Made by a program: the position numbers and the translations under genes
NCBI GenBank assembly: GCA_017499595.2
Contig: CM039001.1
Location: 2,418,001-2,482,000, forward strand
Length of the DNA stretch: 64,000 nt
From: Psilocybe cubensis
Taxonomy: Eukaryota
Direction: 5' to 3'
Notes under the pieces: generated by a model
Told to the model about the DNA's origin: nothing
The model's database searches: none
Seen by the model: the letters and a program-made list of their open reading frames with translations, nothing else
In this document: one piece after another, positions 1 through 64,000 of the stretch
Position numbering within the stretch: position 1 is the first letter of the stretch
Layout: each line of letters opens with the position of its first letter

Positions 1-1698
1 ACCCTTCCAGTCCTGCGTGCGCGACGCCAAAGTAGCATCAGTCATGTGCAGCTATAATTCGGTGAACGGCGTACCTTCATGTGCCAATTCGTACTTATTG
101 CAATCCATCCTACGCGATCACTGGGGGTTCAACGACGACGGCCGATGGGTGACATCTGATTGCGATGCTGTGGACAACATCTTCAGTACTCACAAGTTCA
201 CCGCCGATTACCCACACGCTGTAGCCGATGCTTTGAAGGCTGGTACCGATGTTGATTGCGGCACCGCCTATTCTTTGCATCTGCCAGACGCCTTCAACCA
301 ATCCTTGATCACCAGGGACGACTTGGAGAAGGCGCTTGTTCGCCAATATTCGTCCCTTGTCCGGTGAGTAGACATTATTGTATATGCATACACCATTGCT
401 GATAACGCTCACAAAAGCTTGGGCTATTTCGACTCTCCACAGGTTCAGCCATACAGACAACTATCATGGGCCGATGTGAACACACCCAACGCCCAAGCCC
501 TCGCTCTTCAAGCAGCTGTAGAAGGGATCGTTTTGCTCAAAAACGACGGCACGTTGCCATTCAAAAATTCGATAAAGAAGATTGCCTTCATCGGACCTTA
601 TGCCAATGCAACAACCTCATTGCAGGGCAATTATCAGGGAACCGCGCCATTCCTTGTCAGTCCCGTCCAGGGTGCTATTAACGAGGGCTTCAGCGCCACT
701 TATACGCCAGGAACGACCATTTCGGGTAACTCGACAACTGGATTTGCGGCCGCCATAGCAGCCGCAAACGCCGCCGACGCAGTGGTATTTGCAGGTGGAA
801 TTGACGAATCCGTAGAACGAGAAGGATTGGACCGCATGAGCATCACCTGGCCCGGCAATCAACTTGACCTCGTCAGTCAACTAGCTGCTCTCGGGAAACC
901 ACTAGTCGTTATGCAGTTCGGAGGCGGTCAAGTCGACGGTTCTGCTCTGAAGAGTAACCCCAAAGTAAGTTAACTTTCTTAACTTGTTGAGAGATATATC
1001 CCTGACTGCGAGCACAGGTTAACTCTATTTTGTGGGCCGGTTACCCAGGTCAAAGTGGCGGAACAGCATTGGGACAAATCATAAGTGGAAAAGCAGCACC
1101 TGCTGGCCGTCTGGTTACAACCCAGTATCCCGCCGAATTCGTCAACCAGGTTGGAATGACCGACATGAACATCCGTCCAAGCACCTCCAATCCTGGTCGC
1201 ACATACAAATGGTACACGGGAACTCCAGTCTTCCAATTCGGCCACGGCCTCCACTTCACGTCGTTCGATTTGTCGTGGCAACATCAACCCAAGGCCAAAT
1301 ACCAAATTCCTAGAGGCCTCGGCAATGCGCCAGGTAGCACAACCGATCTCAAGGAATTTGACACCTTCACCGTCAACGTCAAGAACACAGGAAAGACAAC
1401 TTCGGACTACGTCGCTCTTCTATTCCTCAGCGGAACCGGAGGGCCCGCGCCGCTCCCCAACAAACAGCTGGTTTCCTACACGCGCCTGAGCCAAATCAAA
1501 GCAGGCGGGCAGAGCACTGCTAGTCTGAAGGTGACGCTCGGCTCAGTTGCTCGTGCGGATGCCAAAGGAAACCTATGGCTCTACCCTGGCTCTTATCAGC
1601 TGACAGTCGACACTGGGGTTGAAAGATCTCTGGTCCATGAGTTCGAGTTGGTAGGAGATGCAGTCCAAATTTCAAGCTTCCCCCAAAATTCCTCGTAG
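1..1698 (+). CDS. GH3 beta-xylosidase, 5'-truncated by the window edge; at least 2 introns (about 364-418 and 965-1017)
   Basis: GH3 motifs SVMCSYNSVNGVPSCAN, WVTSDCDAV (nucleophile Asp), EGIVLLKNDG.LP, WAGYPGQSGG, GRTYKWY, FGHGLHFT and a C-terminal Fn3-like domain, spread across ORFs 17-367, 419-973 and 1030-1698. Confidence 0.93.
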
Positions 1699-2018
1699 TT
1701 GACAAAATTGGGTCCATAAAAGTTGTATTTTGTAGTTGTATGTCGTGTAATCGCCATTTGCGTTATATTGGTTGCAAATGTTACAGAAGCAGATGGTGTG
1801 AGACTATAAAGAAGAAAACAAGGTGTCAAGCCAAGAAGGAAAGCTGGCCAGAGTAGTTTCGGCATTCGGCGTTTGCAGGAGCAAAAGGTCGGGAATTGCC
1901 GGTTGGCGGATTCTTGCTCTGGTTTCCTTCACGAAAGTTGTACAATCCATATCCCGCCCTTAGAGTGAGTAGGCCTATGCCGCACGCCAACCCTCCATAC
2001 TGACCCCCCACATAGACC

Positions 2019-2823
2019 ATGGCGTCAAAAGCAGCAGCCGTTGCGGTAGTGAGTACCAGTCCAATACACCCATCGTGACACGTCTCTCATCGACATTCTC
2101 TGTTCCAGGATTTCACCCGCATCTACTCATCTCTTGGCCTCGGAAAGGGTTGGTCGTTGGTTCAAGACGGTCTCTTATATCGGTTCTGAACTCTCCTACC
2201 TATTCTAGAGACCATCTCCGCCCTCCAAGCTTTCCGCAAGCGCCACAGCGAGGCCCAGCGACTGTCGCATGCCTTCGCCAGCCAACCCACCACCGTTAAC
2301 TTCGACCACTACCGCTCCGTTCTCAAGAACCAGGCCATCGTTGACGAGGCCGAGAAGCTTTTGAAGGATTTCAAGCCTGTAACTTATGATGTGAACTCCC
2401 ACATCAAGGCCATCGAGACTTTCGAGGCTACCGCTGTAAGTCTCGCGTTCGGTTACGTGTAAACGCGGGTTAAACGTTGGAAACTTTTCAGGTCGCCAAG
2501 GCCAAGGAGACAGAGGAGAAGATTGACATTGAGCTTCAACAACTCCAGGAGACTCTCGACAACATCGAGCAAGCTCGTCCCTTCGACCAGCTTACCGTGA
2601 GTTGCCCTCTAACCATCAACAATACACATACTCAAGCTCTATGAATAGGTCGATGATGTGGCAAAGGCTCACCCTCGCATTGTTGAGACCGTGGAGACTA
2701 TGCTTAAGAAGGGCAAATGGACAGTTCCCGGTGCGTTTGTATTTTTATTACCAACTTACTTCAACAGGCTTGACGCGTTCCTTAGGATACAAGGAGAAAT
2801 TCGGAGACCTCAACCTTATGTAA
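2019..2823 (+). CDS. ATP7: Mitochondrial ATP synthase subunit d (multi-exon)
   Basis: Hand-spliced product MASKAAAVA..DFTRIYSSLGLGKETISALQAFRKRHSEA...VNFDHYRSVLKNQAIVDE...LDNIEQARPFDQLTVDDV...KGKWTVPGYKEKFGDLNLM*. Confidence 0.93.
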
Positions 2824-2937
2824 ATTTTTGCCCTGTTATAGACTATATCCAATTTACATTCGTTGCGTCTATGACTGGATTCAACAAGTTATTGCATTCT
2901 GGCTATTACATGTGGCCTGAATGCACTATTCGCATCA

Positions 2938-5900
2938 TTAAAACGCACCGGGTCGAGGCGCCCATGGGGTCAAGGGCTGGTTTACGACCGGGGCCATACT
3001 ACTTTCAACTTGCGCTGTCAATGCCAATTTTAAAGAGTCAAGCTTGGCTCCTCCGGCGCCTGCAGCCCAAAGCGAAACAGCTAGTGTGTTTTCTCCTTGA
3101 TAGTTAAGAATTCCTTGGGCTGGCGGGATATAACTTTGGTAAAAATGCTAAAAACCGACGGATGAACCTGCTACTCACGGACTGGGAATGACTTTTGCGG
3201 ACCGATATGGTTTACTAACCACAATTTCAATGATCTCATTCCATGTTATCTCATTTCCGGTACTCACCATATTTGCCGAATTGGTAGCCATTGACGTAGA
3301 ACTGTGAAACATCGTCGCCAACGAGAATAACCTTTGACTACTCAGTGTCTTACCTGTGATCTGAAATGAGGATTGGTGGTCGAATTTGTGACCACGATGG
3401 CAATGGGATAGTCGACGCCTTGCGGTACAGACAGATTGAATTCAGTTCTGACTTGATGTCCTTAGCAGTGGTACAAATTGGTATATGCATGGGGACTTGC
3501 CTGAATATGCTTACTCCCGCTTTCGAAATGCCTGTCGTTGGATTACCTGAAGTCCACGAAGCGTCGTTGAAACCAGGTAGGTGGAAGCCTGATAACGGTG
3601 TGGGTATAGCCTTCATTTCAATTTATGCCTCAAATTCTCACCTTGACGCTCAGCGAAGAGACCGCCCTCGTTCAACGGTCCTCTGGTCCTGTCAGCATAC
3701 TAAAATGTTACATAAGTTATCAGCGCATGCAGCTGCAGGATATGTGGGAACAGACATTTTCTCCGCCCAGATTGCCAGCGACCTTCCAAATGTTGACATT
3801 TGTAGATGGGCTTCCCACAAAGGAGTAGCTTAGGATACCCCGTGGGGTCTTAAATGTCTCGCTCGCAGCAACCCAATCTTCTTCCAATCCCATATGGTCC
3901 TGTAAGATTGTAATGATGTGATTGGATGATTTTGCAAGGGCCGTCGAGAACGAAAATGTGCCTTCATGGTCACTTTGGACGGCATTGCCCTCCCATGATC
4001 CAATGAAAGTAGAATCCAGCCACACTGAGTAACCAAAGGCAGCACCACCGATGACATGTACTTTGAACGCCGTTTCAGTTCCTGTCGCGTTGAAGTGTGC
4101 CCTCCAAAGGATATTTCCAGTGTGGTACCCATAGTCGCCTGCATATAGGGACACAGGCGTCGACAATTGCGTAGGGTTGGCACTGGTCGTGTGGTTGGCA
4201 ACTGTCCAAAGAGCATCCGAATATGTAGATGTAATCTCTGGCAAACTGTCCGCCATTTTCTAGGAGATAATAATCGTATTTCAAAAACTGTTGAAAACAT
4301 TGTAATTATGATTGCTTACCCATGGAAGTGTAGATAGATTGGGTAGGGAAACAGGAGGCAAGGTAACAGTCTTTTTCGCAGTCAAGGTGCCGTACGAAGT
4401 CTTGCTCAGTGGTAAGGGGGTTCCATTGAAAGTTAGAGCTCGAGACTGTGCAGCGGGTGCGATGATCTCAAAGCTTGCAGTGTTGTTAAGGTCTCCGGTC
4501 AGAGCCAAGGTTCCTCCATTGATGTTGACAGAACGAATGAGATACCCTCCTTTAATGATGATTGGATTTTCGGTGCTGAACTGCGCCAAAGCACCGCTGG
4601 TCGGGGGATGAAGAACCCAGAATTGATATGCATTGGCACGATCTGATGAATTGTAGCACATCAGCCTCCATTTTATGCAATCTCAAGTGACAGACAGTAC
4701 CTAGAATATAGACGAGTGTGTCACTTCCAACTTGGACGACAGTTTGACCGGATGTTGTAAATTGTAAAGCTAGAGCGCCGCCATTCAATACTTTCTGTTT
4801 GAGCGTACCGCTTCCCGAAAGAACTTTAACAGCAGGCGCAGTTGCTGACGCAAATTTAATAGCTGTTTCGTGTAGTTCTCCGGCATTTCCATACACAAGA
4901 ATTATGTCACGGCCGTCAATGGTTGCCCTTGGAAGAGTAGATTGATAAATATTAGTATACAACCCCGAGACTCTGCTAAACGGATCCCAGACTAACCAGG
5001 TCATGATTTCAGCTGTTGAATAGAGAAGAGTTGTAGAGCCGGCAGTATAGTCGACAACATGAATCTTCGAATCTTTGCCTGTCAGAGTCAAGGAACCTCC
5101 AAGCGTTGGTACGGTCAAGGTTCCCAGACTGGTAGGCAAAGTCAATGTGTATGTTTGTACAGCGTTTGTCGACGCATCAGTTTGCCTTGAGGTTGTATCA
5201 CGAATTTAGTACGATGCATATAATAAACGTTAGTGAGAGTGTACCTAACGACATAAAACCCTGTTTTTTTGCCAACAACATCCAGAATCTGGGTGGTTTT
5301 AAGCGCCGAGTTGCCCGTATATGCTCCTTGGGACGTGGCTATGTTCTGGGGTCTGGTTGTAAGATAGGCAGGCGAGACGGCCAAGAAGTTAGCTTGCAAC
5401 TTCAACTCGTAGAATTTTTCGCGCAACGTTCGATCTTCTGCAATGGCAGATCCCTGAGAAGGTATACTTTAGTGTAGAGTTCATATACATTTTAATAGTT
5501 TGAAACTAACATAATCGTATGAGGTATATACACCTATGAAAAGCCTGTTAATAATGTTGACTGAAACCACATATCCTGGGAGAACATACCAGGGTGAGCA
5601 ATGCCTCCCCAATTTGTACCGCCATAAATCATGTACAGATTGAGATAGGTCGTCGACATCGCAATTTCATTCTTATAAAACACTGCACTTATCTAAGTCA
5701 TTCGCCATCGAGCAACACGATTACAAACTTACCTCTTTCGAATTCAGTTCCAGTAAGAATGGCGCAAGTGTCGTATCCGGATCCACCCCTATTTAATGTT
5801 ATAAGAACTCGGGTACGACCAAAGTGGCATCCAGCACTAACCAGCCATCAAATGCACCTCCTTGGAATTCGTAAACCGCATTCAAGTCCTCGGGGTTGAT

Positions 5901-7118
5901 TGACATATGCGCATCCCAGAACGAGCTGCCAATCAAATAAGTCGTATGTTAAATTCCACAAATAAAAACTTACTCTGGGACTGCATTAGACGCCCATGTG
6001 TTCGGGTGGGAGCAATCAAACCCGTTTGGGTAAGAATCATACCCATAAACATCGACGGTAGTATAATGGCCACCAGCCCAAGCATCATTAGTAGTAATTG
6101 GAACAGTGATTCCAGTATCTAACTGCCCAGAATTTCCCTCAGACGTAATGTTGGTAATGATTGGAATACTACGCACGAAGGCTTGCATTAATTTGCTTTC
6201 ATAAACGAAATCTTCCGTATAAGGTGCTTGGAATCCACTGTATTCATTTTCAGACTTGAATAGAAACACAGATCAGGATCACACTGTAGACCATCGAGAT
6301 ATTGGTTGGTACACCCACCTGAACTAAAATGATTGGACCTCCTTGAGTAATTTGATTGGCTGCTAACGTCGCTCCAACAGCCTTGACATAGCCGGCGTAA
6401 GCGTCAAGGTATGTTGTGTTAGAGGTTCTCCAAATGCCGGGGGTGTAAGTACCCCATCCAGGGAATCCACCACCAGTAGTTTCAGCGTTGATATAGGGGC
6501 TATGACCTGAATTTAGTAGATGTAAAATCAAATTAACTTGTACCGTACCCAGGACGAGCAACCAAATAGATCCCTGCTTTCTTAGCGGCGTCAATGAAAG
6601 GCTGCAGGTCGCGGAAGCCTTCAAACGATATTTCTCCCCTCTTGGGTTCGTGGATACCCCAGAAAATATAGAAGGAAACTGCATTGAACCCCATTGCTCT
6701 ACGGACGGTATTTTCAGCAAACATATAAGTCTATATACAAGAATATATACTTGATTTTCTGGAAGATGTCCAGGTGTAGGCTTTGAACTGGCATTCTATA
6801 TGCGAACAATGCACTTGGGTTTGTATCATCGAACCTCGTATGTAGACCTGTCATACCGGTATGGATGTACTTCTCCGCTAAAAAGCATGAGGCGTTTCCC
6901 ATTTATCATGTAGGAATATTGATCCCAGGTAACCTTAATTCGAAAGTAAGTCACAGAAAATTACGACGATTGTTACATACGTTAGTTTGGAGGCCATCCG
7001 TGAGCGTCTGTCGAGGAAGAACCGTACGACGAGCTCTTTTTGTCAGGTCACCGTGGTTCTTTGCCACTACCAAGATAGCGCAGAGAAGAGAGAGCAACCT
7101 CAAGAATATGGCCTTCAT
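2938..7118 (-). CDS. Secreted GH35 beta-galactosidase (many introns)
   Basis: Signal-peptide-like [19 protein letters not shown]; motifs [113 protein letters not shown]; stop codon at 2938-2940. Confidence 0.93.
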
Positions 7119-8147
7119 CTTCGGATGAATTTCAGACTAATTCATAGATTCTGCTGGCTTTTATAAGTGTCGGGTGTTGAATCCGGTCTCTATCATGGCG
7201 GTCAAATACAACAGGACACATGATAAAAATGTCTTCTGAAGCACTGTGAAGCACGAGAACCAAAAGGTACGGACCGGATTGAAGGGCTTGAAGGAAGTCG
7301 AAGCTACTCTTCACAGGAGATGGGTGCTATCCAGGACTTGCAGATAGGTTAAAAATAGACAAGAACGCTTCCACGTGATCCTAGAACGACGAGCAAGCGC
7401 CGAATATCAACCGGCGCTGTACCAGTGAACGAGGCCGTGCGTTGACAAGTGGTAGCAAATCACATTGTGGGTCCTGGCATGACCTATAATTGGTGGTAAG
7501 AACTCTAAACAAGATGCCTTGAGTATCTTGACATTGCATTTGTTGAGATGCTAAATATCGACTGGGCCACTTGCCACTTGGCGATGTTGTCTGCATACTA
7601 TAGGTCACCTCGTGACAGAAATCGCGCCGTGCATAGGAGTCCAGAGTCCAACTTGAAGCGGGGGGCACCGGGAAGACTAGGCGCGACGACGAACTGAGAA
7701 GTAGCGGTTTGCACTCCCGGAAGAAAAGCACGAGATAGCCACGAGCTACCACGAGCAACACTTTGGATCCGTTATGGGAGAAAGAGTTTCGAGAAAGCTT
7801 GGGCTTGATCAGTCAACTCTAGAGAGATCCGGGTGTGTCTGGATAAAACAAGTAATATAATCGATGTGTCGGCAACGGAGAGGCCTGTGATTTGGGAAGG
7901 AGACACCGAGAGCGGGGAGAAATGCCTGCCTAGACGACACTGGTGGGGTAAAATACTCGCCATGAGGGCTAGATGGGGCATGGGGCGGGGTCAATGCTGG
8001 GCGAGTTGAAACCCCAGACGCGGTTCCTGATAAGGAAGTGACGTATCGCGATGGTCGATTGGCAATTGATGTCAAACAAAGTCCGAGTGCCTTGAATTCG
8101 TTTATTATCTCGCCGTCTTCCTTTCTCTCTCCTGCTTGCTCCCCACC

Positions 8148-10240
8148 ATGTCCTCAATACCCGTTCATCAATATGACAGCGCCCAGTCCGTCTTCGATCT
8201 CCTCGAGCGTCAGTTCGTCATCGGCGAAGACACTCTCGTAGAGCTCACCCAGGCCTTCCTCGAGGAGTTCAAGGTTGGCCTAGAAAGCTACAACCATCCT
8301 ATGGCGATGATGTGATTTCCATCGTCTCATTTTCTCAATCGTTTCTCACCTTGTTTTCTAGTCCTACCTTCGTCACTGCAGTGCCAGATGGCACAGAGAC
8401 CGGGTAAGTTCTCGGAACGACGCGGAAGGTCAGGGACTAATCTTGTAACGCAGCACTTTTCTGGCTCTCGATCTTGGCGGCACAAATCTGTTCGTTTCCA
8501 TATTTGCTCTGGCGGCGATTCTCTCTCTTATCCCAGTGTCAAACCCGCAGGCGCGTGTGTGAGGTCGTGCTCAACGGAAACAAGACTTTCAATCTAGTGC
8601 AACAAAAATACAGAGTTTCGGAAACCCTCAAGTCTGGAGAGGCCACTGCTCTATTTGGTTAGCCCCTATCTTGGCATATGCTGGCGATTCCTTAATCTTG
8701 CCCCTCCACACCCCCAGATTACCTCGCTGACTCGGTAGACGCGTTTCTTACGACGCACGCGACGACAGATTACACATCTCCCACGGAAGCAACCTCTGGA
8801 ACTCCGTTATCGGACGTCCATCTCGGCTTGACCTTCTCATTTCCCGTAGAACAGACAGCTCTCGGATCGGGCAAAATTCTGACATGGACGAAAGGATTTT
8901 CAGCAAAGAACGCTGTCGGAAATGACGTTGTTAAACTGTTACAAGACGCTTTTGACAGAAAACATATGCATGTCAAATGTGTTGCCCTCGTCAATGATGT
9001 GAGTACTCAAAATTTGTTCATATCTCGAAATTAATTGATCTATTCCCAAGACCGTCGGGGCATTGCTATCTCGTGCTTATCAGGCAGGCGGATGCTTCGC
9101 AGGCGCTATTTTTGGTACGGGGACAAACGGAGCCTATATGGAACAAGTTTGTATGTCGTCTTTACTGTTCTTCTAATTCCGTCGGCTAAAATAGATTTCA
9201 AGCCAAAATCAAGAAATTGGCTGGAAACCCCGCTTGGGATAAAGGTGGTCTGATGGCCATCAACACTGAATGGGGAGCATTCAACAATTCAGTAAGCTCC
9301 AAAAACATTATATATATATTTTCTATCTAATTCTCGAGTAGCGTTCACATCTACCTACAACTCCCTACGACAATGCTATTGATCGTCTTAGTATCAACCC
9401 TAAATTCCAAGCTTTCGAAAAATTCATATCAGGAATGTACTTGGGTGAAGTTGTCCGCAACATCATAGTCTCCCTCGTCGATGCTACGCCAAAGTCTTTG
9501 CTCTTCGGAGGAAAATCAACCGCCTTCTTGAACAAACACTATGGTCTTGATACAAGCTTCATGAGCGCGACGGAGGAAGCTTGGATAGGCGATGACTCCA
9601 GTCCGGATGCGTTTGTTCATCCTCCTTTGAGTGTTGAGTTTAAACGGGAGGAGTTGAATGCAGCGGTTCTGAAGAAGCTAGACAATATTCGAACAATTAT
9701 TGCGAAAACTCTGGGATTCAAATTGGAGGATGTGTCGCTGAATGATGCTGCTGTATGTCGTCTTCTCTGATCATGGATCATTACTCACCATGAATAATAG
9801 GTCATTCGGTGGATTTGCTCTCTCGTAGCCAGACGAGCGGCCTTATTGAGCGGAGTGGCTGTCGCTACGGTTTTGATTCAAACAGAGCAGGCGACTTTGA
9901 AAGGCTTGGAAAAACCCGCTCGCGGTCTGAACCAGAAGCTTGGTGTTGGTGTGGACGGAAGGTAATTATCAGTGCTTCCATCTACCCTGTGCTTCCTAAT
10001 TTGTTATTGTTTTGCCAGTCTCATCGAACATTATCCCAACTTTGGCAAAATTCTTCGAGAGTCATTGGTGCTTCTCGTTGGTGAGGAAGTTGAACAACGA
10101 GTAGAAATTGGTCTCGCCAAAGACGGAAGTGGTGTTGGTGGTCAGTGCTTTTTTATTTTCTGTACACTGGCCTGTTTTGACGGTTGTTGTCCAAAGCTGC
10201 ACTTTGTGCTCTCATGGCCTTGAAGCAGGGGGCCGTTTAA
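8148..10240 (+). CDS. Hexokinase/glucokinase (multi-exon)
   Basis: Motifs PTFVTAVPDGTETG, FLALDLGGTNLRVC, LGLTFSFPVEQT, WTKGF, VALVNDTVG, FGTGTNGAY, INTEWGAF, FEKFISGMYLGEV, GVDGSL, AKDGSGVGAAL. Confidence 0.93.
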
Positions 10241-10445
10241 GTGTACCAACTTACAGCTGTATAGAAATACAGGACGGGGAATGTCTGTCGTTTCCTTTGG
10301 ATGGCGTATCAACATTATCTGTAAATTAAATAAGTCAATAGCCGAGAAGCTCACAAATCACCCTTGTATCTATCATCAATAGCATTAAAGCCTTTCAGCT
10401 TAAAAAGAGTTAAATACAGTGTATGATAATCAATGAGCAGGGTTA

Positions 10446-11627
10446 TTATCCGTGGACGTTGATCGTCGACTCCCTAGAAGCGCGGTATGCCCTGCTTACT
10501 TTTCTCCAGTCGAGCACTGACCAGAACTCCTTTAACCAATCCTCCTTGCCCCATACACCAAATCCAGCACTCATCCATGCGTGCTCGTACACAGGGACGC
10601 AGAACAGCGGGAAGATCACATTTCCAACAGCAAGGGCGGATGGGATATTGCTGCCTCTAACAGCGGATTCGCTGGGGCTGTCGCCGTACATTGTCGCGGT
10701 ACCAGAGCGGTAATCATTCGCTTGGGCGCTGTTGGCACTGAATGCACGGGTGTGGTCCGAGAAGAGCCCCTGGCTAGGTGGCTGAGTAGGCATTCCAGAA
10801 AATGGCGACGAGGGCCCAGCACCTGGCAGGGAAGGGATAGGTCGCGGGGTAGTGTTCTGGGAGTCCTTAATGATGATGTTTGCACCAATGGCTTGGTTAT
10901 TCTCCTTCGACAGGTAGTGCATGTTGGTGCGCGACCTGACGAGCAGCGTTGAGGGGCCAAGGGTGGGCAGAACACCGAGGTTTCCCTCGCCGTCTGTCAC
11001 CATCCAAACCCACCCGCTGCTGAACATACCCAGCGCTGAGGCGCAGAAGGTGGATTTGAGCCCGATGATGTCTCCGTAATGATCGCGGATTTTCTCAAAA
11101 AGCTCGTCTGAGATATAGCCTTGATGAGATTTGAGCCCGCTTTCTTCGTCTGGAGGAGGCGCCTACGGACAGAAATGAAGAGTCAAAACGCGGAAATTGT
11201 TTTCGGATCGGAATACGCACGAGTTGTTCCAAGAAGAAGCTGTTATTCAGCGCCAATGCGCCATAGTTGAACGCTAATATACGTTCACGTCGAGTAGCAC
11301 AGTTGATAGTGATAGCGGCGACAGTTGCATGAGGCTCTGTCGCGGTATCAGCTGTAGAGAGGGACGGTATTAACAAAAGTAATATGTAGTCGGTGTTAAA
11401 TACAAACTCTTTAGTTCGTCATTCAAGCGGTCCAAGAGGCCTTTCTGATACTCCATCAGTGTTTTGAGAGCGGCAGGGGGCAAGAACTTTCCAAGTCCTT
11501 GTTCTATGGGGTATGGCAGCTCCCTGACTTGGTGGACATTTCGTCGGCCCAAAGTGGACTGGAAAGAAGAAAATCTGGAACTAGACCTAGGGATCCGCGA
11601 GGATACCAGACGAAGACTCGACGCCAT
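10446..11627 (-). CDS. Fe/Mn-SOD-fold mitochondrial small-subunit ribosomal protein (Mrp1/Rsm26-like), probably non-catalytic
   Basis: Arg/Ser-rich presequence, ELPYPIEQGLGKFL, AFNYGALALNNSFF, FSSGWVWMV, PLFCVPVYEHAW, FWSVLDW; the canonical SOD metal-binding His/Asp residues are not conserved. Confidence 0.75.
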
Positions 11628-11837
11628 TGGAGCAGACAAGAAGAGTAAGCAGGACTACCGCCTGTACAAGCTGCCCGAACTTTTTTTTGGGAGTTGGAAG
11701 GAGGACGCGCCGGTCTGTCACATTCGGGCGTTAATTGCCCGTGTTTGGCAAAAGCTTCCAGATTTCCCCACTGTCGTTGCCGCGTTAACCAGCCACGTCG
11801 CGTTCCCAACTGTATACCCATAATCTCTGTCCTTACA

Positions 11838-12310
11838 ATGCCTCCAAAAGCTGCACAAGCATCCTCGACCACAGCGTTTGGCTCTTTTCAGTCTCTGTTC
11901 AAAGCCTACAACGATAACACTTCAAACCGCCTCAAATTCATCGATGTATTCCTTTTGTTCCTGATGCTCTCTGGCATCATTCAGTTTGCATATTGCATCC
12001 TCGTCACCAACTTTCCTTACAATGCATTCTTGGCCGGGTTAGTATACTAAGTTTGTGTGCTTGAAGGTAGTCATGTTCATTCTGCATTCTGTAGATTCTC
12101 TAGCACCGTCGGACAATTTGTCTTGGCAGCGTCATTGCGCTCGCAGGTTAACCCAGATAACAAGGACGAGTTTAAAGACGTATCGCCAGAGCGGTATGTC
12201 TTGCAGTTGCACAAGATGACTATCCACTGACAGGACGTTGTAGGGCATTCGCTGACTTTGCTTTGGGATCAATAGTATTACACTTCTTTGTGTACAACTT
12301 CCTGGGATAA
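11838..12310 (+). CDS. OST2: Oligosaccharyltransferase subunit OST2/DAD1 (3 exons)
   Basis: LKFIDVFLLFLMLSGIIQFAYCILVTNFPYNAFLAG-FSSTVGQFVLAASLRSQVNP...VSPER-AFADFALGSIVLHFFVYNFLG*. Confidence 0.95.
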
Positions 12311-12445
12311 ATCTGTCATGGAAGTAGCTGGGGATAATATAATCGTGGAACACAATATTCTGCCGAGACGTGCGATAACAAAGGGCGGTGAAAGAATGAG
12401 ATAGATGAAGACGGACTAAGATGATATTTGGATTTCGAGACTGCC

Positions 12446-12912
12446 TCATGACCGTTTCCTTTCGAAAGAAGACGACCTCTGCGAAAATATCAGCGTAAAT
12501 TCCTTCACGGAAAGAGAATGATCATACCCCGAATACGACGACGGCAAAGTCAAAAGCGTACTCTCCTGGAGGTAATGGTAAGCAGAGTGTATGCAACAGG
12601 ATAGGGCGTGCTACCCACCGAATTCCAAATAAGAATTAAGCCAGGCTGTGAAACATATGAGAATATAGAAATAGGTTAAAATGGCCAGACATACCACGAA
12701 CGTCCTTGTTGGGCACCTGTGAGAGAGCAGGCCTAGACAATGTTAGTATAGGATGCTCTACTTCAGACATGGCACATACGTTAAACCAGTTGTGCGCTTC
12801 ACTCCGGCGAGGAATGCGCTGATGAGCAAAGCATCTATACCAAGATGAACTGCGGGGGAGTCAGAAATGACCAGCGAGCAGACTAGAAAGACTGACCAAT
12901 CTTTCCGAGCAT
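12446..12912 (-). CDS. ATG44: Mitofissin (Atg44/Mdi1 family, formerly DUF1748), about 72 aa in 6 short exons
   Basis: Hand-spliced at GT-AG sites: MLGKIVHLGIDALLISAFLAGVKRTTGLTPALSQVPNKDVRAWLNSYLEFGEYAFDFAVVVFGRSSSFERKRS*. This matches the Atg44 pattern GK.VH..ID..L.S..LAG.KR.TGLTP...Y...GE..D. Confidence 0.85.
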
Positions 12913-13185
12913 TGTGTGTGCAGAGACAGAAGATAGAACGCAGCGGACTCGACTGTGGCCAAGCCAAGCTGATCACAACTGGGACTGAGGATGACTAAGC
13001 AGACAGACGCTTAGCTAGTAGCAATCTCGACTCTTTGCAGCTCTCTGCCACTGGACCCATGCCTCCAGGCTCTCCCTGTAGTCCAAGCGCTATTTTTTTC
13101 CTGCGGGACTCTGTCCAGGTCAATGCTCATACTAGGTCTCGCTGCATGGACTGCTGCGCGCTGGCAGTGCCAAATGGGGGCTACC

Positions 13186-15230
13186 ATGGAGGATGACATA
13201 AGCAGGCCCAATGAGTCGATGTGGCAACCGTGACCAAATGTGCAGAATGCGGATAGTAGCACTAAACAGGCGCATTGACTGTCTGCCCCGCTTTCTCTTC
13301 TCACCTTCGTCCCCATCCATATCCCCGTCCTGCGTGCCCTCCTAGCTTGACCATCGCCTGTGCCACCGACTTCCATCCATGGCGTCGTCCAGGCCACCCT
13401 CTCCCCCTTTCGGCAAGGGCTATTTCTCTGTCCCATTTGAGCGCTTTGTACGCGACGAGTCCTTTGACTTAACAAGTGCCTTTACTCTCCTCGGTGTGTG
13501 TTCGCGCTCTCTCCCCCAATGCGCCAACTCACCTCCCACATGTTAGACACCGTCGAAACTTACTTCGACTCCCATGTCGACCTCCTCCAGCGCAAACTCC
13601 AGAAACACAGCGATAGGCTAAAGTTGAAGGCCGAGGAAACGTTCAAGATCAAGGACCTCAAACTAAAGGATCTCAAGATAAAGGATCTTTCTGGAGATCT
13701 GTTGGCCGACAATCTGGAGAGAGAAATCAGAAATTTCAAGCTCAAGGTGAGATATTCATGCCCGTATGCTGTCCGGTGTTCATATTGACGCGCCTTAAAC
13801 CAGCTGTCCACACGCGTTGCGTCTCTCTCAACATCATGGCAGTCGGCAAAGGTTGTCCGCACACGCGAAAAGGTTTCCTTTTTCATCGGCGTCATGACCC
13901 TCCTTGGTTCTGCTCTCATGTTTGGCATGGCCCCTCAGTGCGTCCTGTTTCAAATACACGTCCATTCTACCTTTTGACTGTGCTCTAGATGGGTTCACGT
14001 GGCTTATACTGTCCTGGGACTCTACCTTCTGCCTCTTCGTTTCTATCAATACAAGAAACGCGCATGGCACTATTTTCTTTTCGACTTGTGTTATTACGTC
14101 ACGATTCTTAATTTCGTCTACTTTTGGCTTTTCCCGTCAAGCCCTGCACTCTTTGTGGCTTGCTACTGCCTGTCACACGGATCGTTAGCGAGTGCTGTCA
14201 TAACGTGGCGTAATAGTCTCGTCTTCCATGACCAGGACAAAGTTACATCACTTTTCATCCATATCTATGCACCATTCTCCTTCACTGTGATCAGGTATAG
14301 TTCAATCAAGTATATTACATTATCAGCTCTTTAATGACCTCTTGTTATAGGCATTTCTATCCAAACGCTGAAGCGCGCTTCCCGGCGCTTAAACGAGTTG
14401 GAGACCTGAACCCTTTGCAAGCCTTGATACTCAGCGGCGCTATTTGTACGTCACATCCGTTATATATCGACTAAACTCTATTTAACCTTATTTTTTCTTT
14501 ATTTCAGATGCTATCTGGCAAATACTGTATTGGAAAGTAGGTATCCCAAGATATCCTCAAGTCATAGTTGTCAACTGATCATTCTCTAGTTCTTATTGGT
14601 AGACCGACGTGCCAAGATCGAATCCGGACAACGAACAACTTCGTTCTCTTTCCTCCTAAACGATAAACGAGGCGCAATCGGGCGCATGCTGTCTGCCGTA
14701 CCTCCACCTTATCGTGAAGCTTCGTTCATGGGAGGCCAATTTAGTGCGCCAATTCTTTTTATCTGCCTTTCTATTAGAATCTGACCCAAACTTTTTAAAG
14801 TTTATGCAATCCTTACAGAATTGCCGGCTGTATTTCTGCTGTACCATAGCTCCTTCTGGAGTGCGATGTTCTTGCTTGCCATCTTTTCTGTCAGTGTTTG
14901 GAATGGTGGAGGATTCTACATTGAAGTCTTTGGACGGAAGTCAGTTTTTTTTCTTTTGGTTCGCTTCTTTCTATACGCTTTACTTACAACAATTCTCACA
15001 GGTTTGAACGGGAACTGGAAGCGCTCAGAAAGGAAATTGCCGAAAGTTCAGCGCGGTCGACTTCCGGGACGTCTGGTGCCTCTACGCCGGGGACCTTAAG
15101 CAGAGGGGCAAGCCATACTGACCTTCTCTCTCTGAACCCGCAACTTGAGAACCTCGATCTACTAGAACCCCCCTCTGAGTCCAGCTCAAATTCCACCCCT
15201 TCGGTCGACGAAAGTAAGAAAGATATATAA
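13186..15230 (+). CDS. GPC1: Glycerophosphocholine acyltransferase (DUF2838/Gpc1), multi-exon membrane protein
   Basis: REKVSFFIGV, LPLRFYQYKKRAWHYFLFDLCYYV, CLSHGSLASAVITWRNSLVFHDQDKVTSLFIHIYAP, RTTSFSFLL, SVWNGGGFYIEVFGRKFERELE; start codon position approximate. Confidence 0.87.
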
Positions 15231-15714
15231 ACGATCTTCTTTCTCTCTTTCTCTCTCTCTTCATGACTACTGGTGCCAGCCCTTTTCATTGTACAATCAT
15301 CCACTAATGCGGCACATACTGCTCCACTATCACGGCCTTTTTATACTCGATATCGTGTCTCTACCAATCCATACCTTCCTCCTTTAGTATTTACGCCGTA
15401 CATTCCCAAGGACAGGCTCGCTGTAACGATGCCTTGTCAATCTATGAATACCTTTCATTCTTGTAATTTTATCTTGATTTTCTAGACATTACATATTATT
15501 ATACCTTTTCTTTCAGCGCCTCTTTTTCTTCTACTTTTTTTTGACTTGGTGCCTTATTTTTGTGAACGACATCACGATTTATGACTTTGTAATATAATAA
15601 TACCCTTTTCTTGCATTAATTGTTTCCATTTTCTGTTTTTGTTTACAAAAAGTAAAAGATAGGATGGGTTCACCATCATACGGTTTGTATTTTCTTCGGT
15701 TGGTAGTTTAAATA

Positions 15715-17213
15715 TTACAGTGTAGCTTCCCCGTTGATATCGAATTGTTGCCATTGATTGCCACTGAAGATCCATCCTCTGAAAGGTCCATGTTCACTCA
15801 GTAGCTGCTGCTTAGCGCTTTGATACTCAGTGGATGCTTCTTTTTCCCGGAGGTATATATCTATACGTCTGGAATCCTGGTTCAGAAACTCGGATTGAAG
15901 GTGAAAGAAGCAATATGCATACTTGGTTGTATCAGGGTTCACAAGTGCAAGAACATCTTTGTAGAGGTTGAAAAAAGATATTCTGGATAAGCATGGCCTA
16001 CATTAGGTCAATAGTCAGTTCTCTCTTTCTGACATAAAATGTATATACAACATACCTCGACTTCTCCCTATACCGATGTTTTGGAGAAACACCACGTTTG
16101 AGGCCGTTGATCAAAATCTCCAAATGTTTAGAGTCGCTGGACCAGCATATTGCTAAAACAAAGCAATCGTTGAATTTACGAAAAAGTGAAAATAAGGGAT
16201 ACTTACACCCATTGCAAGACGATGCCGATCCAAGGACTGCGCGCGAATGTGGAAACGGATGGTCCGTAAAATAAACGTTTGGATGGCGCACAGAGAAACC
16301 CACAGGCAGATCTTAAAGTATCATAAGCCATCACAGCGCACTGCACAGAAAAAAAAAACCAGACAACAAACCTTGAATCACACCCAACCTCTTCCAAAAC
16401 GCACGCTCGCAATCTTCCCTAGACACCTCTCTCAACTCGAGCGGAACCTCTCCAACCACTACAGCTTCGATATACAGCGGCGATAGCAACGCAGAGCCCA
16501 GTGCGCCTTGGATACCGAGAACGTTCCATCGGGCAATCTTATCGCTGCACGACATGCAGGCTGTCGGGGGCGAATCTGCGCGCCCGGGTTTGGTGCGCAG
16601 GACACCGAGGCGCGCGTAGTCGTCCCTCCCCCGAGAGGCGGCTGTGGGATCCAGTTCAGGGAACACAGACGCGTTTTTCATCGCGGCCATAACTTCGTCT
16701 TGTGTAGCGGCCAAATAACCCATCGACGCGTCTCCACCTAGAGTGTTATGGTGAATTGACAGTTCAACCTCATAGAAGACGGGTGGGCGCACAAGGGAGA
16801 GTGGACACGTAGAGATTGAGGTGAACGCCCTCTTGCAGGGTATACTTGCCATTCGCTCCGAGCTCTATCCAAGTGGATTTGAAAGGGTTGGTATCGTCCG
16901 ATGAGGAATGTATGCGCGCGATCTCTTCCAGGAACCACCGTAATGCAGAACGCCGTGCCAAAACTTCAGCGTGGCAATCATGTATGGTTTCTCCTCTGGG
17001 AGAAAATCGAGCCGTAGGTAGACATTTGGTGCCAGTTGCGAGGCTGATGATTTTTAAATCGTCTGCTTCAGTAAATGTTGAATGGCGTCGAGTGAGAAAG
17101 AAAGAAGCTAATATAGTCCATTGGGAATGTTGAGGTTTGTACGAAAAGGTCGAGTAAGTGTTGAGGATTGCTACGACTGCAGCATCATAGATAAGTTCGT
17201 GATCAAGAAGCAT
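15715..17213 (-). CDS. TAD1: tRNA-specific adenosine deaminase (ADAT1/Tad1)
   Basis: [38 protein letters not shown](G)[52 protein letters not shown]...FRGW. Confidence 0.92.
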
Positions 17214-17470
17214 CTAAGTGCAGTTCGGCTTCTTTACGAATTGTATCCTTCATGCGTCTATCTAGTGCTGAGAGCTACTGATGTTAATAATACAAATAAT
17301 GAAAAAGTATGTGTCTACGAAGCAGGTGTGGTTATACGATGGCAATGAAAAGTAAAAGAAAGAAAAAACAAGAAATGAAGTAATTTTCCAACAAAGCGGG
17401 ATAGTAAAGCAATGCAATTCAACCAATTTCTAATTTTGCATGAGGTCCAAAATATGGTGAGCGGGAAACC

Positions 17471-20400
17471 TCAACAATCCGCATTGCCAGCACCAAGGTT
17501 AGCCTTCTTATGCCGACTCTTCCGTGCCATAAGGCGCGACGAGCGGTCTTCCAGTGGAGGCAAAAATCCAAGTGTCGGCTTCATCGCCTTAGCAGCGACC
17601 TCCGCCTCCACAGCTTCCTGCCGGAGTTCATCCGCAGTGAGAGGTGTGTCGGCCATCGGTGACCGCACTTCCTCATAATTTTGACTCGGAGGCTCGTACT
17701 TCATCGTCTGTGGGTTCGCGTACACGATGGGCAGAGGCGCTTCGTACCCTACGATTCCGAGTTGTTTGCAGTAGTATTGCACGGCCGCGTGGAACGCCGT
17801 CTTGCGTGCATTCCGAAGACCCCAATTCTGCCAGTTTCTGAAAGAGTATAAAATTGAACGCCTTCGTCATCAGTGAACAGATAAAGAACGTACCCATTAT
17901 GCCCGATTCCAATAGTCAGCTCCAGATACCTTTGGAAAGCGATATTCTGGAGGGTTATACTTGTGCTCGGCTCAAACCAACGGTTCTCTTCCGTCGATAA
18001 CCAGGTATTCAAACATTTCTCAAGTGCATCAAGCTTCGTAAGGGGTGTAGTCCAAGCCACTTGCATGGTTAAATTCTCGAATGTTTTACCACTCCGCCTG
18101 ACATTGAGGCTAGTATAATTGTACAACGTCAGAATGGGCGCAGAAGGATCATTTGGCAACGTACATAAATTGATTGAACAATTGGCTGTTGAAATAGTAG
18201 GTTTCCGTGCCGTCTGAACGAGTAAATACAGTGGCGAATAAGCCAACCTTCTTGACGACAAGGTTTTCCTCTGTAAAACTTGCTTAGAAACGAAAAGGAG
18301 CTATGAAGTTGTAGAACGTACGTCCAATGATAACACGGTCACCAGTATCATAAGGACTAAAAGAATCCGTTAGCAAATAAACGAAGAGGTGATAAACTAG
18401 CAAAACTTACTGCGTCACAAACAACAGCATGATCGAATCGAACGCAGAGCTGGCCGCATTCTTGAAGATAAAGCTCGCGGCGATACCAAGAGTGTACACA
18501 CTCGAGAGAGACTCGCCAACATTGACATTGAATACACTTAATGCAATGAAAAACAAGACGATTCCTGCGAGGATCAACAGAATCCTATTTAGGGTCGCCA
18601 AAGCCTCGCCCACGTCGCGCATTGACCGCGAAAGGAATCGTCGCTCCCTGTAGACTTTGAGCACCGCCGTTTTAAGCTCTGCACGCGAGAGGTCGCCATT
18701 GTTGTCTTTGTCAAACACTTTGAAGGCCTCTTCGGCTGAGGCGTGGTCTGGGAATGCAGGGTAAAAGTCGGAAGGTATGAGCCAAGTCCGGCCGCTGTTC
18801 TTGAGTCGCATGTAGATGGACTTTGCCAGTCTCTAAATTTGGATCGTTAGATATTCATATTGGATCTTGGAGAAGGACTAATCCGATGACCTTTGCTTCG
18901 TGTGAAGAATTGACATTCCATGCTAGACCGTCCATCGTTCCGTCTTTACCAGCGAGATTGCGAGCGTCATGCATCAAGGCAGTTTTGACGACCTTTGCAG
19001 CCTGCCTGATAGCTCTATCCGTACCCCCGTCCAAACTCTGTCGCGGGGAATCAGAAGTGGGTGGGTATCGATGCGGGTTCAGATGGCTGGGCATTGTCGG
19101 GGCTGTAGCCGAGTACACCTGCCCCTTCGAAGGAGACATGGGTGACATCTCGATTTCAACCTCCATGCCATCTTTTGTTATGGTTTCATCTTTGACTTTG
19201 ACTTTGTCTTTACCTTTGGAACGGTGGGTTGTTGAATGCAACTTGTGCTTACTGGAAGGAGTGGGTTCATCTGCACTAGACTGTGATCCAAACCATTTCC
19301 TGTGTTTACGGTGAGGTGAATTGATCAGGGTGCGATCACCATCTTCCACATCACCGTCATGTGCGTCGTCGTCACGAAAATCGACATCTGTATTTGAGCG
19401 CGTTGGGTGTGGGCCGACGTTTTTCAAGGCCCCGGTGAGTGCTTTGGAGTGTTGTTTATCAGAAAAGGGAGAGATTCCAAGATGTCCAAAAATGGGAGTC
19501 CTTGCTCCTGATTTGAAGTTGGGCGTTGATGCAGGGTATTTGGGACGGTACTGGCGGAGTTTCTCGATGACTACCAGAGTCTTTTCGACGCTTTCAATGC
19601 GCTCTTTGTATGCCGTACGGTGAAAGGAAAAAGCTAAAAGAGTATCAGCATATAAATACATAAACACCGAATAGGCGTACCAATAAAGTGAGATAGCATG
19701 CCCTGGGCACACCAAACAAGAACCAGAAAGAAAAAGAATTCAACAACTGGGGATAACTAAAGGACGTTAGTCATGGCTGTATTGTAGAAAGAGGGTCAGC
19801 ATACCCGAATCGTGTAACGGGCCCTACTCTTTTCAGGTTCGTTTTGGTCGTATAGTTTGTAGATATGAACGAATATGATCACCCAACTAGCCCACGTACT
19901 TCCGGCATAAAATGCAGGTTTGGCGGTGTCCTTGACAGAGTCGTAGGTTTCTATTTTCGTTTTGATAGATTCGGAAACGTGGCCCCATACTGCCGAAATG
20001 AAAAAGCGGAACAGGATAGGAATTATGTCAATGATCATGGCAAGGTACCACGATATCAAGACGTTGGATGCTGCCCAGAAAAACCATGCCTGGACATTGT
20101 CTCTGACATATCGGCGGTGGTCTGAAGGGTCTGGTTTGAACCAGAAAAAGTGTACAAGCAATGCAGGTGTGACCAGTATGGCGGATAATAAAGTCGACCC
20201 GATCAGGGAAGAGAAGAGCAGTGAGATGATTCTGTTGTTAAAGTAAATATTGGGTAATCGAGGAGCGTACAACCTGAAAAAATAACTCACCTGCGAAACC
20301 CCCAGCCTCTACGTGGCGGCTTGCTGCCCATCTGCTTGCTATATTTTGCCTCCTCGTCAACAAGATCTTCCTCGTCCGACCAATCATAGTCCTCGGAATC

Positions 20401-20835
20401 GTCGTCAGTACCAGCTATAGACGAAGCACGAGAGCTCATGATGTCCGAATCATGGGTAGATAATGGATATGGCAAAGGTGTTGGTTTATCAAAGCCTTCT
20501 GGAAACTGGACAATTTTCGGAGGCCGATGCTTGTGGTCATCATGATCGTTCAGGGAGATGTCGACGGTGTCGGAGTGCAGCTGGTCGCGCTTCTCTTGCT
20601 GGATGACATTGTTCAAACTGGACGAGGATATATCACGGGAGATGTACCCGGGAGGAGCCTGTGAAGAAAGAGGGAAATTTGCAGCTGCTTGATATTCACG
20701 AAGGTCAAGGCCAGCTGGACCACGATTAGGATTTTTCAAGATTCCCTGGACCATATCGTCGGCGGAGGTAGACCGAGAGGCAAGAAAATGGGAAGCCTCG
20801 TCGGCTGGGGCATGGTTGTTGTGACGACTAGGCAT
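17471..20835 (-). CDS. MscS-like mechanosensitive channel with EF-hand (Msy1/Msy2-type), multi-exon
   Basis: Several TM helices, FHRTAYKERI, EF-hand FDKDNNGDLSRAE, SLSSVYTLGIAASFIFKNAASSAFDSIMLLFVT(H)PYDTGDRVII, NVRRSGK. Confidence 0.9.
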
Positions 20836-21084
20836 GGATAATAGTGGGTGCGGGAGGGCCGCTGGAGGTAAAAAATTGATTTGCGATGCTTTGACTTATA
20901 AGTCAGTAGGGTGATCGAGTTGGGGCCCCTTCGGCTAAATAGCGAGGTTATTAATAACACGCCAAGTGAATCTGAGATGCTGCATTGTGTGGAAGGAAAG
21001 ATGCACAACAGTGAACAACTAGCACTAGTGTTAGTAGAGAATAAGTTGAAGCATCACTCTCAGCCAATCAACTCGCCCCAGCTA

Positions 21085-21092
21085 TGACGTCA
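21085..21092. promoter_or_regulatory. CRE/ATF-type palindrome TGACGTCA upstream of coiled-coil paralog 1
   Basis: Perfect TGACGTCA about 55 bp before ATG 21146. The same motif with a following GCCCCT lies upstream of paralog 2. Confidence 0.4.
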
Positions 21093-21145
21093 TGGCCCCT
21101 GTCCTGATAAATACTCGCCAGTCCATCCACTCTCCTCACACCACC

Positions 21146-21850
21146 ATGGCTACTGTCTCGCGAAACGTATCTGTAAAATCCACCTCTCCAGAAATAATCA
21201 AGAAAATCGAACAGGAAATTGTCAAAGAGGCAAAAAACGAGGAGCGCAGCCTCAAGGACGTCGTCAAGGACCTACACCGTGCCGAGAAGGACACCAACAA
21301 AGCCCACAAGGTATGCCTCCTCGTATATTCAAAATTCGGCGCTCATCGAGTATATCAAGTCTGCTGTCAAAGCTGAGAAGGCTCTCGAAAAGGCAGAAAA
21401 GAGAGAGCAGAAAACCCTCAAGAACCTCTATCGGGCGGAAAACGCCCACAACATCGCTCTCGGTCACGTTACCCACACCCAGCATGAATTTGAGGTGATG
21501 CTTTCAATTCTACGAGCATAGCATCCGACTGACTCTTAGTAAGCTGGCGACCAAGAAACACACCAAGATGAGAGAGTTACTCCAGGCCAAGACAACCAGG
21601 GTCGATGAGGCTATGAAAGCAAATGACGAACATACGGTATGCCCACCAAGTACCATCAAAGAAATTCACATCCGACATTTGTCTGTAGAAAACCCGTAAT
21701 GCAAGACTTGCAGCACTGCAGGGCCCTTCCGCTACAGAAGAAGCGGCCAGGGTGGTTCCTGACCCAACCTCTGTTCCTCCCAAAGAAGTAGGGACCGCCA
21801 TTCCAGAAACTGTAATCACACAACCCAACGGTGTTCGGGTCAACAACTGA
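21146..21850 (+). CDS. Small lysine/glutamate-rich coiled-coil protein, paralog 1 of a tandem family (4 exons)
   Basis: SPEIIKKIEQEIVKEAKNEERSLKDVVKDLHRAEKDTNKAHK|...LKNLYRAENAHNIA...EFE|...DEHT|KTRNARLAALQGPSA. Sequence and intron positions are shared with the genes at 51079 and 52469. Confidence 0.8.
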
Positions 21851-22269
21851 GAATATTAGCTACTACCATACCCCATTTCCTGTCGCCATTACTTCCTTTT
21901 TGTTCATTTTCATACCCTACTAAATTCATACCTTTATGCTAATAGGAGCTCTGTAGACAGGATGCTGTCATGTACATGCATATAATAGTCATATACCAAT
22001 TTTAATTCCCTTTGTACTGTGTGGAGCTTCGATGCACAGCTCGAAATCACCCATCAGCGACATGCGTCAAAAGAAGGCCACTGTGGGAATAAAAAACAAT
22101 ATTTATTAATGGACCATTTTCCTTAGCATATGGTGTTGCCACGCAGCAGAAATACCAAAATATTTGCGGCAAATTATGCCGGTAGTTATTTGTCAAAGTC
22201 GCCCTAAATCATGATGTAATGAACGGGGCAGAAATTGGGTTGACGACATTCGGATAAGAGCGAGCCTAG

Positions 22270-22590
22270 AAGCGCCCCATATTTAGTGGTTCCGGCACGC
22301 ACCATATTCTGGGTAGGGCGGCAAGCCCTATTTTTTGGCGCTTCGGCACGCACCATATTCGCAAGCACCGTATTTCGGCGCTTTGGAGCGCACCATGTTC
22401 GGGGTATGGCGGCATGCCGGATATTTCATGCTTCGGCATGCGCCGCGTTCCCGAGCACCATATTTTGGCGCTTAGGCAAGCACGGTATCGCTGCCACCAT
22501 GTTTTGGTGTTTGGCACACGCCATATTCAGGATATGGCAAGCATCATATTTTAGTGCTTTGGCAAGCACCATATTTCAGTGCTTAGGCTA
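22270..22590 (+). repeat. Left subterminal array of degenerate ~24-bp repeats (GGCA[AC]GCACCATATTT..G[CT]GCTT)
   Basis: Roughly a dozen variants of gcaccatatt, e.g. ggcacgcaccatattc and ggcaagcaccatatttcagtgctt, about 190 bp inside the left TIR. Confidence 0.8.
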
Positions 22591-22888
22591 ACAGCTCTTA
22601 TAAATGTTTTATAAACCATCCTAATATGATGAATTTTAGTACAGCAGATTTTGAAGTGTATCAGACGATAGAGCGAGCAAAGAATTTATTGCAAATAAGC
22701 AGTAGAAGAGTATAAACGCGGGCCAGATACATTAAAAAGGTTTAAAGTAAAGCAAAAGAGGACATGTTAGGGGAATAACCCAATAGCCTCACGGAATATC
22801 CTGTTCAGTAAAAACAACTAATAAGAAAGACTGCCACCGACGTCAGTGCATACAGTAGCGGCGGCGTATTCAGCCCTTTCTTCCTTCT

Positions 22889-23460
22889 TCAAGTGGTATG
22901 CTTCTGACGGACAGACCTACGCAGAGGCTGATCTAAATGTTAGCAAATATTACTGACCATTAAAACATGATTATACCAAGTTCTCCTTTTCGCCCTCGTT
23001 AGGATCCGCAGCCCATCTCTTACGTTTTTTTCCAGCCTTCTCGTCAACCGGTTTTGACAAATTGTCAGCCAAAACACCTCCATTGCGGGCATTTGGGCTG
23101 GTGCTGGGTTCCGTAGAAGGGTTTGCAGGATCAGTTTGAGTTTCATTATTGACCGTTGTTGATGAGTTTTTGTTCGGGGTGTTATTGCTTTTTGAGGGGA
23201 GATTCTCGTCATCCATTGAGATTTCAGTAATAGTAGAAAGCTCGCCATACAAATATGCAGACTGTACAATCATCACAAGTATAAGCAGAAGGAAAAAGCG
23301 GTTATAGTCAAAATTAAGAGCATACATTGAATGCTGGCTTGCAGGGAGTTTTTCGCTGGAGGCGTGGGGGTTTTGATGTAAGCTGATTTTCCGCCTGCGC
23401 CTGCATGGCTTGTAATGAATTACTGCCCCCCGCTGCTCGGAGCGGAGTTTGAGGAATAGG
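22889..23460 (-). CDS. Low-complexity coding exons: either the 3' end of the RTC4-like gene or a separate small cargo gene
   Basis: ORF 22971-23327 (DDENLPSKSNNT...KKRKRWAADPNEGEKENL) is bordered by splice-like sites; a last exon reads PLRRSVRQKHTT*. Confidence 0.4.
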
Positions 23461-23557
23461 GCATGATGGCTGAGGAGTATGGCACCTCGGTTGTACTTGC
23501 TCTATTGGGGCCTAAAAGAAGAAAGAATGTTTAAGCAAAGGGCAATAAATGCAAAGA

Positions 23558-26500
23558 TTAAAAACGATAGAATACTTCAAGATATTGAGGATTTCGCTTT
23601 AGAAGTGCTGAAAAAACTTGATGTAGAAAGTTATCCACGGAATTCATCTCATCATTATCGTCAAGATGACCGTGATACAACTTCCCAAATGATGCACTTT
23701 CCCTCCGAATTTTGTCGGCGTCATCGTAGGCACAGTTCATATCTTCCATAATAAGCAGGTTGACAACGTGGGGGACCATGACCATGTCGAAAAATGATTC
23801 AGCGTTGAACGCACGACTTTTACGCACAGATTCTGATAAATTTGTGAATTCATCCCAAAACCTATATGCATCCTCTGACGAATATGCTGCCAAAGCGTCC
23901 TCTTGTCCAGAGATCTGTTCCACCGGAGATTTGAGTCTGTACAAACCTATGTCAAACGTACTGTCGACGAGCAACTCGGTAACATAGTTTAAATCGCCGT
24001 CTACAACAAGCTGAGTCCAATAGCTTGCAATCAGACTACGCACAATAGGACCATAGCTAGCCAATATTTTAGTTACGTAGATAATATATTGGAAGATGCA
24101 ATGAACGTACTATCCTGCAGATGCCACATTATAACAATACGGCGCTCTCTTGTCTAGTTGATTTAGGAATGATAATTTTGGGGTTTCGCATTTAAGAAGC
24201 ATTAAGCCCACAAATCTTCGCCATGGCAGAGATGTTTCGAATCTTGCACAATCCGTGCCGGAGCCTTCGAATATCATAGGGAAATTGTGCTTTACGTGAA
24301 GCTCAGCGATACGGTTGGCTACCTGGTCATAATCAATCTCGGCCACCGGCCAACCATTGCTGCGTGCAGCATCCAGCGAACTTGTCAGTCTCTCTTTGGA
24401 TCTGAAATAAAGGTGGCTGCAGAGGAGCTGGCTTTTGAAGGACATATTCTGGGCTGCCTTGAGACGGTTGCGATTGTTGGCAAGGCGAAACTGGGCACGC
24501 GCAACGGCATACTCTTTCATTATCATTTTCAAAGAAATATCTATCTCATCTTCAGGCGGGATTGTGTGATGGGGGTCGTCGGATTTAGAACAACCTTGAT
24601 GAGGGCATGATTTGATAGAAAGGTAATCCGAGCCATCCAATACGATCTAGACCGTTAAGAGGGTCAGCATATACCCAATAGAGACGGTCGACACTGAAAC
24701 AATCCTGTACCTCATTCTTCTGGAACGTAGCCTTCGGCTGGGACGTAGCCTTCTCCTGGGACGTAGCCTTTGGCTGGGACGTAGCCTTCGACGTAGCGTT
24801 CTCCTGGGATGTAGCCTTGGCCTGGGATGTCGTGTTCTCCTCAGAAGTAGCGTCTTCGCTGGGCGGAATAGTCTAAAGGTACGGTGATCTTTCAGTCAAA
24901 AAACAGATAGAGTGTGTAGACTTACCGTTGATTGTGATACCTCGTTATTACCGTCATTTTTCTGAGCGCATATCACGAGCACAGGGGTTAGAAATGTAGA
25001 AAGATACCGGCACATTTTCGAATGCAAACCTTTGCTTTCTTTTTGGCTAGTTCCTCAGCCTCAAGACTCGCTGCTTCAGCCGAGCGTTTCTGCAAAATGT
25101 GAAGTTAGATAAAGTAAACAATATGCCATCCAATTAAACAATACATACCATACGCTTAATCTCATGTATAGATTGCAAAGATTTGACTACTTTGCTCTAG
25201 AGTACGTTGAATAAGGCACCTTTTGAGGAAAAAAAAAACAAAAATGATAGCACACCTCTTAGAATGTAGTAAATTGTTAGTAGCAAAAAATTAGCATAAT
25301 AAATAAAAATCATTCGTTACCAACTACGGTACCGTTAAATTTACGCGGCAAAGTAGCTGTGGAAGAGCCAATCTCCTATACAGTAGTCATCAGCGGTGTT
25401 TGTATACTGAAGGCATGTATTTCCTACCTTTGATTTCTGAGAATAAAGATGTACAATAAAATGAAGCGCAGCGGTTGGTAAGATATGAGCCATACCTCTT
25501 TAGACGTACGCTCTTTTGAAGCGTTGGGGTCAGACTGTGTGGAGGCCTTTAGAGGCTCTGGGGCCGGAGCTCGATTCTCTTTTTCAACTTCCTGAAACTC
25601 GGGGTTTAGGCATAAAAATTAAAACATTGGACTTAAAAAAAACACACACATTGTGAGCTTCAGGCTTGGAAGAACCGGGTTTTCGTCCTGCTTTGGACTT
25701 CGCAGTTGGCCAGTGGAACTTGAGAGTGGAAGCTTCTTCTTGCACAGGACTGGGCAAGGCGGTCAAACCAATTGCAGGAAGGGCAGTATTCTTATTCTAG
25801 ATAGCATTCTGTTAAATTTATAACCCACGGCATAATCATGATGCTTGGTACCTGTATTTCAGAGTTAGAACGAAGCGGCTCTTTGCCTGTATTCTGGATT
25901 TTCCCATATAAACATTGAGCAAAGAATGGGAGGCAAAATTATAGAAAATAAAGAGCACCTTGACACCCTTGTTGGCCTTGGCCTTTGCAGTCACTTTTGA
26001 ATTTAAGACTTTGTCCTCTTCATCGGATTGATCGCTCTCGCTCTCAACAAACTTAAGCTTGCGTGCCTTACGCGTTACAGATCCAGGGGTCTTCATAATC
26101 GATCGTGGAGGAGGCTTGGATTTGGGAGTTGATGAAGGGGAGACGTGACGCTCTTTTTGCCGACCGGTCTTTGTGCGAGAATCTTGAGGTTTAGCTGATT
26201 CTGCACTGTTGCTGTTCAGCGCGGGTTTTGATGCCTTTTCCTAAGCACACTCCAAGGTCAATTACACCGGCATGCATTAAATTAACGCCAACTTACACGA
26301 GTAGTATCTTCTTGATGGTGTTCCTTGGACTTGCCTGCCAAATCCTCGTTGTCGGAGCATTCCTTGTCATTGGAGCATCCCTCGTCATCTTTCGCGTTGT
26401 TGAAGACATTATTGAAGTTTTCCTCGTCGTCCGAGCTGCAACTAATATTGTCCATCTCTACTTCAATGGGCCCAGAGTCATTAGCAGCCGTTCCATCGCC

Positions 26501-27404
26501 AGCTTCATCTCTAAGGACCTCAAGACGAGCGCCCTGAATGGTTGCACACGCCTTAATATATTTCTTGATGGCTTCTCGGTCAGGTTTCTCCTGTGAGTTC
26601 TTTTCATCCTCTATATCTTTGGTGGCTGTTGCAGAAAAATGGCTAAGAAACTGTTTCAAAAATTCGTCGATGGGCCAGGCGTGACTATATTTGCGAAAGA
26701 CCTTGGCATTTTTAATAGCCTGTACTCATTTGGGAGTTAGTAGATTATACGTGCTTAAATAGTTTTTGAGTGAATCACATACGCGTTCTTTTGCACATCT
26801 TATCTTGTCTCTTGATTGACGTCTAAACGGTTGGCGAACATCCAGGTACTGGAAGGCAGCTAGCTTGACTATCCGCTGAACACAACGGCATTTTGGTCAT
26901 CATGGGCGCACGTAACATCTGCATAAGAAGCTCACATTGAGACGCAAGTAATGTTCTTTTGTCAATCCCATGGCAAGCTCGAGGTTAAAGCCACCAAAGG
27001 CCTCACCGCGTCCTGCCTGGCCAACGGGACGAGGTATTAGCCTATCATCCTCTTGGTCTTTAGCTACCTTGCGTTAGAACATTTAATCCGTCATTTTAAA
27101 ATCAACACGCACATAATTGATATTTCAGGTCTTTTACAACCTTGTCTTTCTCTGCTAACTCTTTTTCTTTCTGAGCCAATTGCTTAATCAGCTCTTCTCT
27201 TGAAAGTAGGTGGGGTTCCGAGGAATTTTCAGCCCCGGAGGGGTTTGCTTTCGAAGAGTTTTCAGGCCCGGTGGAAGGGTTGGGGTTTGCTTTCGAGGAG
27301 TTGTCAGGCCTCGCGGCGGAAGGGTCGGGGTTTGCTTTTAGGGGTTTTGCAGGCCTGGCGGCCCTGGACGGGTTTTGATATGCTTTCGATGATTTCGGCG
27401 GCAT
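23558..27404 (-). CDS. Transposon-cargo protein with a C-terminal RTC4-like domain and an N-terminal small helical domain (many exons)
   Basis: Spliced SAGY|YGPIVRSLI and FFDMVMVPHVVNLLIMEDMNCAYDDADKIRRESASFG match the RTC4-like pattern GYYG...VLVP....LI.ED......A..I..ES..YG. N-terminal exons read IPRPVGQAGRGEAFGGFNLELAMGL...YLDVRQPFRRQ...WPIDEFLKQFL. Joining these into one gene is inferred. Confidence 0.6.
24722..24860 (-). repeat. Coding minisatellite of ~18-bp units encoding (E/P)KATSQ repeats
   Basis: Repeated gggacgtagcctt on the + strand, read as AAGGCTACGTCCC (KATS) on the - strand. Confidence 0.75.
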
Positions 27405-27663
27405 GGAAGCTAGGAGGCGAAAGTAGTCGCTGTGTACTGTTCAGTTGAAGTTTCAGAGGTATATAACGAAGCGTTGGCGGAAAAACTCGGATGCATTGCC
27501 CAGCTAAAAGATAATATACGCTAGTCCTTATTTGGTAGCGTTATACGCGGGGGCGCGATGTTTGGGGTATACGCTCACGTGAGGTTGTTCTAAGCGTATA
27601 CCGGGCGGTTTGCGTCGATTTCAACTTCCAAGTCCCAAAAGCCCAAGTCCTGACAAATACAGC

Positions 27664-28249
27664 ATGTCCTTTAACGTGAGTTATTTCTCCGGAGGCCATT
27701 ATGTTACCTAAACAACCGATGACATTGGGCTAAAATTCTATACAGAAACACAACTGCGTCAATTCTGCAGACGGTAAACGTCCCGATGCCCCAGTCGACG
27801 TACCACCAGCGAGCCCAGCGTGCATTTGTTGCGTTTTACTTCCGATGGCGGGCCTTTTGAATACGGATTCGGTTGATAGCACCTGCTTGCAGCCAACCAA
27901 TTCCTCAGATACTACACCCACGGAACCTGCTTACCGCCAGCTGCCCACTGTCGAATGCGTCTGCGGCTGTATATCGCTCCAGCAAACAGCCCACGCTGCG
28001 TCCAGCAAACAGCCGCATCAAGTTAAGAAAAAACCAGTCCAATCAATCCCGCTTTGGCATGCCTTTGTGCAGCAGGTACAACCTGCCGTCCCTCCGAAAC
28101 AGCAAGCAATAGCCTCATGCCAGAATCCTATGAAGGGCGGGGTAAAACGGCAGGATACCCTTATTGTTGAAGACTTGCCTAGAAAGGATATAGGAGGAGC
28201 GAAACCCCGTTCTTTAAAGCGTAGCAATACGGAAATCTTCATTTTATAG
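27664..28249 (+). CDS. Small Cys-containing cargo protein of unknown function, divergent from the RTC4-like gene
   Basis: ATG followed by a GTGAGT intron, then an open frame ...PACICCVLLPMAG...ECVCGCISLQ...KRQDTLIVE...LKRSNTEIFIL*. Confidence 0.5.
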
Positions 28250-28321
28250 TACAATAAAGCTTTGGAGCAGAAATAATATACCTACATGCGTTTATGCTAC
28301 AAATATTATTCCCCGGCTGCT

Positions 28322-31300
28322 TCAAATTTGAATATCTGCTAAATTGTCAGAAGCACTCAGGTTAGAAAGCAGTGTGGTCATACCAGAAAGAGGTAAAGTC
28401 AGCTGGGAAGTAGCCCAGTTGTTGATGGTCACCAGCCGTTGTCGATCTTGTGAATGACTAGTCTTGCAAAGATGATGTTTAGACAGATAGGTCTTAGACC
28501 ACGCTTTGATATGCTCCTGCTTGATAACAACATTCTTGCTGCGACAAAGAACATGTTGATTGATGTGAAGGCCGGCTTCCCATGCGCAATCCAAAATGAG
28601 AACTTCTTCTCCCAGATAATCTATCAACTCGCGAATGAACCAAGCAGTCCATCGGCAGTCAACAGGCGGAAAGTTAAACCAGTGCTCAAGGATGGTCGAA
28701 CAAAATTGCAGAACGCAGGTCTTCGAAACGGTGTTATACTTAAAAGATCGAGGAGCGTAGACGTAAACAGATTCTCTTGGTTGAAACCCGCTGATAAAGG
28801 AAGCGGCGTCGAACTCTGCATTTGTTTGTACAGCCAAAACTTCTTCAACCCGTCGAACCAGTACACCCAAGCCATTTGAGATGTCGTCCTTGCTACGATA
28901 GGCTTGCTCGAGGACGCTGTCCAACCACTCCCATAATAGAACGTTGGAAAGGAGAAGCTGCTTTTGTTGGAATTGGAGATCAAGTTTCGAAATTGTCTTC
29001 TTCTGGCTGTATGAAGCGTATAATTCGCAGGCTCTACGAATGTCACCTGAAATCACAGGCTGACTGAGAATTTCAGATATCAAAGACACGTCAAGCCACT
29101 TTGACTGCCCTTGAGAGGGAGTGTTATCGATTGGGAGGCGTTTTAAAGCAGCCAAAATTTTTGATATGCATTCTGGCCTCAAAGCATTCAAAAATTTGCT
29201 TGTTCCTATACAAAAAAAGCGGTCAGAAACCTTGAATTCAGGCTGAAACAGCGGAAAAATTGAACCAACCTAGGGATGTTACCGAACTGCTATGCCGGGT
29301 AATTCGTTCTTTAGGAGCAGCATTTTTCTTGGAAGCTTATAGTTTTGTTTGCACAGCGGACATTTAGTAAGGTTTGAACTGACGAACCTTTCGATTTTGT
29401 GACCGTAGAATCTCTGTCTCCATATAGATTGTCTTCGAAGTTCAGATTGATATCTGGCCCGGAGTCGCTTTCGGGATCCTTGCGATGGCTCATTCGGCGA
29501 GCCTTGCTTGAGGTCAAGGTTTCTAAATTTTTGCTTGTAGATATTTGAACTCGACGGAGACAATAATATTTTACATACGTTGTGATGTATTTCTACGCTT
29601 TTTGATATGTAAATCCATTTCAGAAACATCCCTAGTCCGTGCCCGTTTAACCGCTCCTGTGCATGTGTCAGTTATCAGGACGATGAAAGCATAATAAAAG
29701 TAAGCAACTAACCCTTGCGCGAACCTGTTTTGCTCTGTAATCCAATCACGGCTTCTTCGTCGTGGTCTCCAGCGGTTACACACAAAGGAATAGACTTTGC
29801 TGAGCTTTCCATGTGTTTTTTCCATTCTTGTACAGCCTCTTGGAGTTCAACGTTACCGTACGGTGCTTCGGACATAGAATCCGAGTTACAAAGCCTTGCA
29901 AGATCCTCTGACGAAAGATCCTCGATGGATGAAACGCCTAATCCACTAAGGATGCCTGAGTAGTCGGTACCGATTTTGACATCATCGCCTCTCCATCCGG
30001 GACCCAGATCCCACTCATCCGCCGTAACTCTCTTATTATCGATAACCACAGAAACCATTTTCATGGCTAACGATTTATCAACGCGTGGAATCAATTCCGG
30101 AGGCAACTGACGGGCAAAATGCGTGATTGCTTGGAGAAGAAGTCGACTGAAGTGATTGATATGAGCCTTAGGAGAAAGTAAAGAACCTCCGTCCGCAGTC
30201 CATGTAGCTTGCTTGCACATTGGCGTCTTCGATAATTTGTGCGACCTAAATTTCATTTAAGATGCTGGGCATGATGTAACGTTTATGCTGACAGACGTAC
30301 ACTGGATTTCGCATTTCAATACCGATGGCAAAAGTTGTATCATTAACTCCAGCCGCAAAAGCGACGCTATCAACCCCGTCAATTAGTTGACCAGGAGGGT
30401 AACCGATGAGAGTTAGGCGATAGTAGATTTCGTTGGGTTGTTGGACGTAAATGGGTTGATGACCTCCATGGAAATGGAGACCAGAGAAAAATATGACGGA
30501 AAACTCCTCCATGAGATACGCCAATCCGCAGCATAAAATGTAAAAATTTTCAGGCGCCACGTCGGCCCTGTAGCGACTGAGAACGTGCATACAAGTTGGA
30601 GCACCTGAACTGTCGGCAGCGTCAACATGTGCCATCCCAAATTTTCCGAGCGAGGATTCCAAGGCAACATCTAAGCCAAAAATGAAGTTCAGATTGTATA
30701 ATAGTTATGCGGGACACACCATGCTGTGGAACTCCAGGAGCTACATTCAGTTGCCAAGACGGCCAGACGCAATTATCATCATATCCTACTGGCGCTAGCG
30801 AGGCCACCTCGGCTTGACGCTTCAGGCGCTGGAACAAATGCTTGGATGCTTTCTTAACTCCTTCAATACCAGCTTTTGCCCCAGCCTGAGAATGCAATCA
30901 ATTGACGTGTAAAACGTTCAGCGAACGACGTACTTGAAGTATATTGAACCGCATTTGCAGATCATAATCCCTGGCCTGAGTATACACTTTGCTCTGAACT
31001 CCTGGAGCGCTGAGGGATTTCTGTGCCTGTAGGGTTGATCCAAGGGTGTAGCATCGAGGACCGGACTTGATATTAACTGCGCGATCGCTTCGTTCAAACT
31101 GAATACCCCCCGAGTACTCTCCGTTTGTGTCCTTAACGGGTTTCTGCGAAGACATAAGTTCTTGAGGCCCCAAGATTTCTTCCTGAAGTCTGCGGCATTC
31201 TTGAAGGTCTATTGGATCTCGCTCATGTCTGACGGTTGTTTAATCACAAAATCAAATGCAAAAAAAAAGATCCTTACTTGCTCAGTGTCCAGGATTTAAG

Positions 31301-31979
31301 TACATCGTCTCCAGGAAGCCCCGAACCGTATCTATCGCGTTCTAAATAAAAAATGTTGTCGCTTGGTTTTATGTATAGCATTCCTGAAAAATAGAAAAAC
31401 TGTCAATGCCAGCGGGTGAATTACAGAAAGGGATCAATCGCCTTGCATCTGTCCTTCTGCTGCAGTGCTCGGTACCTTCAAATTAGCGGAGTAATGAAAT
31501 CTACGCCTCATCGCGTCCATTGACCAATCTGCAATGCCCAGGATGATCCGGGCGTTGGGGTCGTCGACTTTAGGATGTGATTTAAGTTCATATAAAACCG
31601 GAAGCTGAGGGTCGCGTCCGACAAGTTCCGTCATAAGGCGAGAATCAGCAGGAGGGTCAATTTCAATGCGGTTGTCGTGAGAAGGAGGAGCGACATCCGA
31701 TTGTTCAATAGTCGCATCGGTCTGAGGTGTTAGACGTCCCGTCGTAGAAATGGATTCAGAGGGAGGATGTGGCGGAATGCGGTTGTCAGAAGCCCGAAAT
31801 GTAGGGTTCGATTGCCCCAAAGTTGCTGCTGTACGAGGCATCCGGCGTTTAGAACCCTGGGTCGGGGAGGGCGTCGACGCTGCTACCTTGCGACGCAATA
31901 CCGGCCGGAGCGACTTGGGTGGAGGAGCGGCCGGCGCTGACGCGACTGTACGACTTTTACTTCTGGTCTCTGCGGGCAT
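28322..31979 (-). CDS. Large 2-oxoglutarate/Fe(II) dioxygenase, TET/JBP-like (multi-exon)
   Basis: Double-stranded beta-helix signature: SWQLNVA, HxD in FGMAHVDAADSSGAPTCM, distal His in IFFSGLHFHGG, 2OG-binding Arg in YRLTLIGYP; preceded by FERSDRA...PRCYTLG. This arrangement is typical of transposon-linked fungal TET/JBP proteins. Confidence 0.72.
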
Positions 31980-33023
31980 CGGAAATTGGGGGATGGAAGG
32001 GAAAGAGAGCGGAAGAACGAATGACAACCAATTAGTCTGGGCAGCTGAGCATAACAATAACGGGCACGTACCGGGACTCGGCGAGAAATTGAAATACAGA
32101 ATGTCAATTCCACCCGCACCTCATGCAAACGGTCTCCAATCCGCCTCCATTTTTCAGGCACGTACCTATGGCCCGTTTCTTTCCACTTTTGTTTCAAACT
32201 TTTGTCTCAAATTTGTCTGACCTCCAAGTACAATTAATACGCTTTATAAAAGTAAGGACGCCCCAAGAAAGCGCCATTTTGTCCATAGTAAGGGCAAGTA
32301 GGTGCCTGTAACCCTGGAAATCATTCCGCCGCCCCACCGTCGATTACTTAGGCTGTGACGTCTACGGTAACCAGCCCTACGTACGTATGGAACTAATGCG
32401 TGTGTAGATATTCCTACGCGCCTACTCGGTCATCCGAATACATACAGATGGCTAAGATGGGTAAATAATGTACGATAATCTTTGTATATACGCCGTCGAT
32501 CAAATTCAATTCGAGTTTGAGACCGCGCTGACCTGCCGCCGCGCGAGTAAAGCAGGAGTACAATCTATTTATCGGGCTGGCTAAGATCACGTCTGGGTAC
32601 TGATATGCAAATGACGACATACCGGGACCAATCCGCCATGCTGGCTCTTCGATGTCGTCATACGTTATTGAGCGGGCACTGCTGCTGCGAGGCGCAGACC
32701 AGCATACCCCCTACAACTGTAGGGTAGGAGGATCAATGCATATCCCTTATTCTGAATTTAGAAGATAAAGGCGCGATCGACTTGTGCGCGCGCCCAATTA
32801 ATTTGTCGCGAGTCGCTGCCTGTGCGTACTTACCAGTTATTATAATCGAGCGTTGTCAATACGGTATACACTAGTTACAAAGACGCAACAGATTTTCTAA
32901 TTCTGCCTAGGTATCTCTACTAACTAGACGGTACGGTTTTCCTCCTCCCGTATTGGGCATGTTGGCGGAAGAGAGAAGAAGGAAACCGTGAGAAAGTGTT
33001 GAATTGCCCAACTTGACGCACGG

Positions 33024-33067
33024 GATTTCGAAATCCATGCCGAGTGTTCGGCATGGATTTCGAAATC
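33024..33067. repeat. Perfect hairpin (20-bp arms, 4-nt loop), copy 1
   Basis: gatttcgaaatccatgccga-gtgt-tcggcatggatttcgaaatc. Confidence 0.95.
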
Positions 33068-33287
33068 GCCGGGTACTTATTCCCGATACTGGCAAAAGAC
33101 AACTCTTTTCCGATCCTCTACCACTCAAAGGCGTACGCTGCCGTAGCGCGCGCGGGGGGCATAACGATGTCGATCGTAGATTAGGTATATATAATAGCTT
33201 AGATCGTACACATTTTATATACATGAAGTCGTAGTAACATGATATTCCTTCCCAGAAAACATCGACGCGCATCGATTCGTCTCGATC

Positions 33288-35932
33288 ATGAAGCGGGTCG
33301 GTACACAGGGATATCGCAACAGATCAAAAACTGATAGATTTCATTGAAGCAGCGTTCCAATGTCCGGAAAAATGTCGCTCAATTTCTGGATGTAGAAGCG
33401 GGAGTTGACGATGGCGAGGAGGCGGACTCCGGCGAGGAAGAGTCTGAACAAGAACTAGACAGTACGCGCCTATCTTATCTATTCTCCTGGGCAGCGCATA
33501 CCGCGAACACCATCCTTACAAAACAATCCTAGACGAGTTTCTCGATGAACAGGAAGTCGACGGAGTAGACGTCCACCCTCGGTCGCTGGATGAATATGCT
33601 CAAATGAACGACGAAGCTCTAGAGGCGTTACTACTGCGATCCAAGGAAAGAAGCCTTGCGGAATCAAACCGACGAAAATCAAACTGTGTAGACGCAGCAG
33701 ATGATATATTTTCTCCCAGTTTTTTGCCTGTATTAACTGAAGCGGATTTTCCCCTGTGGAAGGTGACTTGTCGCGTAAGTTCTACCCTACGCGTCTTGTC
33801 TACTTGTTATGTTGACGTTTCCATAATATAGGTTGGCAGGGAAGAATTGGCTATTGCATCTTTACTATTAAATGCTCAGGACAAGCACAAAATTCGATCT
33901 GCTTTTTCTGTTGAGAGGATGAAGGGATGTATATTTTTGGAAACACTTTGGAATCCCAATACCGTCGATCTGTTGAAGAAGACTCCGGGCGTTTTGGTAA
34001 CAAAGCGAGGCGTACAACAATCATTAGTTTTGCCTGACGATTACCGAGAAATACTTCGGGGACAAGGCAAAATCTCACCCCCAAAACGTGGATCCTGGGT
34101 CACCGTCTCAAAAGGTGCATATTGAGGAGACGTCGCGCTGGTGAAGGAAACAGAAGGGAGGCTTGTACGCCTGTTAATGCTTCCTCGTCTTCCCTTACCC
34201 GGTGCAAGCAGGGTCACCAAAAGAAGGAAGACAGACCATTCTGGAGATTCTGTTCTTTGGTCGAAGACGCAATGGACGGAGTGGTTGAATTCTCAAGGGC
34301 GCTCCCATCAGGTCGTAGAGCATACGGAACACTGCTGGCAAATAGGGAATACTCTTTTCGAACATGGACTGATGATTCAGGACATTGGACAGGATTCTAT
34401 CGATGTCGTCGTCGAGGAAATGCCCTTTCGTTACTTCCGGCTTTTTCAACAATCTACGCACAGCTCCCTGGACTCCTCATACATGCTACGTCCCACCGAG
34501 TGGAAATTTGAACCTGGAGAGGCCATTCTGGCGGCAAGTATTGAAGGATCGCAATCTAGAGAAGCCTCTGTAGTCGCTATCCATCCGTACTATTTAGAGG
34601 TGGCATACACAACCCATGATTCGCATAATATCGCAGATACCTCGCTGGTGCCGTGGATTCGCGTGACAAAATTGTTTCAACTCGGCGATTACGTTTCTGT
34701 ACAGAGCGGGGAAAATCAGGGCGTTGAAGGTTGGCTAATTGCGAAAACAAATGAGGCGGTCGTGATAGGACTTTTCGACTCGGACCTTCTGACAATCCCA
34801 AGTTTGCAAGTCTTGGACAATATACAGGTAAGACTTCGTCCTTTTCACCTTGAGTAAATTTTCTGACAAAACGTTCGATATTTAGACAATAGAAGCGCCT
34901 ATAAACTGGGTGCATGTTTCAAAAGCTCCTTTTCAACATCGGATGAAAGAAAACAAGAAAAAGAAAGTTGAAATCCCTTCTGAGGCTCGTCATTTTTGGT
35001 GTGATACAGAAGTTTTGATATCAAAACAGCATCATCCTATGAAAACTCGCCGAGGCAAAGTGGTGGACGTTTCGCCTTCCGCTGATTCTATACAAAACAT
35101 GAGAGTGCTAGTAGAGCTATTAGACTACCACGCAGCCTGTCCTTTTCAAAAAATCCTTTTAAATTACGGCGACGTTGTTGACGCAAGGTAACGCTTTCGA
35201 TTCTTACACCGTATGACGCTGCGAGATCGACGTTAATAAAAGTTTAACAGGACGCTTTTGCCTCTTGGAGATCGACATGCCTTTGATGGGATGCCTACCC
35301 TTCTTAATAACCCTGACAGATCTGTCGACACTCTATCACAGTCTGCTGAACGATCTGGTACCCCTATTCCAACCAGCCCAATCGCCGACGGGCAATGGGA
35401 TCCTTCAGCACCGTTACCCCACAATCCTCAATCCTCAATGTCGCCCTCGGAATACTCTCATCCCTCCCACGTTCTATTCAAAGAAATGCTGGTGGGACAG
35501 AAAGTCGCCGTCTATATCAAAGGGGGTTCATTCAAAGATTCCAAACGACATTACTTCGTAACTATCGCTCGAGACGAAAGAAACCATTTCACATTGCTTT
35601 TGCTGCGCCAAAAAAGGCCTTCAATGACTCTACAGCCAGAATGGGTTACGCCAAAGCATCCCAGCGGGACTCACACTAACGACCTGCTGTTTGTTGTTGA
35701 TGGAGAGAACCAACACCAATTTGTTCGCCGGATCGCTCAGCGAGACTTAGTGAACCAATCCCCTATCCTTTTAGTCAATCCGGTAATGAGGAGGGAAGGG
35801 CAATCCGATATTTTATGCGGGGTTCCTTTTGAGGTAGAATCTACTGCGTTAGTCATTGTGGAGGAAACAGACTTGGAGAGACGTGCGAGAGATGCGCTGA
35901 TGGCAGATTTGAGAAAACCATGGCGCTGCTGA
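33288..35932 (+). pseudogene. Spt5-like (acidic N-terminus, NGN and KOW domains) cargo gene with an in-frame TGA at 34123-34125
   Basis: QFLDVEAGVDDGEE...EFLDE, LWKVTCR|VGREE, IRSAFSVERMKGCIFLE (NGN), RGSWVTVSKGAY*GDVALV (KOW1-like), FEHGL, KLFQLGDYVSVQSGENQGVEGWL (KOW). ORFs 33847 and 34141 are in the same frame and separated by one TGA. Confidence 0.72.
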
Positions 35933-36319
35933 TATGTATCTCACTCTAATGTAAATCGGCCGGACCCAATTCGCGGAAACGAATATATCTGTTTATTAAG
36001 GCGTTGGCATTACTGGCTTCTATAGCTAGCTGAAACTAAAATGCGTATCGCGACGTAAGTATCTTCCGGTTACGTTTGCTTCCTTGGATCAGGTGGCGTG
36101 GGCAATATTTATGTTATTTCACGCCAGCGTGCGTGTTGAGTTTTTGTTCGAGCTTTGTTTTTTTTTGCTTCAGCTCTTTCCCCCTTGCCCGCCTTTTGTT
36201 CGTAAATCGTCAGTACTCGATACTCAGGCTTTTGACAATTAAGGTAACTTTCATGTGCTTATCAAAGAGCTAGCATAACAATCTGATGTGCGGGTTCTGC
36301 GCTGCTTGTAGCAAACACA

Positions 36320-37166
36320 ATGTGTCGAACTCTCAATGCCTGCCACCGAGGGGACAAAAACATAGTCATTTCTGTGCTGGATCTCTGTCGTGACACACGA
36401 AACTACGGCGGTATGCCCTTCATCTTTCTCAGAAAGTTTACGCTGCTCATTGCCAATCATCACACATATGCAGAGGGAGTTGAGGTGCTACAATGCTACC
36501 TAGCGGACTGCTATGAAAAGAACACCGCGCTTTCACAGGATGATGTGCAACTCTTTGCAGACTTCTTGCAAGACTACGTCCAATGCGTGCGCCGCTCTTG
36601 GTTATCAATTTCCCGACCTAGGACCATCCCACCGCCTGGACCTTCAGCTGCCGCCCGCCAGATCCTCAATGACATAAAAAAAGATGACCTGATTGTTTCT
36701 TGTATCAAGGCCCTTGAGATTTCTTTTGACCTCTCAAGGCTTGCACCACGTCGCAGCCGGGCATATATTTTGGTCATGGTTCTGTAAGTCAAGGGCTGTC
36801 TATCAGAGCATTCTGGCTGACCCTGAGTACCTTTTAGAATTTCAACATTCCTTCTGGCTGTATCAGAGGTGGCTGAGAGGTCTGAAGGTCGGCGCTATAC
36901 CCTGGAATCTTTCAATTTTCTCCAACGTGCAACCCGTGAAGCTCGACAAGCAGGTATCTCGCGTAGAGACGCAGTCTATAGAGTTATACACACTCAAGTT
37001 GGATCGCTTTTCAGCTCTCTGTAGCTGTTTTGTTTGCCGCTGTTGTTGCAGAATAGGTTTTGTCTTTAGCATCCAACAATTGTTAATTAGTTGTCGTACG
37101 TTAACTGCCAATACATCTCCCCATCAATCTACAGCCTGTAGATTTAATCTGCCACAACTATGGTGA
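36320..37166 (+). CDS. Uncharacterised cargo ORF(s)
   Basis: 155-aa helical-looking ORF 36320-36787 overlapped by ORF 36693-37166; no family recognised. Confidence 0.35.
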
Positions 37167-37564
37167 ACCAAGAGCATGATCTATATAGAACGGTATGCAG
37201 TAATTATGTTTGTTTCTATCTGCACAGTATGCACGCATATCATTCTAGCTTGACAATACCTTAATTGTGATACTAGTAGTTGGATAGCCGGTACCCCTAT
37301 ATTTTGATGACCCTGTTCCGCTGACCAGTCATCAATATAATAGCACTATGTCACATACGCCAATGACTGCTCTTATGTACCGGTTGCGAAGCCCTGAAAC
37401 AGCTTTATAACCAAGGGCCTGTCACTGCTTGTTAGTCCCGTCTTTATATACCTCGACACTGCTTAATCTCTGGCTGCCATAGCTCTCAATTGAACCTCCT
37501 CGACGATTGGATTGATTTCTCTGATTCTAGTTAACTTGCTAACACCTCCCGACCCATAGTTGCT

Positions 37565-38080
37565 ATGGATGTGGCTCAACATTGCGACCAAACTCGCGTC
37601 GATGTCCCAACACCTGAGTCAAACACCTTTCCCGTCCTCTCAAATCGTAATGATTCCCACTTCCAATATCAGTTACTCAATCTGGCAATGACCTGCGATA
37701 CGGTTTTTGGTCTTACCAGGGCGGCAAATGCGCTCCACAACCTCTTGTTGGAGAACTCTGGGATTCTCGAAGAACGTATTATAACTTGCAGTCGATCCAT
37801 GGTCGAAGAAGCGGCTGAATTCGCGGATAACGACGTTGTGAGGGCCTCTTCTCGCTGTGTGTTGGGCGTGAAACGCACGTTCTGACCACCCTTTCATTCA
37901 GTTTGAACTTGCCACTATCCTTGCTGCTATCCCCTCGGTCAACTTTCATTTGAATATGGATCTAATTCAAGATGCAGCACGTGCCGTCTATGTCGCAGCT
38001 GGTCTACGCCGAGACCTAGATGTTCGTTGAATTCCTATTCCTCTGATTCAAATTAACCATAAGCTAACGTCACGGGTCTA
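37565..38080 (+). CDS. Uncharacterised small cargo protein, probably 2 exons, convergent with the transposase
   Basis: 106-aa ORF from ATG 37565 and a probable second exon (FELATILAAIPSVNFHLNMDLIQDAARAVYVAAGLRRDLDV...). Confidence 0.4.
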
Positions 38081-38149
38081 GGAAGCGTTGAAAATATGCA
38101 GCTTGGCCTTGACAAAAAAAGAGTGAATTGTTTATGCAAAGCTTATTTA

Positions 38150-41100
38150 TTATACAGCGTCGTCGTCAGGCTCCTCAGAGTCGCCTCTGTCAACAAATAT
38201 AGTCCGCGAATACTCGTCGCTTCTATCTACAATTGCCCACCCCTTTTGTTCTCGATATATTCTTCCAATGACGTTTGTAATTGACTGTAAATCGAGCGCT
38301 ATCATTGCCCGCTTGTCTGATTCCCTGAAGACCGTAAGGGTTTTTGCTGCATTTTGCCCATTTGTTCTGTAGGGAGTCACAACCGCCAGCAGCCGAAGGG
38401 ACCGCTTCCACAAGCCCCAGAAATCATCGCCCGGGACGTTGAATTCGAGAATTAACTCCAAACGTCCGTAACAGATCTCCGCATTCTCGCGTATAACATT
38501 ATTATTCCGGTCCTTTGTTACGCCAAGTAGTTCATACTGGCGGTAAATATCATGCCCGCAGTTAATAATCAGTCACATTTAGGTATTTTTCCAGGAGTAA
38601 GTTGTCAAAAACGCACCTTCACCCAGGATCTGCTTCTTTTATTTCCAATCTCATGCTCTGAATGTACTGCTATCCTATCCCCGCCCATAATCCTGACCTT
38701 TCCCCAACTTACTAACGTCTGAGGAAGCCTTTCTTGGATTGAGCGGGGGCTCTTCTTGATGATTGGACTAATATATTCCGCAATTCTTTGTCTAATGTCA
38801 CGGCTTGGCTTGTACGCTTTGTTTTGTGGCGGCATAAGGATAGAAAGTGGATCTAGTATTATATTTATTTGTTTAGGAAGTTAAAAATATTTTTGTAAAG
38901 CATGATATATATGATATTTATGGTCAACTCACATTGCGCATATAGGTGTTCACGTTCTTTCACTGAATCTCGTGTACTTCGAGAAGGAACCCCGTGCGAC
39001 TTTAAGTCGTACAAGTTGTCAATCATAGACAGATAAGCCCTGTTTATGACAGCGTTATCCAAATTTGCCCATGGACTGACGTGGGATCGAAGCTTGGTTC
39101 TCATAAAACCGCAAAACCGCTCCATCCAAAACGTCCAAGTAGCCCAGACAGGTCCACAATAGCGTATATTATCGCATAAGTGTAGCATGCCGTGAAGAGT
39201 TAATACACACATTGGCAGTCGGTCGTATTTATACTGGTAGTAAAGCCTGCAGACAACATCGAAGACTGACTTTAAATGGGCACTGATTTATGCTTACTTT
39301 TCGTAATCCTGGACCCAGCTTGCAATGCCTATTTCGAGCGCGCTAAGATCCGCACGCGTCATGGTCAAGGCTGTTAACTTTTTCATAATGTTGACCAGTC
39401 GAATGAAGTGATGATAATAGATTTCTTTCTTAAATCTGTCCTTCAGAAGAAACGGGGCAAGGTATATAAACCAAAATGACCATCCCTCTGCATTGAGATA
39501 CTTCTTGTTGTTGTAGGGGTTTCCGAGCGCCCCGACAAAATACGAGGGTATCCACTGGACGGCATATTCAGACTCTTTCGCAATTTCTTCCCATATATGC
39601 CCTGGGATTATGAAGTCATATTCCTCCTCGTCATCAAAGCCCTTGAACCTTCCCAGCCAGAGATCTACAAGATTTTTGACTACATTTAGGAACAAGAGAT
39701 GCATGTAGTCCCAGGGCATCCCCCGAGCGTAGTCCAGTGATTGCACACGCTGAAGTGCAGGCATTCCCTTAATACCCGTTTGCATGGCTATCTCTCCTCG
39801 CCGCTGCGCAGTTGGCGTTTGTAGCATTCTTTCTGTGGTAATTTGCCAGTCGACATGCTTTCGCAGCGGTAAATTCAAAGGATCATAAATTTTCTCTCGA
39901 CGGGTTGCCAACAGCGGCACATAATAGACCCCATTTCTTTTCCCGGCAGGCTTGTAGAGCGCTCCATGGATTCGACATGATCTACACGGACACAAGCCGT
40001 TGTGCCCTTTAATCTTAAGAAATTTTTCCATTGCGACAATATCTCCGGTTGTAAAAATACAATAGGCACGGAGAAGAAAGATACTGCGAGTAATGCAATT
40101 GAAGGTTTTGATGCCTCTGGCTAGCGTCGCCAATTCATCGTCAAAAGGATAGAGGAACGATGTAAGATTTTTGGGGGCGTTTGGCCCTGGAACAACCCCA
40201 AGACAAACCACACGTGCTGAATGAGTCCTAACGTCCGATGGTAAGCTTAAGATTTGCACAAGTATGGGCATCGCGGATGGTCCACTTGGCCTATATTTGT
40301 AGAGGAGGAAGCCGTCCATACATAACGACAGCGCAATATCGGTAGGAGCGGAGAAGTATTTATGTGGAAGCTGTTGTCCGTCAACGACAACGTATGTTCT
40401 ACGCAATTTCTTGTAATGTCCGCAGTCAAACACATCCTCAATATCGTCCGAATCTTCCTTGTTATCGTACATGTTCTGTCTATAAGACAAAAGGTTCGCC
40501 GTTTCTGGATTTGCAAAAAGTGCCTGGAGTTGCGGTGATAGTGGAATATAACGGAAAATTCGACGAGATCTGCCTCGCGAATCAAAGCGTGGTTCCCGGC
40601 AATAAAAACATAGATTGTCGTCCTTGAATTCTCCCGTGTAAGCCTTGCACGAATTAATGCAACAATCGATTATTTGCGGCACAAGGTCTGACAGCTTAGC
40701 CACACGATTAACCGTGGCTTTCCAAGAACTTAACGGCATGCGATGGCCAAAATAGTAGCGCATATCATCATAGACGGCGCGGGAAAAATTTGACATGATT
40801 CGAAACCTGAAAGCCTGTATATGGTCTACGTCCTTTAATGTGAGACTATGGCAACCTGTGAAGCATACAGCTAAGTCAAACGCATACTGAAAATCAAAGA
40901 ATGTCAATAACTTACTATGCTCCATGACATCTATAAGGTCGGAGTTGCTGTCACGATCACTCCAATCTGAAGTGTCCTCTACATTCAGTTCCTCCTCAAG
41001 AGCAATCCTTGCGGCTATTTCGTCTTCCTCCACATATTCAAAGCTAAAGTCGTCTGGGTGGTCGGAAGGTTCGCCGGGACCCTGGGTTGAACCATCACTG

Positions 41101-41879
41101 CCCGTTGTAGAGTTTGAAATTGTGTCGAGGAAATCATCTCTATGGAGAAAATTGTCTGAACTAACAGGGCTCTCAAGGCCATTGTCGCTTCTAGCGGGTG
41201 TTTCCTCGTTCAATCGTTGGATTGGAATGTGAGGGCTTGTATCTTTGGCCTCATCCTCATCCTCATCCATTTGATGAAGTAAACCATCACTATAGTGCGA
41301 ATTTTCCAGGCTGACAGGGGTATCAAGGCCGTCATCCCTTCTTGGAGGAATATCCACATCCAATCGCAGGATTGAAGGCTGAGGGCTGGTATTATTTTGG
41401 GGTTCATCCTCATCCATTCGATGAAGGTCGCAGTTAACACGAAATTTACCTTCCGGAAGACGGCGCTGCTCATCCTCATCCATCTCACTAAGCTCTTCAT
41501 TAACATTATATTCAGCTTGGGATATATCTGAACGGCCCCCAGCGCCCGACGAATCTTGTTCTATTAATAGGTCTGAGTCGTTATCACCTCGATATCTGTG
41601 AAGTACTATAGATCAACGGTCCAAGTTTAATGCGATTTTGATAAATACAACATACTGTGGACTATGATTTGAACGATTTATAGCGTCGGTAGAATAATCA
41701 GTTTCCTCCTCAGTGTCGGGGGGTGGTGTCCTTCCAACCATCCTGTAATGTTTAGCCCGAGTTTGACGCGAAATGGGCTTTCCCATACTACGGCAGTTGA
41801 GTGCGCAACCACAAAGCACCTTTCCAGTTCTTTTGCGGCGGCGAGTCTGACGACGCTTGCGATGGGTAGTGCGACGCAT
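38150..41879 (-). CDS. CACTA/En-Spm (Transposase_21, TnpD-like) DDE transposase, apparently intact, with introns
   Basis: N-terminal CxCxxxC...H, DCCINSCKAYTG..C.YCREPR, YIPLSPQLQALF, IALSLCMDGF, GPNAPKNLTSFLYP, GDIVA, GHNGLCPCRSC, DYMHLLFLN, LHGMLHL, GPVWATWTFWMERFCG; 729-aa uninterrupted core ORF. Confidence 0.92.
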
Positions 41880-42118
41880 CGATAACTAACTTTACATACG
41901 AGTATATATGAATTAAATTGAAAACACGATACACCATGCGTGAAAGCGACGTACTTGTGTACGAATTCAGTACGGAATGTTCTTATCAAATTTCTCGATC
42001 CTATCTATATACTGGTGCTGTGTACTACTGAAGTTTACTAATTGTCGTTCGTTTCATTATAGTGTTAGAAGGGAAAGGAAGAAACCCTTCAACCACGTGC
42101 AAAGCAGGAGTAAGTACG

Positions 42119-42169
42119 CCGCTATTTCGAAATCCATGCCGAGCATCGGCATGGATTTCGAAATAGCGG
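42119..42169. repeat. Perfect hairpin (24-bp arms, 3-nt loop), copy 2
   Basis: ccgctatttcgaaatccatgccga-gca-tcggcatggatttcgaaatagcgg; the core is identical to the hairpin at 33024. Confidence 0.95.
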
Positions 42170-43286
42170 TGTATAAGTTTACGGCTGCGAAACCGTGGCA
42201 CGTTTTAGCAACTTACTCCTTCCCATTCTGGTACAGACGCAACAGTACAGCAGAAATCACCTGGAAGCTCGTCACTTGCAGGATAGACATAGTATGGTAA
42301 GTAATTCGTGTCTCCAAAGTATTCGCCTCTTACCATTTCTCGGCGCAAGCTTCTTGGATACCAGGCGGAGGAGGGGCAGTTATGGGCGTAGATGTGCTTT
42401 TTGTCGACAACAGCACTTGCGGAACAGTGACACAATCAGCAGTGGGAGGGGCGGAAGATGCGGGGCTTGCTCATCTTAAATTCCTGAACGACATCCAGCT
42501 GATAGAGACAACTCACCACCGTCAGCACCTCCCTTGGACAATGGGTCAGCCGCAAATGACTCATCTAGTATAGCTAGTATTCTATGATATAGACAGAGAA
42601 AAGATGGCTGCGGCATTATCATAGTTATCCAAATAGTCAGGTATATTGTAACTACACAATCAAATTATCTTGTAAGCTGCTTGTCTCATTCTTTAGAACA
42701 AGCCTCGTCTGCACCCACGGACTCTCGCCTCCATCCCAATATATAGGCCGGACTGCTTGTTGAATCTTGCCCATCCTGCTCCCTGACGACGAGCGGCACA
42801 TTGCTGCCTATCTTTGTCAGTTATAGGCTTGTAAATTGCGGTATTGAGTCAACATCCTGAACGACCGTTATGGCTCACTCACTGAAGGGCCCAGTCTTAC
42901 GCAGAGGTCAGTCGTACTCCCTCTGCTTTCTAACTCTTTACTAACCTTCGTATAAGAATGTAAACCTACCACGACGCTTTTCTTTGCTGCATGCGGCATC
43001 TATCGCTGGTGTGCGGTCGGCTTAAAGTACTAAGACTGCGGTGGATCTGGATGTGATGAGTGCAGGCGGGATATGGCAACGTGCCCCCATCTCATAGGGT
43101 AAGCCGCCCGCGCCGCATATACCAGCGCACATAGTGATGCTTGCTGAGCCAGATTCCGGGGTTGGGACAGGGTGGAGAAGAAGGTATGGGTGGGGAGGTG
43201 GGCAGGATGCAAGGGATGGCGGTGCCTTATCTTCTCGCGTTAGGGATGTTTGGGAGGGTGTACGTGCTTTTTCTGTCATATACCCA

Positions 43287-43860
43287 ACGGCGTCTCGTAA
43301 ATCTCCTCTAAGAGACCGTTTGCTTTCAAATTCTCCAGATCCCATCAAATCGTCTATCTTGCGCGAATCAGGAATGGGGTGGAATACACCAACATTGAAT
43401 GGCTCTATTCAACCTTCCGGGAGTACAGGTCTATAACCTCTCCACTTCGCATTGCCAAACAAGATTCTCCCAGTGGTCGTGTTCGAGGTCCTGCCGTGGC
43501 TCGCAGAACCTCGTCTAGCTACCGATATGTTCATAACAACAACCTTGTGTCCAATTCTCCATTCAAGTCACTGATACCAACGCCATTGACCCCATCTACA
43601 CGGCCGCCTCCTATTTCATTTCCGACGAGGAAATATCTGGTGAAAAACACCCACGCCCCTCATCGATGCACGAACTAGGAAGCAAAGCAAAACATTCCAG
43701 GGTCTTATCGACAAAGAACCAGTTACCAAGAGTCCATTTCGTATTCAACAGAAACAGCCTGTTTCCCAGCCCCCGAAGCCTCCCCTCGCTCCCATTCAAA
43801 ACGAACAATCAACTTTATTTTCAACCCCACCCGCGCCGTCACATATTTCACCCCCGGTCT
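43287..43860 (+). pseudogene. Degenerate 5' fragment of a host gene, possibly the Bud4/anillin-like N-terminus
   Basis: ASRKSPLRD...SSILRESGMGW, PLRIAKQDSP, RRTSSSYRYVHNNNLVSNSPFKS, SGEK.PRPSSMHE, RKQSKTFQGLIDKEPVTKSPF, split across frames. The family call is from memory only. Confidence 0.4.
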
Positions 43861-43889
43861 CTACACCCAATAATGGTCCATCTCCTGGT

Positions 43890-45595
43890 CGCATGGTTCG
43901 TCGTCGAATGCGACTAGCCCTGTGCTTTCGACTAGTACGTTGCAGACTACGCCTTCGCCTCCGCCGCTTAGCGATGAGGGCTTGGGATCAGGGTCAGGGT
44001 CTGGGGCGGGGTTGGTTAGTAGGAAGGAGATGGAAGGATAGCACACCCAGCAGCATACCCAGCACACCCAGCAACAGCAGCGCACTAGTACTCAACGCAC
44101 AGGGACTGGTGCCCGTACTAGCACTGGCACTGGCAATGGTGTCCAGCGCACCAACGCAGAAGGACCACGGCTTATCCCTGTCGACCCAGTCCGCGCCACC
44201 CCGCACCTCCTTGCAAAAATCCCGTATGTGCCCGTGACGATTGCGCATTTGCCGCAGGATAGTTTGGAGGCGCTTAGATCTGTACGTCTTGGCTGTTAAT
44301 TGTTTGTTTGTTTTCTTGAGCACTTTCTGATGATGGATTGGTTGGTTGGTTTTTGGTCTTTTTAGGCATGGCGCGAGGCATGTGCGCCGCTTTATCATTG
44401 TTGTCGTAGTGTGTGTGAGCGTGCGAAGGTGGTTGAGATGAGTGCACGCCCTGCTGCTGCTGCTATGGGTTCGTAGCAGGGTGTTGTACCGCGGGTCGCA
44501 TCAGGCGGTGTACCCGACGCCGAATGTTCCGCCGCTGCAGCATGCGGGCGATGAGATTGTGTTAAAGGAGGATGAGGACGATGGCGTCGATGGCGTCGAG
44601 TTGGATACAGATATGGAGATGGAGATGGGGATGGGGAGGGTGAGGAGGAGGTTGATTATGATGTTTTGGATTATGAGGATGAGGATGAGGAGCAGGAGGA
44701 GCAGGAGGAGCAGGATGAAGAGGAGGAGGAGGAAAGGGAAGAAGTGCAGGAGGAGGAGGAGGAGGAGGAGGAGTACGACCCCGACCATGACCATGGCCAT
44801 GCGGCGGAGAGGTATCGGTACTCTGGCTCTGTCTCTGTCTCTGTTTCTTCGAGTGTAGCTGTACCCGCTATATACTACTACCACCACCACCGCTACTACC
44901 ACAACTACCACCACCACAACCACCGCCACCACAACTACAACCACCGCTGCTGATATCCACACTCCGACGTATAGATCGGTCCCTGCCCCAACCCCGCTCT
45001 TCGCACAGCGCCCATTGCGCAAGAGGTCATCTGATGAGCTTAATGATGATGGAGATGGAGAGGGTGATGCGGGGTACGATACGGCGAGTAGAAGTAGCGA
45101 GACGCTTTCGTCTTCGTGGGTGTCTAGTGCTGGAGCCGGTGCGGGGGATAATGGGCGAGAGAATCAAGGGGATAATAGAGGGGTGTTTGACCTGTTGATG
45201 TTGCTGTGGGTGTGGGTGTAAATGTGGTGGCGCCGGAGCTTGTGATGAGGCCGAGGAAACGGAGTAGTGAGGAGTTGGATGATGAGCATGAACGTGAACG
45301 CGGGCGTGAGCGTGGGAGTGAAGAGAGGGTACCGTGTCGGGGAACATACCATAACGACAACCACAACCACAACGACACATATAGCCTCCACAACCACCAA
45401 CGTATCCGGGTGCACGCGCCGCTTTCGCCGTCGTCTGAGAGCCCGCGCAGTAGAAGGCGGAGCGGGAGTGTGTATTATTCATCGTCTGCCGATGCGGAGG
45501 AAGGTGATCGGGATGTGGTGTTTTCTGAGGTGGGCGATGGCGATGTTGATGTTGATGTGCATGTGGATGGGGATGGGGACGATATCTCAGGGGAC
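43890..45595 (+). pseudogene. Degenerate fragment of an uncharacterised host gene with acidic/low-complexity tracts; one intron retained (about 44282-44365)
   Basis: IPYVPVTIAHLPQDSLEALRS|AWREACAPLYHCCRSVCERA across a GT-AG intron, then poly-Glu, two RKRSS(D/E)EL motifs, in-frame stops and frameshifts. Confidence 0.5.
44660..44950. repeat. GAG- and CAC/ACC-rich trinucleotide low-complexity tracts
   Basis: gaggaggaggagg... (about 44676-44775) and ccaccaccacc/actaccac... (about 44875-44945). Confidence 0.8.
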
Positions 45596-45902
45596 GAATT
45601 TCTCGATGTTGCCTCGGAGTGGCTGGACGACGCTAAGAAGGCGATTCTGAAAGGGAAGAAAAACCTTGACAAGTGGTTCCATGATGGAAGAGAATTCATA
45701 AAGCGAGATAATTTGCTCTGTAAGTCATTGTCAGATTCCTCATAATGCGATACATACTGATCGTGTTGTTCTTTTCTCTTAGACGAATATATTACGCATC
45801 CTGAATTCCAGAAATATGATTTGAGGGTGACGGAACCCAAGCTTTGTGACCCAACCGTCAAGCAATTGTCAGGGTATCTCGACATTGCTGAAGACAAGCA
45901 TG
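45596..45902 (+). pseudogene. Captured fragment of a serine carboxypeptidase (S10, carboxypeptidase Y-like) propeptide/N-terminus with intron (about 45720-45782)
   Basis: ASEWLDDAKKAILKGKKNLDKWFHDGREFIKRDNLL|YEYITHPEFQKYDLRVTEPKLCDPTVKQLSGYLDIAEDKH, followed by an abrupt break and a stop. Confidence 0.8.
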
Positions 45903-46096
45903 GAGAGTGAGGAGATGCCGTATGTCCCTCCGCCGCTGCCGGCGCATTTACGTCGCCAGCGGCAGGGCCAGCAGTTTCAGCCAAGGAGCACGATTGGGAG
46001 TAGGTATAAGACTGCGATGATACCTACGCCGACGGCGAGGACGAGGACGACAGCGGCAACGAGGACGGCAACGAGGACGAGGACGGCAACCAGAAG

Positions 46097-46843
<747 letters not shown>

Positions 46844-46961
46844 GGTGTGGTGCGTGTGCGAGACGACGGGATTGTGTGGGCGAGGTGGGATGTGCTCAAC
46901 GATCGGTATAACTATTTTATTTTATTTTTCTTTCTTCCTCGCTAATGCTTTTTTAAATCTT

Positions 46962-49254
46962 TAGACGGGTCCTCGTAGTCGCCTATCCGTCGGCCCTGCA
47001 GATATGGGATACGTATGATCTGAAAGCTATTAGGGAGGTCGTACGGCTGCGATTCGATGCTTCTGCTCCTTCTGGCACGCAGACGCAGTGGAGTGCGCTT
47101 TTCGCTCTTGGTAGGGAACCGATGGGTACAGTAAAGGGCCAGGTTGCCGGTCATGGTGTCGGTGGTAGGATAGGGTCGGGAAGAGACGGTTTTACGATCC
47201 GCGTTGCACATGCGGTTATCCTTCCTGCTACCAGCCGGCGAGCGAAGGCTGCGACGCGCGACAAGGACGTGTTTGAGGATGAGAGGCCATTGCTTGGTGT
47301 GTTACTTGAAGCGGAGGCGGCGGAAGAGGATGGTAATGCGGGAGTTGAGTCTGTGACGGAAGTGGTATTTGTGGTGTATTCGCTTCGGACACATCGGGTG
47401 GTGAAGCATGTACCGCTCTCTGGGGTTCCTGATTTTGGGAGTCGTGCGGGTACTTTTGATGTTAGCAAGGATTTCGTAGTCCTTGTAAGTTACTACTTCT
47501 CCTTTATTCTCTTTGAGTTTGTTGATTTTCTTTGCTTTGTCTAGAGCACGAAGAGCCCACCAACACTACATATTCTTTCGTCCGCGACATTCCGGAGGCT
47601 TCACACTATCCACTCAACGTCCCTGGAAGCGTTCACAAGGCCCCCGCGCTTACCTCCTCCTACCCCACATGGCTCAGAAATGAATGTGGATGTAGCAGGT
47701 ATCAACACCGCCACAGGAGGACCTCCCAGCGTGCATGCAGACGCAGCAACCGGAAAGTCCAGAACAGGCGCCTTTTCATCGGGCCTCTCATTGTCCATTG
47801 CCTCGAACGCGCTGTATGCTCCTGGGAGCCGCAGTAGCACGCCTGCTTCTGTCAATCCTAGTGGAAATGCTGAGCAAGCTGATGGATCAGCCTCTGTGCC
47901 AGTAGTGTACCCCTCTCCCGTGTTTGCCCTGTCTGGAAGACTCCTGGCGTATGCATCGCCCGTCCCTGGGCGCAGCACGGGGGCTAGTGGAGGAGATGCC
48001 GGCTCTATGTCTCCAGGGGGTGTTGGTGGCGTCGGCTCGTCCCCTTCTCCGTCATCCTTCCTCGGTGTCGGTACCGGTATCACTTCAGGTATTAGCAAAG
48101 CCTCTCGCAGGCTCTCGTCATCGTCATCAGCGTCTGTACACTCGAACGCACCGTCCAGCGCGTCATCGTCGTCCGCGCCCTTCGGGTTAAGCGCTATAAG
48201 TGGGATTGGGGCAAGTATCCCGCGCACACAGGCGGAGGTGGGGCATGCTGCGCTGAGGGTCGGAGAGAGCGTGGTGAGTGGTATGCGGTTTTTGGGTGGT
48301 ATGGCGGTGGATGCTGCGCGTAGCCGGGTGGGCGCTGGCGTGGGAGGTGGTGTGCCAGTCAGGCAGGGTACACCTGTTGGTGCAGGGCGGGCGGGCGGAA
48401 GTGTTAGTGGAGGAGGGAATGGGAGGTACATCTCGAGAAGTGCACCGGATAATGCGGAGGATGTGGATGATTCTGCGGCTGCGCAAGCTTTGCGTGAGCG
48501 CAGGTACTCCGCCAACGCGCCAGCCGCTGTTGGAAGTGTTCCGTCGTTCTCGTCGTATGTCAGTTCGCATGCCGTCGCACCACATACGACGGGCGTGGTT
48601 GAACATGGGCATTATGTGACGGTGCTGGATTTAGCACCGCTCCTGGACTCCAACTCTAGCGGGGTAGATGGATCTGGACTCGATCTGGAGAGCACTGTGA
48701 AGAACATACACGACGTCGACGTTGTCTATAATGACGAACTTGTCGACGACATGCGCCCAATCCGGACCCCTATGAAGATCGATGAATTCAATGCGTCGCG
48801 CAGCCAGCCCGTTGCAGGTCTCTGCTTCGCGCAAGATGGGACAAGCGTGGGCGTGATCACGCGCGACGGGCACCGTGTCAAAGTATTCAGGCTCCGCCCC
48901 GTGCCGTCCGTCGTGCGTCTAGGAGAAAGGAACACATCGTCAGAATTGGTGGAGGAAACTGGTTTGCAGGAGACACCACATGGCCCGCGTGCTGCGCAGG
49001 TGTATGACTTGTATCGCGGACGCACGTCTGCTGTGGTGGAGGGTGTGTATTGGGCGAAAGACGGCAGGTGGGTTGCGGTTGGTACTCGAAATAGGACTGT
49101 TCATGTGTTCGCGACGAACCCCTACGGCGGAGAGACTGATTTACGAAGCCACATGGAGGGGAGGGTTAGAAATGTGGATGTGATTGTGAGTTTTGTTCTT
49201 TCCTTTATACCGTGCAGGCAGTATTTTTCAGCCTTGACTATGAGCGACTCGTAG
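46962..49254 (+). pseudogene. Captured internal fragment of a BCAS3-like WD40/PROPPIN-related gene
   Basis: VYSLRTHRVVK, STKSPPTLHILSS, PVFALSGRLLAYASP, LCFAQDGTSV...GHRVKVFRLRP, YDLYRGRTSAVVEGVYWAKDGRWVAVGTRNRTVHVFATNPYGG; no recognisable true start or C-terminal exons. Confidence 0.65.
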
Positions 49255-49688
49255 CCGCTCGTCATGCTTCTCGATCCGCCCTACACTACAGTACCGCCAT
49301 CCATCAAATAACGAGAAGTTTTCGGGATGTGACGAGTGTTGAGTGAGTGAGGAATGACGTTTAGTCCAGCTTATTTCAGGTCCTACAGCAGGTCATGCTA
49401 GGACATTTAATCACAATGACATATTTATCAAGAAAAAATATCGTAGAATAGTACAAATGGCTGGTAAGATAAACTACACAGGAATTTATTTACAAGAATA
49501 CGAAAGCAGAAAGCAATACGAGAGCATGAAGGAAGAATAGGATACTACCATGTCCAAACAAGAAATACAAGAAATGAATGAGGTACGGTATTACGTCGAA
49601 AGAGAAACTCGTTCTTCATTAGCGACGCGTGCACAAAGGACGGTACAATGTGCTGAGGCTGCGTTGTTGGGACAGGCTAAGTAATGAA

Positions 49689-49842
49689 GGGCCCTATGTG
49701 TTGTATGGGTCCACGGGATAAGTGTTGGGGAGTAATGGACGCGAATGGGCGCGGTAGTTTCGTCGCAAACGGGCCTTACGCGTCGTATGGGTCCACGGGA
49801 TAAGTGGTGGGGAGTAGTGAGCGCGAATGGGCGCGGCGGTTT
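49689..49842. repeat. Two-copy tandem duplication with a period of about 82 bp
   Basis: gggccctatgtgttgtatgggtccacgggataagtg... (49689) versus gggccttacgcgtcgtatgggtccacgggataagtg... (49771). Confidence 0.85.
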
Positions 49843-50224
49843 TGTCGAAAACGTGGGACCGAGCTAGTGGGTGATTGTCTGTCGCTGTGGTCCTCAACGT
49901 GCACCGACGACTCTGTAGAGGAGTTAGCAACTTGATTTTGTTAGAGAATATCAAAGCAGACGCACCGTCTACATGTGAACCCGTCTCGACGTTCCTTCTC
50001 AATCTCCTATCCCTCAACCGCTCGTACAAATTTTCTCTGATCTTCTCCGGTAGAATTTTCTGGCATCGGTTGTAGAGCCAGTCGCGGGCTTTCTCGATAG
50101 GGGCCATAATGTCGCCGAGGAACGTTAGGACGATGCACAATATCCCGCCAATGAAGATTGGGACTACCATCAGGAGGTTGAAGTAGTGCGTCGCTTTGTC
50201 CACAGGGATGTGCAAATCGGGCAT
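49694..50224 (-). CDS. Small single-TM cargo protein of unknown function
   Basis: MPDLHIPVDKATHYFNLLMVVPIFIGGILCIVLTFLGDIMAP... has a hydrophobic stretch followed by a basic region; 3' exon structure uncertain. Confidence 0.45.
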   Translation of the reverse strand: MPDLHIPVDKATHYFNLLMVVPIFIGGILCIVLTFLGDIMAPIEKARDWLYNRCQKILPEKIRENLYERLRDRRLRRNVETGSHVDGASALIFSNKIKLLTPLQSRRCTLRTTATDNHPLARSHVFDKTAAPIRAHYSPPLIPWTHTTRKARLRRNYRAHSRPLLPNTYPVDPYNT

Positions 50225-50535
50225 GATCAGTTGAGTGAGAAAATTAGGATGATAAGAGCGGTTGAAGGAGTTGGTTTGAGGGAGGTTGTGAGGGAGGTGG
50301 AGGTTTGGAGAAGAGATCTGTATGTGGATGCTGTGCAGGTGAGCAGGGTTTTGTAGGGCTCTTACCAAACGTTGACAAACGAATCGGTTCTCGCGCTCAC
50401 CCAGCGACTTCGAGCTCTCGAAGGCCATGTACTAGAGCACATCTCTTTCGTTTACTCTACCTGTCTGAAGCGTCATCTTACGGTTTTTCTTAGCGCCCAT
50501 TTTTGTTACTTACATATGTAAAATTACCTGTATCA

Positions 50536-50600
50536 CGCGCACCTAAATTTGCTGATTTGAAGCGCACCTAAATATGTAGTATCGAAAGCGCACTAAATAT
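50536..50600 (-). repeat. Right subterminal repeats (3 copies), inverted relative to the left array
   Basis: gcgcacctaaat, aagcgcacctaaatatg and aagcgcactaaatata; the reverse complement catatttaggtgcgctt resembles the left-end units catattttagtgcttt and catattttggcgctt. Confidence 0.65.
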
Positions 50601-50973
50601 AGCTATCTAGCTAACAGTGTATCCAATACTCCACTAAGTACCGTTTAGTTTCCGAGAAAATCTGATGTATTGCTACAGTACTAATAATAATTTTTTCATT
50701 CACACCAAAATATCTTCTTTTCGTCATATCAGCTATTCTTACTGGTTCCAAAACGCCAAGCGATCATGTTTCAACTTTCAGCATGGGGAAAGATGATTAG
50801 ATCAATGATTATCATTGTGAAATTTGTCATTGTAATTTTCAACAGCATGTTTTAGTGTACAAACGGAGTAATTGCCGTTCCCTCAGTATATTTTGATGTT
50901 CCGGAGTCCCACAGTGAGGCATCAAATTAGCCTTCATAGTCTCCGTTTTAGGCAAGGTCTAAATGAGCAGTAA

Positions 50974-50981
50974 TGACGTCA
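50974..50981. promoter_or_regulatory. CRE/ATF-type palindrome TGACGTCA upstream of coiled-coil paralog 2
   Basis: TGACGTCAAGCCCCT, similar to TGACGTCATGGCCCCT upstream of paralog 1; about 57 bp outside the right TIR. Confidence 0.4.
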
Positions 50982-51078
50982 AGCCCCTCACAGACACCCA
51001 AAAGACGGCAGCCTGCCTGGAATTCTATAGCTACCCCACTACTACTCCAACTTCAGCCAAGAGTAACACCACATACAC

Positions 51079-52042
51079 ATGGACATGCTACATTCGCAAG
51101 CGTTTTCTACTACCCCTCAAGCAGTTAAACAGGCGCAAAAGACCATCCTACAAGAGGCGAAGAGCGAAGAAAAGTATGTAAAGAATATACTCAAAGACCT
51201 TTCGCACACGGAAAAAATCGAACACAAGGCTGAGAAGGTGTGTACTACTCTTATATATTCCAGGATGGCAGCGCTGATCGAATACTTTTTTAGGAGGCAA
51301 GCAAAGCCGAGATTGCCTTGGAGTCTTCCAAGAAACAAGAACAGCAGGCCCTCAAAGACGTCTACAGGGCTGAAAATAGACGCAACGCTATAGTAGCTGA
51401 GATAGTCCAGATACGGGATGAAATCGAGGTACTTACAACAACTTGATGTTGCTTGGAAATATTTAACGCGACGCCTTTTCAAGGATCTTGCCCATGTAAA
51501 AGAAGTGAAACACGAGGTATCAATCCCTCCACTCATCTCTTTGATTTTGACGTTTATTAAAATGTAATAATACAGGTTGCAGATAAACTTGAAAGCTCCC
51601 TTGAAGAGCTTGAAAAGAAGGAACAAGCCGCTCTCAAGGACGTGTATCGGGCGGAGAATAAATACCATGTTACAATCGCCAATGTGGAGCAGGCACGTCA
51701 AGACTATGAGGTGAAGTTGATTGGAAATTAATAACTAAACTTGATATACCTGACCTTGCATTATTGTAGATTTCGTCACGAAACTACGATGCAACCAGAA
51801 CGGCATTGCACAGAAAGACTTCGTACGCCGACGATGTCCTTGCTAAACATGATGAAAATACTGTAAGTCGCCTTGTTCTTGATAGGATAGCCGAACTAAC
51901 TTCACGTGCTAGCACACACGGAATATAAAATTGAATGCTCTGCGGGGACCGTCCGCAGCCAACGAAGCAGGCAGAGTGGTTCCACAAGTATCACACCCCA
52001 GCCGTGGCAGGTTCTGAAACACCTCAATTTTCTTCGATTTAG
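51079..52042 (+). CDS. Coiled-coil protein paralog 2, with an internally duplicated exon
   Basis: TPQAVKQAQKTILQEAKSEEKYVKNILKDLSHTEKIEHKAEK|...LKDVYRAEN (twice)...HDENT|HTRNIKLNALRGPSAANEAGRVVP, homologous to 21146-21850. Confidence 0.75.
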
Positions 52043-52468
52043 CAGGGCTATTTAGAGCGCTTTAATTTCAATGTACTCAAGGACTAGTTTGATATTTGCC
52101 TATTCATCTACATAGTACACATACCATCAATTGGGATACCATACCTTTATTAACTGCGCGTCTCAGACAAGTCTATTTTTAGACTCGCGTCAAAGACATT
52201 GGGCCAAGCCTCGGAGGCTTCAGTCGCACGCGGGCTGTCCACGCCACAATAAGGACAGTCAAACAGCATCAGCTGAGACACGTTCAAAGCTGTAAGCAGG
52301 ATTATGAGTGAAAAAGTTGTGTGCGTTTTGTCAGGCTAGATTAGGATACGTGCGTGCAGATCAGGCCTTGACAATATTAAGGAGAGTTGCGAGCGCGAAT
52401 CAGCACCCTTTGATTTTAAACTACGTTGGTTCTACTACTCTTTTCTCTTACACATTAAATTCAACGTT

Positions 52469-53202
52469 ATGGAAGAAACAAGGTCGCCCTCTATGCCAGT
52501 TCCTTCCACTGTTAGTAATATTGGATCGCCCATGTCCGCCAGCCCTCCAAACGGTACTCCAGCTTCTCCTAAAACCGTCAAGAAGATAGAGAAGGAACTA
52601 AAAGAGGACGCAAAGTATGAGGAGAAGGAGCTGAAGAGCGTCACAAAAGATATGGATAGGACGAAGAAGGCCGAAAGGAAAGCGCACAAGGTCTGTTTGT
52701 CGGTTACTATATATGAGAGTCATTTGGGACATATAAACTGAATGGGGCTTGTATAGACCGTAGAGAAGTTGGAGCATACGGTTGAAAAGATGGCTGAGAG
52801 AGAGAAGGAAACTATGGCAGCCGTGTATAAAGCTGAGCACAAGCACGAGATTGCAGTTGCGGATCTGAACAAGGCCAAGAAAGATCTTCAAGTCAGTCTT
52901 TCAGCGATTGGCAGTCATCGTGAACCTCACTGATTTGGGACCATTATTTGATTAAAATTTCAGAATGCGATAGAAGAGCGTGAGAGGCTACAAGAGGCTT
53001 TGGGAGTCAAGTCGTCGCGCTTTGAGCAAACTGTGAAAACTAACCAGGAACACACGGTAAGCACTTCTCATTCTTCGATTTGGGTCCCAATGTTTTAGTT
53101 AATGAACTGTATTTTTAGCAAGATCGACTTAGCAAGATGAATAGTCTTCGAGGGTCGTCGATCTCATCTGACATGGCAGCCAATATTACTGCTCGGAATT
53201 AA
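52469..53202 (+). CDS. Coiled-coil protein paralog 3 (4 exons)
   Basis: SPKTVKKIEKELKEDAKYEEKELKSVTKDMDRTKKAERKAHK|...AAVYKAEHKHEIA...|...NQEHT|QDRLSKMNSLRGSS, with the same intron positions as paralog 1. Confidence 0.8.
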
Positions 53203-53947
53203 AGGAAGATAGCTAGGCGCTATGAACTTGAAGGTCTTTATCAATCTTAGCCAATTGCTGTTGCAATTCAGTGAGGAATAATAAATATTGTAGCAGTGAT
53301 AAGATGATGTAGCGTGGCCTCTGATCCAATCTAAAATGTGCATCAAAGTACATCAATAGCGTAGTTGGGGGCGATCCTGCGCTTAGCGCTGGTTTAGACT
53401 TGAGCCACTCATCAGGAGTGATCGAGCGCTCGAAAGAATTCCATGACGTCACAGTCGCGAAACCCCGCAATGTAATTTGGGGCACCTGATCGTGTTGAGA
53501 GCGACGCACATAAAGAAATTAGTTCAATCGCGTCCTGGTCTGTACATATTCTCGGGGCGACTAAACGTTTACCAGAATAGCTCATCGTATGTTCATTCCT
53601 GGGTCAGCAAGCCACTTTGATGTAAAGGGCATGATGGTTGCTACTGACCACATATGTCAATAGTAAATACTGCCTTGAGTCCCCGGTAGTCTGACATGGC
53701 TTCCAATGTGCAACCTGCCAATGAGATCAGAAAATTGAGAGAAACGCGTGGTCATGCTGTCGCTTTGGTTGCAACATCATAAAAACAAAAACCAGGGATG
53801 CAGATCACTTCAGAGAAGGTTCCGAGTGCATGCGTATATCCGCATTCCAACCAAACGCGCCGTTCACCTATGTGATATGTTGAGCGTGTTCCTAGAAATC
53901 TAGTTATTGCTGCTGGTGTACATTGTATTTACCTGTCTAAGTTCATT

Positions 53948-54818
53948 CTACATAGCACTCTTGATAACGACTCCACCGCTGGCGACTTCTGCATCCCGAC
54001 TAGGGCTCGGTGAGACACGTCCTTGCAGGAGGGCTGTGCCTGAAACTTTAGTAGATTCTTTGACTTCTTTGATGAATTTGCTGAAGGCTTTAAACTTGGG
54101 CGATGAAGCATCGCGCATGAGCTGGAAAGCAATGCTTTCACTGGTGCCTATTTTGGCACCTTCTGTGCGCATGCGGTCGAGTGCTATGGGAACCTCGAAA
54201 GAGTTGCAAGACGATACGCCATCGGCGACGATGTATACGGTATATTTTCCAAGGGAGAGAAGAGACAGGACCGTCTGGAGAACACAAACGTGGGACTAAA
54301 GAGAGACTGCAGATCAGATAAGACATGAATGTTGATATGGAAGGACGCACTTCGATGCCGAAGATGACGATAGATGAGACCTGACGCGACGCTAAGATGT
54401 CCTGAACCTCTGGGACGACCATAGAAAAGAGAGTCTTGTCAAAGGTGCCGAGCAAAAGAGGCCCGAGAGACTGGAGGTCGATGGCGGGATCTGTAGGACC
54501 GAGCGCTTTGGGACGGCTCAGCTGATCCCTAACCGCGACTCAAAGTGAGGTACCTTTGGCGTTCTGGGTAGTACATATGACGGGAATTTCGAGCAACTGG
54601 TGAGGTAATTAGGTTGCCGTGGGGGAATAAGTATAGCTGGTTGCACGCACTGTTGCAAGGGTGATCATCTTGCCTGCGGTGGCGACAACATGCTGATAGC
54701 CATGTATAGCTGGCTCTATGATGGAGAGTCAGATAGATATGAGCAGAAAGACGGATAACTGACTGAATTTGGTCTGGACATCGCAGAGGAAGAAGAGGGT
54801 AGACTCTGGTAGGAGCAT
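53948..54818 (-). CDS. Isochorismatase-family hydrolase (ISOC1/2-like), multi-exon
   Basis: MLLPESTLFFLCDVQTKF|KPAIHGY..VVATAGKM|LEIPVICTTQNAK|ALGPT...DKTLFSMV...VIFGIE|SHVCVLQT...ADGVSSCN...SESIAFQLMRDA. Confidence 0.9.
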
Positions 54819-55020
54819 GGCTGGGAAAGAGAAGCTTGTGAGCGGAGTCTGAAGCAGGGTTGTGATTTGAGTGTGGGAGTTCTGGTTCGAGTTTCTCTGT
54901 TGCTGCCATCACCCTGTCTGGCTGCACGACCAACCGTCCGCTCTCTCAAGCCCTCAAGGCACTTCCTCTCCTTTTCCCCAACTCCCAATCCTGGGTATCC
55001 TCTCTTTTTCTCAGAAAACA

Positions 55021-58000
55021 ATGGACTTTGCTGTCCCGGACGATGCTGCTGCAAGGAACAGGGTAACATCGCTTTTACCCTCCAGTCTTCTCTACTCATC
55101 TTTTCTCTAGTTTGAGACCTTCAAACTGGGCAAGGGTCTTCCGTCTGCAAAACATGGCCATTCTCGCTCCCATTCACGCAACATTTCTTTTTCTTTTCCC
55201 AAATCTGCCTCTGTAAACGACATTTCTGCTTTTTCTTTCCCAGCTGCTCCTTCACCGACTCTGCCTTCGTCCCCGAGCCACAGCGCTCTCACAAACACTG
55301 TGCCCAATCCGATCCCACCAGCCAAGCGCAACTCTCACCACAGGCGCCGCTCTTCCGTCTCTACTCGTCATGAGTCGGCAGAGATGATGGGCGTCGCCCT
55401 TCCTGACCTTCCTGTTTCAACTTCGGACGACAACATCAACCTCGGCGAAAAGGACTCCATTCGTCGCCGTGCTCTCTGGGCTTTGGAGGGAAAGCCAGAT
55501 GTTGCTTTCAACAAGGTTGAGATTCCCGATATCTCTACGCCTGACATCGAGAAAATGATGTTTGACTTTTGTACGTCTTATTCGAGTTCTTCGTTGTGCA
55601 TCTCTTACGTATTTTTATTCTGCCAGCAACCAAGTCCTCTTCCTATGGAAATGCCAGCAAGCGTGATTCCTTCAAGCTATTGGGTCCTTCTTCTTCGGCC
55701 AAGGACCAGCTTGGAACACTGTTGGAGGAGGAAGAAGAGGAAGAGGAAGTGAACCCGTTGCCATCGCCTGCGCCCTCTGTCCAGGAAGAGTTGCCACCCC
55801 CCAATACACCCATCACGCCCTTGACTCCTTCTCTTTCGATAACAAAGCCTACTCCCGCAAAACCCCGTCCGTCCAACCTTAATCTGCGTCCTTTGTCTCT
55901 CACTCCGGACAGTGTCGTTGCGTCTTTGCCGTCTCCATCGCCTACACCTAGCCCCCGTCAAGGACTTCGCACCTTAGCTCTGACCCCAAGCTCTTCCACA
56001 GATGACAATGCGGCTGATGTCAAGCAGTCCAGGCGTAACTCTCTTGTTGTTTCTCCAACCCCAAGTTCAAAACGACCGGTTTTGAATCTTTCTCTAGAGA
56101 ACATGGATAAGTCCCTGGCGACAACTGAGGAAGAACCAAAACCCTCACGGCGAAGCAGCATCTCGTACAAGAAGTCTCACAACAGCGTGACCATGAACAT
56201 CGCTGGACTTCCCACACCGGAGATGACTCCCACCTTTGGCCGGCGATACTCCACCACCGAGTCGCTGAGCAGTGTCAGCAACGACGACGAGGTTTTTCCC
56301 AACCCCCCGACACAAACGAGGCCTCTCAGCGCGAGTGAGCAACATTTTCTCTTCAAATCCCATAATGCGCTTCTTGCGCGGATAACGGATCTGGAACGCG
56401 CACTTTCAATGAGAAGGAGGGAGTCGGGCGGGTATTCTAATGGAGGTAGTTCGAGACCGGCGTCCGTCGCTTCGAACTTCTCTTCCTCGAGTGCGGGCAC
56501 AAGCGGTGTTAACGGCAGCCAGGCGGGCGAGCCGAGCGATGAGATGCTCAATCTCATTGCCGACCTCAAGTCTGAGCGCGATGAGCTGAAACGTGATGTT
56601 GATGGTTGGCGGACGAGGGTGGGTGATATGGAGAACCAGATGTCGGTATTGACAAAGCGGATAGAGCATGAGCGACGTGATGCTTGGGTTGCTCGGTCCC
56701 GTGTCGGCTTGCTGGAAGTGGAGAAGGGCGTGTTGGCAAAGAAGGTAGAGGCTCTCGATGAGCTGTTGGCCATCCACGACAAGGAAAAGGGTGATTTGGA
56801 AAACCAGGTTGGATCACTGCTCAAAGAAAATTCGGATTCGAAGCAACGGATTACGGAACTTGAGGCACAGGTTGAGTCGTTGCGGCTGGAGCTTGCCAAC
56901 GAGAGGTCAAAGAACGTGAAGGAGTCAGACCCGTTAGTGACGCCCACGCCACGTTCCTTTGACAGCTTCAAGAGACCTGGCATGGGATTGCCCAACAAAA
57001 AGCATGGCCTCGGTTTCGCATCGGTAGATTCTGAAAGTTCAGTTACGGATGTCGAACAAGATTCGTCCGACGATTGTATACCCGTATCTAAATTCCCCCT
57101 CAAATCAGTTCAGGAAGAGTCTGATGAGGTTGACGAAGACGGTGTTGCTGGGTATGATGATGAAGATGACGAGGATAATGGTCTTGCTGGATACGAGGAC
57201 GAGGAAGATACCGATATGAGCCTTCAGTCCTCTTCATCCTTTGATTCTGAGGAAGATTTGCCGCGTTCCATCGCTCATCTTCACAATTCCGGTCTACCTT
57301 CATCCCCTACCACTCCACGGCCACAAGTCTTCACCCCACCTCGTTCGAACCACGCAAGGAGAGCAACGTTGTCCAAAACATGGACCTTCCCGTTTGGATG
57401 TCAACCACAGACTCCCCCGAAGGTAGAAGAGGACGAAACTGTCGACCGATTCTTTGGATGTTTGGATGACGGCGAAAGCGATACAACAGGATCTGTTCCC
57501 AGTAGTCCTTCGGCATACTCGTACGAGAAGAGCAAAGGCTTATTTGCAAGTGGCTTCAAATTTGCATCAGCAGATGATAACGCTTCTTTCTTCCTCCCTG
57601 ATGGTGTTGGTACACTCGCCGATTCTCAAGACGGTTCTGACAAAGAGGACAAGGCTCTGTCTGTTGTTGCTGAGGAAGATGAAGAGGAGACCACATCAGA
57701 GACTGAGGCAACCGGCATGGACAGCATTGATGGTGAAGATTTATTCGGCGAGGAGATCGGTGGCATTCGTATCACTTTTACCCCTCCTCAGGAAGAACCA
57801 GTGGTAGAAGAGAGGAAACAGATTCAGCTAGTCTCTCCTATTAAACGAACTTCTCCTCCCCCTATTCTTCCTGCTTTGAACTTTGGCATCGAAGAAGATG
57901 ACGAAGATGAAGAGGAACAGGATGATATACGTCGCGTTATCCCCTTCAACTTTGGACGGCCATCGAGGGAAGAGCGGCAGGCATCGCCGCCGCCTCCTGT

Positions 58001-59076
58001 CACTGTCTCTGCACCAGTCATCTCAGCTCCTTTGCCCCCTTTGGCCCGTTCCGCCTCTCCTTCCATGATTCCTCGTCCCGCATCTCCTTCCTCCTCTTCA
58101 TCACTACCAAGGCTTGTCACATCCAGACCTGTCGTTGCCACCTCTGTGCCTTCTTCTGTCCCGGAATCTACTCCTCTCAAGGCGTCGCCTTCAAGAGTGG
58201 TGTCTGCTTCTTCCACTTCGTATGTTACTCCGCCGAACAAACGAGGTGGTGTTACGCCTTCATTTATTCCTCAGCCGGTTTCTTCCCCGTCTCCTTTGCG
58301 AACTACCTCGGCATCGGGTCCGTCGACGGTGACAAAGTCTCGGGCCGTGCCAACTTCAACATTCATTCGCCAGCCCACGAAGAAACCGTTGCTTCCAACG
58401 CCTAGCTCCTGCAAATCACCAAATAACAATACTGGCAATTCAAATGGTTCGACAATGATTCCCCAAATTCCCAGTATTCGTAGGTCTTTTACTAATTAAC
58501 TCTCTTTCCCCCATGTTCTTCACAGCAGTGAATACTGGCATTTTTCGCAGATCATCCAATGAGCCCGCTGCGCTCCCAGCGACAGATTTCTTTGATGTCA
58601 GCAATAACAATAACCACTCCTCAGCGCAAATGAAGAGTGTTGATCTGTCTCATGAATCTACTTTCACATCCCCTTCTCCTCGTCCATCGGCGACGGCCAC
58701 AACAACAACTACTCGCATCCCCAGGTCATCCATCTCGTCGTCGTCCAATGCATCATCTTCGATCTCTTCAATCGTTTCTTCACCACTTTCTGCACGACTT
58801 TCGTTCCAAACTATTACCAATTTTATGCCGTTGTCATGGACGTCCACGTTGACATCTGCAAGCGCCAACCCTCCTGCACCATTGAGTGATGTTGATGATG
58901 ATGTCACTATTGTTCCTGCTGCTCCTGCTGTACGTCGCAGAAGTGGGAAATTTGTTTCCAGAGAGCTACAGTTACGCAAGTTGCAGACTCGCATGGATGT
59001 TGAAGGTGTATTGGCAATGCGAATGGCAGTCCAGTTCCAGTGCAAAAAATGTGATGGAAACGCTGTTTTTATCTGA
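55021..59076 (+). CDS. Large uncharacterised Ser/Pro-rich protein with a central coiled coil (multi-exon)
   Basis: 976-aa ORF plus flanking exons joined by GT-AG introns. Conserved-looking blocks: HHRRRSSVSTRHESAEMMG, RRRALWALEGK, LIADLKSERDELKRDVDGWRTRV, C-terminal CKKCDG. Confidence 0.75.
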
Positions 59077-59989
59077 GGTCTGCCCTTTATTCTTCCTAAT
59101 TCGTTGCCCTTCTCACTCATGAACAAACACATCAGATCGCGAAGGATAAGGAAGCACGACACACAGACTCGGTGCACACGAGTATATATTATGCGCAAAC
59201 TCAAAAACATGTTTTGGACACTTTCTCATCAGTCATCCTGTTTGCCACTCTGTCGTCATACTTCTCTTTGGACTCGATTGATTTGTACATACCCTCATTT
59301 GTTATGACTCTTTCCTCCTCTCATTCATATCATTACCGCTTGGCTGTCTGCTCGTAAGTCAACCAAGTATCATGCACTCCACATCCCTCCTATGCCCCTT
59401 CCTATGCCCTCTTACCTAGTATCAGTTTTTCCACACCTTTACACCTTCCTACTCGTTGGTGTCGTTTACGACCTTTTGTTCTTACACTTGGCGTCTTGCA
59501 GCTTGCTCATCCTCGCCTCATTGGTTCACGTTGATTCTTTCTCATATCATTGCATGTCTACGCTCTACCACGTTTTCTGTGCATTGTCTTGTGTAAATGT
59601 CTTTTGTTTTCTCTTGTTTATTCCCTTCACATTTCATATCTCTTCGCATTCAGTTTTTCTGTGGCTTGATGTTACAGTTGCAGGCCGGGGAATATATTTT
59701 CCTAGTTGTATTAGTAGCTACGACAACTTGTCACTTTGTTCTGCCTTTTTTCTTCTTCATTTTTTATTATTCACTTGAATAAATATTCACGATGTACCAT
59801 CAATCTATGGTCTATGGTATAGATGTTCTGGCCACAACTTTTGGACTCGTCTAGACAGTGGAGGTAACAGTGACGGCGCTCCGGAATAACCCGTTGGATA
59901 TCGTGGGAATGTTTACGGTGGCAACTCGATGCTTTCGTTCCAGAGCGCCTCTGAAACAATTCTGATTTGTCCCTCAACGTTCAACAACC

Positions 59990-60580
59990 ATGCCTTCTCC
60001 TACGCCTAACCTGCGCAGATCTCTTATGAAAAACTGGTTTGCCGTTGAGGTGCGTCTTGTTGGAATCACTATGCTTTGAAATGTCGAGTGTTGAATTTCC
60101 CTCTTTCATCCGGTTCTTCTTGCAGGCCATCCCGATGTGAGCATTGTGTTTCTACGTATCCAGTACCCCGTACCATTGCGGAGACGACGGGAAAGGATAG
60201 CTTGATTGACATTGGGCGTTTTCTAGCTATGTTATCATCGGGGGAGTCTTAGTCGGAGCCTCTTGGTATGTGGCCCGTCTGGCTACTGGTCCTACCAGTG
60301 CGTATTGTTTGTTTTTGCTCCTCGGAATGCGTTCGTTCATCTAGCGTTCGTAGTCATCTGGACCAAGAACAACCCTACCCCCTGGAACACCATCAAACCG
60401 GATGAGGGCACCAAGCTGATGTCTGTTAACCAGAAGTTCGAGAAGAGGTGTGTAGTTCAACTTTGGTTCTTCGCTTTTACCCCTCTCCATCAATTTTCTC
60501 TACGCCTTGCTATAAGTTCAACGTCTGATACATTGTTGTTTGTTTTGTTACGTTCTAGCTGGAGCCGCGACAAGCTTTAA
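59990..60580 (+). CDS. NDUFA4/MLRQ (B12D)-like cytochrome c oxidase-associated small subunit, 5 exons
   Basis: MPSPTPNLRRSLMKNWFAVE|AIPI|YVIIGGVLVGASWYVARLATGPT|VIWTKNNPTPWNTIKPDEGTKLMSVNQKFEK|SWSRDKL*. Confidence 0.8.
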
Positions 60581-60937
60581 AGCACCTACATTTCTCTTTT
60601 GTGTTTTCTTGTTAGCTGTATCATTCAGAGCGAGAAAAAAATATCCTAGAATGTCATTCCTTTTCATCACTTTGGACCTACATCATCACCCGGATTTCGG
60701 ATAACATGTCCAAGACGAACACAGAAGGGTGTGATAAACATAGGATCTGTGACAGGTTAGGGCTTGTGACCTTACCAGGACATTTCCAATTTCAACAGCG
60801 CACGTTTCGCCCGAATGATGGCGCGATATCGTCAATCTTGCTTTCTTCCGGTCCGCTCTTTTGTTACGCGAACTAAACAAGACATCGCTGGCTAGATTAT
60901 TCTCTTATCGTGCTCACATCTTGTTTGCTTTATCACG

Positions 60938-62304
60938 ATGGCTACATTCAGGACTTTTGATGGCTTGCCAGAGGACGGAGAAGAGGACTGGCCTATTGCT
61001 GGACCGCTCATTGTGAGTACAGTATCGGAAAGGTTGTGAAGGCAGCTACAGTGACCTAACGGTCAAAAAGCCTTCTTTAGGTGGTTCGATGGATTTGCCC
61101 GCTATCGTCTATGGGGCAGGCACATTTTCAAATCAATATAATCCAGACGATCATCTTTCTGGTGCTTTGCCCTTGCGTTCTGTCAGACTTGCGCTTCGGT
61201 AACTTCAGTTATCCCAACAGTAATGTTGATTTTATGTCTCATTATGTCCTCCCTTTAGATATGGCATAAGGGCTTTTGACACCTCGGCATATTATGGCCC
61301 TTCGGAAATCGTTTTGGGTGATGCACTGCACGCCCTCCGAGAAGAATTTCCTAGATCATCTTATAAATTGGTATGTGCCCTTCAAGTCAAGGTACGCATT
61401 TCTAACATTATTTGCTAGATGACCAAATGTGGTCGTTACGGTGTCCAGACTTTCGACTATTCACCTGCTACGATCCGCAAAAGTGTTTTACGCAGTTTAG
61501 AAAGACTGAAAACGGATTATCTCGACACGGTTTACTTGCACGATGTCGAATTTGTCTGCACCCCTATTGCGCCTCGCATTACGGGCAACCACACCGTCGC
61601 ATTGCGAGAAGAGGCTGCGGCGTATGGGTTAGCCAAAGGAGACGAGGCTAAGGTACAAGGAGAAGGAGACCAAAAAATTCTGGATGCGTTCCATGAGCTA
61701 CAATTAATGAAGAAGGAAGGGTTGATCAAGAACATAGGCATGACGGGTACAGTCGTTGCACTAAGTCAAGAGTTAAACTAGTGCGCTTATCATCTTCTCA
61801 GGCTTTCCTCTCCCAACACTGCTGAGACTGTCAATTTTGATCCTACACACGGCGCCATTTGAACCTTTGGACGTGTTGCTATCATACTCGCATTTGTGCT
61901 TACAAAATGCGAGCTTTTTAGAGTTCATTCCACACTTCTACGAACGCGCGAAGGTTGGACAGCTTCTAGCAGCATCGCCTTTGAGCATGGGTCTTCTTAC
62001 ACCTTCACCGCCTTCGTGGCATCCTGCCCCTCCAAAATTACGGGAAGCCGTGATTAACTCTGGAAAAACATGGCAGGGAGACTATGTCAACTTGGCGGTT
62101 GGCTTCTCTATTCGCCAAACTGGATCTGCAGAAAAACCGTTACCGTTGGTAATCGGATTTAGTTCTCCTCGTGAGGTTCACGAAGCCGTGAAGGTATGGA
62201 GAGAAATTCAAGATGGAGCCGAAGAAAGAATACAAGGAGAAAATAGAGCACGCAATGTGTATAATGAATTGGGATATTTGGATTGGTCGTGGGCCTCTCC
62301 GTAA
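60938..62304 (+). CDS. Aldo-keto reductase (D-arabinose/L-galactose dehydrogenase-like)
   Basis: PAIVYGAG, ALRYGIRAFDTSAYYGPSE, TKCGRYG...FDYSP, SLERLKTDYLDTVYLHDVEF, IG.TGFPL, LSYSH, ASPLSMGLLT. Confidence 0.9.
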
Positions 62305-62439
62305 ATTAAATAGTAAATATCTACAGACGTCATGGTCGATAGTATTGTGAGAAATCGTGACCAATTGCAAATTATAACATCCGTAATCTCTCTAGAGCTC
62401 TTAACGCGTTGATCTTGGACTACAACTTGCTTCCTTACA

Positions 62440-64000
62440 ATGGGTGTAGACGGACTCATATTCCTGGACAACAACGGGTTAGTTTCTTGCATTATAAAAA
62501 TCTACCTTTCAACTTGAACGTATCTACCTACAGACGGCCTATCATTCAGTCGGGATTTCGTTCGACCACTCCAGCTTACCCCCTCCTCCACATTGATGCA
62601 GTGAATAACGCGATTTCAAAGGCTCCTCGACCCGAAGACGTTGATCCAGTTGTCCACGTATCTGCGTACAACATTGATGACTCTCCCGGTGCTTGTTGCC
62701 ATGTCCAGTGCGCGGACATGAGAATCCTCTGTCCCATTAGCGGAAATGGTACGTTATGCGCCTCTCTGACACCCAGCCAGATGTGAATTGAACGAAAAGT
62801 GGATCCACTATTTGGGTTTGCCTTTATCCAGACATTTATTGACATATTGCACGAATATTTTGGCTCCATTTCTTCTCTGATACTCAGGGAAAACTTTGAT
62901 GTCGTATATCAAGTATGTCATCTCTACATCGAGCTCAATGGCGTGTCTGAACGGTCGGTTTAGCTCTTGGAAGAAACTCTTGACTCCGGAGGTCATCCTC
63001 TGACAACCTCTTCTAATGCCCTTCGCGATATCGTCCTTCCGCCGTCCTTATTAAACAAACTTCTTAGTGTTGCTGGCGCGAATATAAACACGACGATTAA
63101 CTCTGGCTCTGGCCTCGGTGCTGCTGGTGGTGCATTTTCGTCACCCATACCATGGCGTAAAGCTGGCCTGAGATACGCCTCTAACGAGATATACTTTGAT
63201 ATGGTTGAAAAGTTAAAAGCTGTCGTTAATCGGTGAGTGCGTTTGATCTTTGCATCTGCTCCTTCCTTAAGCAAGAGGTTGCCTCAGGAACGGTGTCTCT
63301 CTCGCTAGTACCGTCGTAGGCAAGATAGAAACAAATTCTAGACTATCTGGTCAGTGCGTTCCTGCTGCTATAGGTGTTATCTAACAATTAATTATCGTCC
63401 GTATTTTTAGGAACACCTGATTGTCTCCTATCGTTTACAAACCCTCAAGTCCTTGCCGATTGTGCATTCCATCCATGTATTCGGTACGTTTAGTAGTATA
63501 ACACTTATCTGAGTTATTCGATAAACTCATAGTCGATACAGCCTTAACAGATGGTCCAGGGATAAAACATTTTCGTTTGTTCCTCCGGATGGGAAGTTCA
63601 TACTTGCAGAATACCGATACTCACCAAATCCCTCCACATCAGCTACTGGGTCATCAGCTCCTCCTACCGTCAGGGATAACGTTCCTATACCATTCGTACT
63701 GAAACCTAACTTTGATATCGAGGACCAAACCGGTACGTGCAGTTGTCGATCTTGACTTGGTAGGTTTGTGGGCTAACGGAGGGGAAATGCAGTTTCTTTT
63801 GACGTAACGTTGACCTCCCGGTTAAATGGGCGGTCTTTAGAAAATCTTGTTATCGAATTGAATTTAGGAGAAGGAGCTTCGGGTATTAAATGCGTAGCTG
63901 GTCGGGGAACGGGTGGCCTGGGTCGTGGAGGTATCGGGGCAATGGACGTCGTTGGTGGAAGTAGTGGAGCATCGTGGGCGTTTGATTCTCGAAAGAAGGT
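62440..64000 (+). CDS. APM3: AP-3 adaptor complex mu subunit, 3'-truncated by the window edge
   Basis: MGVDGLIFLDNNG|RPIIQSGFR, DPLFGFAFIQTFIDILHEYFG, RENFDVVYQ|LLEETLDSGG, IPWRKAGLRYASNEIYFDMVE, DCAFHPCIR, FSFVPPDGKF. Confidence 0.88.

Follow-up and report, generated by a model that had tools for sequence, protein, structure and literature searches.

A probable 28.8-kb CACTA/EnSpm transposon of Psilocybe cubensis with genes for a predicted TET/JBP-fold dioxygenase and a putative Spt5 paralogue

Introduction

The plant CACTA transposons, including maize En/Spm, encode a TnpD-like transposase and a second protein, TnpA, bear arrays of subterminal repeats and tend to contain fragments of host genes. 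The capture of host fragments by DDE elements is well documented in plants, and the giant cargo carriers of fungi are usually ascribed to the Starships, which have a tyrosine recombinase 'captain' (DUF3435) at one end and no such inverted repeats. The KDZ (Kyakuja-Dileera-Zisupton) transposons were reportedly linked to TET/JBP genes by Iyer and colleagues in 2014. Diverged paralogues of the elongation factor Spt5 are, to our knowledge, so far known only as host silencing factors, in plants and ciliates. Fungal EnSpm, Plavaka and Kyakuja elements with TET genes have been published, in an account that describes the recruitment of TET genes by 11 transposon lineages (Kojima 2025, PMC12730594), and a first-pass annotation that had presented the locus considered here as an undescribed system was in that respect overstated.

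The locus lies in a 64-kb stretch of DNA from Psilocybe cubensis, referred to below as the window. The block at 22079-50916 (28,838 bp) very probably arose when one DNA transposon of the cut-and-paste kind, a member of the CACTA/EnSpm (CMC, 'Tnp2') superfamily, inserted here. The evidence for its ends, its copies in other strains and its genes is set out below, together with the alternative readings on which that evidence bears.

Ends of the element and the target site

The left terminal inverted repeat (TIR), CACTGTGGGA, occupies 22079..22088 on the + strand and is supported by the letters, a motif scan and the family consensus, while the right one (50907..50916, - strand; letters and strain breakpoints) reads TCCCACAGTG on the + strand, the reverse complement of CACTGTGGGA. 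Copies of AGGC read directly from the letters stand immediately outside, at 22075..22078 on the left and 50917..50920 on the right, and the 10-bp inverted termini with flanking AGGC that had been annotated are correct as read at 22079 and 50916. The exact inverted repeat is limited to 10 bp, and the two ends diverge further in. The target site duplication (TSD) is probably 4 bp (AGGC) or, less likely, 3 bp (AGG) with the left end set at 22078, and it lies in the DNA that separates two tandemly arranged paralogues. Members of this flanking family, at 21050-21373, 51106-51273 and 52565-52714, are 44-55% identical and stand on both sides of the insertion, just as the first-pass annotation had placed the ends.

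Inside the termini, a left subterminal array of GCACCATATT / ATATTTnAGTGC units extends over 22270..22590 (+; Tandem Repeats Finder and motif scans), with four occurrences of GCACCATATT at 22299-22576 and periods of 25 and 90 (Tandem Repeats Finder). At the right end, three GCGCACCTAAAT-like units form a small array (about 50536-50600). Allowing up to two mismatches, ATATTTAGKTGC has 11 matches in the window, among them four + strand matches within 22279-22582 and three - strand matches within 50539-50713. The left units thus face the right ones, which gives the inverted arrangement that had been annotated.

Taken by themselves, such repeats could be a chance match with no defined mobile boundaries. 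A search for a 10-bp inverted repeat with a 4-bp direct repeat, at spacings of 2-40 kb, returned 13 configurations in the window, whereas 30 Markov shuffles averaged 7.3 and gave 12 at most; this is chance level, and the 10-mer CACTGTGGGA with at most one mismatch occurs 3 times in the window where 3.4 are expected. The 14-mer made of AGGC and CACTGTGGGA occurs once in the window, for a chance expectation of ~2e-4 in 50 kb by simple arithmetic with the right end given. The ends are significant because of evidence from outside, namely the strain breakpoints at 50916|50917 and a terminal motif shared with related elements. A chance match is already contradicted by the base-exact position of these breakpoints, by heterogeneous flanks in raw reads and by the family-wide spread of the motif, and hardly any credence is left to it.

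The related elements come from 80 loci, fungal metagenome contigs with Tnp2-family elements, from which the consensus CACTGTGGGAAG was drawn; the left-end 12-mer of the present element, CACTGTGGGAAT, is one base off it. With up to two substitutions, CACTGTGGGAAG occurs 75 times in the 80 loci against 33.5 in shuffles, and with at most one substitution 30 times against ~2 expected by simple arithmetic. By sequence comparison, the terminal motif is a signature of the family and supports both ends of the element. It bounds complete relatives of 4.7-10.4 kb in 8 loci, whose TSD is 4 bp in four of the seven evaluable cases, 3 bp in two and absent in one.

Copies and occupancy in other strains

The strain comparison at base level covers the window from 32500 onward in the sequencing runs X5, X6, X9 and X12. 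Contigs of X5 (52,161 bp) and X6 (3,498 bp) align with the right flank from 50917 onward only, and they continue leftward for a further 20,029 and 949 letters, respectively, none of which match 32500-50916. The raw reads of X12 have 66 loose ends at 50916 with a consensus agreement of only 0.68, which means that several different flanks are joined to the end of the element. The last ~1 kb of the element has 2-4x the depth of the flank in X5, X6, X9 and X12. Within this multi-copy right terminal region (49850..50906; read depth and motif scan) the subterminal motifs lie at 50536-50713, and an ORF at 49697-50431 (-) with no function assigned overlaps the region in part.

X5 is without the junction, and of the words across the left junction 0.84-0.96 are present in X3, X4 and X9. 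Site occupancy thus differs among runs of the same species label, which indicates recent movement. The element is multi-copy and, as observed at its right end, its site at this locus is unoccupied in some strains. In the alignment to other strains, proposed earlier as a check, the X5 and X6 contigs break exactly at 50917; no contig or read was seen to run from one flank straight into the other, hence no whole empty site with a single AGGC.

The transposase and a second core gene

The transposase gene, of the Tnp2/TnpD DDE type (Transposase_21 with DUF4218), lies at 38171..41822 (-), as delimited by Pfam, an alignment of relatives and a reading of the introns. Its Transposase_21 ORF at 39297-41612 (-) matches PF02992 with 36.6 bits (cut-off 28.6; E 3.6e-9), and DUF4218 follows downstream of the Transposase_21 domain. 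Among 125 relatives, the best of which is 53% identical, every one with a source name comes from the Agaricomycetes. The protein keeps 58 of the 60 columns that are conserved at 93% or more, including D433, D524, the CxxC motif and E771. The motif, C543-x2-C546, is 97-99% conserved, and H638 (likewise kept) and H735 are conserved histidines; a third, H585 of the window, corresponds by mapping to H330, which hardly varies in alignment A3, and the H(3-4)H spacing quoted for CMC is not evident. In-frame stops in this gene and in the TET-like gene were considered as disabling lesions and rejected, since they lie inside GT..AG introns of 48, 60 and 51 nt, those of the transposase in the introns of 60 and 51 nt. 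With a Pfam score above the cut-off, stops confined to introns and catalytic residues kept, the gene is as intact-looking as had been annotated, and Transposase_21 together with CAC..GTG termini at the named ends bears out the assignment to the CMC/CACTA class of DDE transposons.

A probable long gene at 22974..27440 (-) carries at its end an RTC4-like domain (23561-24109; Pfam RTC4, E 9.3e-11), the part upstream of 24.9 kb being putative. An ORF in that part, 26285-26725, has weak matches in four related loci (L013, L016, L023 and L032), where the matching ORFs lie immediately 5' of the one for RTC4. RTC4-like ORFs adjoin the transposase in 8 of the 80 related loci and pass the Pfam cut-off in 7 of 7 tested, and of the 8 complete relatives 4 hold the gene between their terminal repeats; a search of the PDB with the RTC4 profile gave 0 matches. 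Judged by this recurrence, the RTC4-like gene is the second core gene of the transposon family and not the chromatin cargo for which it had been taken. The finding suggests that the reported expansions of the fungal 'RTC4' family may be mere transposon copies.

Captured host DNA and the unity of the element

The transposase gene is separated from the Spt5 paralogue by ORFs with no function assigned (36287..37882, +), which have no Pfam match and no counterpart in the related loci. Further to the right, a GC-rich low-complexity block at 43893..46097, of single-copy depth and with no origin assigned, is bounded by loose read ends at 43892 and 46098. It is followed by copied pieces of two host genes, both truncated: one of a PP2A-like phosphatase of the PPP family (46098..46841, +; Pfam Metallophos, E 2.6e-11) and, fused directly to it at 46840/46841, one of a BCAS3-like WD40 gene (46842..49213, +; Pfam BCAS3_WD40, E 1.6e-11). 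The phosphatase stretch is found in X5 and X6 inside contigs of 18.9 kb and 10.7 kb with no other match to the locus, and the BCAS3-like originals, ~96% identical, are on separate contigs in both runs. The captured host fragments of the first-pass annotation are thus real, and they total ~6 kb. No Pfam match to a recombinase was found among the 43 stop-to-stop ORFs of the element.

The stretch from 43.9 to 49.8 kb has a GC content of 0.50-0.57, host-like genes and single-copy depth in X12, X5 and X6, and depth in X12 is uneven, at ~1x here and 2-4x over 32.5-43.9 kb. Loose read ends place the points at which other copies break off at 42.5, 43.9 (43892) and 46.1 kb (46098). The higher GC, host-like genes and single depth of this stretch, and the divergence of other copies at 43892 and 46098, could suggest a composite locus, in which two related elements that inserted separately, one complete (~22.08-43.9 kb) and the other a right-end fragment (~49.85-50.92 kb), lie around host DNA and the 28.8 kb were never one unit. 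However, the outer ends carry one and the same 4-mer, AGGC, and the host pieces are truncated and fused together, with their originals on separate contigs elsewhere. There is, moreover, no second pair of termini inside: a motif scan gave no convincing internal termini within 22-51 kb, and self-BLASTN of the window returned 5 small internal repeats only and no second copy of the ends. A composite origin is accordingly improbable, and a single insertion is the preferred reading. The earlier statement that everything between the ends moved as one unit is partly supported, by the shared 4-mer and the lack of internal termini, but no complete empty site was seen and other copies are without 43.9-49.8 kb. 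As those copies are without it, the block may be a late acquisition; the 28.8-kb form is perhaps unique and may have gained some of its length after insertion.

Genes for a TET/JBP-like dioxygenase and an Spt5 paralogue

The TET/JBP-like dioxygenase gene (28325..31650, -; relatives, fold of a homologue and catalytic residues) would encode a protein of ~1200 aa. Its HVD..H..R triad for iron and 2-oxoglutarate sits in the ORF 30249-30704, which reads HVD...GLHFHGG...YRLTLI, and H346, D348, H399 and R419 are nearly invariant in an alignment of 42 sequences from a family of 240 relatives. The parts covered by homologues hold no in-frame stop outside introns. Pfam Tet_JBP (PF12851) matches neither the window ORFs nor any of 8 homologues, and at the sequence level phmmer found no PDB match for the family, a profile search giving low-complexity matches only. 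The Atlas supplied the only Tet_JBP lead for this family. The evidence on fold comes from a homologue, P0122, about 50% identical to the window ORF in the catalytic core, and not from the window protein: in a Foldseek search of the PDB, the model of P0122 (pLDDT 77.9) matched CMD1 (7e-6), NgTET1 (8e-6), TET2 (3e-5) and CcTet (1e-4), the top matches all having probability 1.00 and E between 7e-6 and 2e-4, with FTO ranked below them. With TET-family structures thus on top, the TET/JBP-like reading holds at fold level, and the product of the window gene is predicted to be a TET/JBP-fold dioxygenase of the HxD type. The gene was found in 0 of the 80 related loci, only 3 of which have 10 kb downstream (as a positive control, 7 window ORFs matched).

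The Spt5-like gene (33344..35932, +; profile, Pfam and homologues) has four exons and encodes an acidic N-terminus, an NGN domain and KOW1-3. Its profile, A4, matches Spt5 in the PDB at E 3e-42 over residues 275-688 (NGN and KOW1-3) and RDM3 at E 7e-25, which places it closer to canonical Spt5 than to RDM3. The Pfam Spt5-NGN model gives 25.7 bits for the intact copy P0271, against a cut-off of 22.4, and 38 bits for L079, and the NGN exon of the window alone, at 19.7 bits, is under the cut-off. The Spt5-like reading holds at the profile level against solved Spt5, and by that measure the gene is a true Spt5 paralogue. The copy in the window has a premature TGA at 34123-34125, which is CGA in all four sequencing runs compared. 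The region is at 2-3x the flank depth, and copies are present on at least 2 P. cubensis contigs. Word-based searches for wider relatives returned 4 proteins only, all from P. cubensis. Relatives that are 25-29% identical adjoin Tnp2 transposases (36-46% identical) in L018 and L079, which are unrelated contigs; an inverted-repeat pair of L018, 78/3999, was tried as an element end and rejected, since the Spt5-like coding alignment crosses 3999. The paralogue occurs in only 2 of the 80 related loci, and never within a complete TIR-bounded relative.

This rarity of both genes in the related loci, the premature stop and the demonstrated capture of host DNA would be expected if the TET-like and Spt5-like genes were passive passengers, like the PP2A and BCAS3 fragments, with no role in the life cycle of the element. 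Both, however, are full-length and multi-exon, and both have diverged strongly, the Spt5 paralogue scoring near or below the Pfam cut-offs and the TET-like family escaping Pfam altogether. The TET-like protein retains the catalytic H, D, H and R, the multiple depth of the Spt5 region goes with intact copies, Spt5 paralogues stand beside Tnp2 transposases in two unrelated contigs, and TET genes have been recruited by 11 lineages according to the published survey (PMC12730594). A mere passenger status is on balance unlikely, though it deserves to be kept in view.

A possible mechanism

In the preferred reading of a single Tnp2-type insertion, the DDE transposase would bind the terminal and subterminal repeats and excise and reinsert the element, perhaps assisted by the RTC4-like protein as a TnpA-like accessory factor. 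The TET/JBP-fold dioxygenase, gained in comparison with the two-gene relatives of 4.7-10.4 kb, would be expected to act by oxidation on the 5-methylcytosine of the element, and through this activity the predicted enzyme could counter its silencing by methylation. The Spt5 paralogue, also gained, would be expected to bind RNA polymerase II via its NGN domain, and it might then favour transcription of the long element or interfere with host Spt5 or silencing. The ~6 kb of truncated host copies probably came in by gap-repair 'transduplication'. We infer an anti-silencing role of the TET-like and Spt5-like genes, with the Spt5-like gene of the present copy bearing a premature stop.

Drawn to its full extent, this becomes a fungal CACTA/Tnp2 lineage with a self-encoded anti-silencing module, made of a predicted Pol II-docking Spt5 paralogue and an HxD TET/JBP clade, not recognised before, that would erase cytosine methylation on the element, a proposal that must be regarded as tentative. 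If it is true, the Spt5 arm would keep the element transcribed or displace the host elongation machinery that is coupled to silencing, and it would be the first transposon-encoded Spt5, a parasite-side mirror of the plant host SPT5L/KTF1.

In the present copy the genes for the transposase and the TET-like protein look intact, the Spt5 paralogue is interrupted by a nonsense codon, and the copy could be a dead relic whose ends are real and whose mobility and functions are lost. The nonsense codon fits such a fate, as do a right arm loaded with 6 kb of foreign DNA and an inverted repeat of 10 bp only, yet the reading frames of the transposase and TET-like genes look intact and occupancy of the site varies (X5 against X3, X4 and X9). 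Decay has left no signature either: observed/expected CpG is ~1.0 inside the element and 0.9 in the flanks, and neither CpG depletion nor a RIP signature was found in the element and flanks. A relic is a possible reading of this copy, though not the one to be favoured.

Comparison with known systems

The size of the element (28.8 kb, several times that of its relatives) is new, as are the divergent, Pfam-invisible TET clade and the presence of an Spt5 paralogue on a transposon. Literature searches for transposon-borne Spt5 in fungi, for Psilocybe CACTA elements and for Psilocybe cubensis transposable elements returned nothing relevant. The locus extends the published picture of TET-carrying fungal DNA transposons to a further dioxygenase clade and adds a second kind of chromatin/transcription cargo, the Spt5 paralogue, and it indicates that a DDE cut-and-paste element of a mushroom can reach ~29 kb and incorporate copies of pieces of host genes. 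Since the host is a cultivable fungus, these claims are directly testable there.

Like the TET-encoding EnSpm/Plavaka elements, the element has a DDE transposase that belongs to the CMC(T) clade, termini of the form CAC..GTG, an apparently short TSD, a TET/JBP-type dioxygenase gene inside and an Agaricales host (PMC12730594). The Agaricales EnSpm/Plavaka described there have a 'PE-type' TET with HxE, whereas the predicted enzyme here is HxD, ~1200 aa long and without a Pfam match, and Spt5, KOW and RTC4, present in this element, are absent from the main text of that paper (PMC12730594). The TSD given for EnSpm is 3 bp and that of the wider clade 2-5 bp, so that the apparent 4 bp here is inside the range but not canonical, and Plavaka (A or B), with termini TGT..ACA or CATCA..TGATG and a TSD of 2-3 bp, is not the class of an element that has CACTG..CAGTG (PMC12730594). 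As with KDZ, a basidiomycete DNA transposon appears as a spreader of TET/JBP genes, but the transposase here is Transposase_21 and not KDZ, and Kyakuja, described with a 7-bp TSD and no inverted repeats, is unlike it (PMC12730594).

Maize En/Spm and the plant CACTA elements are similar in having Transposase_21 (TnpD-like) with DUF4218, in encoding a second protein and in their CAC termini and arrays of subterminal repeats, and they too tend to contain host gene fragments (in part after PMC1636069). They differ in the terminus (CACTA versus CACTG) and in the second gene (TnpA versus RTC4-like), and the present element has in addition TET-like and Spt5-like genes and a fungal host. A Starship would likewise span tens of kilobases, carry cargo genes and vary in presence between strains, but the DDE transposase and the lack of a recombinase among the 43 scanned ORFs show that this is not one. 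Finally, plant SPT5L/KTF1 (RDM3; PDB 8hyj) and Paramecium Spt5m (PMC8934623) are, like the putative paralogue described here, diverged NGN-KOW relatives of Spt5 devoted to transposon-related transcription or silencing. Those are host genes that act against or around transposons, whereas the Spt5 paralogue of Psilocybe cubensis is encoded within the transposon itself.

Boundaries and unity of the element

The region 22079-50916 is very probably a real, single and unusually large CACTA-type transposon, its unity being supported by the matching 4-bp repeat and the lack of internal termini. The first-pass annotation had placed the termini at CACTGTGGGA (22079-22088) and TCCCACAGTG (ending at 50916) with AGGC directly outside both, and reading the sequence directly bears this out: copies of AGGC abut the ends at 22075-22078 and 50917-50920, and the unit, termini included, measures 28,838 bp. 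The inverted repeat is exact over 10 bp only, and the match of terminal and direct repeats, taken alone, is not above chance. A scripted count gave 13 pairings of a 10-bp inverted with a 4-bp direct repeat at a distance of 2-40 kb in the window, whereas 30 shuffles averaged 7.3 and reached at most 12, and the terminal 10-mer with at most one mismatch occurs three times against 3.4 expected. The 14-mer AGGC+CACTGTGGGA is unique within the window, where about 2e-4 would be expected by arithmetic, given the verified right end. Inverted subterminal arrays had also been proposed; the left one is clear and the right one small, the shared motif ATATTTAGKTGC matching 11 times in 64 kb, including four plus-strand copies at 22279-22582 and three minus-strand copies at 50539-50713. 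An 82-bp tandem repeat in two copies (49689-49853) lies just within the right arm. No credible additional terminus was found in the region between the two ends.

The transposase and 30 homologues were aligned, and a search with this alignment retrieved 80 fungal metagenome contigs with related loci at 36-51% identity. In these contigs the 12-mer CACTGTGGGAAG with up to two substitutions occurs 75 times, against 33.5 in shuffles, and with at most one substitution 30 times, about two being expected by arithmetic. Eight contigs (L008, L016, L022, L023, L046, L057, L061 and L065) hold complete relatives of 4.7-10.4 kb that are bounded by the CACTGTGGGAAG-type motif and enclose the transposase; among the seven with evaluable target duplications, these are of 4 bp in four, 3 bp in two and absent in one. 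The window ends, CACTGTGGGAAT and CACTGTGGGACT, agree with this terminal signature. Together, the relatives' signature, their duplications and the lack of an internal terminus speak for the two ends as placed, for a duplication of 4 bp and for one element, which is three to six times the size of its complete relatives.

A 6-kb probe over the left junction was positive in 11 public sequencing runs (word shares 0.09-0.98, at least half of the words in 9 of the 11), and two further runs were included through their species label. Four runs were aligned to 32500-52499, which covers the right end and the right part of the element. A 52,161-bp contig of run X5 aligns to the window only over 50917-52499 (contig positions 20030-21619), and the alignment of a 3,498-bp contig of run X6 likewise starts at 50917 (contig positions 950-2532), so that each carries extra leftward sequence without a match in 32500-50916. 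In these two strains the site, compared on its right side, lacks a junction with the element. In the raw reads of run X12, 66 match until 50916 and then continue unmatched with a consensus agreement of just 0.68, which points to several different flanks, and in each of the four runs the final ~1 kb of the element is covered at 2-4 times flank depth. Contig starts, loose read ends and depth thus fix the right end, to the base, as the edge of a sequence present in multiple copies. What is established is a DDE transposon whose ends, and apparently its duplication, are typical of its family, present in several copies and at a site that differs between strains. Had the whole element inserted as a unit, the unoccupied target would be expected to read ...AAAAGA-AGGC-ATCAAATT..., with one AGGC.

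The tandem gene family reported around the element was recovered as three paralogues of 44-55% identity. These small lysine/glutamate-rich genes (21050-21900, 51067-51700 and 52340-52740) share the motif KKIEKE..EEK..KDL..EK..KAHK and have no match in Pfam, and the transposon sits in the spacer separating two of them. Farther out, the flanks carry host genes of ordinary kinds, namely GH3, beta-galactosidase and superoxide dismutase. A 977-aa open frame at 55566-58496 (plus strand) is enriched in serine, proline and glutamate, has a coiled-coil central part and no Pfam match, and resembles an unremarkable host protein of low complexity.

Core genes: transposase and RTC4-like protein

The transposase gene (38171-41822, minus strand) carries the Pfam domains Transposase_21 and DUF4218. 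Its in-frame stops fall within introns of 60 and 51 nt, and 58 of 60 highly conserved columns are retained, including D433, D524, the CxxC and E771. All source-named members among its 125 relatives come from Agaricomycetes, the best at 53% identity. A ~60-bp palindrome in two copies (33024-33083 and 42107-42173; arms of 20-28 nt, 96-100% complementary) flanks the block with the Spt5 paralogue and the transposase, and contigs of other runs end at these palindromes, which may represent a hairpin with a regulatory role or a small foldback insertion.

The RTC4-like gene (Pfam domain at 23561-24109, minus strand) had been taken for cargo, a reading that does not hold. RTC4-like ORFs adjoin the transposase in 8 of the 80 related loci. 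Among the 13 loci whose sequence extends 4 kb or more downstream, 4 have the ORF there, in the orientation of the transposase; among the 28 that extend 3 kb or more upstream, 4 have it on that side in the opposite orientation, one of these (L032) being weak (E 0.009). All seven ORFs tested pass the Pfam RTC4 cut-off. This recurrence beside the transposase, with four ORFs enclosed by the terminal repeats of complete relatives, makes the gene a second core gene of the transposon family. The two fixed arrangements, downstream same-strand or upstream divergent (L008, L013, L016, L023, L026, L044 and L046), suggest two subfamilies of a two-gene element. The protein has no relative in the PDB, and a TnpA-like accessory role is put forward only tentatively. 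An 18-bp coding repeat of ATSQ type occupies 24720-24851 in the upstream part of the gene. Expansions of RTC4 in rust genomes, reported without a transposon link in the available text of PMC9370660, may be transposon copies.

Cargo genes: TET-like protein and Spt5 paralogue

The ORF at 30249-30704 has 240 relatives, the top ones being Agaricales 'hypothetical proteins' of 1000-1400 aa, and tblastn resolves a single minus-strand gene of ~1200 aa at about 28.3-31.65 kb. At least five paralogues (P0128, P0134, P0135, P0136 and P0138) occur in Pluteus cervinus, four of them on scaffolds of 12-36 kb, a pattern typical of repeated elements. None of eight scanned homologues has a Pfam domain, and sequence searches of the PDB gave no identification. 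The four residues H, D, H and R hardly vary among the homologues and are all present in the window ORF. The proposed TET/JBP-like identity finds its support at the level of fold: in Foldseek, an AlphaFold model of the homologue P0122 (pLDDT 77.9, pTM 0.76) matches CMD1, NgTET1, TET2 and CcTet best (E 7e-6 to 2e-4), with FTO ranking behind.

The Spt5 paralogue (33344-35932, plus strand) was likewise correctly recognized. A profile built from four paralogue proteins and the window exons matches solved Spt5 in the PDB at E 3e-42 across NGN and KOW1-3, and Arabidopsis RDM3/KTF1 at 7e-25; P0271, an intact Psilocybe cubensis copy 99% identical to that of the window, passes Pfam Spt5-NGN. At 34123-34125 the window copy reads TGA. 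The codon is CGA in all four aligned runs, with C at 34123, and P0271 encodes Arg at this position, so a CpG-to-TpG change has truncated the window copy. Among the sequences compared, this nonsense change is confined to the window copy; the database gene models P0272 and P0273 appear spliced around it. P. cubensis carries Spt5 paralogues on two or more contigs, and in X12 the gene of the window is covered at 2-3 times flank depth. Further, two related loci (L018 and L079) have Spt5 paralogues, 25-29% identical to the window's, adjoining Tnp2 transposases, convergently in L018 as in the window.

Host-derived and low-complexity sequence

To the right of the core genes lie a GC-rich, low-complexity block (43893-46097) and truncated pieces, matched by Pfam, of a PP2A-like phosphatase (46098-46841) and a BCAS3-like gene (46842-49213). 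In X5 and X6 the phosphatase and BCAS3 stretches lie within separate larger contigs at 96-98% identity and at flank-equal depth, which identifies the pieces as host-gene copies that have become joined within the element and upholds the earlier suggestion of captured host fragments. At 43892 about half of the X12 reads part from the window sequence, leaving 51 loose ends, and depth falls from ~97 to ~46, and at 46098 clipped reads about equal the local depth in number. We infer that other copies of the element lack the phosphatase and BCAS3 block. Several alternative joints at 45130-45902 in runs X9, X12 and X6, skipping 73-368 bp with filler letters, indicate that the low-complexity block varies between copies or strains.

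Proposed mechanism and comparison with known elements

A Tnp2-type enzyme would act on the terminal and subterminal repeats to bring about transposition, and gap repair may have supplied the host fragments. The TET-like protein could oxidize methylcytosine and so allow escape from silencing, as proposed for other TET-bearing transposons in the available text of PMC12730594, while the Spt5 paralogue would act on RNA polymerase II. These proposed cargo functions are plausible. The CpG observed/expected ratio within the element, ~1.0, is compatible with a young or unmethylated element, of which it is no proof.

The element had been put forward as an undescribed system, which stands only in part. 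Fungal transposons with TET genes, among them EnSpm, Plavaka and Kyakuja elements, are already published, as the available text of PMC12730594 records, so this kind of element is known. That text describes the TET of Agaricales EnSpm and Plavaka elements as the HxE 'PE type', whereas the window gene has HxD and is thus not of that type. Spt5 has no occurrence in the main text of PMC12730594, and literature searches for a transposon-borne Spt5 in fungi turned up nothing relevant. The supplements of PMC12730594 and Iyer et al. (2014) may bear on each of these points; as far as the text available to us goes, what appears new is the Spt5 paralogue within a transposon, the HxD-type TET-like clade without a Pfam match, the RTC4-like core gene, and the 28.8-kb size with copied-in host fragments.

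Follow-up and report, generated by a model that had tools for sequence, protein, structure and literature searches.

A very divergent TET/JBP-like dioxygenase gene beside a Tnp2/EnSpm-type transposon in Psilocybe cubensis

We analysed a stretch of 64,000 nucleotides of the Psilocybe cubensis genome (NCBI GenBank assembly GCA_017499595.2, contig CM039001.1, positions 2,418,001 to 2,482,000 of the forward strand), here called the window, and found in it a dioxygenase gene standing beside a Tnp2/EnSpm-type transposon. The gene probably encodes a very divergent enzyme of the TET/JBP branch, whose likeliest role would be to alter methylation on the transposon DNA. All positions below are counted from the first letter of the window.

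The gene was delimited by tblastn with the homologue P0001 and 10 long homologues and by a spliced model free of stops. It runs on the minus strand from an ATG at 31979-31977 to a stop at 28324-28322, in agreement with the multi-exon gene and the limits of the original prediction, and comprises the following parts:

28322-31979, minus strand: TET/JBP-like dioxygenase gene, entire
31442-31979, minus strand: exon 1, N-terminal, low-complexity for the most part (homologue-guided), followed by a GC-AG intron at 31441-31384
31278-31383, minus strand: exon 2 (tblastn, spliced model)
30934-31228, minus strand: exon 3, in which the conserved oxygenase domain begins (tblastn, spliced model)
30720-30885, minus strand: exon 4 (tblastn, spliced model)
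30301-30670, minus strand: exon 5, the DSBH core with HVD, LHFHGG and RLTLIGYPP (sequence and family alignment)
29713-30245, minus strand: exon 6, a helical extension, packed against the oxygenase domain in the homologue's model (tblastn, spliced model, AlphaFold of the homologue)
29270-29712, minus strand: linker of short exons, with 78 canonical GT-AG paths to the final stop
28322-29269, minus strand: last ORF, the family's second conserved domain, mostly helical (homologue comparison)

Exons 1-6 encode 669 residues without a stop, with 56.2% identity to P0001 over 640 columns. The donors after these six exons are GT in five cases and GC in one (after exon 1), and all five acceptors are AG; the GC donor was chosen because no other donor keeps the frame aligned by the homologues. 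Between 29712 and 29270 the short linker exons are compatible with many canonical splice paths. The terminal ORF (29269-28322) is open over 315 codons, and no known fold matched the second conserved domain that it encodes. A third (tail) domain of ~320 residues, kept in 27 of 35 relatives, is absent from the window copy. CpG observed/expected over the gene is 1.01, with no contrast in this ratio between the region and its flanks.

The catalytic block lies intact on the minus strand where the original prediction had placed it, with HVD at 30629-30621 in exon 5, LHFHGG at 30479-30462 (distal His codon 30470-30468) and RLTLIGYPP at 30419-30393 (Arg codon 30419-30417), which correspond to H383, D385, H436 and R453 in the numbering of the window model. 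The arrangement has the HxD...distal H triad with an Arg ~10-16 residues past the distal His, for which the solved TETs and JBP1 give the reference spacing. In the family alignment (n=74), the first His and the distal His are both present in 74/74, the Asp in 73/74 and the Arg in 68/74; at the carboxylate position 73 relatives have D, one has N and none has E. Judged from this conservation across the 74 family members, the motif is beyond chance.

Structural comparisons used the AlphaFold model of P0001 (pLDDT ~95 over residues 190-620), not the spliced product of the window gene. A Foldseek search of this model against the PDB placed NgTET1 at the top (E 1.6e-6), followed by CMD1 and CcTet, with E-values that are modest and generic 2OG oxygenases coming next at ~2e-4. 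By structural Z, NgTET1 and TET2 exceed FTO and PHD2 by 3-4 units, and structural alignments with NgTET1 and human TET2 show 10-13% sequence identity. CcTet, the Coprinopsis TET, is among the leading Foldseek matches; its Z (13.0-13.7) is below those of NgTET1 and TET2 and, like that of CMD1, no better than that of FTO. Among the top seven matches of a BFVD search, two of the three named ones are JBP1/TET oxygenase-domain proteins, and in the ESM Atlas the top feature matches are Tet_JBP clusters (0.95). The model has a DSBH fold nearest to solved TET enzymes, with NgTET1 as the closest structure and not a non-nucleic-acid 2OG oxygenase; this fold of a homologue, together with the catalytic motif, backs the TET/JBP-like identity first proposed from the DNA.

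Sequence profiles gave a different result, and the HMMER check against Tet_JBP suggested in the original prediction failed for the window exons and for P0001-P0004. Pfam returned no family at E<=0.1 for the seven ORFs of the dioxygenase gene and none at E<=1 for P0001-P0004, and Tet_JBP (PF12851) was absent in 59 of the 60 distinct homologues scanned (thresholds from 0.001 to 1). The Agrocybe protein P0113 matched Tet_JBP over the span from HxD to Arg with an E-value of 6e-7 and 29.3 bits, under the curated cut-off of 34.9. Searches of PDB sequences at E<=10 with the family profiles A1 and A2 yielded 0 and 38 matches respectively, none of them a TET chain, in a set that includes the CcTet entries 7vpn, 7w5p and 8jkk. 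All phmmer and profile matches in PDB sequences were discarded as chance or low-complexity.

An hmmsearch with the family retrieved 892 representative clusters at E<=1e-3. The ten clusters that we checked by name were all from Agaricales, and were annotated as hypothetical or uncharacterized or named after the other domain of a fusion. Family proteins have ~1200-1400 residues, with a long disordered N-terminus and two extra conserved domains C-terminal to the oxygenase, in which they differ from NgTET1 of Naegleria and from human TET2; the family is not known to have a Cys-rich domain of the TET2 type. In fused database models its members are attached to domains of retroelement neighbours (chromo, integrase and RNase H) and never to Transposase_21; the gene model of P0113 fuses Spt5-like and TET-like parts. 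A metagenome scan with alignment A1 detected four loci carrying a relative of the dioxygenase gene, with neither a transposase nor an Spt5-like neighbour beside it; a DEAD/Helicase_C pair was the sole family match among the neighbouring ORFs. Literature searches under CC1G_04144, under A8NW52 and for Psilocybe with JBP found no publication on the family.

In the enzyme that we propose, His383, Asp385 and His436 would coordinate the iron and Arg453 would bind 2-oxoglutarate. Its reaction would be the oxidation of the methyl group on a modified base that it has flipped out of the DNA duplex, most likely leading from 5-methylcytosine to 5-hydroxymethylcytosine and beyond. The solved relatives that score highest, NgTET1 and TET2, are 5mC oxidases, and their lead in Z over FTO and PHD2 speaks against another chemistry of the TET fold, which we hold to be less likely: that of a JBP-like thymine hydroxylase, a CMD1-like enzyme adding a group to 5mC, a 6mA demethylase or an RNA or protein oxygenase. 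Such a chemistry would nonetheless suit a family too distant from characterised TETs for a sequence match, with two further conserved domains in its full-length members; two of these members have weak matches (E 0.006 and 0.009) to the helical domain of 5-hmdU DNA kinase. We also find it doubtful that the window copy is a decaying, non-functional relic. The missing tail domain, the required GC donor, a TTG in the neighbouring Spt5-like gene at the start Met of the database models and the single copy in the closest sequencing run would all fit decay, but the 669 codons of the catalytic part contain neither stop nor frameshift, every catalytic residue is kept, CpG is not depleted and the terminal ORF is open.

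On the other side of a 1.4 kb common intergenic region, an Spt5-like gene stands head to head with the dioxygenase gene and is followed by the transposase gene:

33025-33083: left arm of an inverted repeat of 59 bp, located where the dioxygenase and Spt5-like genes diverge; 33025-33043 and 33048-33066 form a perfect palindrome in it
33344-35929, plus strand: Spt5-like gene with acidic N-terminus, NGN and weak KOW (Pfam, database models)
36287-38123, plus strand: further ORFs, joined to the Spt5-like gene in the database model P0168 (homologue comparison)
38186-41879, minus strand: multi-exon Tnp2/Transposase_21 transposase gene, whose exon at 39294-41612 is open over 772 codons (Pfam, relatives)
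42107-42164: right arm of that inverted repeat, in which the palindrome recurs, 228 bp upstream of the start codon of the transposase gene

The Spt5-like gene opens with the TTG mentioned above. That the linked transposase is of the Transposase_21/Tnp2 type, as originally read, was borne out by a Transposase_21 match above the Pfam cut-off (36.6 bits against 28.6, E 3.6e-9), by a DUF4218-like exon after the Transposase_21 exon and by relatives that carry the name Transposase family Tnp2 and include a plant CACTA protein (E 2.7e-11). The transposase looks intact, and its colinearity with a Tnp2 protein from Mycena spans residues 171-973 of 981. Pfam holds a separate Plavaka model, and a scan of the region at E<=0.05 found no transposase family besides Transposase_21. 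No paper naming Spt5 emerged from a literature search on EnSpm/CACTA transposases of Agaricomycetes.

The 59-bp pair is the sole long inverted repeat found and encloses 33025-42164, that is, the Spt5-like gene, the further ORFs and the transposase. The dioxygenase gene ends at 31979, 1046 bp beyond this pair, and no termini with a target-site duplication were found around it, which does not sustain the original description of the gene as carried inside the element. The palindrome motif occurs at 33025-33066 and 42124-42164 only (0 expected by chance), upstream of both the Spt5-like gene and the transposase and divergently upstream of the dioxygenase gene, and 9-mers of the right end recur in a cluster at 32.5-33.5 kb only. 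Next to the 59-bp repeats stand a CAC at 33019 and a GTG whose last base is 42171; their flanks differ (ACG against TAT), with no 3-bp target-site duplication, so that the repeats are not proven ends. To look for other termini, we scanned 16000-33400 on the left against 41900-47000 on the right for inverted repeats with a duplication of 2-11 bp, yielding 141 candidates, of which those with at least 14/16 matches all fell within the palindrome, except one. The scan gave no terminal inverted repeat with duplication enclosing the dioxygenase gene, and no CATCA..TGATG (PlavakaB) or TGT..ACA (PlavakaA) pair with 2-3 bp duplications. A CACTA at 32869 and a TAGTG at 42060 were rejected as termini and taken as chance, since their flanks differ (ATA and TTA) and little further similarity exists.

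We also used four sequencing runs, in which no contig or read bridged the two flanks at an empty site. The run most similar to the window has the whole region as a single copy, with one contig over 24800-39567 at a depth of 25.9. In three of the four runs (X8, X9 and X11), 24800-31439 and the transposase block are deeper than the right flank from 42064; the depths in X11 are ~150-180 for 24800-31439, 126-170 for the transposase block and 82-88 for the right flank. The three blocks differ in depth and therefore need not move as one unit, no left edge is seen because depth stays high at 24800, and the depth ratios are ambiguous, since these may be dikaryotic strains. We rejected as element ends the loose ends at 32958, 42481 and 42537, which are diverged alleles with small indels relative to the window.

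The dioxygenase gene may be a mere neighbour, a member of an expanded Agaricales family in a repeat-rich stretch, perhaps left behind by another element, with a Tnp2 transposon of ~33.0-42.2 kb beside it by chance; we put this only a little short of an even chance. It would agree with inverted repeats that enclose exactly the Spt5-like gene, the further ORFs and the transposase, with metagenome relatives that adjoin no transposase, with fusions to retroelement-type domains and never to Transposase_21, and with a truncated window copy that lacks the tail domain, but it sits poorly with the Spt5-like and TET-like fusion in Agrocybe, with repeats not proven to be ends and with published transposon families that carry such genes (main text of PMC12730594). 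That fusion and the TET-bearing EnSpm/Plavaka families known in Agaricales (same main text, PMC12730594) are in turn what would be expected if the gene were a passenger in a larger EnSpm/CACTA element, with its left end beyond 28322 and the 59-bp repeats as internal or subterminal binding sites. The position of the left repeat in the upstream region common to the dioxygenase and Spt5-like genes and the excess depth of 24800-31439 and the transposase block in X8, X9 and X11 point the same way. We hold such an arrangement to be a tentative possibility, since no enclosing terminal inverted repeat with a 2-11 bp duplication, no third palindrome site, no left edge at 24800 and no empty-site joint in contigs or reads came to light, and the block depths are unequal.

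In the reading that we prefer, a TET/JBP-branch enzyme acting on transposon methylation, the dioxygenase gene stands at the left edge of the Tnp2/EnSpm-type transposon, and the intergenic region that it shares with the Spt5-like gene holds the element's palindromic repeat. Methylation marks on the transposon DNA would be removed or altered, such that the element remains expressed, which is the published role for fungal transposon-linked TET/JBP genes; any co-mobility of dioxygenase and transposase would likewise be an extrapolation, the analysis itself showing the gene structure, the conserved motif, the fold of a close homologue, the transposase type and the adjacency of the genes.

In the main text of Kojima 2025 (PMC12730594), EnSpm and Plavaka families that carry TET genes are described from Agaricales (Agaricus bisporus and Gymnopus confluens), Plavaka is grouped with EnSpm/CACTA in the CMCT clade, and TET/JBP genes are proposed to let transposons escape methylation silencing. 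The EnSpm partner, which the original prediction had set against KDZ and Plavaka, is accordingly no novelty of this locus. The families in that text resemble the window in their agaric genomes, in an EnSpm-related CMCT-clade transposase, in a TET/JBP-like gene barely seen by ordinary profiles and in the silencing escape proposed (PMC12730594). They differ in being of the PE type, which is recognised by HxE instead of HxD (73/74 HxD and 0/74 HxE in the window's family, HVD in the window itself), and in enclosing their genes within defined termini that have duplications of 2-3 bp, whereas the window gene lies outside the sole inverted repeats (PMC12730594, main text). A family like that of the window could figure in the supplementary lists of that paper, our comparison covering its main text (PMC12730594).

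CcTET, an oxidase of 5mC and 6mA in double-stranded DNA (summary in the main text of PMC12730594), and the AG-type genes of Kyakuja/Zisupton transposons (Coprinopsis cinerea, Laccaria bicolor) share with the window HxD...H...R, an origin in Agaricales, family expansion and linkage to transposons. No close sequence relationship to CcTET was found, the window's family having no sequence-level similarity to it (profiles against the PDB, E<=10), and the two further differ in the partner (KDZ there, Tnp2 here) and in the ~1200-1400 residues and two extra conserved domains of the window's family. With EnSpm/CACTA (Tnp2) elements the transposon has in common Transposase_21, a DUF4218-like exon, a plant CACTA relative and the CAC/GTG adjoining its inverted repeats; unlike them, it has no 3-bp duplication at CAC/GTG, a 59-bp arm with a perfect palindrome in place of a short CACTA terminus, and an Spt5-like gene where the second element gene would be.

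Both the anti-silencing idea and the association of TET/JBP genes with EnSpm and Plavaka transposons in Agaricales are already published (main text of PMC12730594), and at most the divergent enzyme clade and its Spt5-like companion are new here. It is conceivable, though improbable, that the family represents a fourth, as yet undescribed fungal transposon-linked TET/JBP type (HxD, sequence-unrelated to CcTET, Pfam-invisible, ~1200-1400 residues with two extra conserved domains), whose last domain may be kin to the helical domain found in 5-hmdU DNA kinases of phages. It would form a two-part anti-silencing cassette together with an Spt5-like paralogue borne by the transposon, in which the dioxygenase would rewrite the DNA mark and the Spt5-like protein would sustain elongation by RNA polymerase II in silenced chromatin.

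Few ways are known in which mobile elements directly attack the epigenetic defence of their host, and DNA-methylation erasers encoded by transposons are one of them; the general principle of transposon-linked TET/JBP genes acting against silencing is already in the literature (main text of PMC12730594). To this the locus adds a large unannotated TET-fold clade of gilled mushrooms, overlooked by standard annotation, and hints at a pairing of such genes with an Spt5-like factor. Should the enzyme be active, what it acts on and what it produces would reveal the DNA marks relevant to transposon control in Agaricales.

The window comes from a fungal nuclear genome whose genes have short introns, and a chain of ORFs runs along the minus strand of the window from 31979 to 28322. 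Within it, the ORF at 30704-30246 (minus) encodes ...GMAHVDAADS...FSGLHFHGG...YYRLTLIGYPP..., confirming the HVD, LHFHGG and RLTLIGYP motifs on which the original prediction of a dioxygenase had been built. We used the exon carrying HVD...HFHGG...RLTLIGYPP as a query in a word-based protein search, which yielded 4 longer relatives, the top one being P0001, a hypothetical protein of 681 residues from Psilocybe cyanescens with 65% identity. The exons are colinear with P0001 in a tblastn search of this protein against the window, and a 6-exon model with splice sites taken from the sequence comprises 669 codons with 0 stops and shows 56.2% identity to P0001 across 640 aligned columns. Donors are GT at 5 positions and GC after exon 1 (intron 31441-31384), where the GC is required because the homologue-aligned frame must be preserved. 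Positions 28457-28948 are also matched by 7 of 10 long relatives (about 1200-1350 residues); the 3' ORF (315 codons) is therefore part of the dioxygenase gene, as the gene limits first proposed had it. Many canonical splice paths are possible for the short exons between exon 6 and this ORF.

To assign the enzyme, we compared it with sequence profiles and with modelled and solved folds. HMMER searches against Pfam, including the Tet_JBP profile, returned no match for the dioxygenase exons (E<=0.1) or for the database proteins P0001-P0004 (E<=1). Among 60 distinct relatives scanned, Tet_JBP matched 1, the Agrocybe gene model P0113 (E 6e-7, 29.3 bits, below the cut-off of 34.9). Neither the exon query nor the two family profiles retrieved a TET chain from the PDB sequences, a database in which CcTet, NgTET1 and TET2 are all present. 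Judged by primary sequence, profiles do not place the dioxygenase in TET/JBP. At E<=1e-3, an exhaustive HMMER search delineated a family of 892 representative clusters, of which 117 also passed E<=1e-30, and the 10 clusters looked up were hypothetical proteins (Crepidotus, Panaeolus, Galerina, Coprinopsis, Pluteus, Tulosesus, Agrocybe, Marasmius, Arthromyces). Of 74 aligned members, all have the first and the distal His, 73 have the Asp and 68 have the Arg. The AlphaFold2 model of P0001, computed with the family alignment as input, has a pLDDT of about 95 over residues 190-620. Foldseek against the PDB ranked NgTET1 on top (E 1.6e-6), with CMD1 at 1e-4, CcTet at 3e-4, and plant 2OG oxygenases and FTO next (E 2-4e-4). 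JBP1/TET oxygenase-domain proteins made up 2 of the 3 named matches within the first seven in BFVD, and the top of the ESM Atlas consisted of Tet_JBP clusters (0.95). All fold evidence comes from the P0001 model, a relative 56% identical to the window's predicted product; by motif and by this modelled fold, the dioxygenase is predicted to be an enzyme of the TET/JBP kind, which bears out the kind originally named.

Three parts are conserved in full-length relatives: the oxygenase, including its helical extension, then a helical middle domain, and finally a ~320-residue tail. The middle domain is present in the window (HMM E 5.7e-45) and confidently modelled (pLDDT 84.2), and it matched no solved structure. 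The tail domain was found in no frame of the window (with every filter disabled, the lowest E was 1.9); at least 150 residues of the tail region are retained in 27 of 35 relatives. The tails of P0024 and P0045, two relatives outside the window, gave weak Pfam matches to the 5-hmdU DNA kinase helical domain (E 0.006 and 0.009), a possible kinship that we treat as a lead only.

The dioxygenase had been described as carried by a Transposase_21 (CACTA-type) element. The features surrounding it are as follows.

Features around the dioxygenase gene
1-20000: left flank host genes (glycoside hydrolase family 3, family 35 (beta-galactosidase), Fe/Mn superoxide dismutase, adenosine deaminase (editase-type), EF-hand protein)
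22974-27440, minus strand: ORF chain directly downstream of the dioxygenase, with a Pro/Ser-rich low-complexity N-terminus and an RTC4-like domain at its end (E 9.3e-11)
33344-35929, plus strand: divergent Spt5-like gene (NGN above cut-off, KOW and Spt5_N weak, acidic N-terminus)
36287-38123, plus strand: unknown ORFs between the Spt5-like and transposase genes
39294-41612, minus strand: transposase ORF, 772 codons
43997-49254: right flank host genes (Ribonuc_2-5A (IRE1-like) domain gene, BCAS3-like WD40 gene)
49689-49853: 83-bp tandem pair
55566-58499, plus strand: ORF of 977 codons, no Pfam match at E<=0.001

The genes listed at 1-20000 and 43997-49254 are ordinary host genes. The transposase ORF matches Transposase_21 above the Pfam cut-off, in agreement with the kind predicted, and the next exon weakly matches DUF4218. 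Its relatives are labelled Tnp2 in Mycena and Ceratobasidium and include a peanut CACTA transposase (E 2.7e-11); a Mycena protein aligns colinearly with the gene between 40826 and 38186, and the start ATG of the gene is at 41879. Within the 5' part of the ORF, at 41128-41426, a unit of about 150 bp is repeated in tandem, the two copies being 70% identical. The Spt5-like gene, which sits inside the repeat-bracketed unit (33025-42164), is matched by 3 Psilocybe cubensis database models, with identities of 79-99.6% for the individual aligned segments, and a fourth model, P0167, is about 78% identical; at least two Spt5-like copies therefore exist. Two of the database models bear the source name "Protein RNA-directed DNA methylation 3". 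At the models' Met start codon the window has TTG, and an in-frame ATG is absent from that exon.

Only one long-range repeat exists in the window: an inverted repeat of 59 bp, with arms at 33025-33083 and 42164-42107 that share 90% identity (E 2.7e-14). Each arm contains a perfect palindrome, whose 19-base half-site occurs 4 times, always in the arms, with 0 occurrences expected in the whole window. From the left arm to the Spt5-like gene there are 261 bp, and from the right arm to the transposase ATG 228 bp, each arm lying on the upstream side; the repeat could be a binding site of the transposase or of a regulator. CAC/GTG adjoin the arms, and the flanking triplets are unlike (ACG and TAT). 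On the right side, an extra inverted pair (about 42104-42113 / 42211-42220) lengthens the repeat to a hairpin of ~115 bp. An exact 11-bp direct repeat (32880-32890 / 42236-42246) lies 135 bp beyond the left arm and 72 bp beyond the right arm, with about 0.02 chance matches expected between two 300-bp stretches; it was rejected as a target-site duplication, exceeding the length for a CMCT-type element.

The arms enclose 9.1 kb, and the dioxygenase ATG falls 1046 bp outside, separated from the transposase by the Spt5-like gene and the unknown ORFs. A scan for other terminal repeats with 2-11 bp duplications around the dioxygenase gene found none, and alignment of contigs and reads of four sequencing runs to 24800-44700 revealed no empty site, leaving carriage by the element unproven. 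The run closest to the window covers 24800-39567 with a single contig that is as deep as the flanks; in each of the three remaining runs, the dioxygenase and transposase blocks reach roughly 1.5-2x or more the right-flank depth, with the Spt5-like block intermediate or equal. This raised depth fits repeated DNA, and does not link the blocks or reveal a left edge. Two observations count in favour of co-mobility: the dioxygenase and Spt5-like genes are divergent and have the left palindrome in their common intergenic region, and P0113 is a fusion of an Spt5-like and a TET-like part. Taking both sides together, we consider it possible, and on balance rather doubtful, that the dioxygenase gene moves with the Tnp2 transposase.

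The runs also differ from the window in other places. Joints and loose ends indicated replacement or deletion of 32670-32957, 37271-37342, 42282-42321 and 42538-42590 in other strains, and sequence rightwards from 32958 is conserved across strains. Depth over the RTC4-like ORF chain is raised like that of the dioxygenase block in three runs. In all four runs, contigs or reads matching up to 43892 run into other sequence and others matching from 43891 emerge from other sequence, with an overlap of 2 bp; compared with the window, this resembles an insertion that duplicated 2 bp, or else a discrepancy between assemblies.

According to Kojima 2025 (PMC12730594), transposon-borne fungal TET/JBP genes fall into three types, PU, AG (near CcTET) and PE (hallmark HxE). 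In the present family, 73 of 74 members carry HxD and 0 carry the HxE of the PE type, and the family's profiles detected among PDB sequences no relation to CcTET, to which the AG type is close; going by the hallmarks given in that paper, the family appears to fit neither Agaricales type. The same paper already reports TET/JBP genes within Agaricales EnSpm and Plavaka transposons, as well as the idea of escape from silencing (PMC12730594), and the interpretation first offered, that the enzyme may act on methylation of its element, is on this showing known in principle and not new. The remaining interest lies in a divergent, unannotated enzyme clade and in its Spt5-like neighbour.

Follow-up and report, generated by a model that had tools for sequence, protein, structure and literature searches.

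A gene in the window, a stretch of 64,000 nucleotides of Psilocybe cubensis DNA, encodes an Spt5-like protein. Spt5 keeps RNA polymerase II moving and is the large subunit of the elongation factor DSIF. We give about even chances to the gene being the dead remnant of an Spt5 paralogue associated with transposons, with intact members that replace the host Spt5 on polymerase II. Intact relatives lie beside transposase genes in many mushrooms, and mobile DNA may therefore carry its own transcription helper. Spt5/NusG is, to our knowledge, the only transcription factor conserved in every domain of life. Private NusG/Spt5 copies are carried by bacterial plasmids and gene islands, whose long operons they protect; we know of no eukaryotic transposon carrying such a copy.

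The Spt5-like gene (Table 1) starts with the ATG at 33288 and ends with the stop codon at 35930-35932. Its five introns are 56-71 nt long and are bounded by GT..AG in 5/5 cases. The joined reading frame has one internal stop only, at codon 218 of 779, which is the in-frame TGA at 34123 already pointed out in an earlier note on this DNA. The annotated protein P0002, 99% identical to the window copy, has Arg at this codon. The window copy is therefore a pseudogene, inactivated by a change of the CGA-to-TGA type; the loss of function that the earlier note had proposed, with a CGA in other copies as the check, is borne out to this extent by the Arg of P0002. Two versions of the lineage of the window copy are found among annotated proteins. 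Two presumed RNA contig sets share almost no words with the Spt5-like gene, and just two 18-nt pieces from the presumed RNA contig set X13 were placed in its region. Splicing avoids the stop codon in two annotated gene models of the locus.

Table 1. Features of the Spt5-like gene and its surroundings (window positions).
Feature	Position	Strand	Remarks
TET-like gene	28322-31239		outside the inverted repeat
Left palindrome	33022..33069	.	22-nt arms, 4-nt loop; about 220-265 nt upstream of the Spt5-like ATG
Left arm of 59-nt inverted repeat	33025..33083	.	pairs with 42107-42164; candidate terminal/subterminal repeat
Spt5-like gene	33288..35932	+	six exons, 779 codons, Psilocybe cubensis; pseudogene
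Exons of Spt5-like gene	33288-33296, 33353-33461, 33533-33774, 33832-34827, 34886-35187, 35251-35932	+
NGN domain	33742..34071	+	residues about 110-200; split by intron 33775-33831; coordinates converted from residue numbers
KOW1 and linker insertion	34081..34491	+	residues about 204-340; 4ytk match
Premature in-frame TGA, codon 218	34123..34125	+	within KOW1 motif G-A-Y-(R)-G-D; Arg in P0002
KOW2-KOW3	34507..34924	+	residues about 346-465; split by intron 34828-34885; 4ytl_A match
Fourth KOW-type barrel (exon 5)	34985..35260	+	split by intron 35188-35250; in P0004, not in database model P0002
Two more barrels and C-terminal helix	35474..35923	+	after disordered linker
Transposase gene (Transposase_21 and DUF4218-like part)	38150..41879	-	tail to tail with Spt5-like gene; ATG at 41879 is a manual reading
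Right palindrome (28-nt arms, 42115-42173) and right inverted-repeat arm (42107-42164)	42107..42173	.	about 240-290 nt upstream of the transposase ATG

The assignment to Spt5 comes from sequence profiles, from predicted folds and from the order of the domains. The Pfam Spt5-NGN profile (PF03439) scores 25.7 bits on the near-identical P0002, above its cut-off of 22.4; the single exon by itself reaches 19.7 bits. Conserved NGN signature residues are seen in the alignments, and the region, modelled with pLDDT >90, matches 2exu (Z 11.3, rmsd 2.0, 86 residues). The Pfam KOW profile gives 15.5 bits, below its cut-off of 22.3, and the KOW domains were recognized by fold: in the AlphaFold model the KOW1-linker segment superimposes on solved Spt5 4ytk (Z 12.8, rmsd 2.9, 113/116 residues) and KOW2-KOW3 on solved Spt5 4ytl_A (Z 13.5, rmsd 2.4, 99/99 residues). 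The Spt5-type protein with NGN and KOW domains described in the earlier note is thus found again, the profile proposed there passing its cut-off for NGN and staying below it for KOW. Single-domain structure matches (VIA) range over Z 11-13.5, and the best Foldseek matches are Spt5 chains (E 3e-21). Similarity to solved Spt5 chains is collinear across residues 4-424 (phmmer, E 1.2e-13) and extends over 403 columns in a profile-profile comparison with Agaricomycete SPT5 (hhalign, E 1.4e-46). The fourth barrel has five strands (P0004 residues 445-515, pLDDT about 86-96) and aligns with a conserved family block; six KOW-type barrels are counted when the two predicted models, P0002 and P0004, are combined.

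The two ends of the protein also correspond to the earlier description, which had named an acidic FLDVEA start and a lack of CTR repeats. The N-terminus has the FLDVEA motif together with an acidic run; this region scores 16-18 bits with Pfam Spt5_N (PF11942), under the cut-off of 24.2, and aligns with host SPT5 from residue 86 on (hhalign). No TPAW-type motif of the CTR was matched in the window protein (0 matches). Relatives have 0-2 copies of TPAWDPSSRTP, placed where the window protein has the disordered linker that precedes the last two barrels, and host SPT5 proteins have 2-4 pattern matches of TPAW type, chiefly TPAWNASSRTP.

The family to which the gene belongs counts 579 representatives at E<=1e-3 and 184 at E<=1e-10, and all named members looked up are from Agaricales. 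At least 11 annotated loci, distributed over three lineages, were found in one P. cubensis assembly (from listed accessions), the sister lineages having at least 5 loci each. In a quick-search tree, drawn without Ascomycota and non-Agaricomycete Basidiomycota, 23/23 family rows form one clade (SH-aLRT 100) on a long stem (1.52), sister to 14 Agaricomycete SPT5 rows (SH-aLRT 99). The sequences show that the family descends from a fungal Spt5; besides NGN and the KOW barrels (KOW1 and its linker, KOW2-3 and others) it retains the acidic N-terminus and a vestige of the fungal CTR motif of TPAW type. Identity between the window protein and host SPT5 (P0244) is 23% over 359 residues. The strong divergence noted earlier is thereby quantified, and with identity this low the gene is not a recent capture of host SPT5, in agreement with the earlier note; the separate clade and its stem length point the same way. 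The rate of evolution of the family is several times that of host SPT5. In three lineages dN/dS is 0.34, 0.24 and 0.38, with a synonymous excess in each (p about 2e-5 to 5e-5). The related copies are thus under purifying selection, the opposite of the neutral evolution of homologs against which the earlier note had weighed its reading.

In the window, a transposase gene lies 2.2 kb downstream of the Spt5-like gene and is convergent with it. Its Transposase_21 domain (Pfam) scores 36.6 bits against a cut-off of 28.6 on 39294-41609, while DUF4218 (Pfam) scores 23.8 bits, under the cut-off of 27; the region at 36.3-38.1 kb has no Pfam match and no usable Atlas match. The pair is bracketed by the 59-nt inverted repeat, which holds the sole two strong palindromes within 25-47 kb of the window, and no other inverted pairs or TIRs were found around both genes. 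The left palindrome contains two of the four copies of TCGGCATGGATTTCGAAAT, a sequence with 4 matches in the window vs 0 in 100 shuffles. True transposon ends and a target-site duplication were searched for in the window copy and not found. The 11-bp direct repeat AGACGCAACAG (32881, 42235) was tried as a target duplication and dropped because 200 shuffles score equally high on average. In run X11 the read depth of the Spt5-like gene equals that of the right flank, which indicates that the subfamily is low-copy in this run. No read joints skipping the whole unit are present among the joints listed.

A metagenome scan with a six-protein alignment as query identified 74 related loci, and linkage was counted in the 22 lineages that remained after deduplication and had flanks of 3 kb or more. 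In 11/22 lineages a gene of the Transposase_21, Plavaka or CxC2/KDZ type is found nearby, a count made with no control set of ordinary fungal genes for comparison; in 8 of those 11 the transposase is within 2.5 kb. DUF6698 is encoded 1.0-1.7 kb downstream in another 3/22 lineages, and a transposon gene is absent from the flank examined in 8/22. The neighbouring cut-and-paste transposase genes fall into at least three Pfam families. The linkage of homologs to Transposase_21-type genes that the earlier note had anticipated is therefore observed in those 11 lineages. At one locus (L010) the Spt5-like gene is enclosed by 33-nt CACTG inverted repeats, a sequence not present in the window. These repeats have no matching target-site duplication, so the unit may be composite; a second locus (L013) has the same repeat end followed by a different flank. 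The transposase module is on opposite sides of the Spt5-like gene in L032 and L046, and the neighbouring transposase of L015 is part of a nested insertion, from which it follows that the neighbourhood is not always one element. An inverted repeat of at least 790 nt at L040 was not used: it ran beyond the frame set and may be a duplicated gene.

The earlier note had also proposed a link with TET/JBP genes, which was not found: there are 0 Tet_JBP matches among the 129 ORFs that flank the 74 related loci, and the TET-like ORFs of the window have no tblastn match at these loci. The TET-like gene of the window has about twice the read depth of the palindrome-bracketed segment. Its ORF has no Pfam match at E up to 0.01 and no PDB sequence match below E 0.63; Atlas alone points to Tet_JBP clusters (score 0.97), which we take as a lead. 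TET/JBP dioxygenase genes on fungal DNA transposons were reportedly described by Iyer et al. in 2014. According to a later paper, such genes are carried by several unrelated mushroom DNA transposon lineages, and Spt5, NGN and KOW have 0 occurrences in its text (Kojima 2025, PMC12730594). Literature searches gave no report of a fungal transposon Spt5, a point on which Iyer et al. 2014 and the supplements of Kojima 2025 may bear.

How intact members of the family could act is suggested by the features they keep and those they have lost. They would bind the polymerase II clamp via NGN and KOW1, displacing host Spt5, and, with the CTR nearly lost, the elongation complex on genes of the element itself would be an altered one. 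Such a complex might sustain transcription or shield it from the silencing that acts on methylated repeats as they are transcribed. Candidate loading or control sites are the palindromes found upstream of both the Spt5-like and the transposase gene, and the family may be a eukaryotic counterpart of the bacterial NusG paralogues RfaH and ActX/PrfaH on plasmids and gene islands. A broader proposal, which we put forward tentatively and regard as rather unlikely in its full extent, is that mushroom DNA transposons of several superfamilies carry an Spt5 that replaces the host's on polymerase II at the genes of the element, is recruited by the hairpin-forming palindromes upstream of these genes as RfaH is by ops, and makes transposon transcription resist termination or co-transcriptional silencing linked to methylation or small RNAs.

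The same conservation could serve an opposite purpose. NGN and KOW1 are the best-conserved parts of the family (37% and 43% mean pairwise identity), its CTR is cut to 0-2 motifs vs the 2-4 pattern matches of host SPT5, and it is under selection, all of which would suit a decoy or dominant negative that sits where Spt5 binds polymerase II, or sequesters Spt4, and so blocks a silencing-type pathway without promoting elongation. No result separates this reading from the elongation one, yet a dominant negative acting genome-wide on an essential factor should come at a high cost to its host, and one assembly nevertheless has at least 11 annotated loci; we consider a decoy unlikely.

A helper of transposition comparable to TnpA is a further step down in probability. 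Its KOW/NGN barrels would bind palindromic DNA or hairpins near the element ends and aid transposase assembly, with no action on polymerase II. This would account for the palindromes, present upstream of the Spt5-like gene in 10/21 lineages (2.6 expected) and at either end of the unit in the window, as well as for the frequent vicinity of transposases. However, a complete collinear Spt5 layout, with even the acidic start and KOW1 linker in place, is odd for a plain DNA-end binder, and many transposase elements of the same type do without the gene, as judged from the read depth of the transposase part of the window, about 1.5 times that of the Spt5-like gene.

The family might instead consist of host genes, Spt5 paralogues that multiplied in a lineage-specific way and serve the fungus, for example in repeat silencing, with its repeat-rich location being incidental. 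Silencing roles are known for other Spt5 paralogues, and the side and orientation of the gene relative to the transposase vary among lineages. We find this very unlikely: the proteins have no AGO-hook (1-4 GW/WG dipeptides each), near-identical family copies sit on different contigs, the gene is within a TIR-ended unit in L010/L013, and several deep lineages of the tree coexist in one genome at odds with species relationships. Least credible of all, and already disfavoured, is a functionless fragment captured once and copied along with transposons, for although the window copy is broken, nested and rearranged contexts exist and short fragment pairs have dN/dS of 0.5-1.3, near 1 (which indicates that many copies decay), open frames of 650-950 residues are retained across many species at 23-35% identity and dN/dS is low in the three lineages given above.

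If the replacement of host Spt5 by a palindrome-recruited transposon protein is true, it would be the first NusG/Spt5 anti-silencing factor encoded by a eukaryotic mobile element. A selected, transposon-linked Spt5 family in mushrooms would also give a handle on how DNA transposons stay transcribed where the genome methylates and silences repeats. Family members are labelled 'Transcription elongation factor SPT5' or 'RNA-directed DNA methylation 3' in databases, and NCBI names one model of the window gene after KTF1; these labels obscure the single true SPT5.

Among known systems, canonical Spt5 (host copy P0244) has in common with the family the acidic FLDxEA start, NGN, KOW1 and its linker, KOW2-3 and additional barrels, collinear over the columns aligned above. 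The family differs by its divergence, by its size (about 780 residues in the window protein vs 1136), by NGN scores of 24-38 bits vs 71-91 bits in canonical proteins, by a CTR that is lost or down to 1-2 motifs, and by being multi-copy and adjoining transposases. Plant KTF1/SPT5L (RNA-directed DNA methylation 3) and ciliate Spt5m (Paramecium) are likewise lineage-specific Spt5 paralogues, with roles in repeat silencing that tie them to transposon control; a phmmer match to 8hyj_W (E 1.4e-10) covers NGN-KOW1 only. Both are single host genes acting against transposons, whereas the family studied here sits with them, and the WG/GW Argonaute hook of KTF1/SPT5L is missing from it (1 dipeptide in P0002; 1-4 in full-length members). 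TnpA, a DNA-end binder that maize En/Spm (CACTA) elements encode as their second protein, likewise has its gene beside a Transposase_21-type transposase in elements with repeated inverted motifs near their ends, but it has no sequence or fold relation to this complete Spt5 homologue. The transposon-borne TET/JBP genes described by Kojima offer a parallel in that a host-type chromatin or transcription gene rides on several unrelated mushroom transposon lineages; the protein is a different one, and no Tet_JBP match lies beside the 74 related loci. Bacterial mobile DNA and islands carry their own NusG paralogues (RfaH, plasmid ActX/PrfaH), reportedly recruited at a site near the promoter (PMC11880322, PMC7819879). 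These are two-domain proteins with a proven ops site, whereas the fungal family is a eukaryotic multi-KOW Spt5 whose recruitment is guessed from palindromes. The resemblance would imply no common membership below the NusG/Spt5 level; by analogy, what the two share would be a logic, that of a mobile element with its own copy of a universal factor.

The Spt5-like gene of the window is split by five introns of 56–71 nt, all with GT..AG borders. Its joined frame has 779 codons and a single internal stop, a TGA at codon 218 (34123–34125). A word-based search matched it to three annotated proteins, all from Psilocybe cubensis. Two of these, P0003 and P0004, were modelled on the window sequence itself and avoid the TGA, one by splicing and the other by a shifted frame; the P0003 model extends beyond the gene into unrelated ORFs at 36.3–38.1 kb. 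The third protein, P0002, is 99% identical to the window protein, with only four differing residues, and has an arginine at the position of the stop. The window copy is dead, an outcome that the earlier note had considered probable. Each of the four amino acid differences, that at the stop among them, is a transition at a CpG site, the CpG being present in whichever copy retains it (CGG/Q, TGA/R, CGT/H, TCG/L). This would be the pattern expected of methylated-cytosine deamination in repeats; the CpG observed/expected ratio of the Spt5-like unit is still about 1.0.

Coordinates of features in the window
Feature	Position	Strand	Remarks
Host-type ORF	16331–16864	-	adenosine-deaminase (editase) domain, E 9e-20; left of the repeat-rich block
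Dispersed direct repeat	22274–22576		36 nt, five copies
Host-type ORF	23558–24109	-	RTC4-like domain, E 9e-11; left of the repeat-rich block
TET-like ORFs (multi-exon gene)	28322–31239	-	Atlas likeness only
59-nt inverted repeat	33025–33083 and 42107–42164		encloses the Spt5-like and Transposase_21 genes
Spt5-like gene, six exons	33288–33296, 33353–33461, 33533–33774, 33832–34827, 34886–35187, 35251–35932	+	
ORFs between Spt5-like gene and transposase	36287–38100	+	fused to Spt5-like gene in P0003; no Pfam match, no usable Atlas match
Transposase_21 gene	38150–41879	-	Pfam 36.6 bits, cut-off 28.6
Tandem duplication	49689–49852		82 nt, 85% identical

The assignment to Spt5, made initially from sequence motifs, was upheld by Pfam, phmmer, profile, Foldseek and fold comparisons. 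At the level of Pfam profiles, the expected match of P0002 was obtained for Spt5-NGN (25.7 bits, cut-off 22.4) whereas KOW stayed under its cut-off (15.5 bits, 22.3), as did Spt5_N (16.4 bits, 24.2). In a phmmer search against solved structures, residues 4–424 are collinear with Komagataella Spt5 residues 111–559 (E 1.2e-13). The family profile matches 14 Agaricomycete SPT5 proteins (E 1.4e-46) over 403 columns that span the acidic start, NGN, KOW1 with its linker, KOW2 and KOW3. Two AlphaFold models computed with family alignments (mean pLDDT 78.4 and 77.1) predict the order NGN, KOW1 and linker, KOW2, KOW3, a fourth barrel from exon 5 and, after a disordered linker, two more barrels and a terminal helix. 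Their top Foldseek matches are Spt5 chains (E 3e-21), and single domains match the solved Spt5 structures 4ytl_A (KOW2-KOW3, Z 13.5), 4ytk (KOW1-linker, Z 12.8) and 2exu (NGN, Z 11.3). The reported lack of CTR repeats was confirmed: no CTR-type motif was found in the window protein, and its relatives carry 0–2 copies of TPAWDPSSRTP. The latter resembles the host SPT5 repeat TPAWNASSRTP, whose pattern gives 2–4 matches per host SPT5 protein.

An exhaustive HMMER search with P0002 retrieved 579, 184 and 29 cluster representatives at E≤1e-3, ≤1e-10 and ≤1e-30, respectively. Among the 37 long matches submitted to a Pfam scan, a divergent set shows NGN scores of 20.8–38 bits where detected and no NGN match in seven members, whereas canonical Spt5 proteins reach 71–91 bits and display every KOW family. 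Names were looked up for 30 representatives (a few are unnamed), and the named non-canonical ones all belong to Agaricales (Psilocybe, Panaeolus, Pholiota, Flammula, Cyclocybe, Collybiopsis, Tetrapyrgos, Lentinula). P. cubensis has three Spt5-like lineages; each of the two others is represented by accessions for five loci on different contigs. A quick maximum-likelihood tree of 46 rows places all 23 family rows in one clade (SH-aLRT 100, stem 1.52), sister to the 14 Agaricomycete SPT5 rows (SH-aLRT 99). End branches within this clade exceed those of the SPT5 rows several-fold in length, and lineages from one species are dispersed across it. This separate position, together with the 23% identity over 359 residues between P0002 and the host's single canonical SPT5 (P0244, 1136 residues), agrees with the earlier view that the gene is not a recent capture of host SPT5; as Ascomycota and other Basidiomycota were left out of the tree, only a fungal, not recent, origin is safe.

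Synonymous and non-synonymous differences were counted between related metagenome copies. The dN/dS is 0.34, 0.24 and 0.38 for the locus pairs L010/L015, L020/L025 and L032/L046, with a synonymous excess in each (p about 2e-5 to 5e-5), 0.61 for L006/L008 (p 0.10) and 0.21 for L050/L053 (11 changes); pairs that include short fragments give 0.5–1.3. Stops are present in several copies. The family is thus constrained and its single copies, including that of the window, decay.

The Transposase_21 gene lies downstream of the Spt5-like gene, arranged tail to tail. The only two strong palindromes of the 25–47 kb region both fall within the 59-nt inverted repeat, and one palindrome is positioned 220–290 nt upstream of each start codon. 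A search for another terminal repeat or a target duplication around the two genes found none. The ORFs lying between them could represent an additional, third gene of this unit. Read joints at 42282–42321 skip 38 nt (34 reads in sequencing run X11, also contigs of X8 and X5) and others at 33093–33163 skip 69 nt (13 reads in X11); they represent indel variants, the first just outside the palindrome-bearing repeats and the second just inside them.

Relatives were found at 74 metagenome loci, which form 43 groups at 95% identity, 22 of them with flanking sequence of 3 kb or longer to one side. Linkage to transposases, suggested by the earlier note, was found in 11 of these 22 groups (Transposase_21, Plavaka or CxC2/KDZ; within 2.5 kb in eight of the 11), a raw count made on loci of this family alone. 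A DUF6698 gene is located 1.0–1.7 kb downstream in three further groups, and eight have neither. In L010 the Spt5-like gene and a transposase are enclosed by two inverted 33-nt CACTG repeats separated by 12.8 kb; in L013, which is 99% identical, the likeness ends at the same repeat and a different flank follows. The lack of a matching duplication at the L010 ends and a nested element inside L015 count against a simple element picture, as does the position of the transposase module, which lies on one side of the Spt5-like gene in L032 and on the other in L046. The modules shared by the latter loci (L032:337–7190, L046:3007–9905) are 95–96% identical, the transposase module being inverted, and CACTGGCT-like motifs are found near their borders. 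Upstream of the Spt5-like gene, 10 of 21 groups carry a palindrome whose arms reach 14 nt or more (2.6 expected). Arms measure 50–91 nt in L021, L036, L040, L050 and L054. In L010 (7073–8508) the 5′ end of the gene is overlapped by a palindrome whose arms, about 700 nt long and 99% complementary, are separated by 35 nt; it recurs in L013, from another assembly.

A three-way linkage including TET/JBP genes, also envisaged previously, was not supported. None of 129 flank ORFs of the 74 loci matched Tet_JBP, and the TET-like ORFs of the window matched nothing in these loci. In the Atlas, one of them (30246–30701) is similar to Basidiomycota clusters that carry Tet_JBP (score 0.97), which provides a lead; Pfam and PDB sequence searches gave no match for the gene. 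The TET-like ORFs lie outside the 59-nt inverted repeat and their summed raw-read depth in X11 (about 115–180) is about twice that of the adjoining Spt5-like gene (about 70–100; right flank 80–90). TET/JBP genes are described in Kyakuja, Zisupton, EnSpm, Plavaka and Helitron elements of mushrooms (Kojima 2025, PMC12730594), a work that makes no mention of Spt5, NGN or KOW. Full-text literature searches turned up no description of an Spt5 carried by a fungal transposon.

In Agaricales the Spt5-like family constitutes a paralogue of Spt5 that is under selection, evolves fast and is associated with transposons; its role is putative. NGN and KOW1 of Spt5 hold the polymerase clamp and upstream DNA. 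They are the best-conserved parts of the family (37% and 43% mean pairwise identity, respectively), which suggests that intact members sit on polymerase II. There they would take the place of host Spt5, and their near-absent CTR could alter what the elongation complex recruits, favouring continued transcription of the element or hindering co-transcriptional silencing. That the protein is instead a decoy appears unlikely, and a TnpA-like binding to element ends slightly more so. A host silencing factor is a still less probable identity, and no GW/WG-rich Argonaute hook was found in the protein. A neutral passenger is hardly credible, for the family does not evolve neutrally overall. For a transposon-linked Spt5 paralogue acting on polymerase II, the nearest parallel, in logic, would be the bacterial NusG paralogues borne by plasmids and islands.
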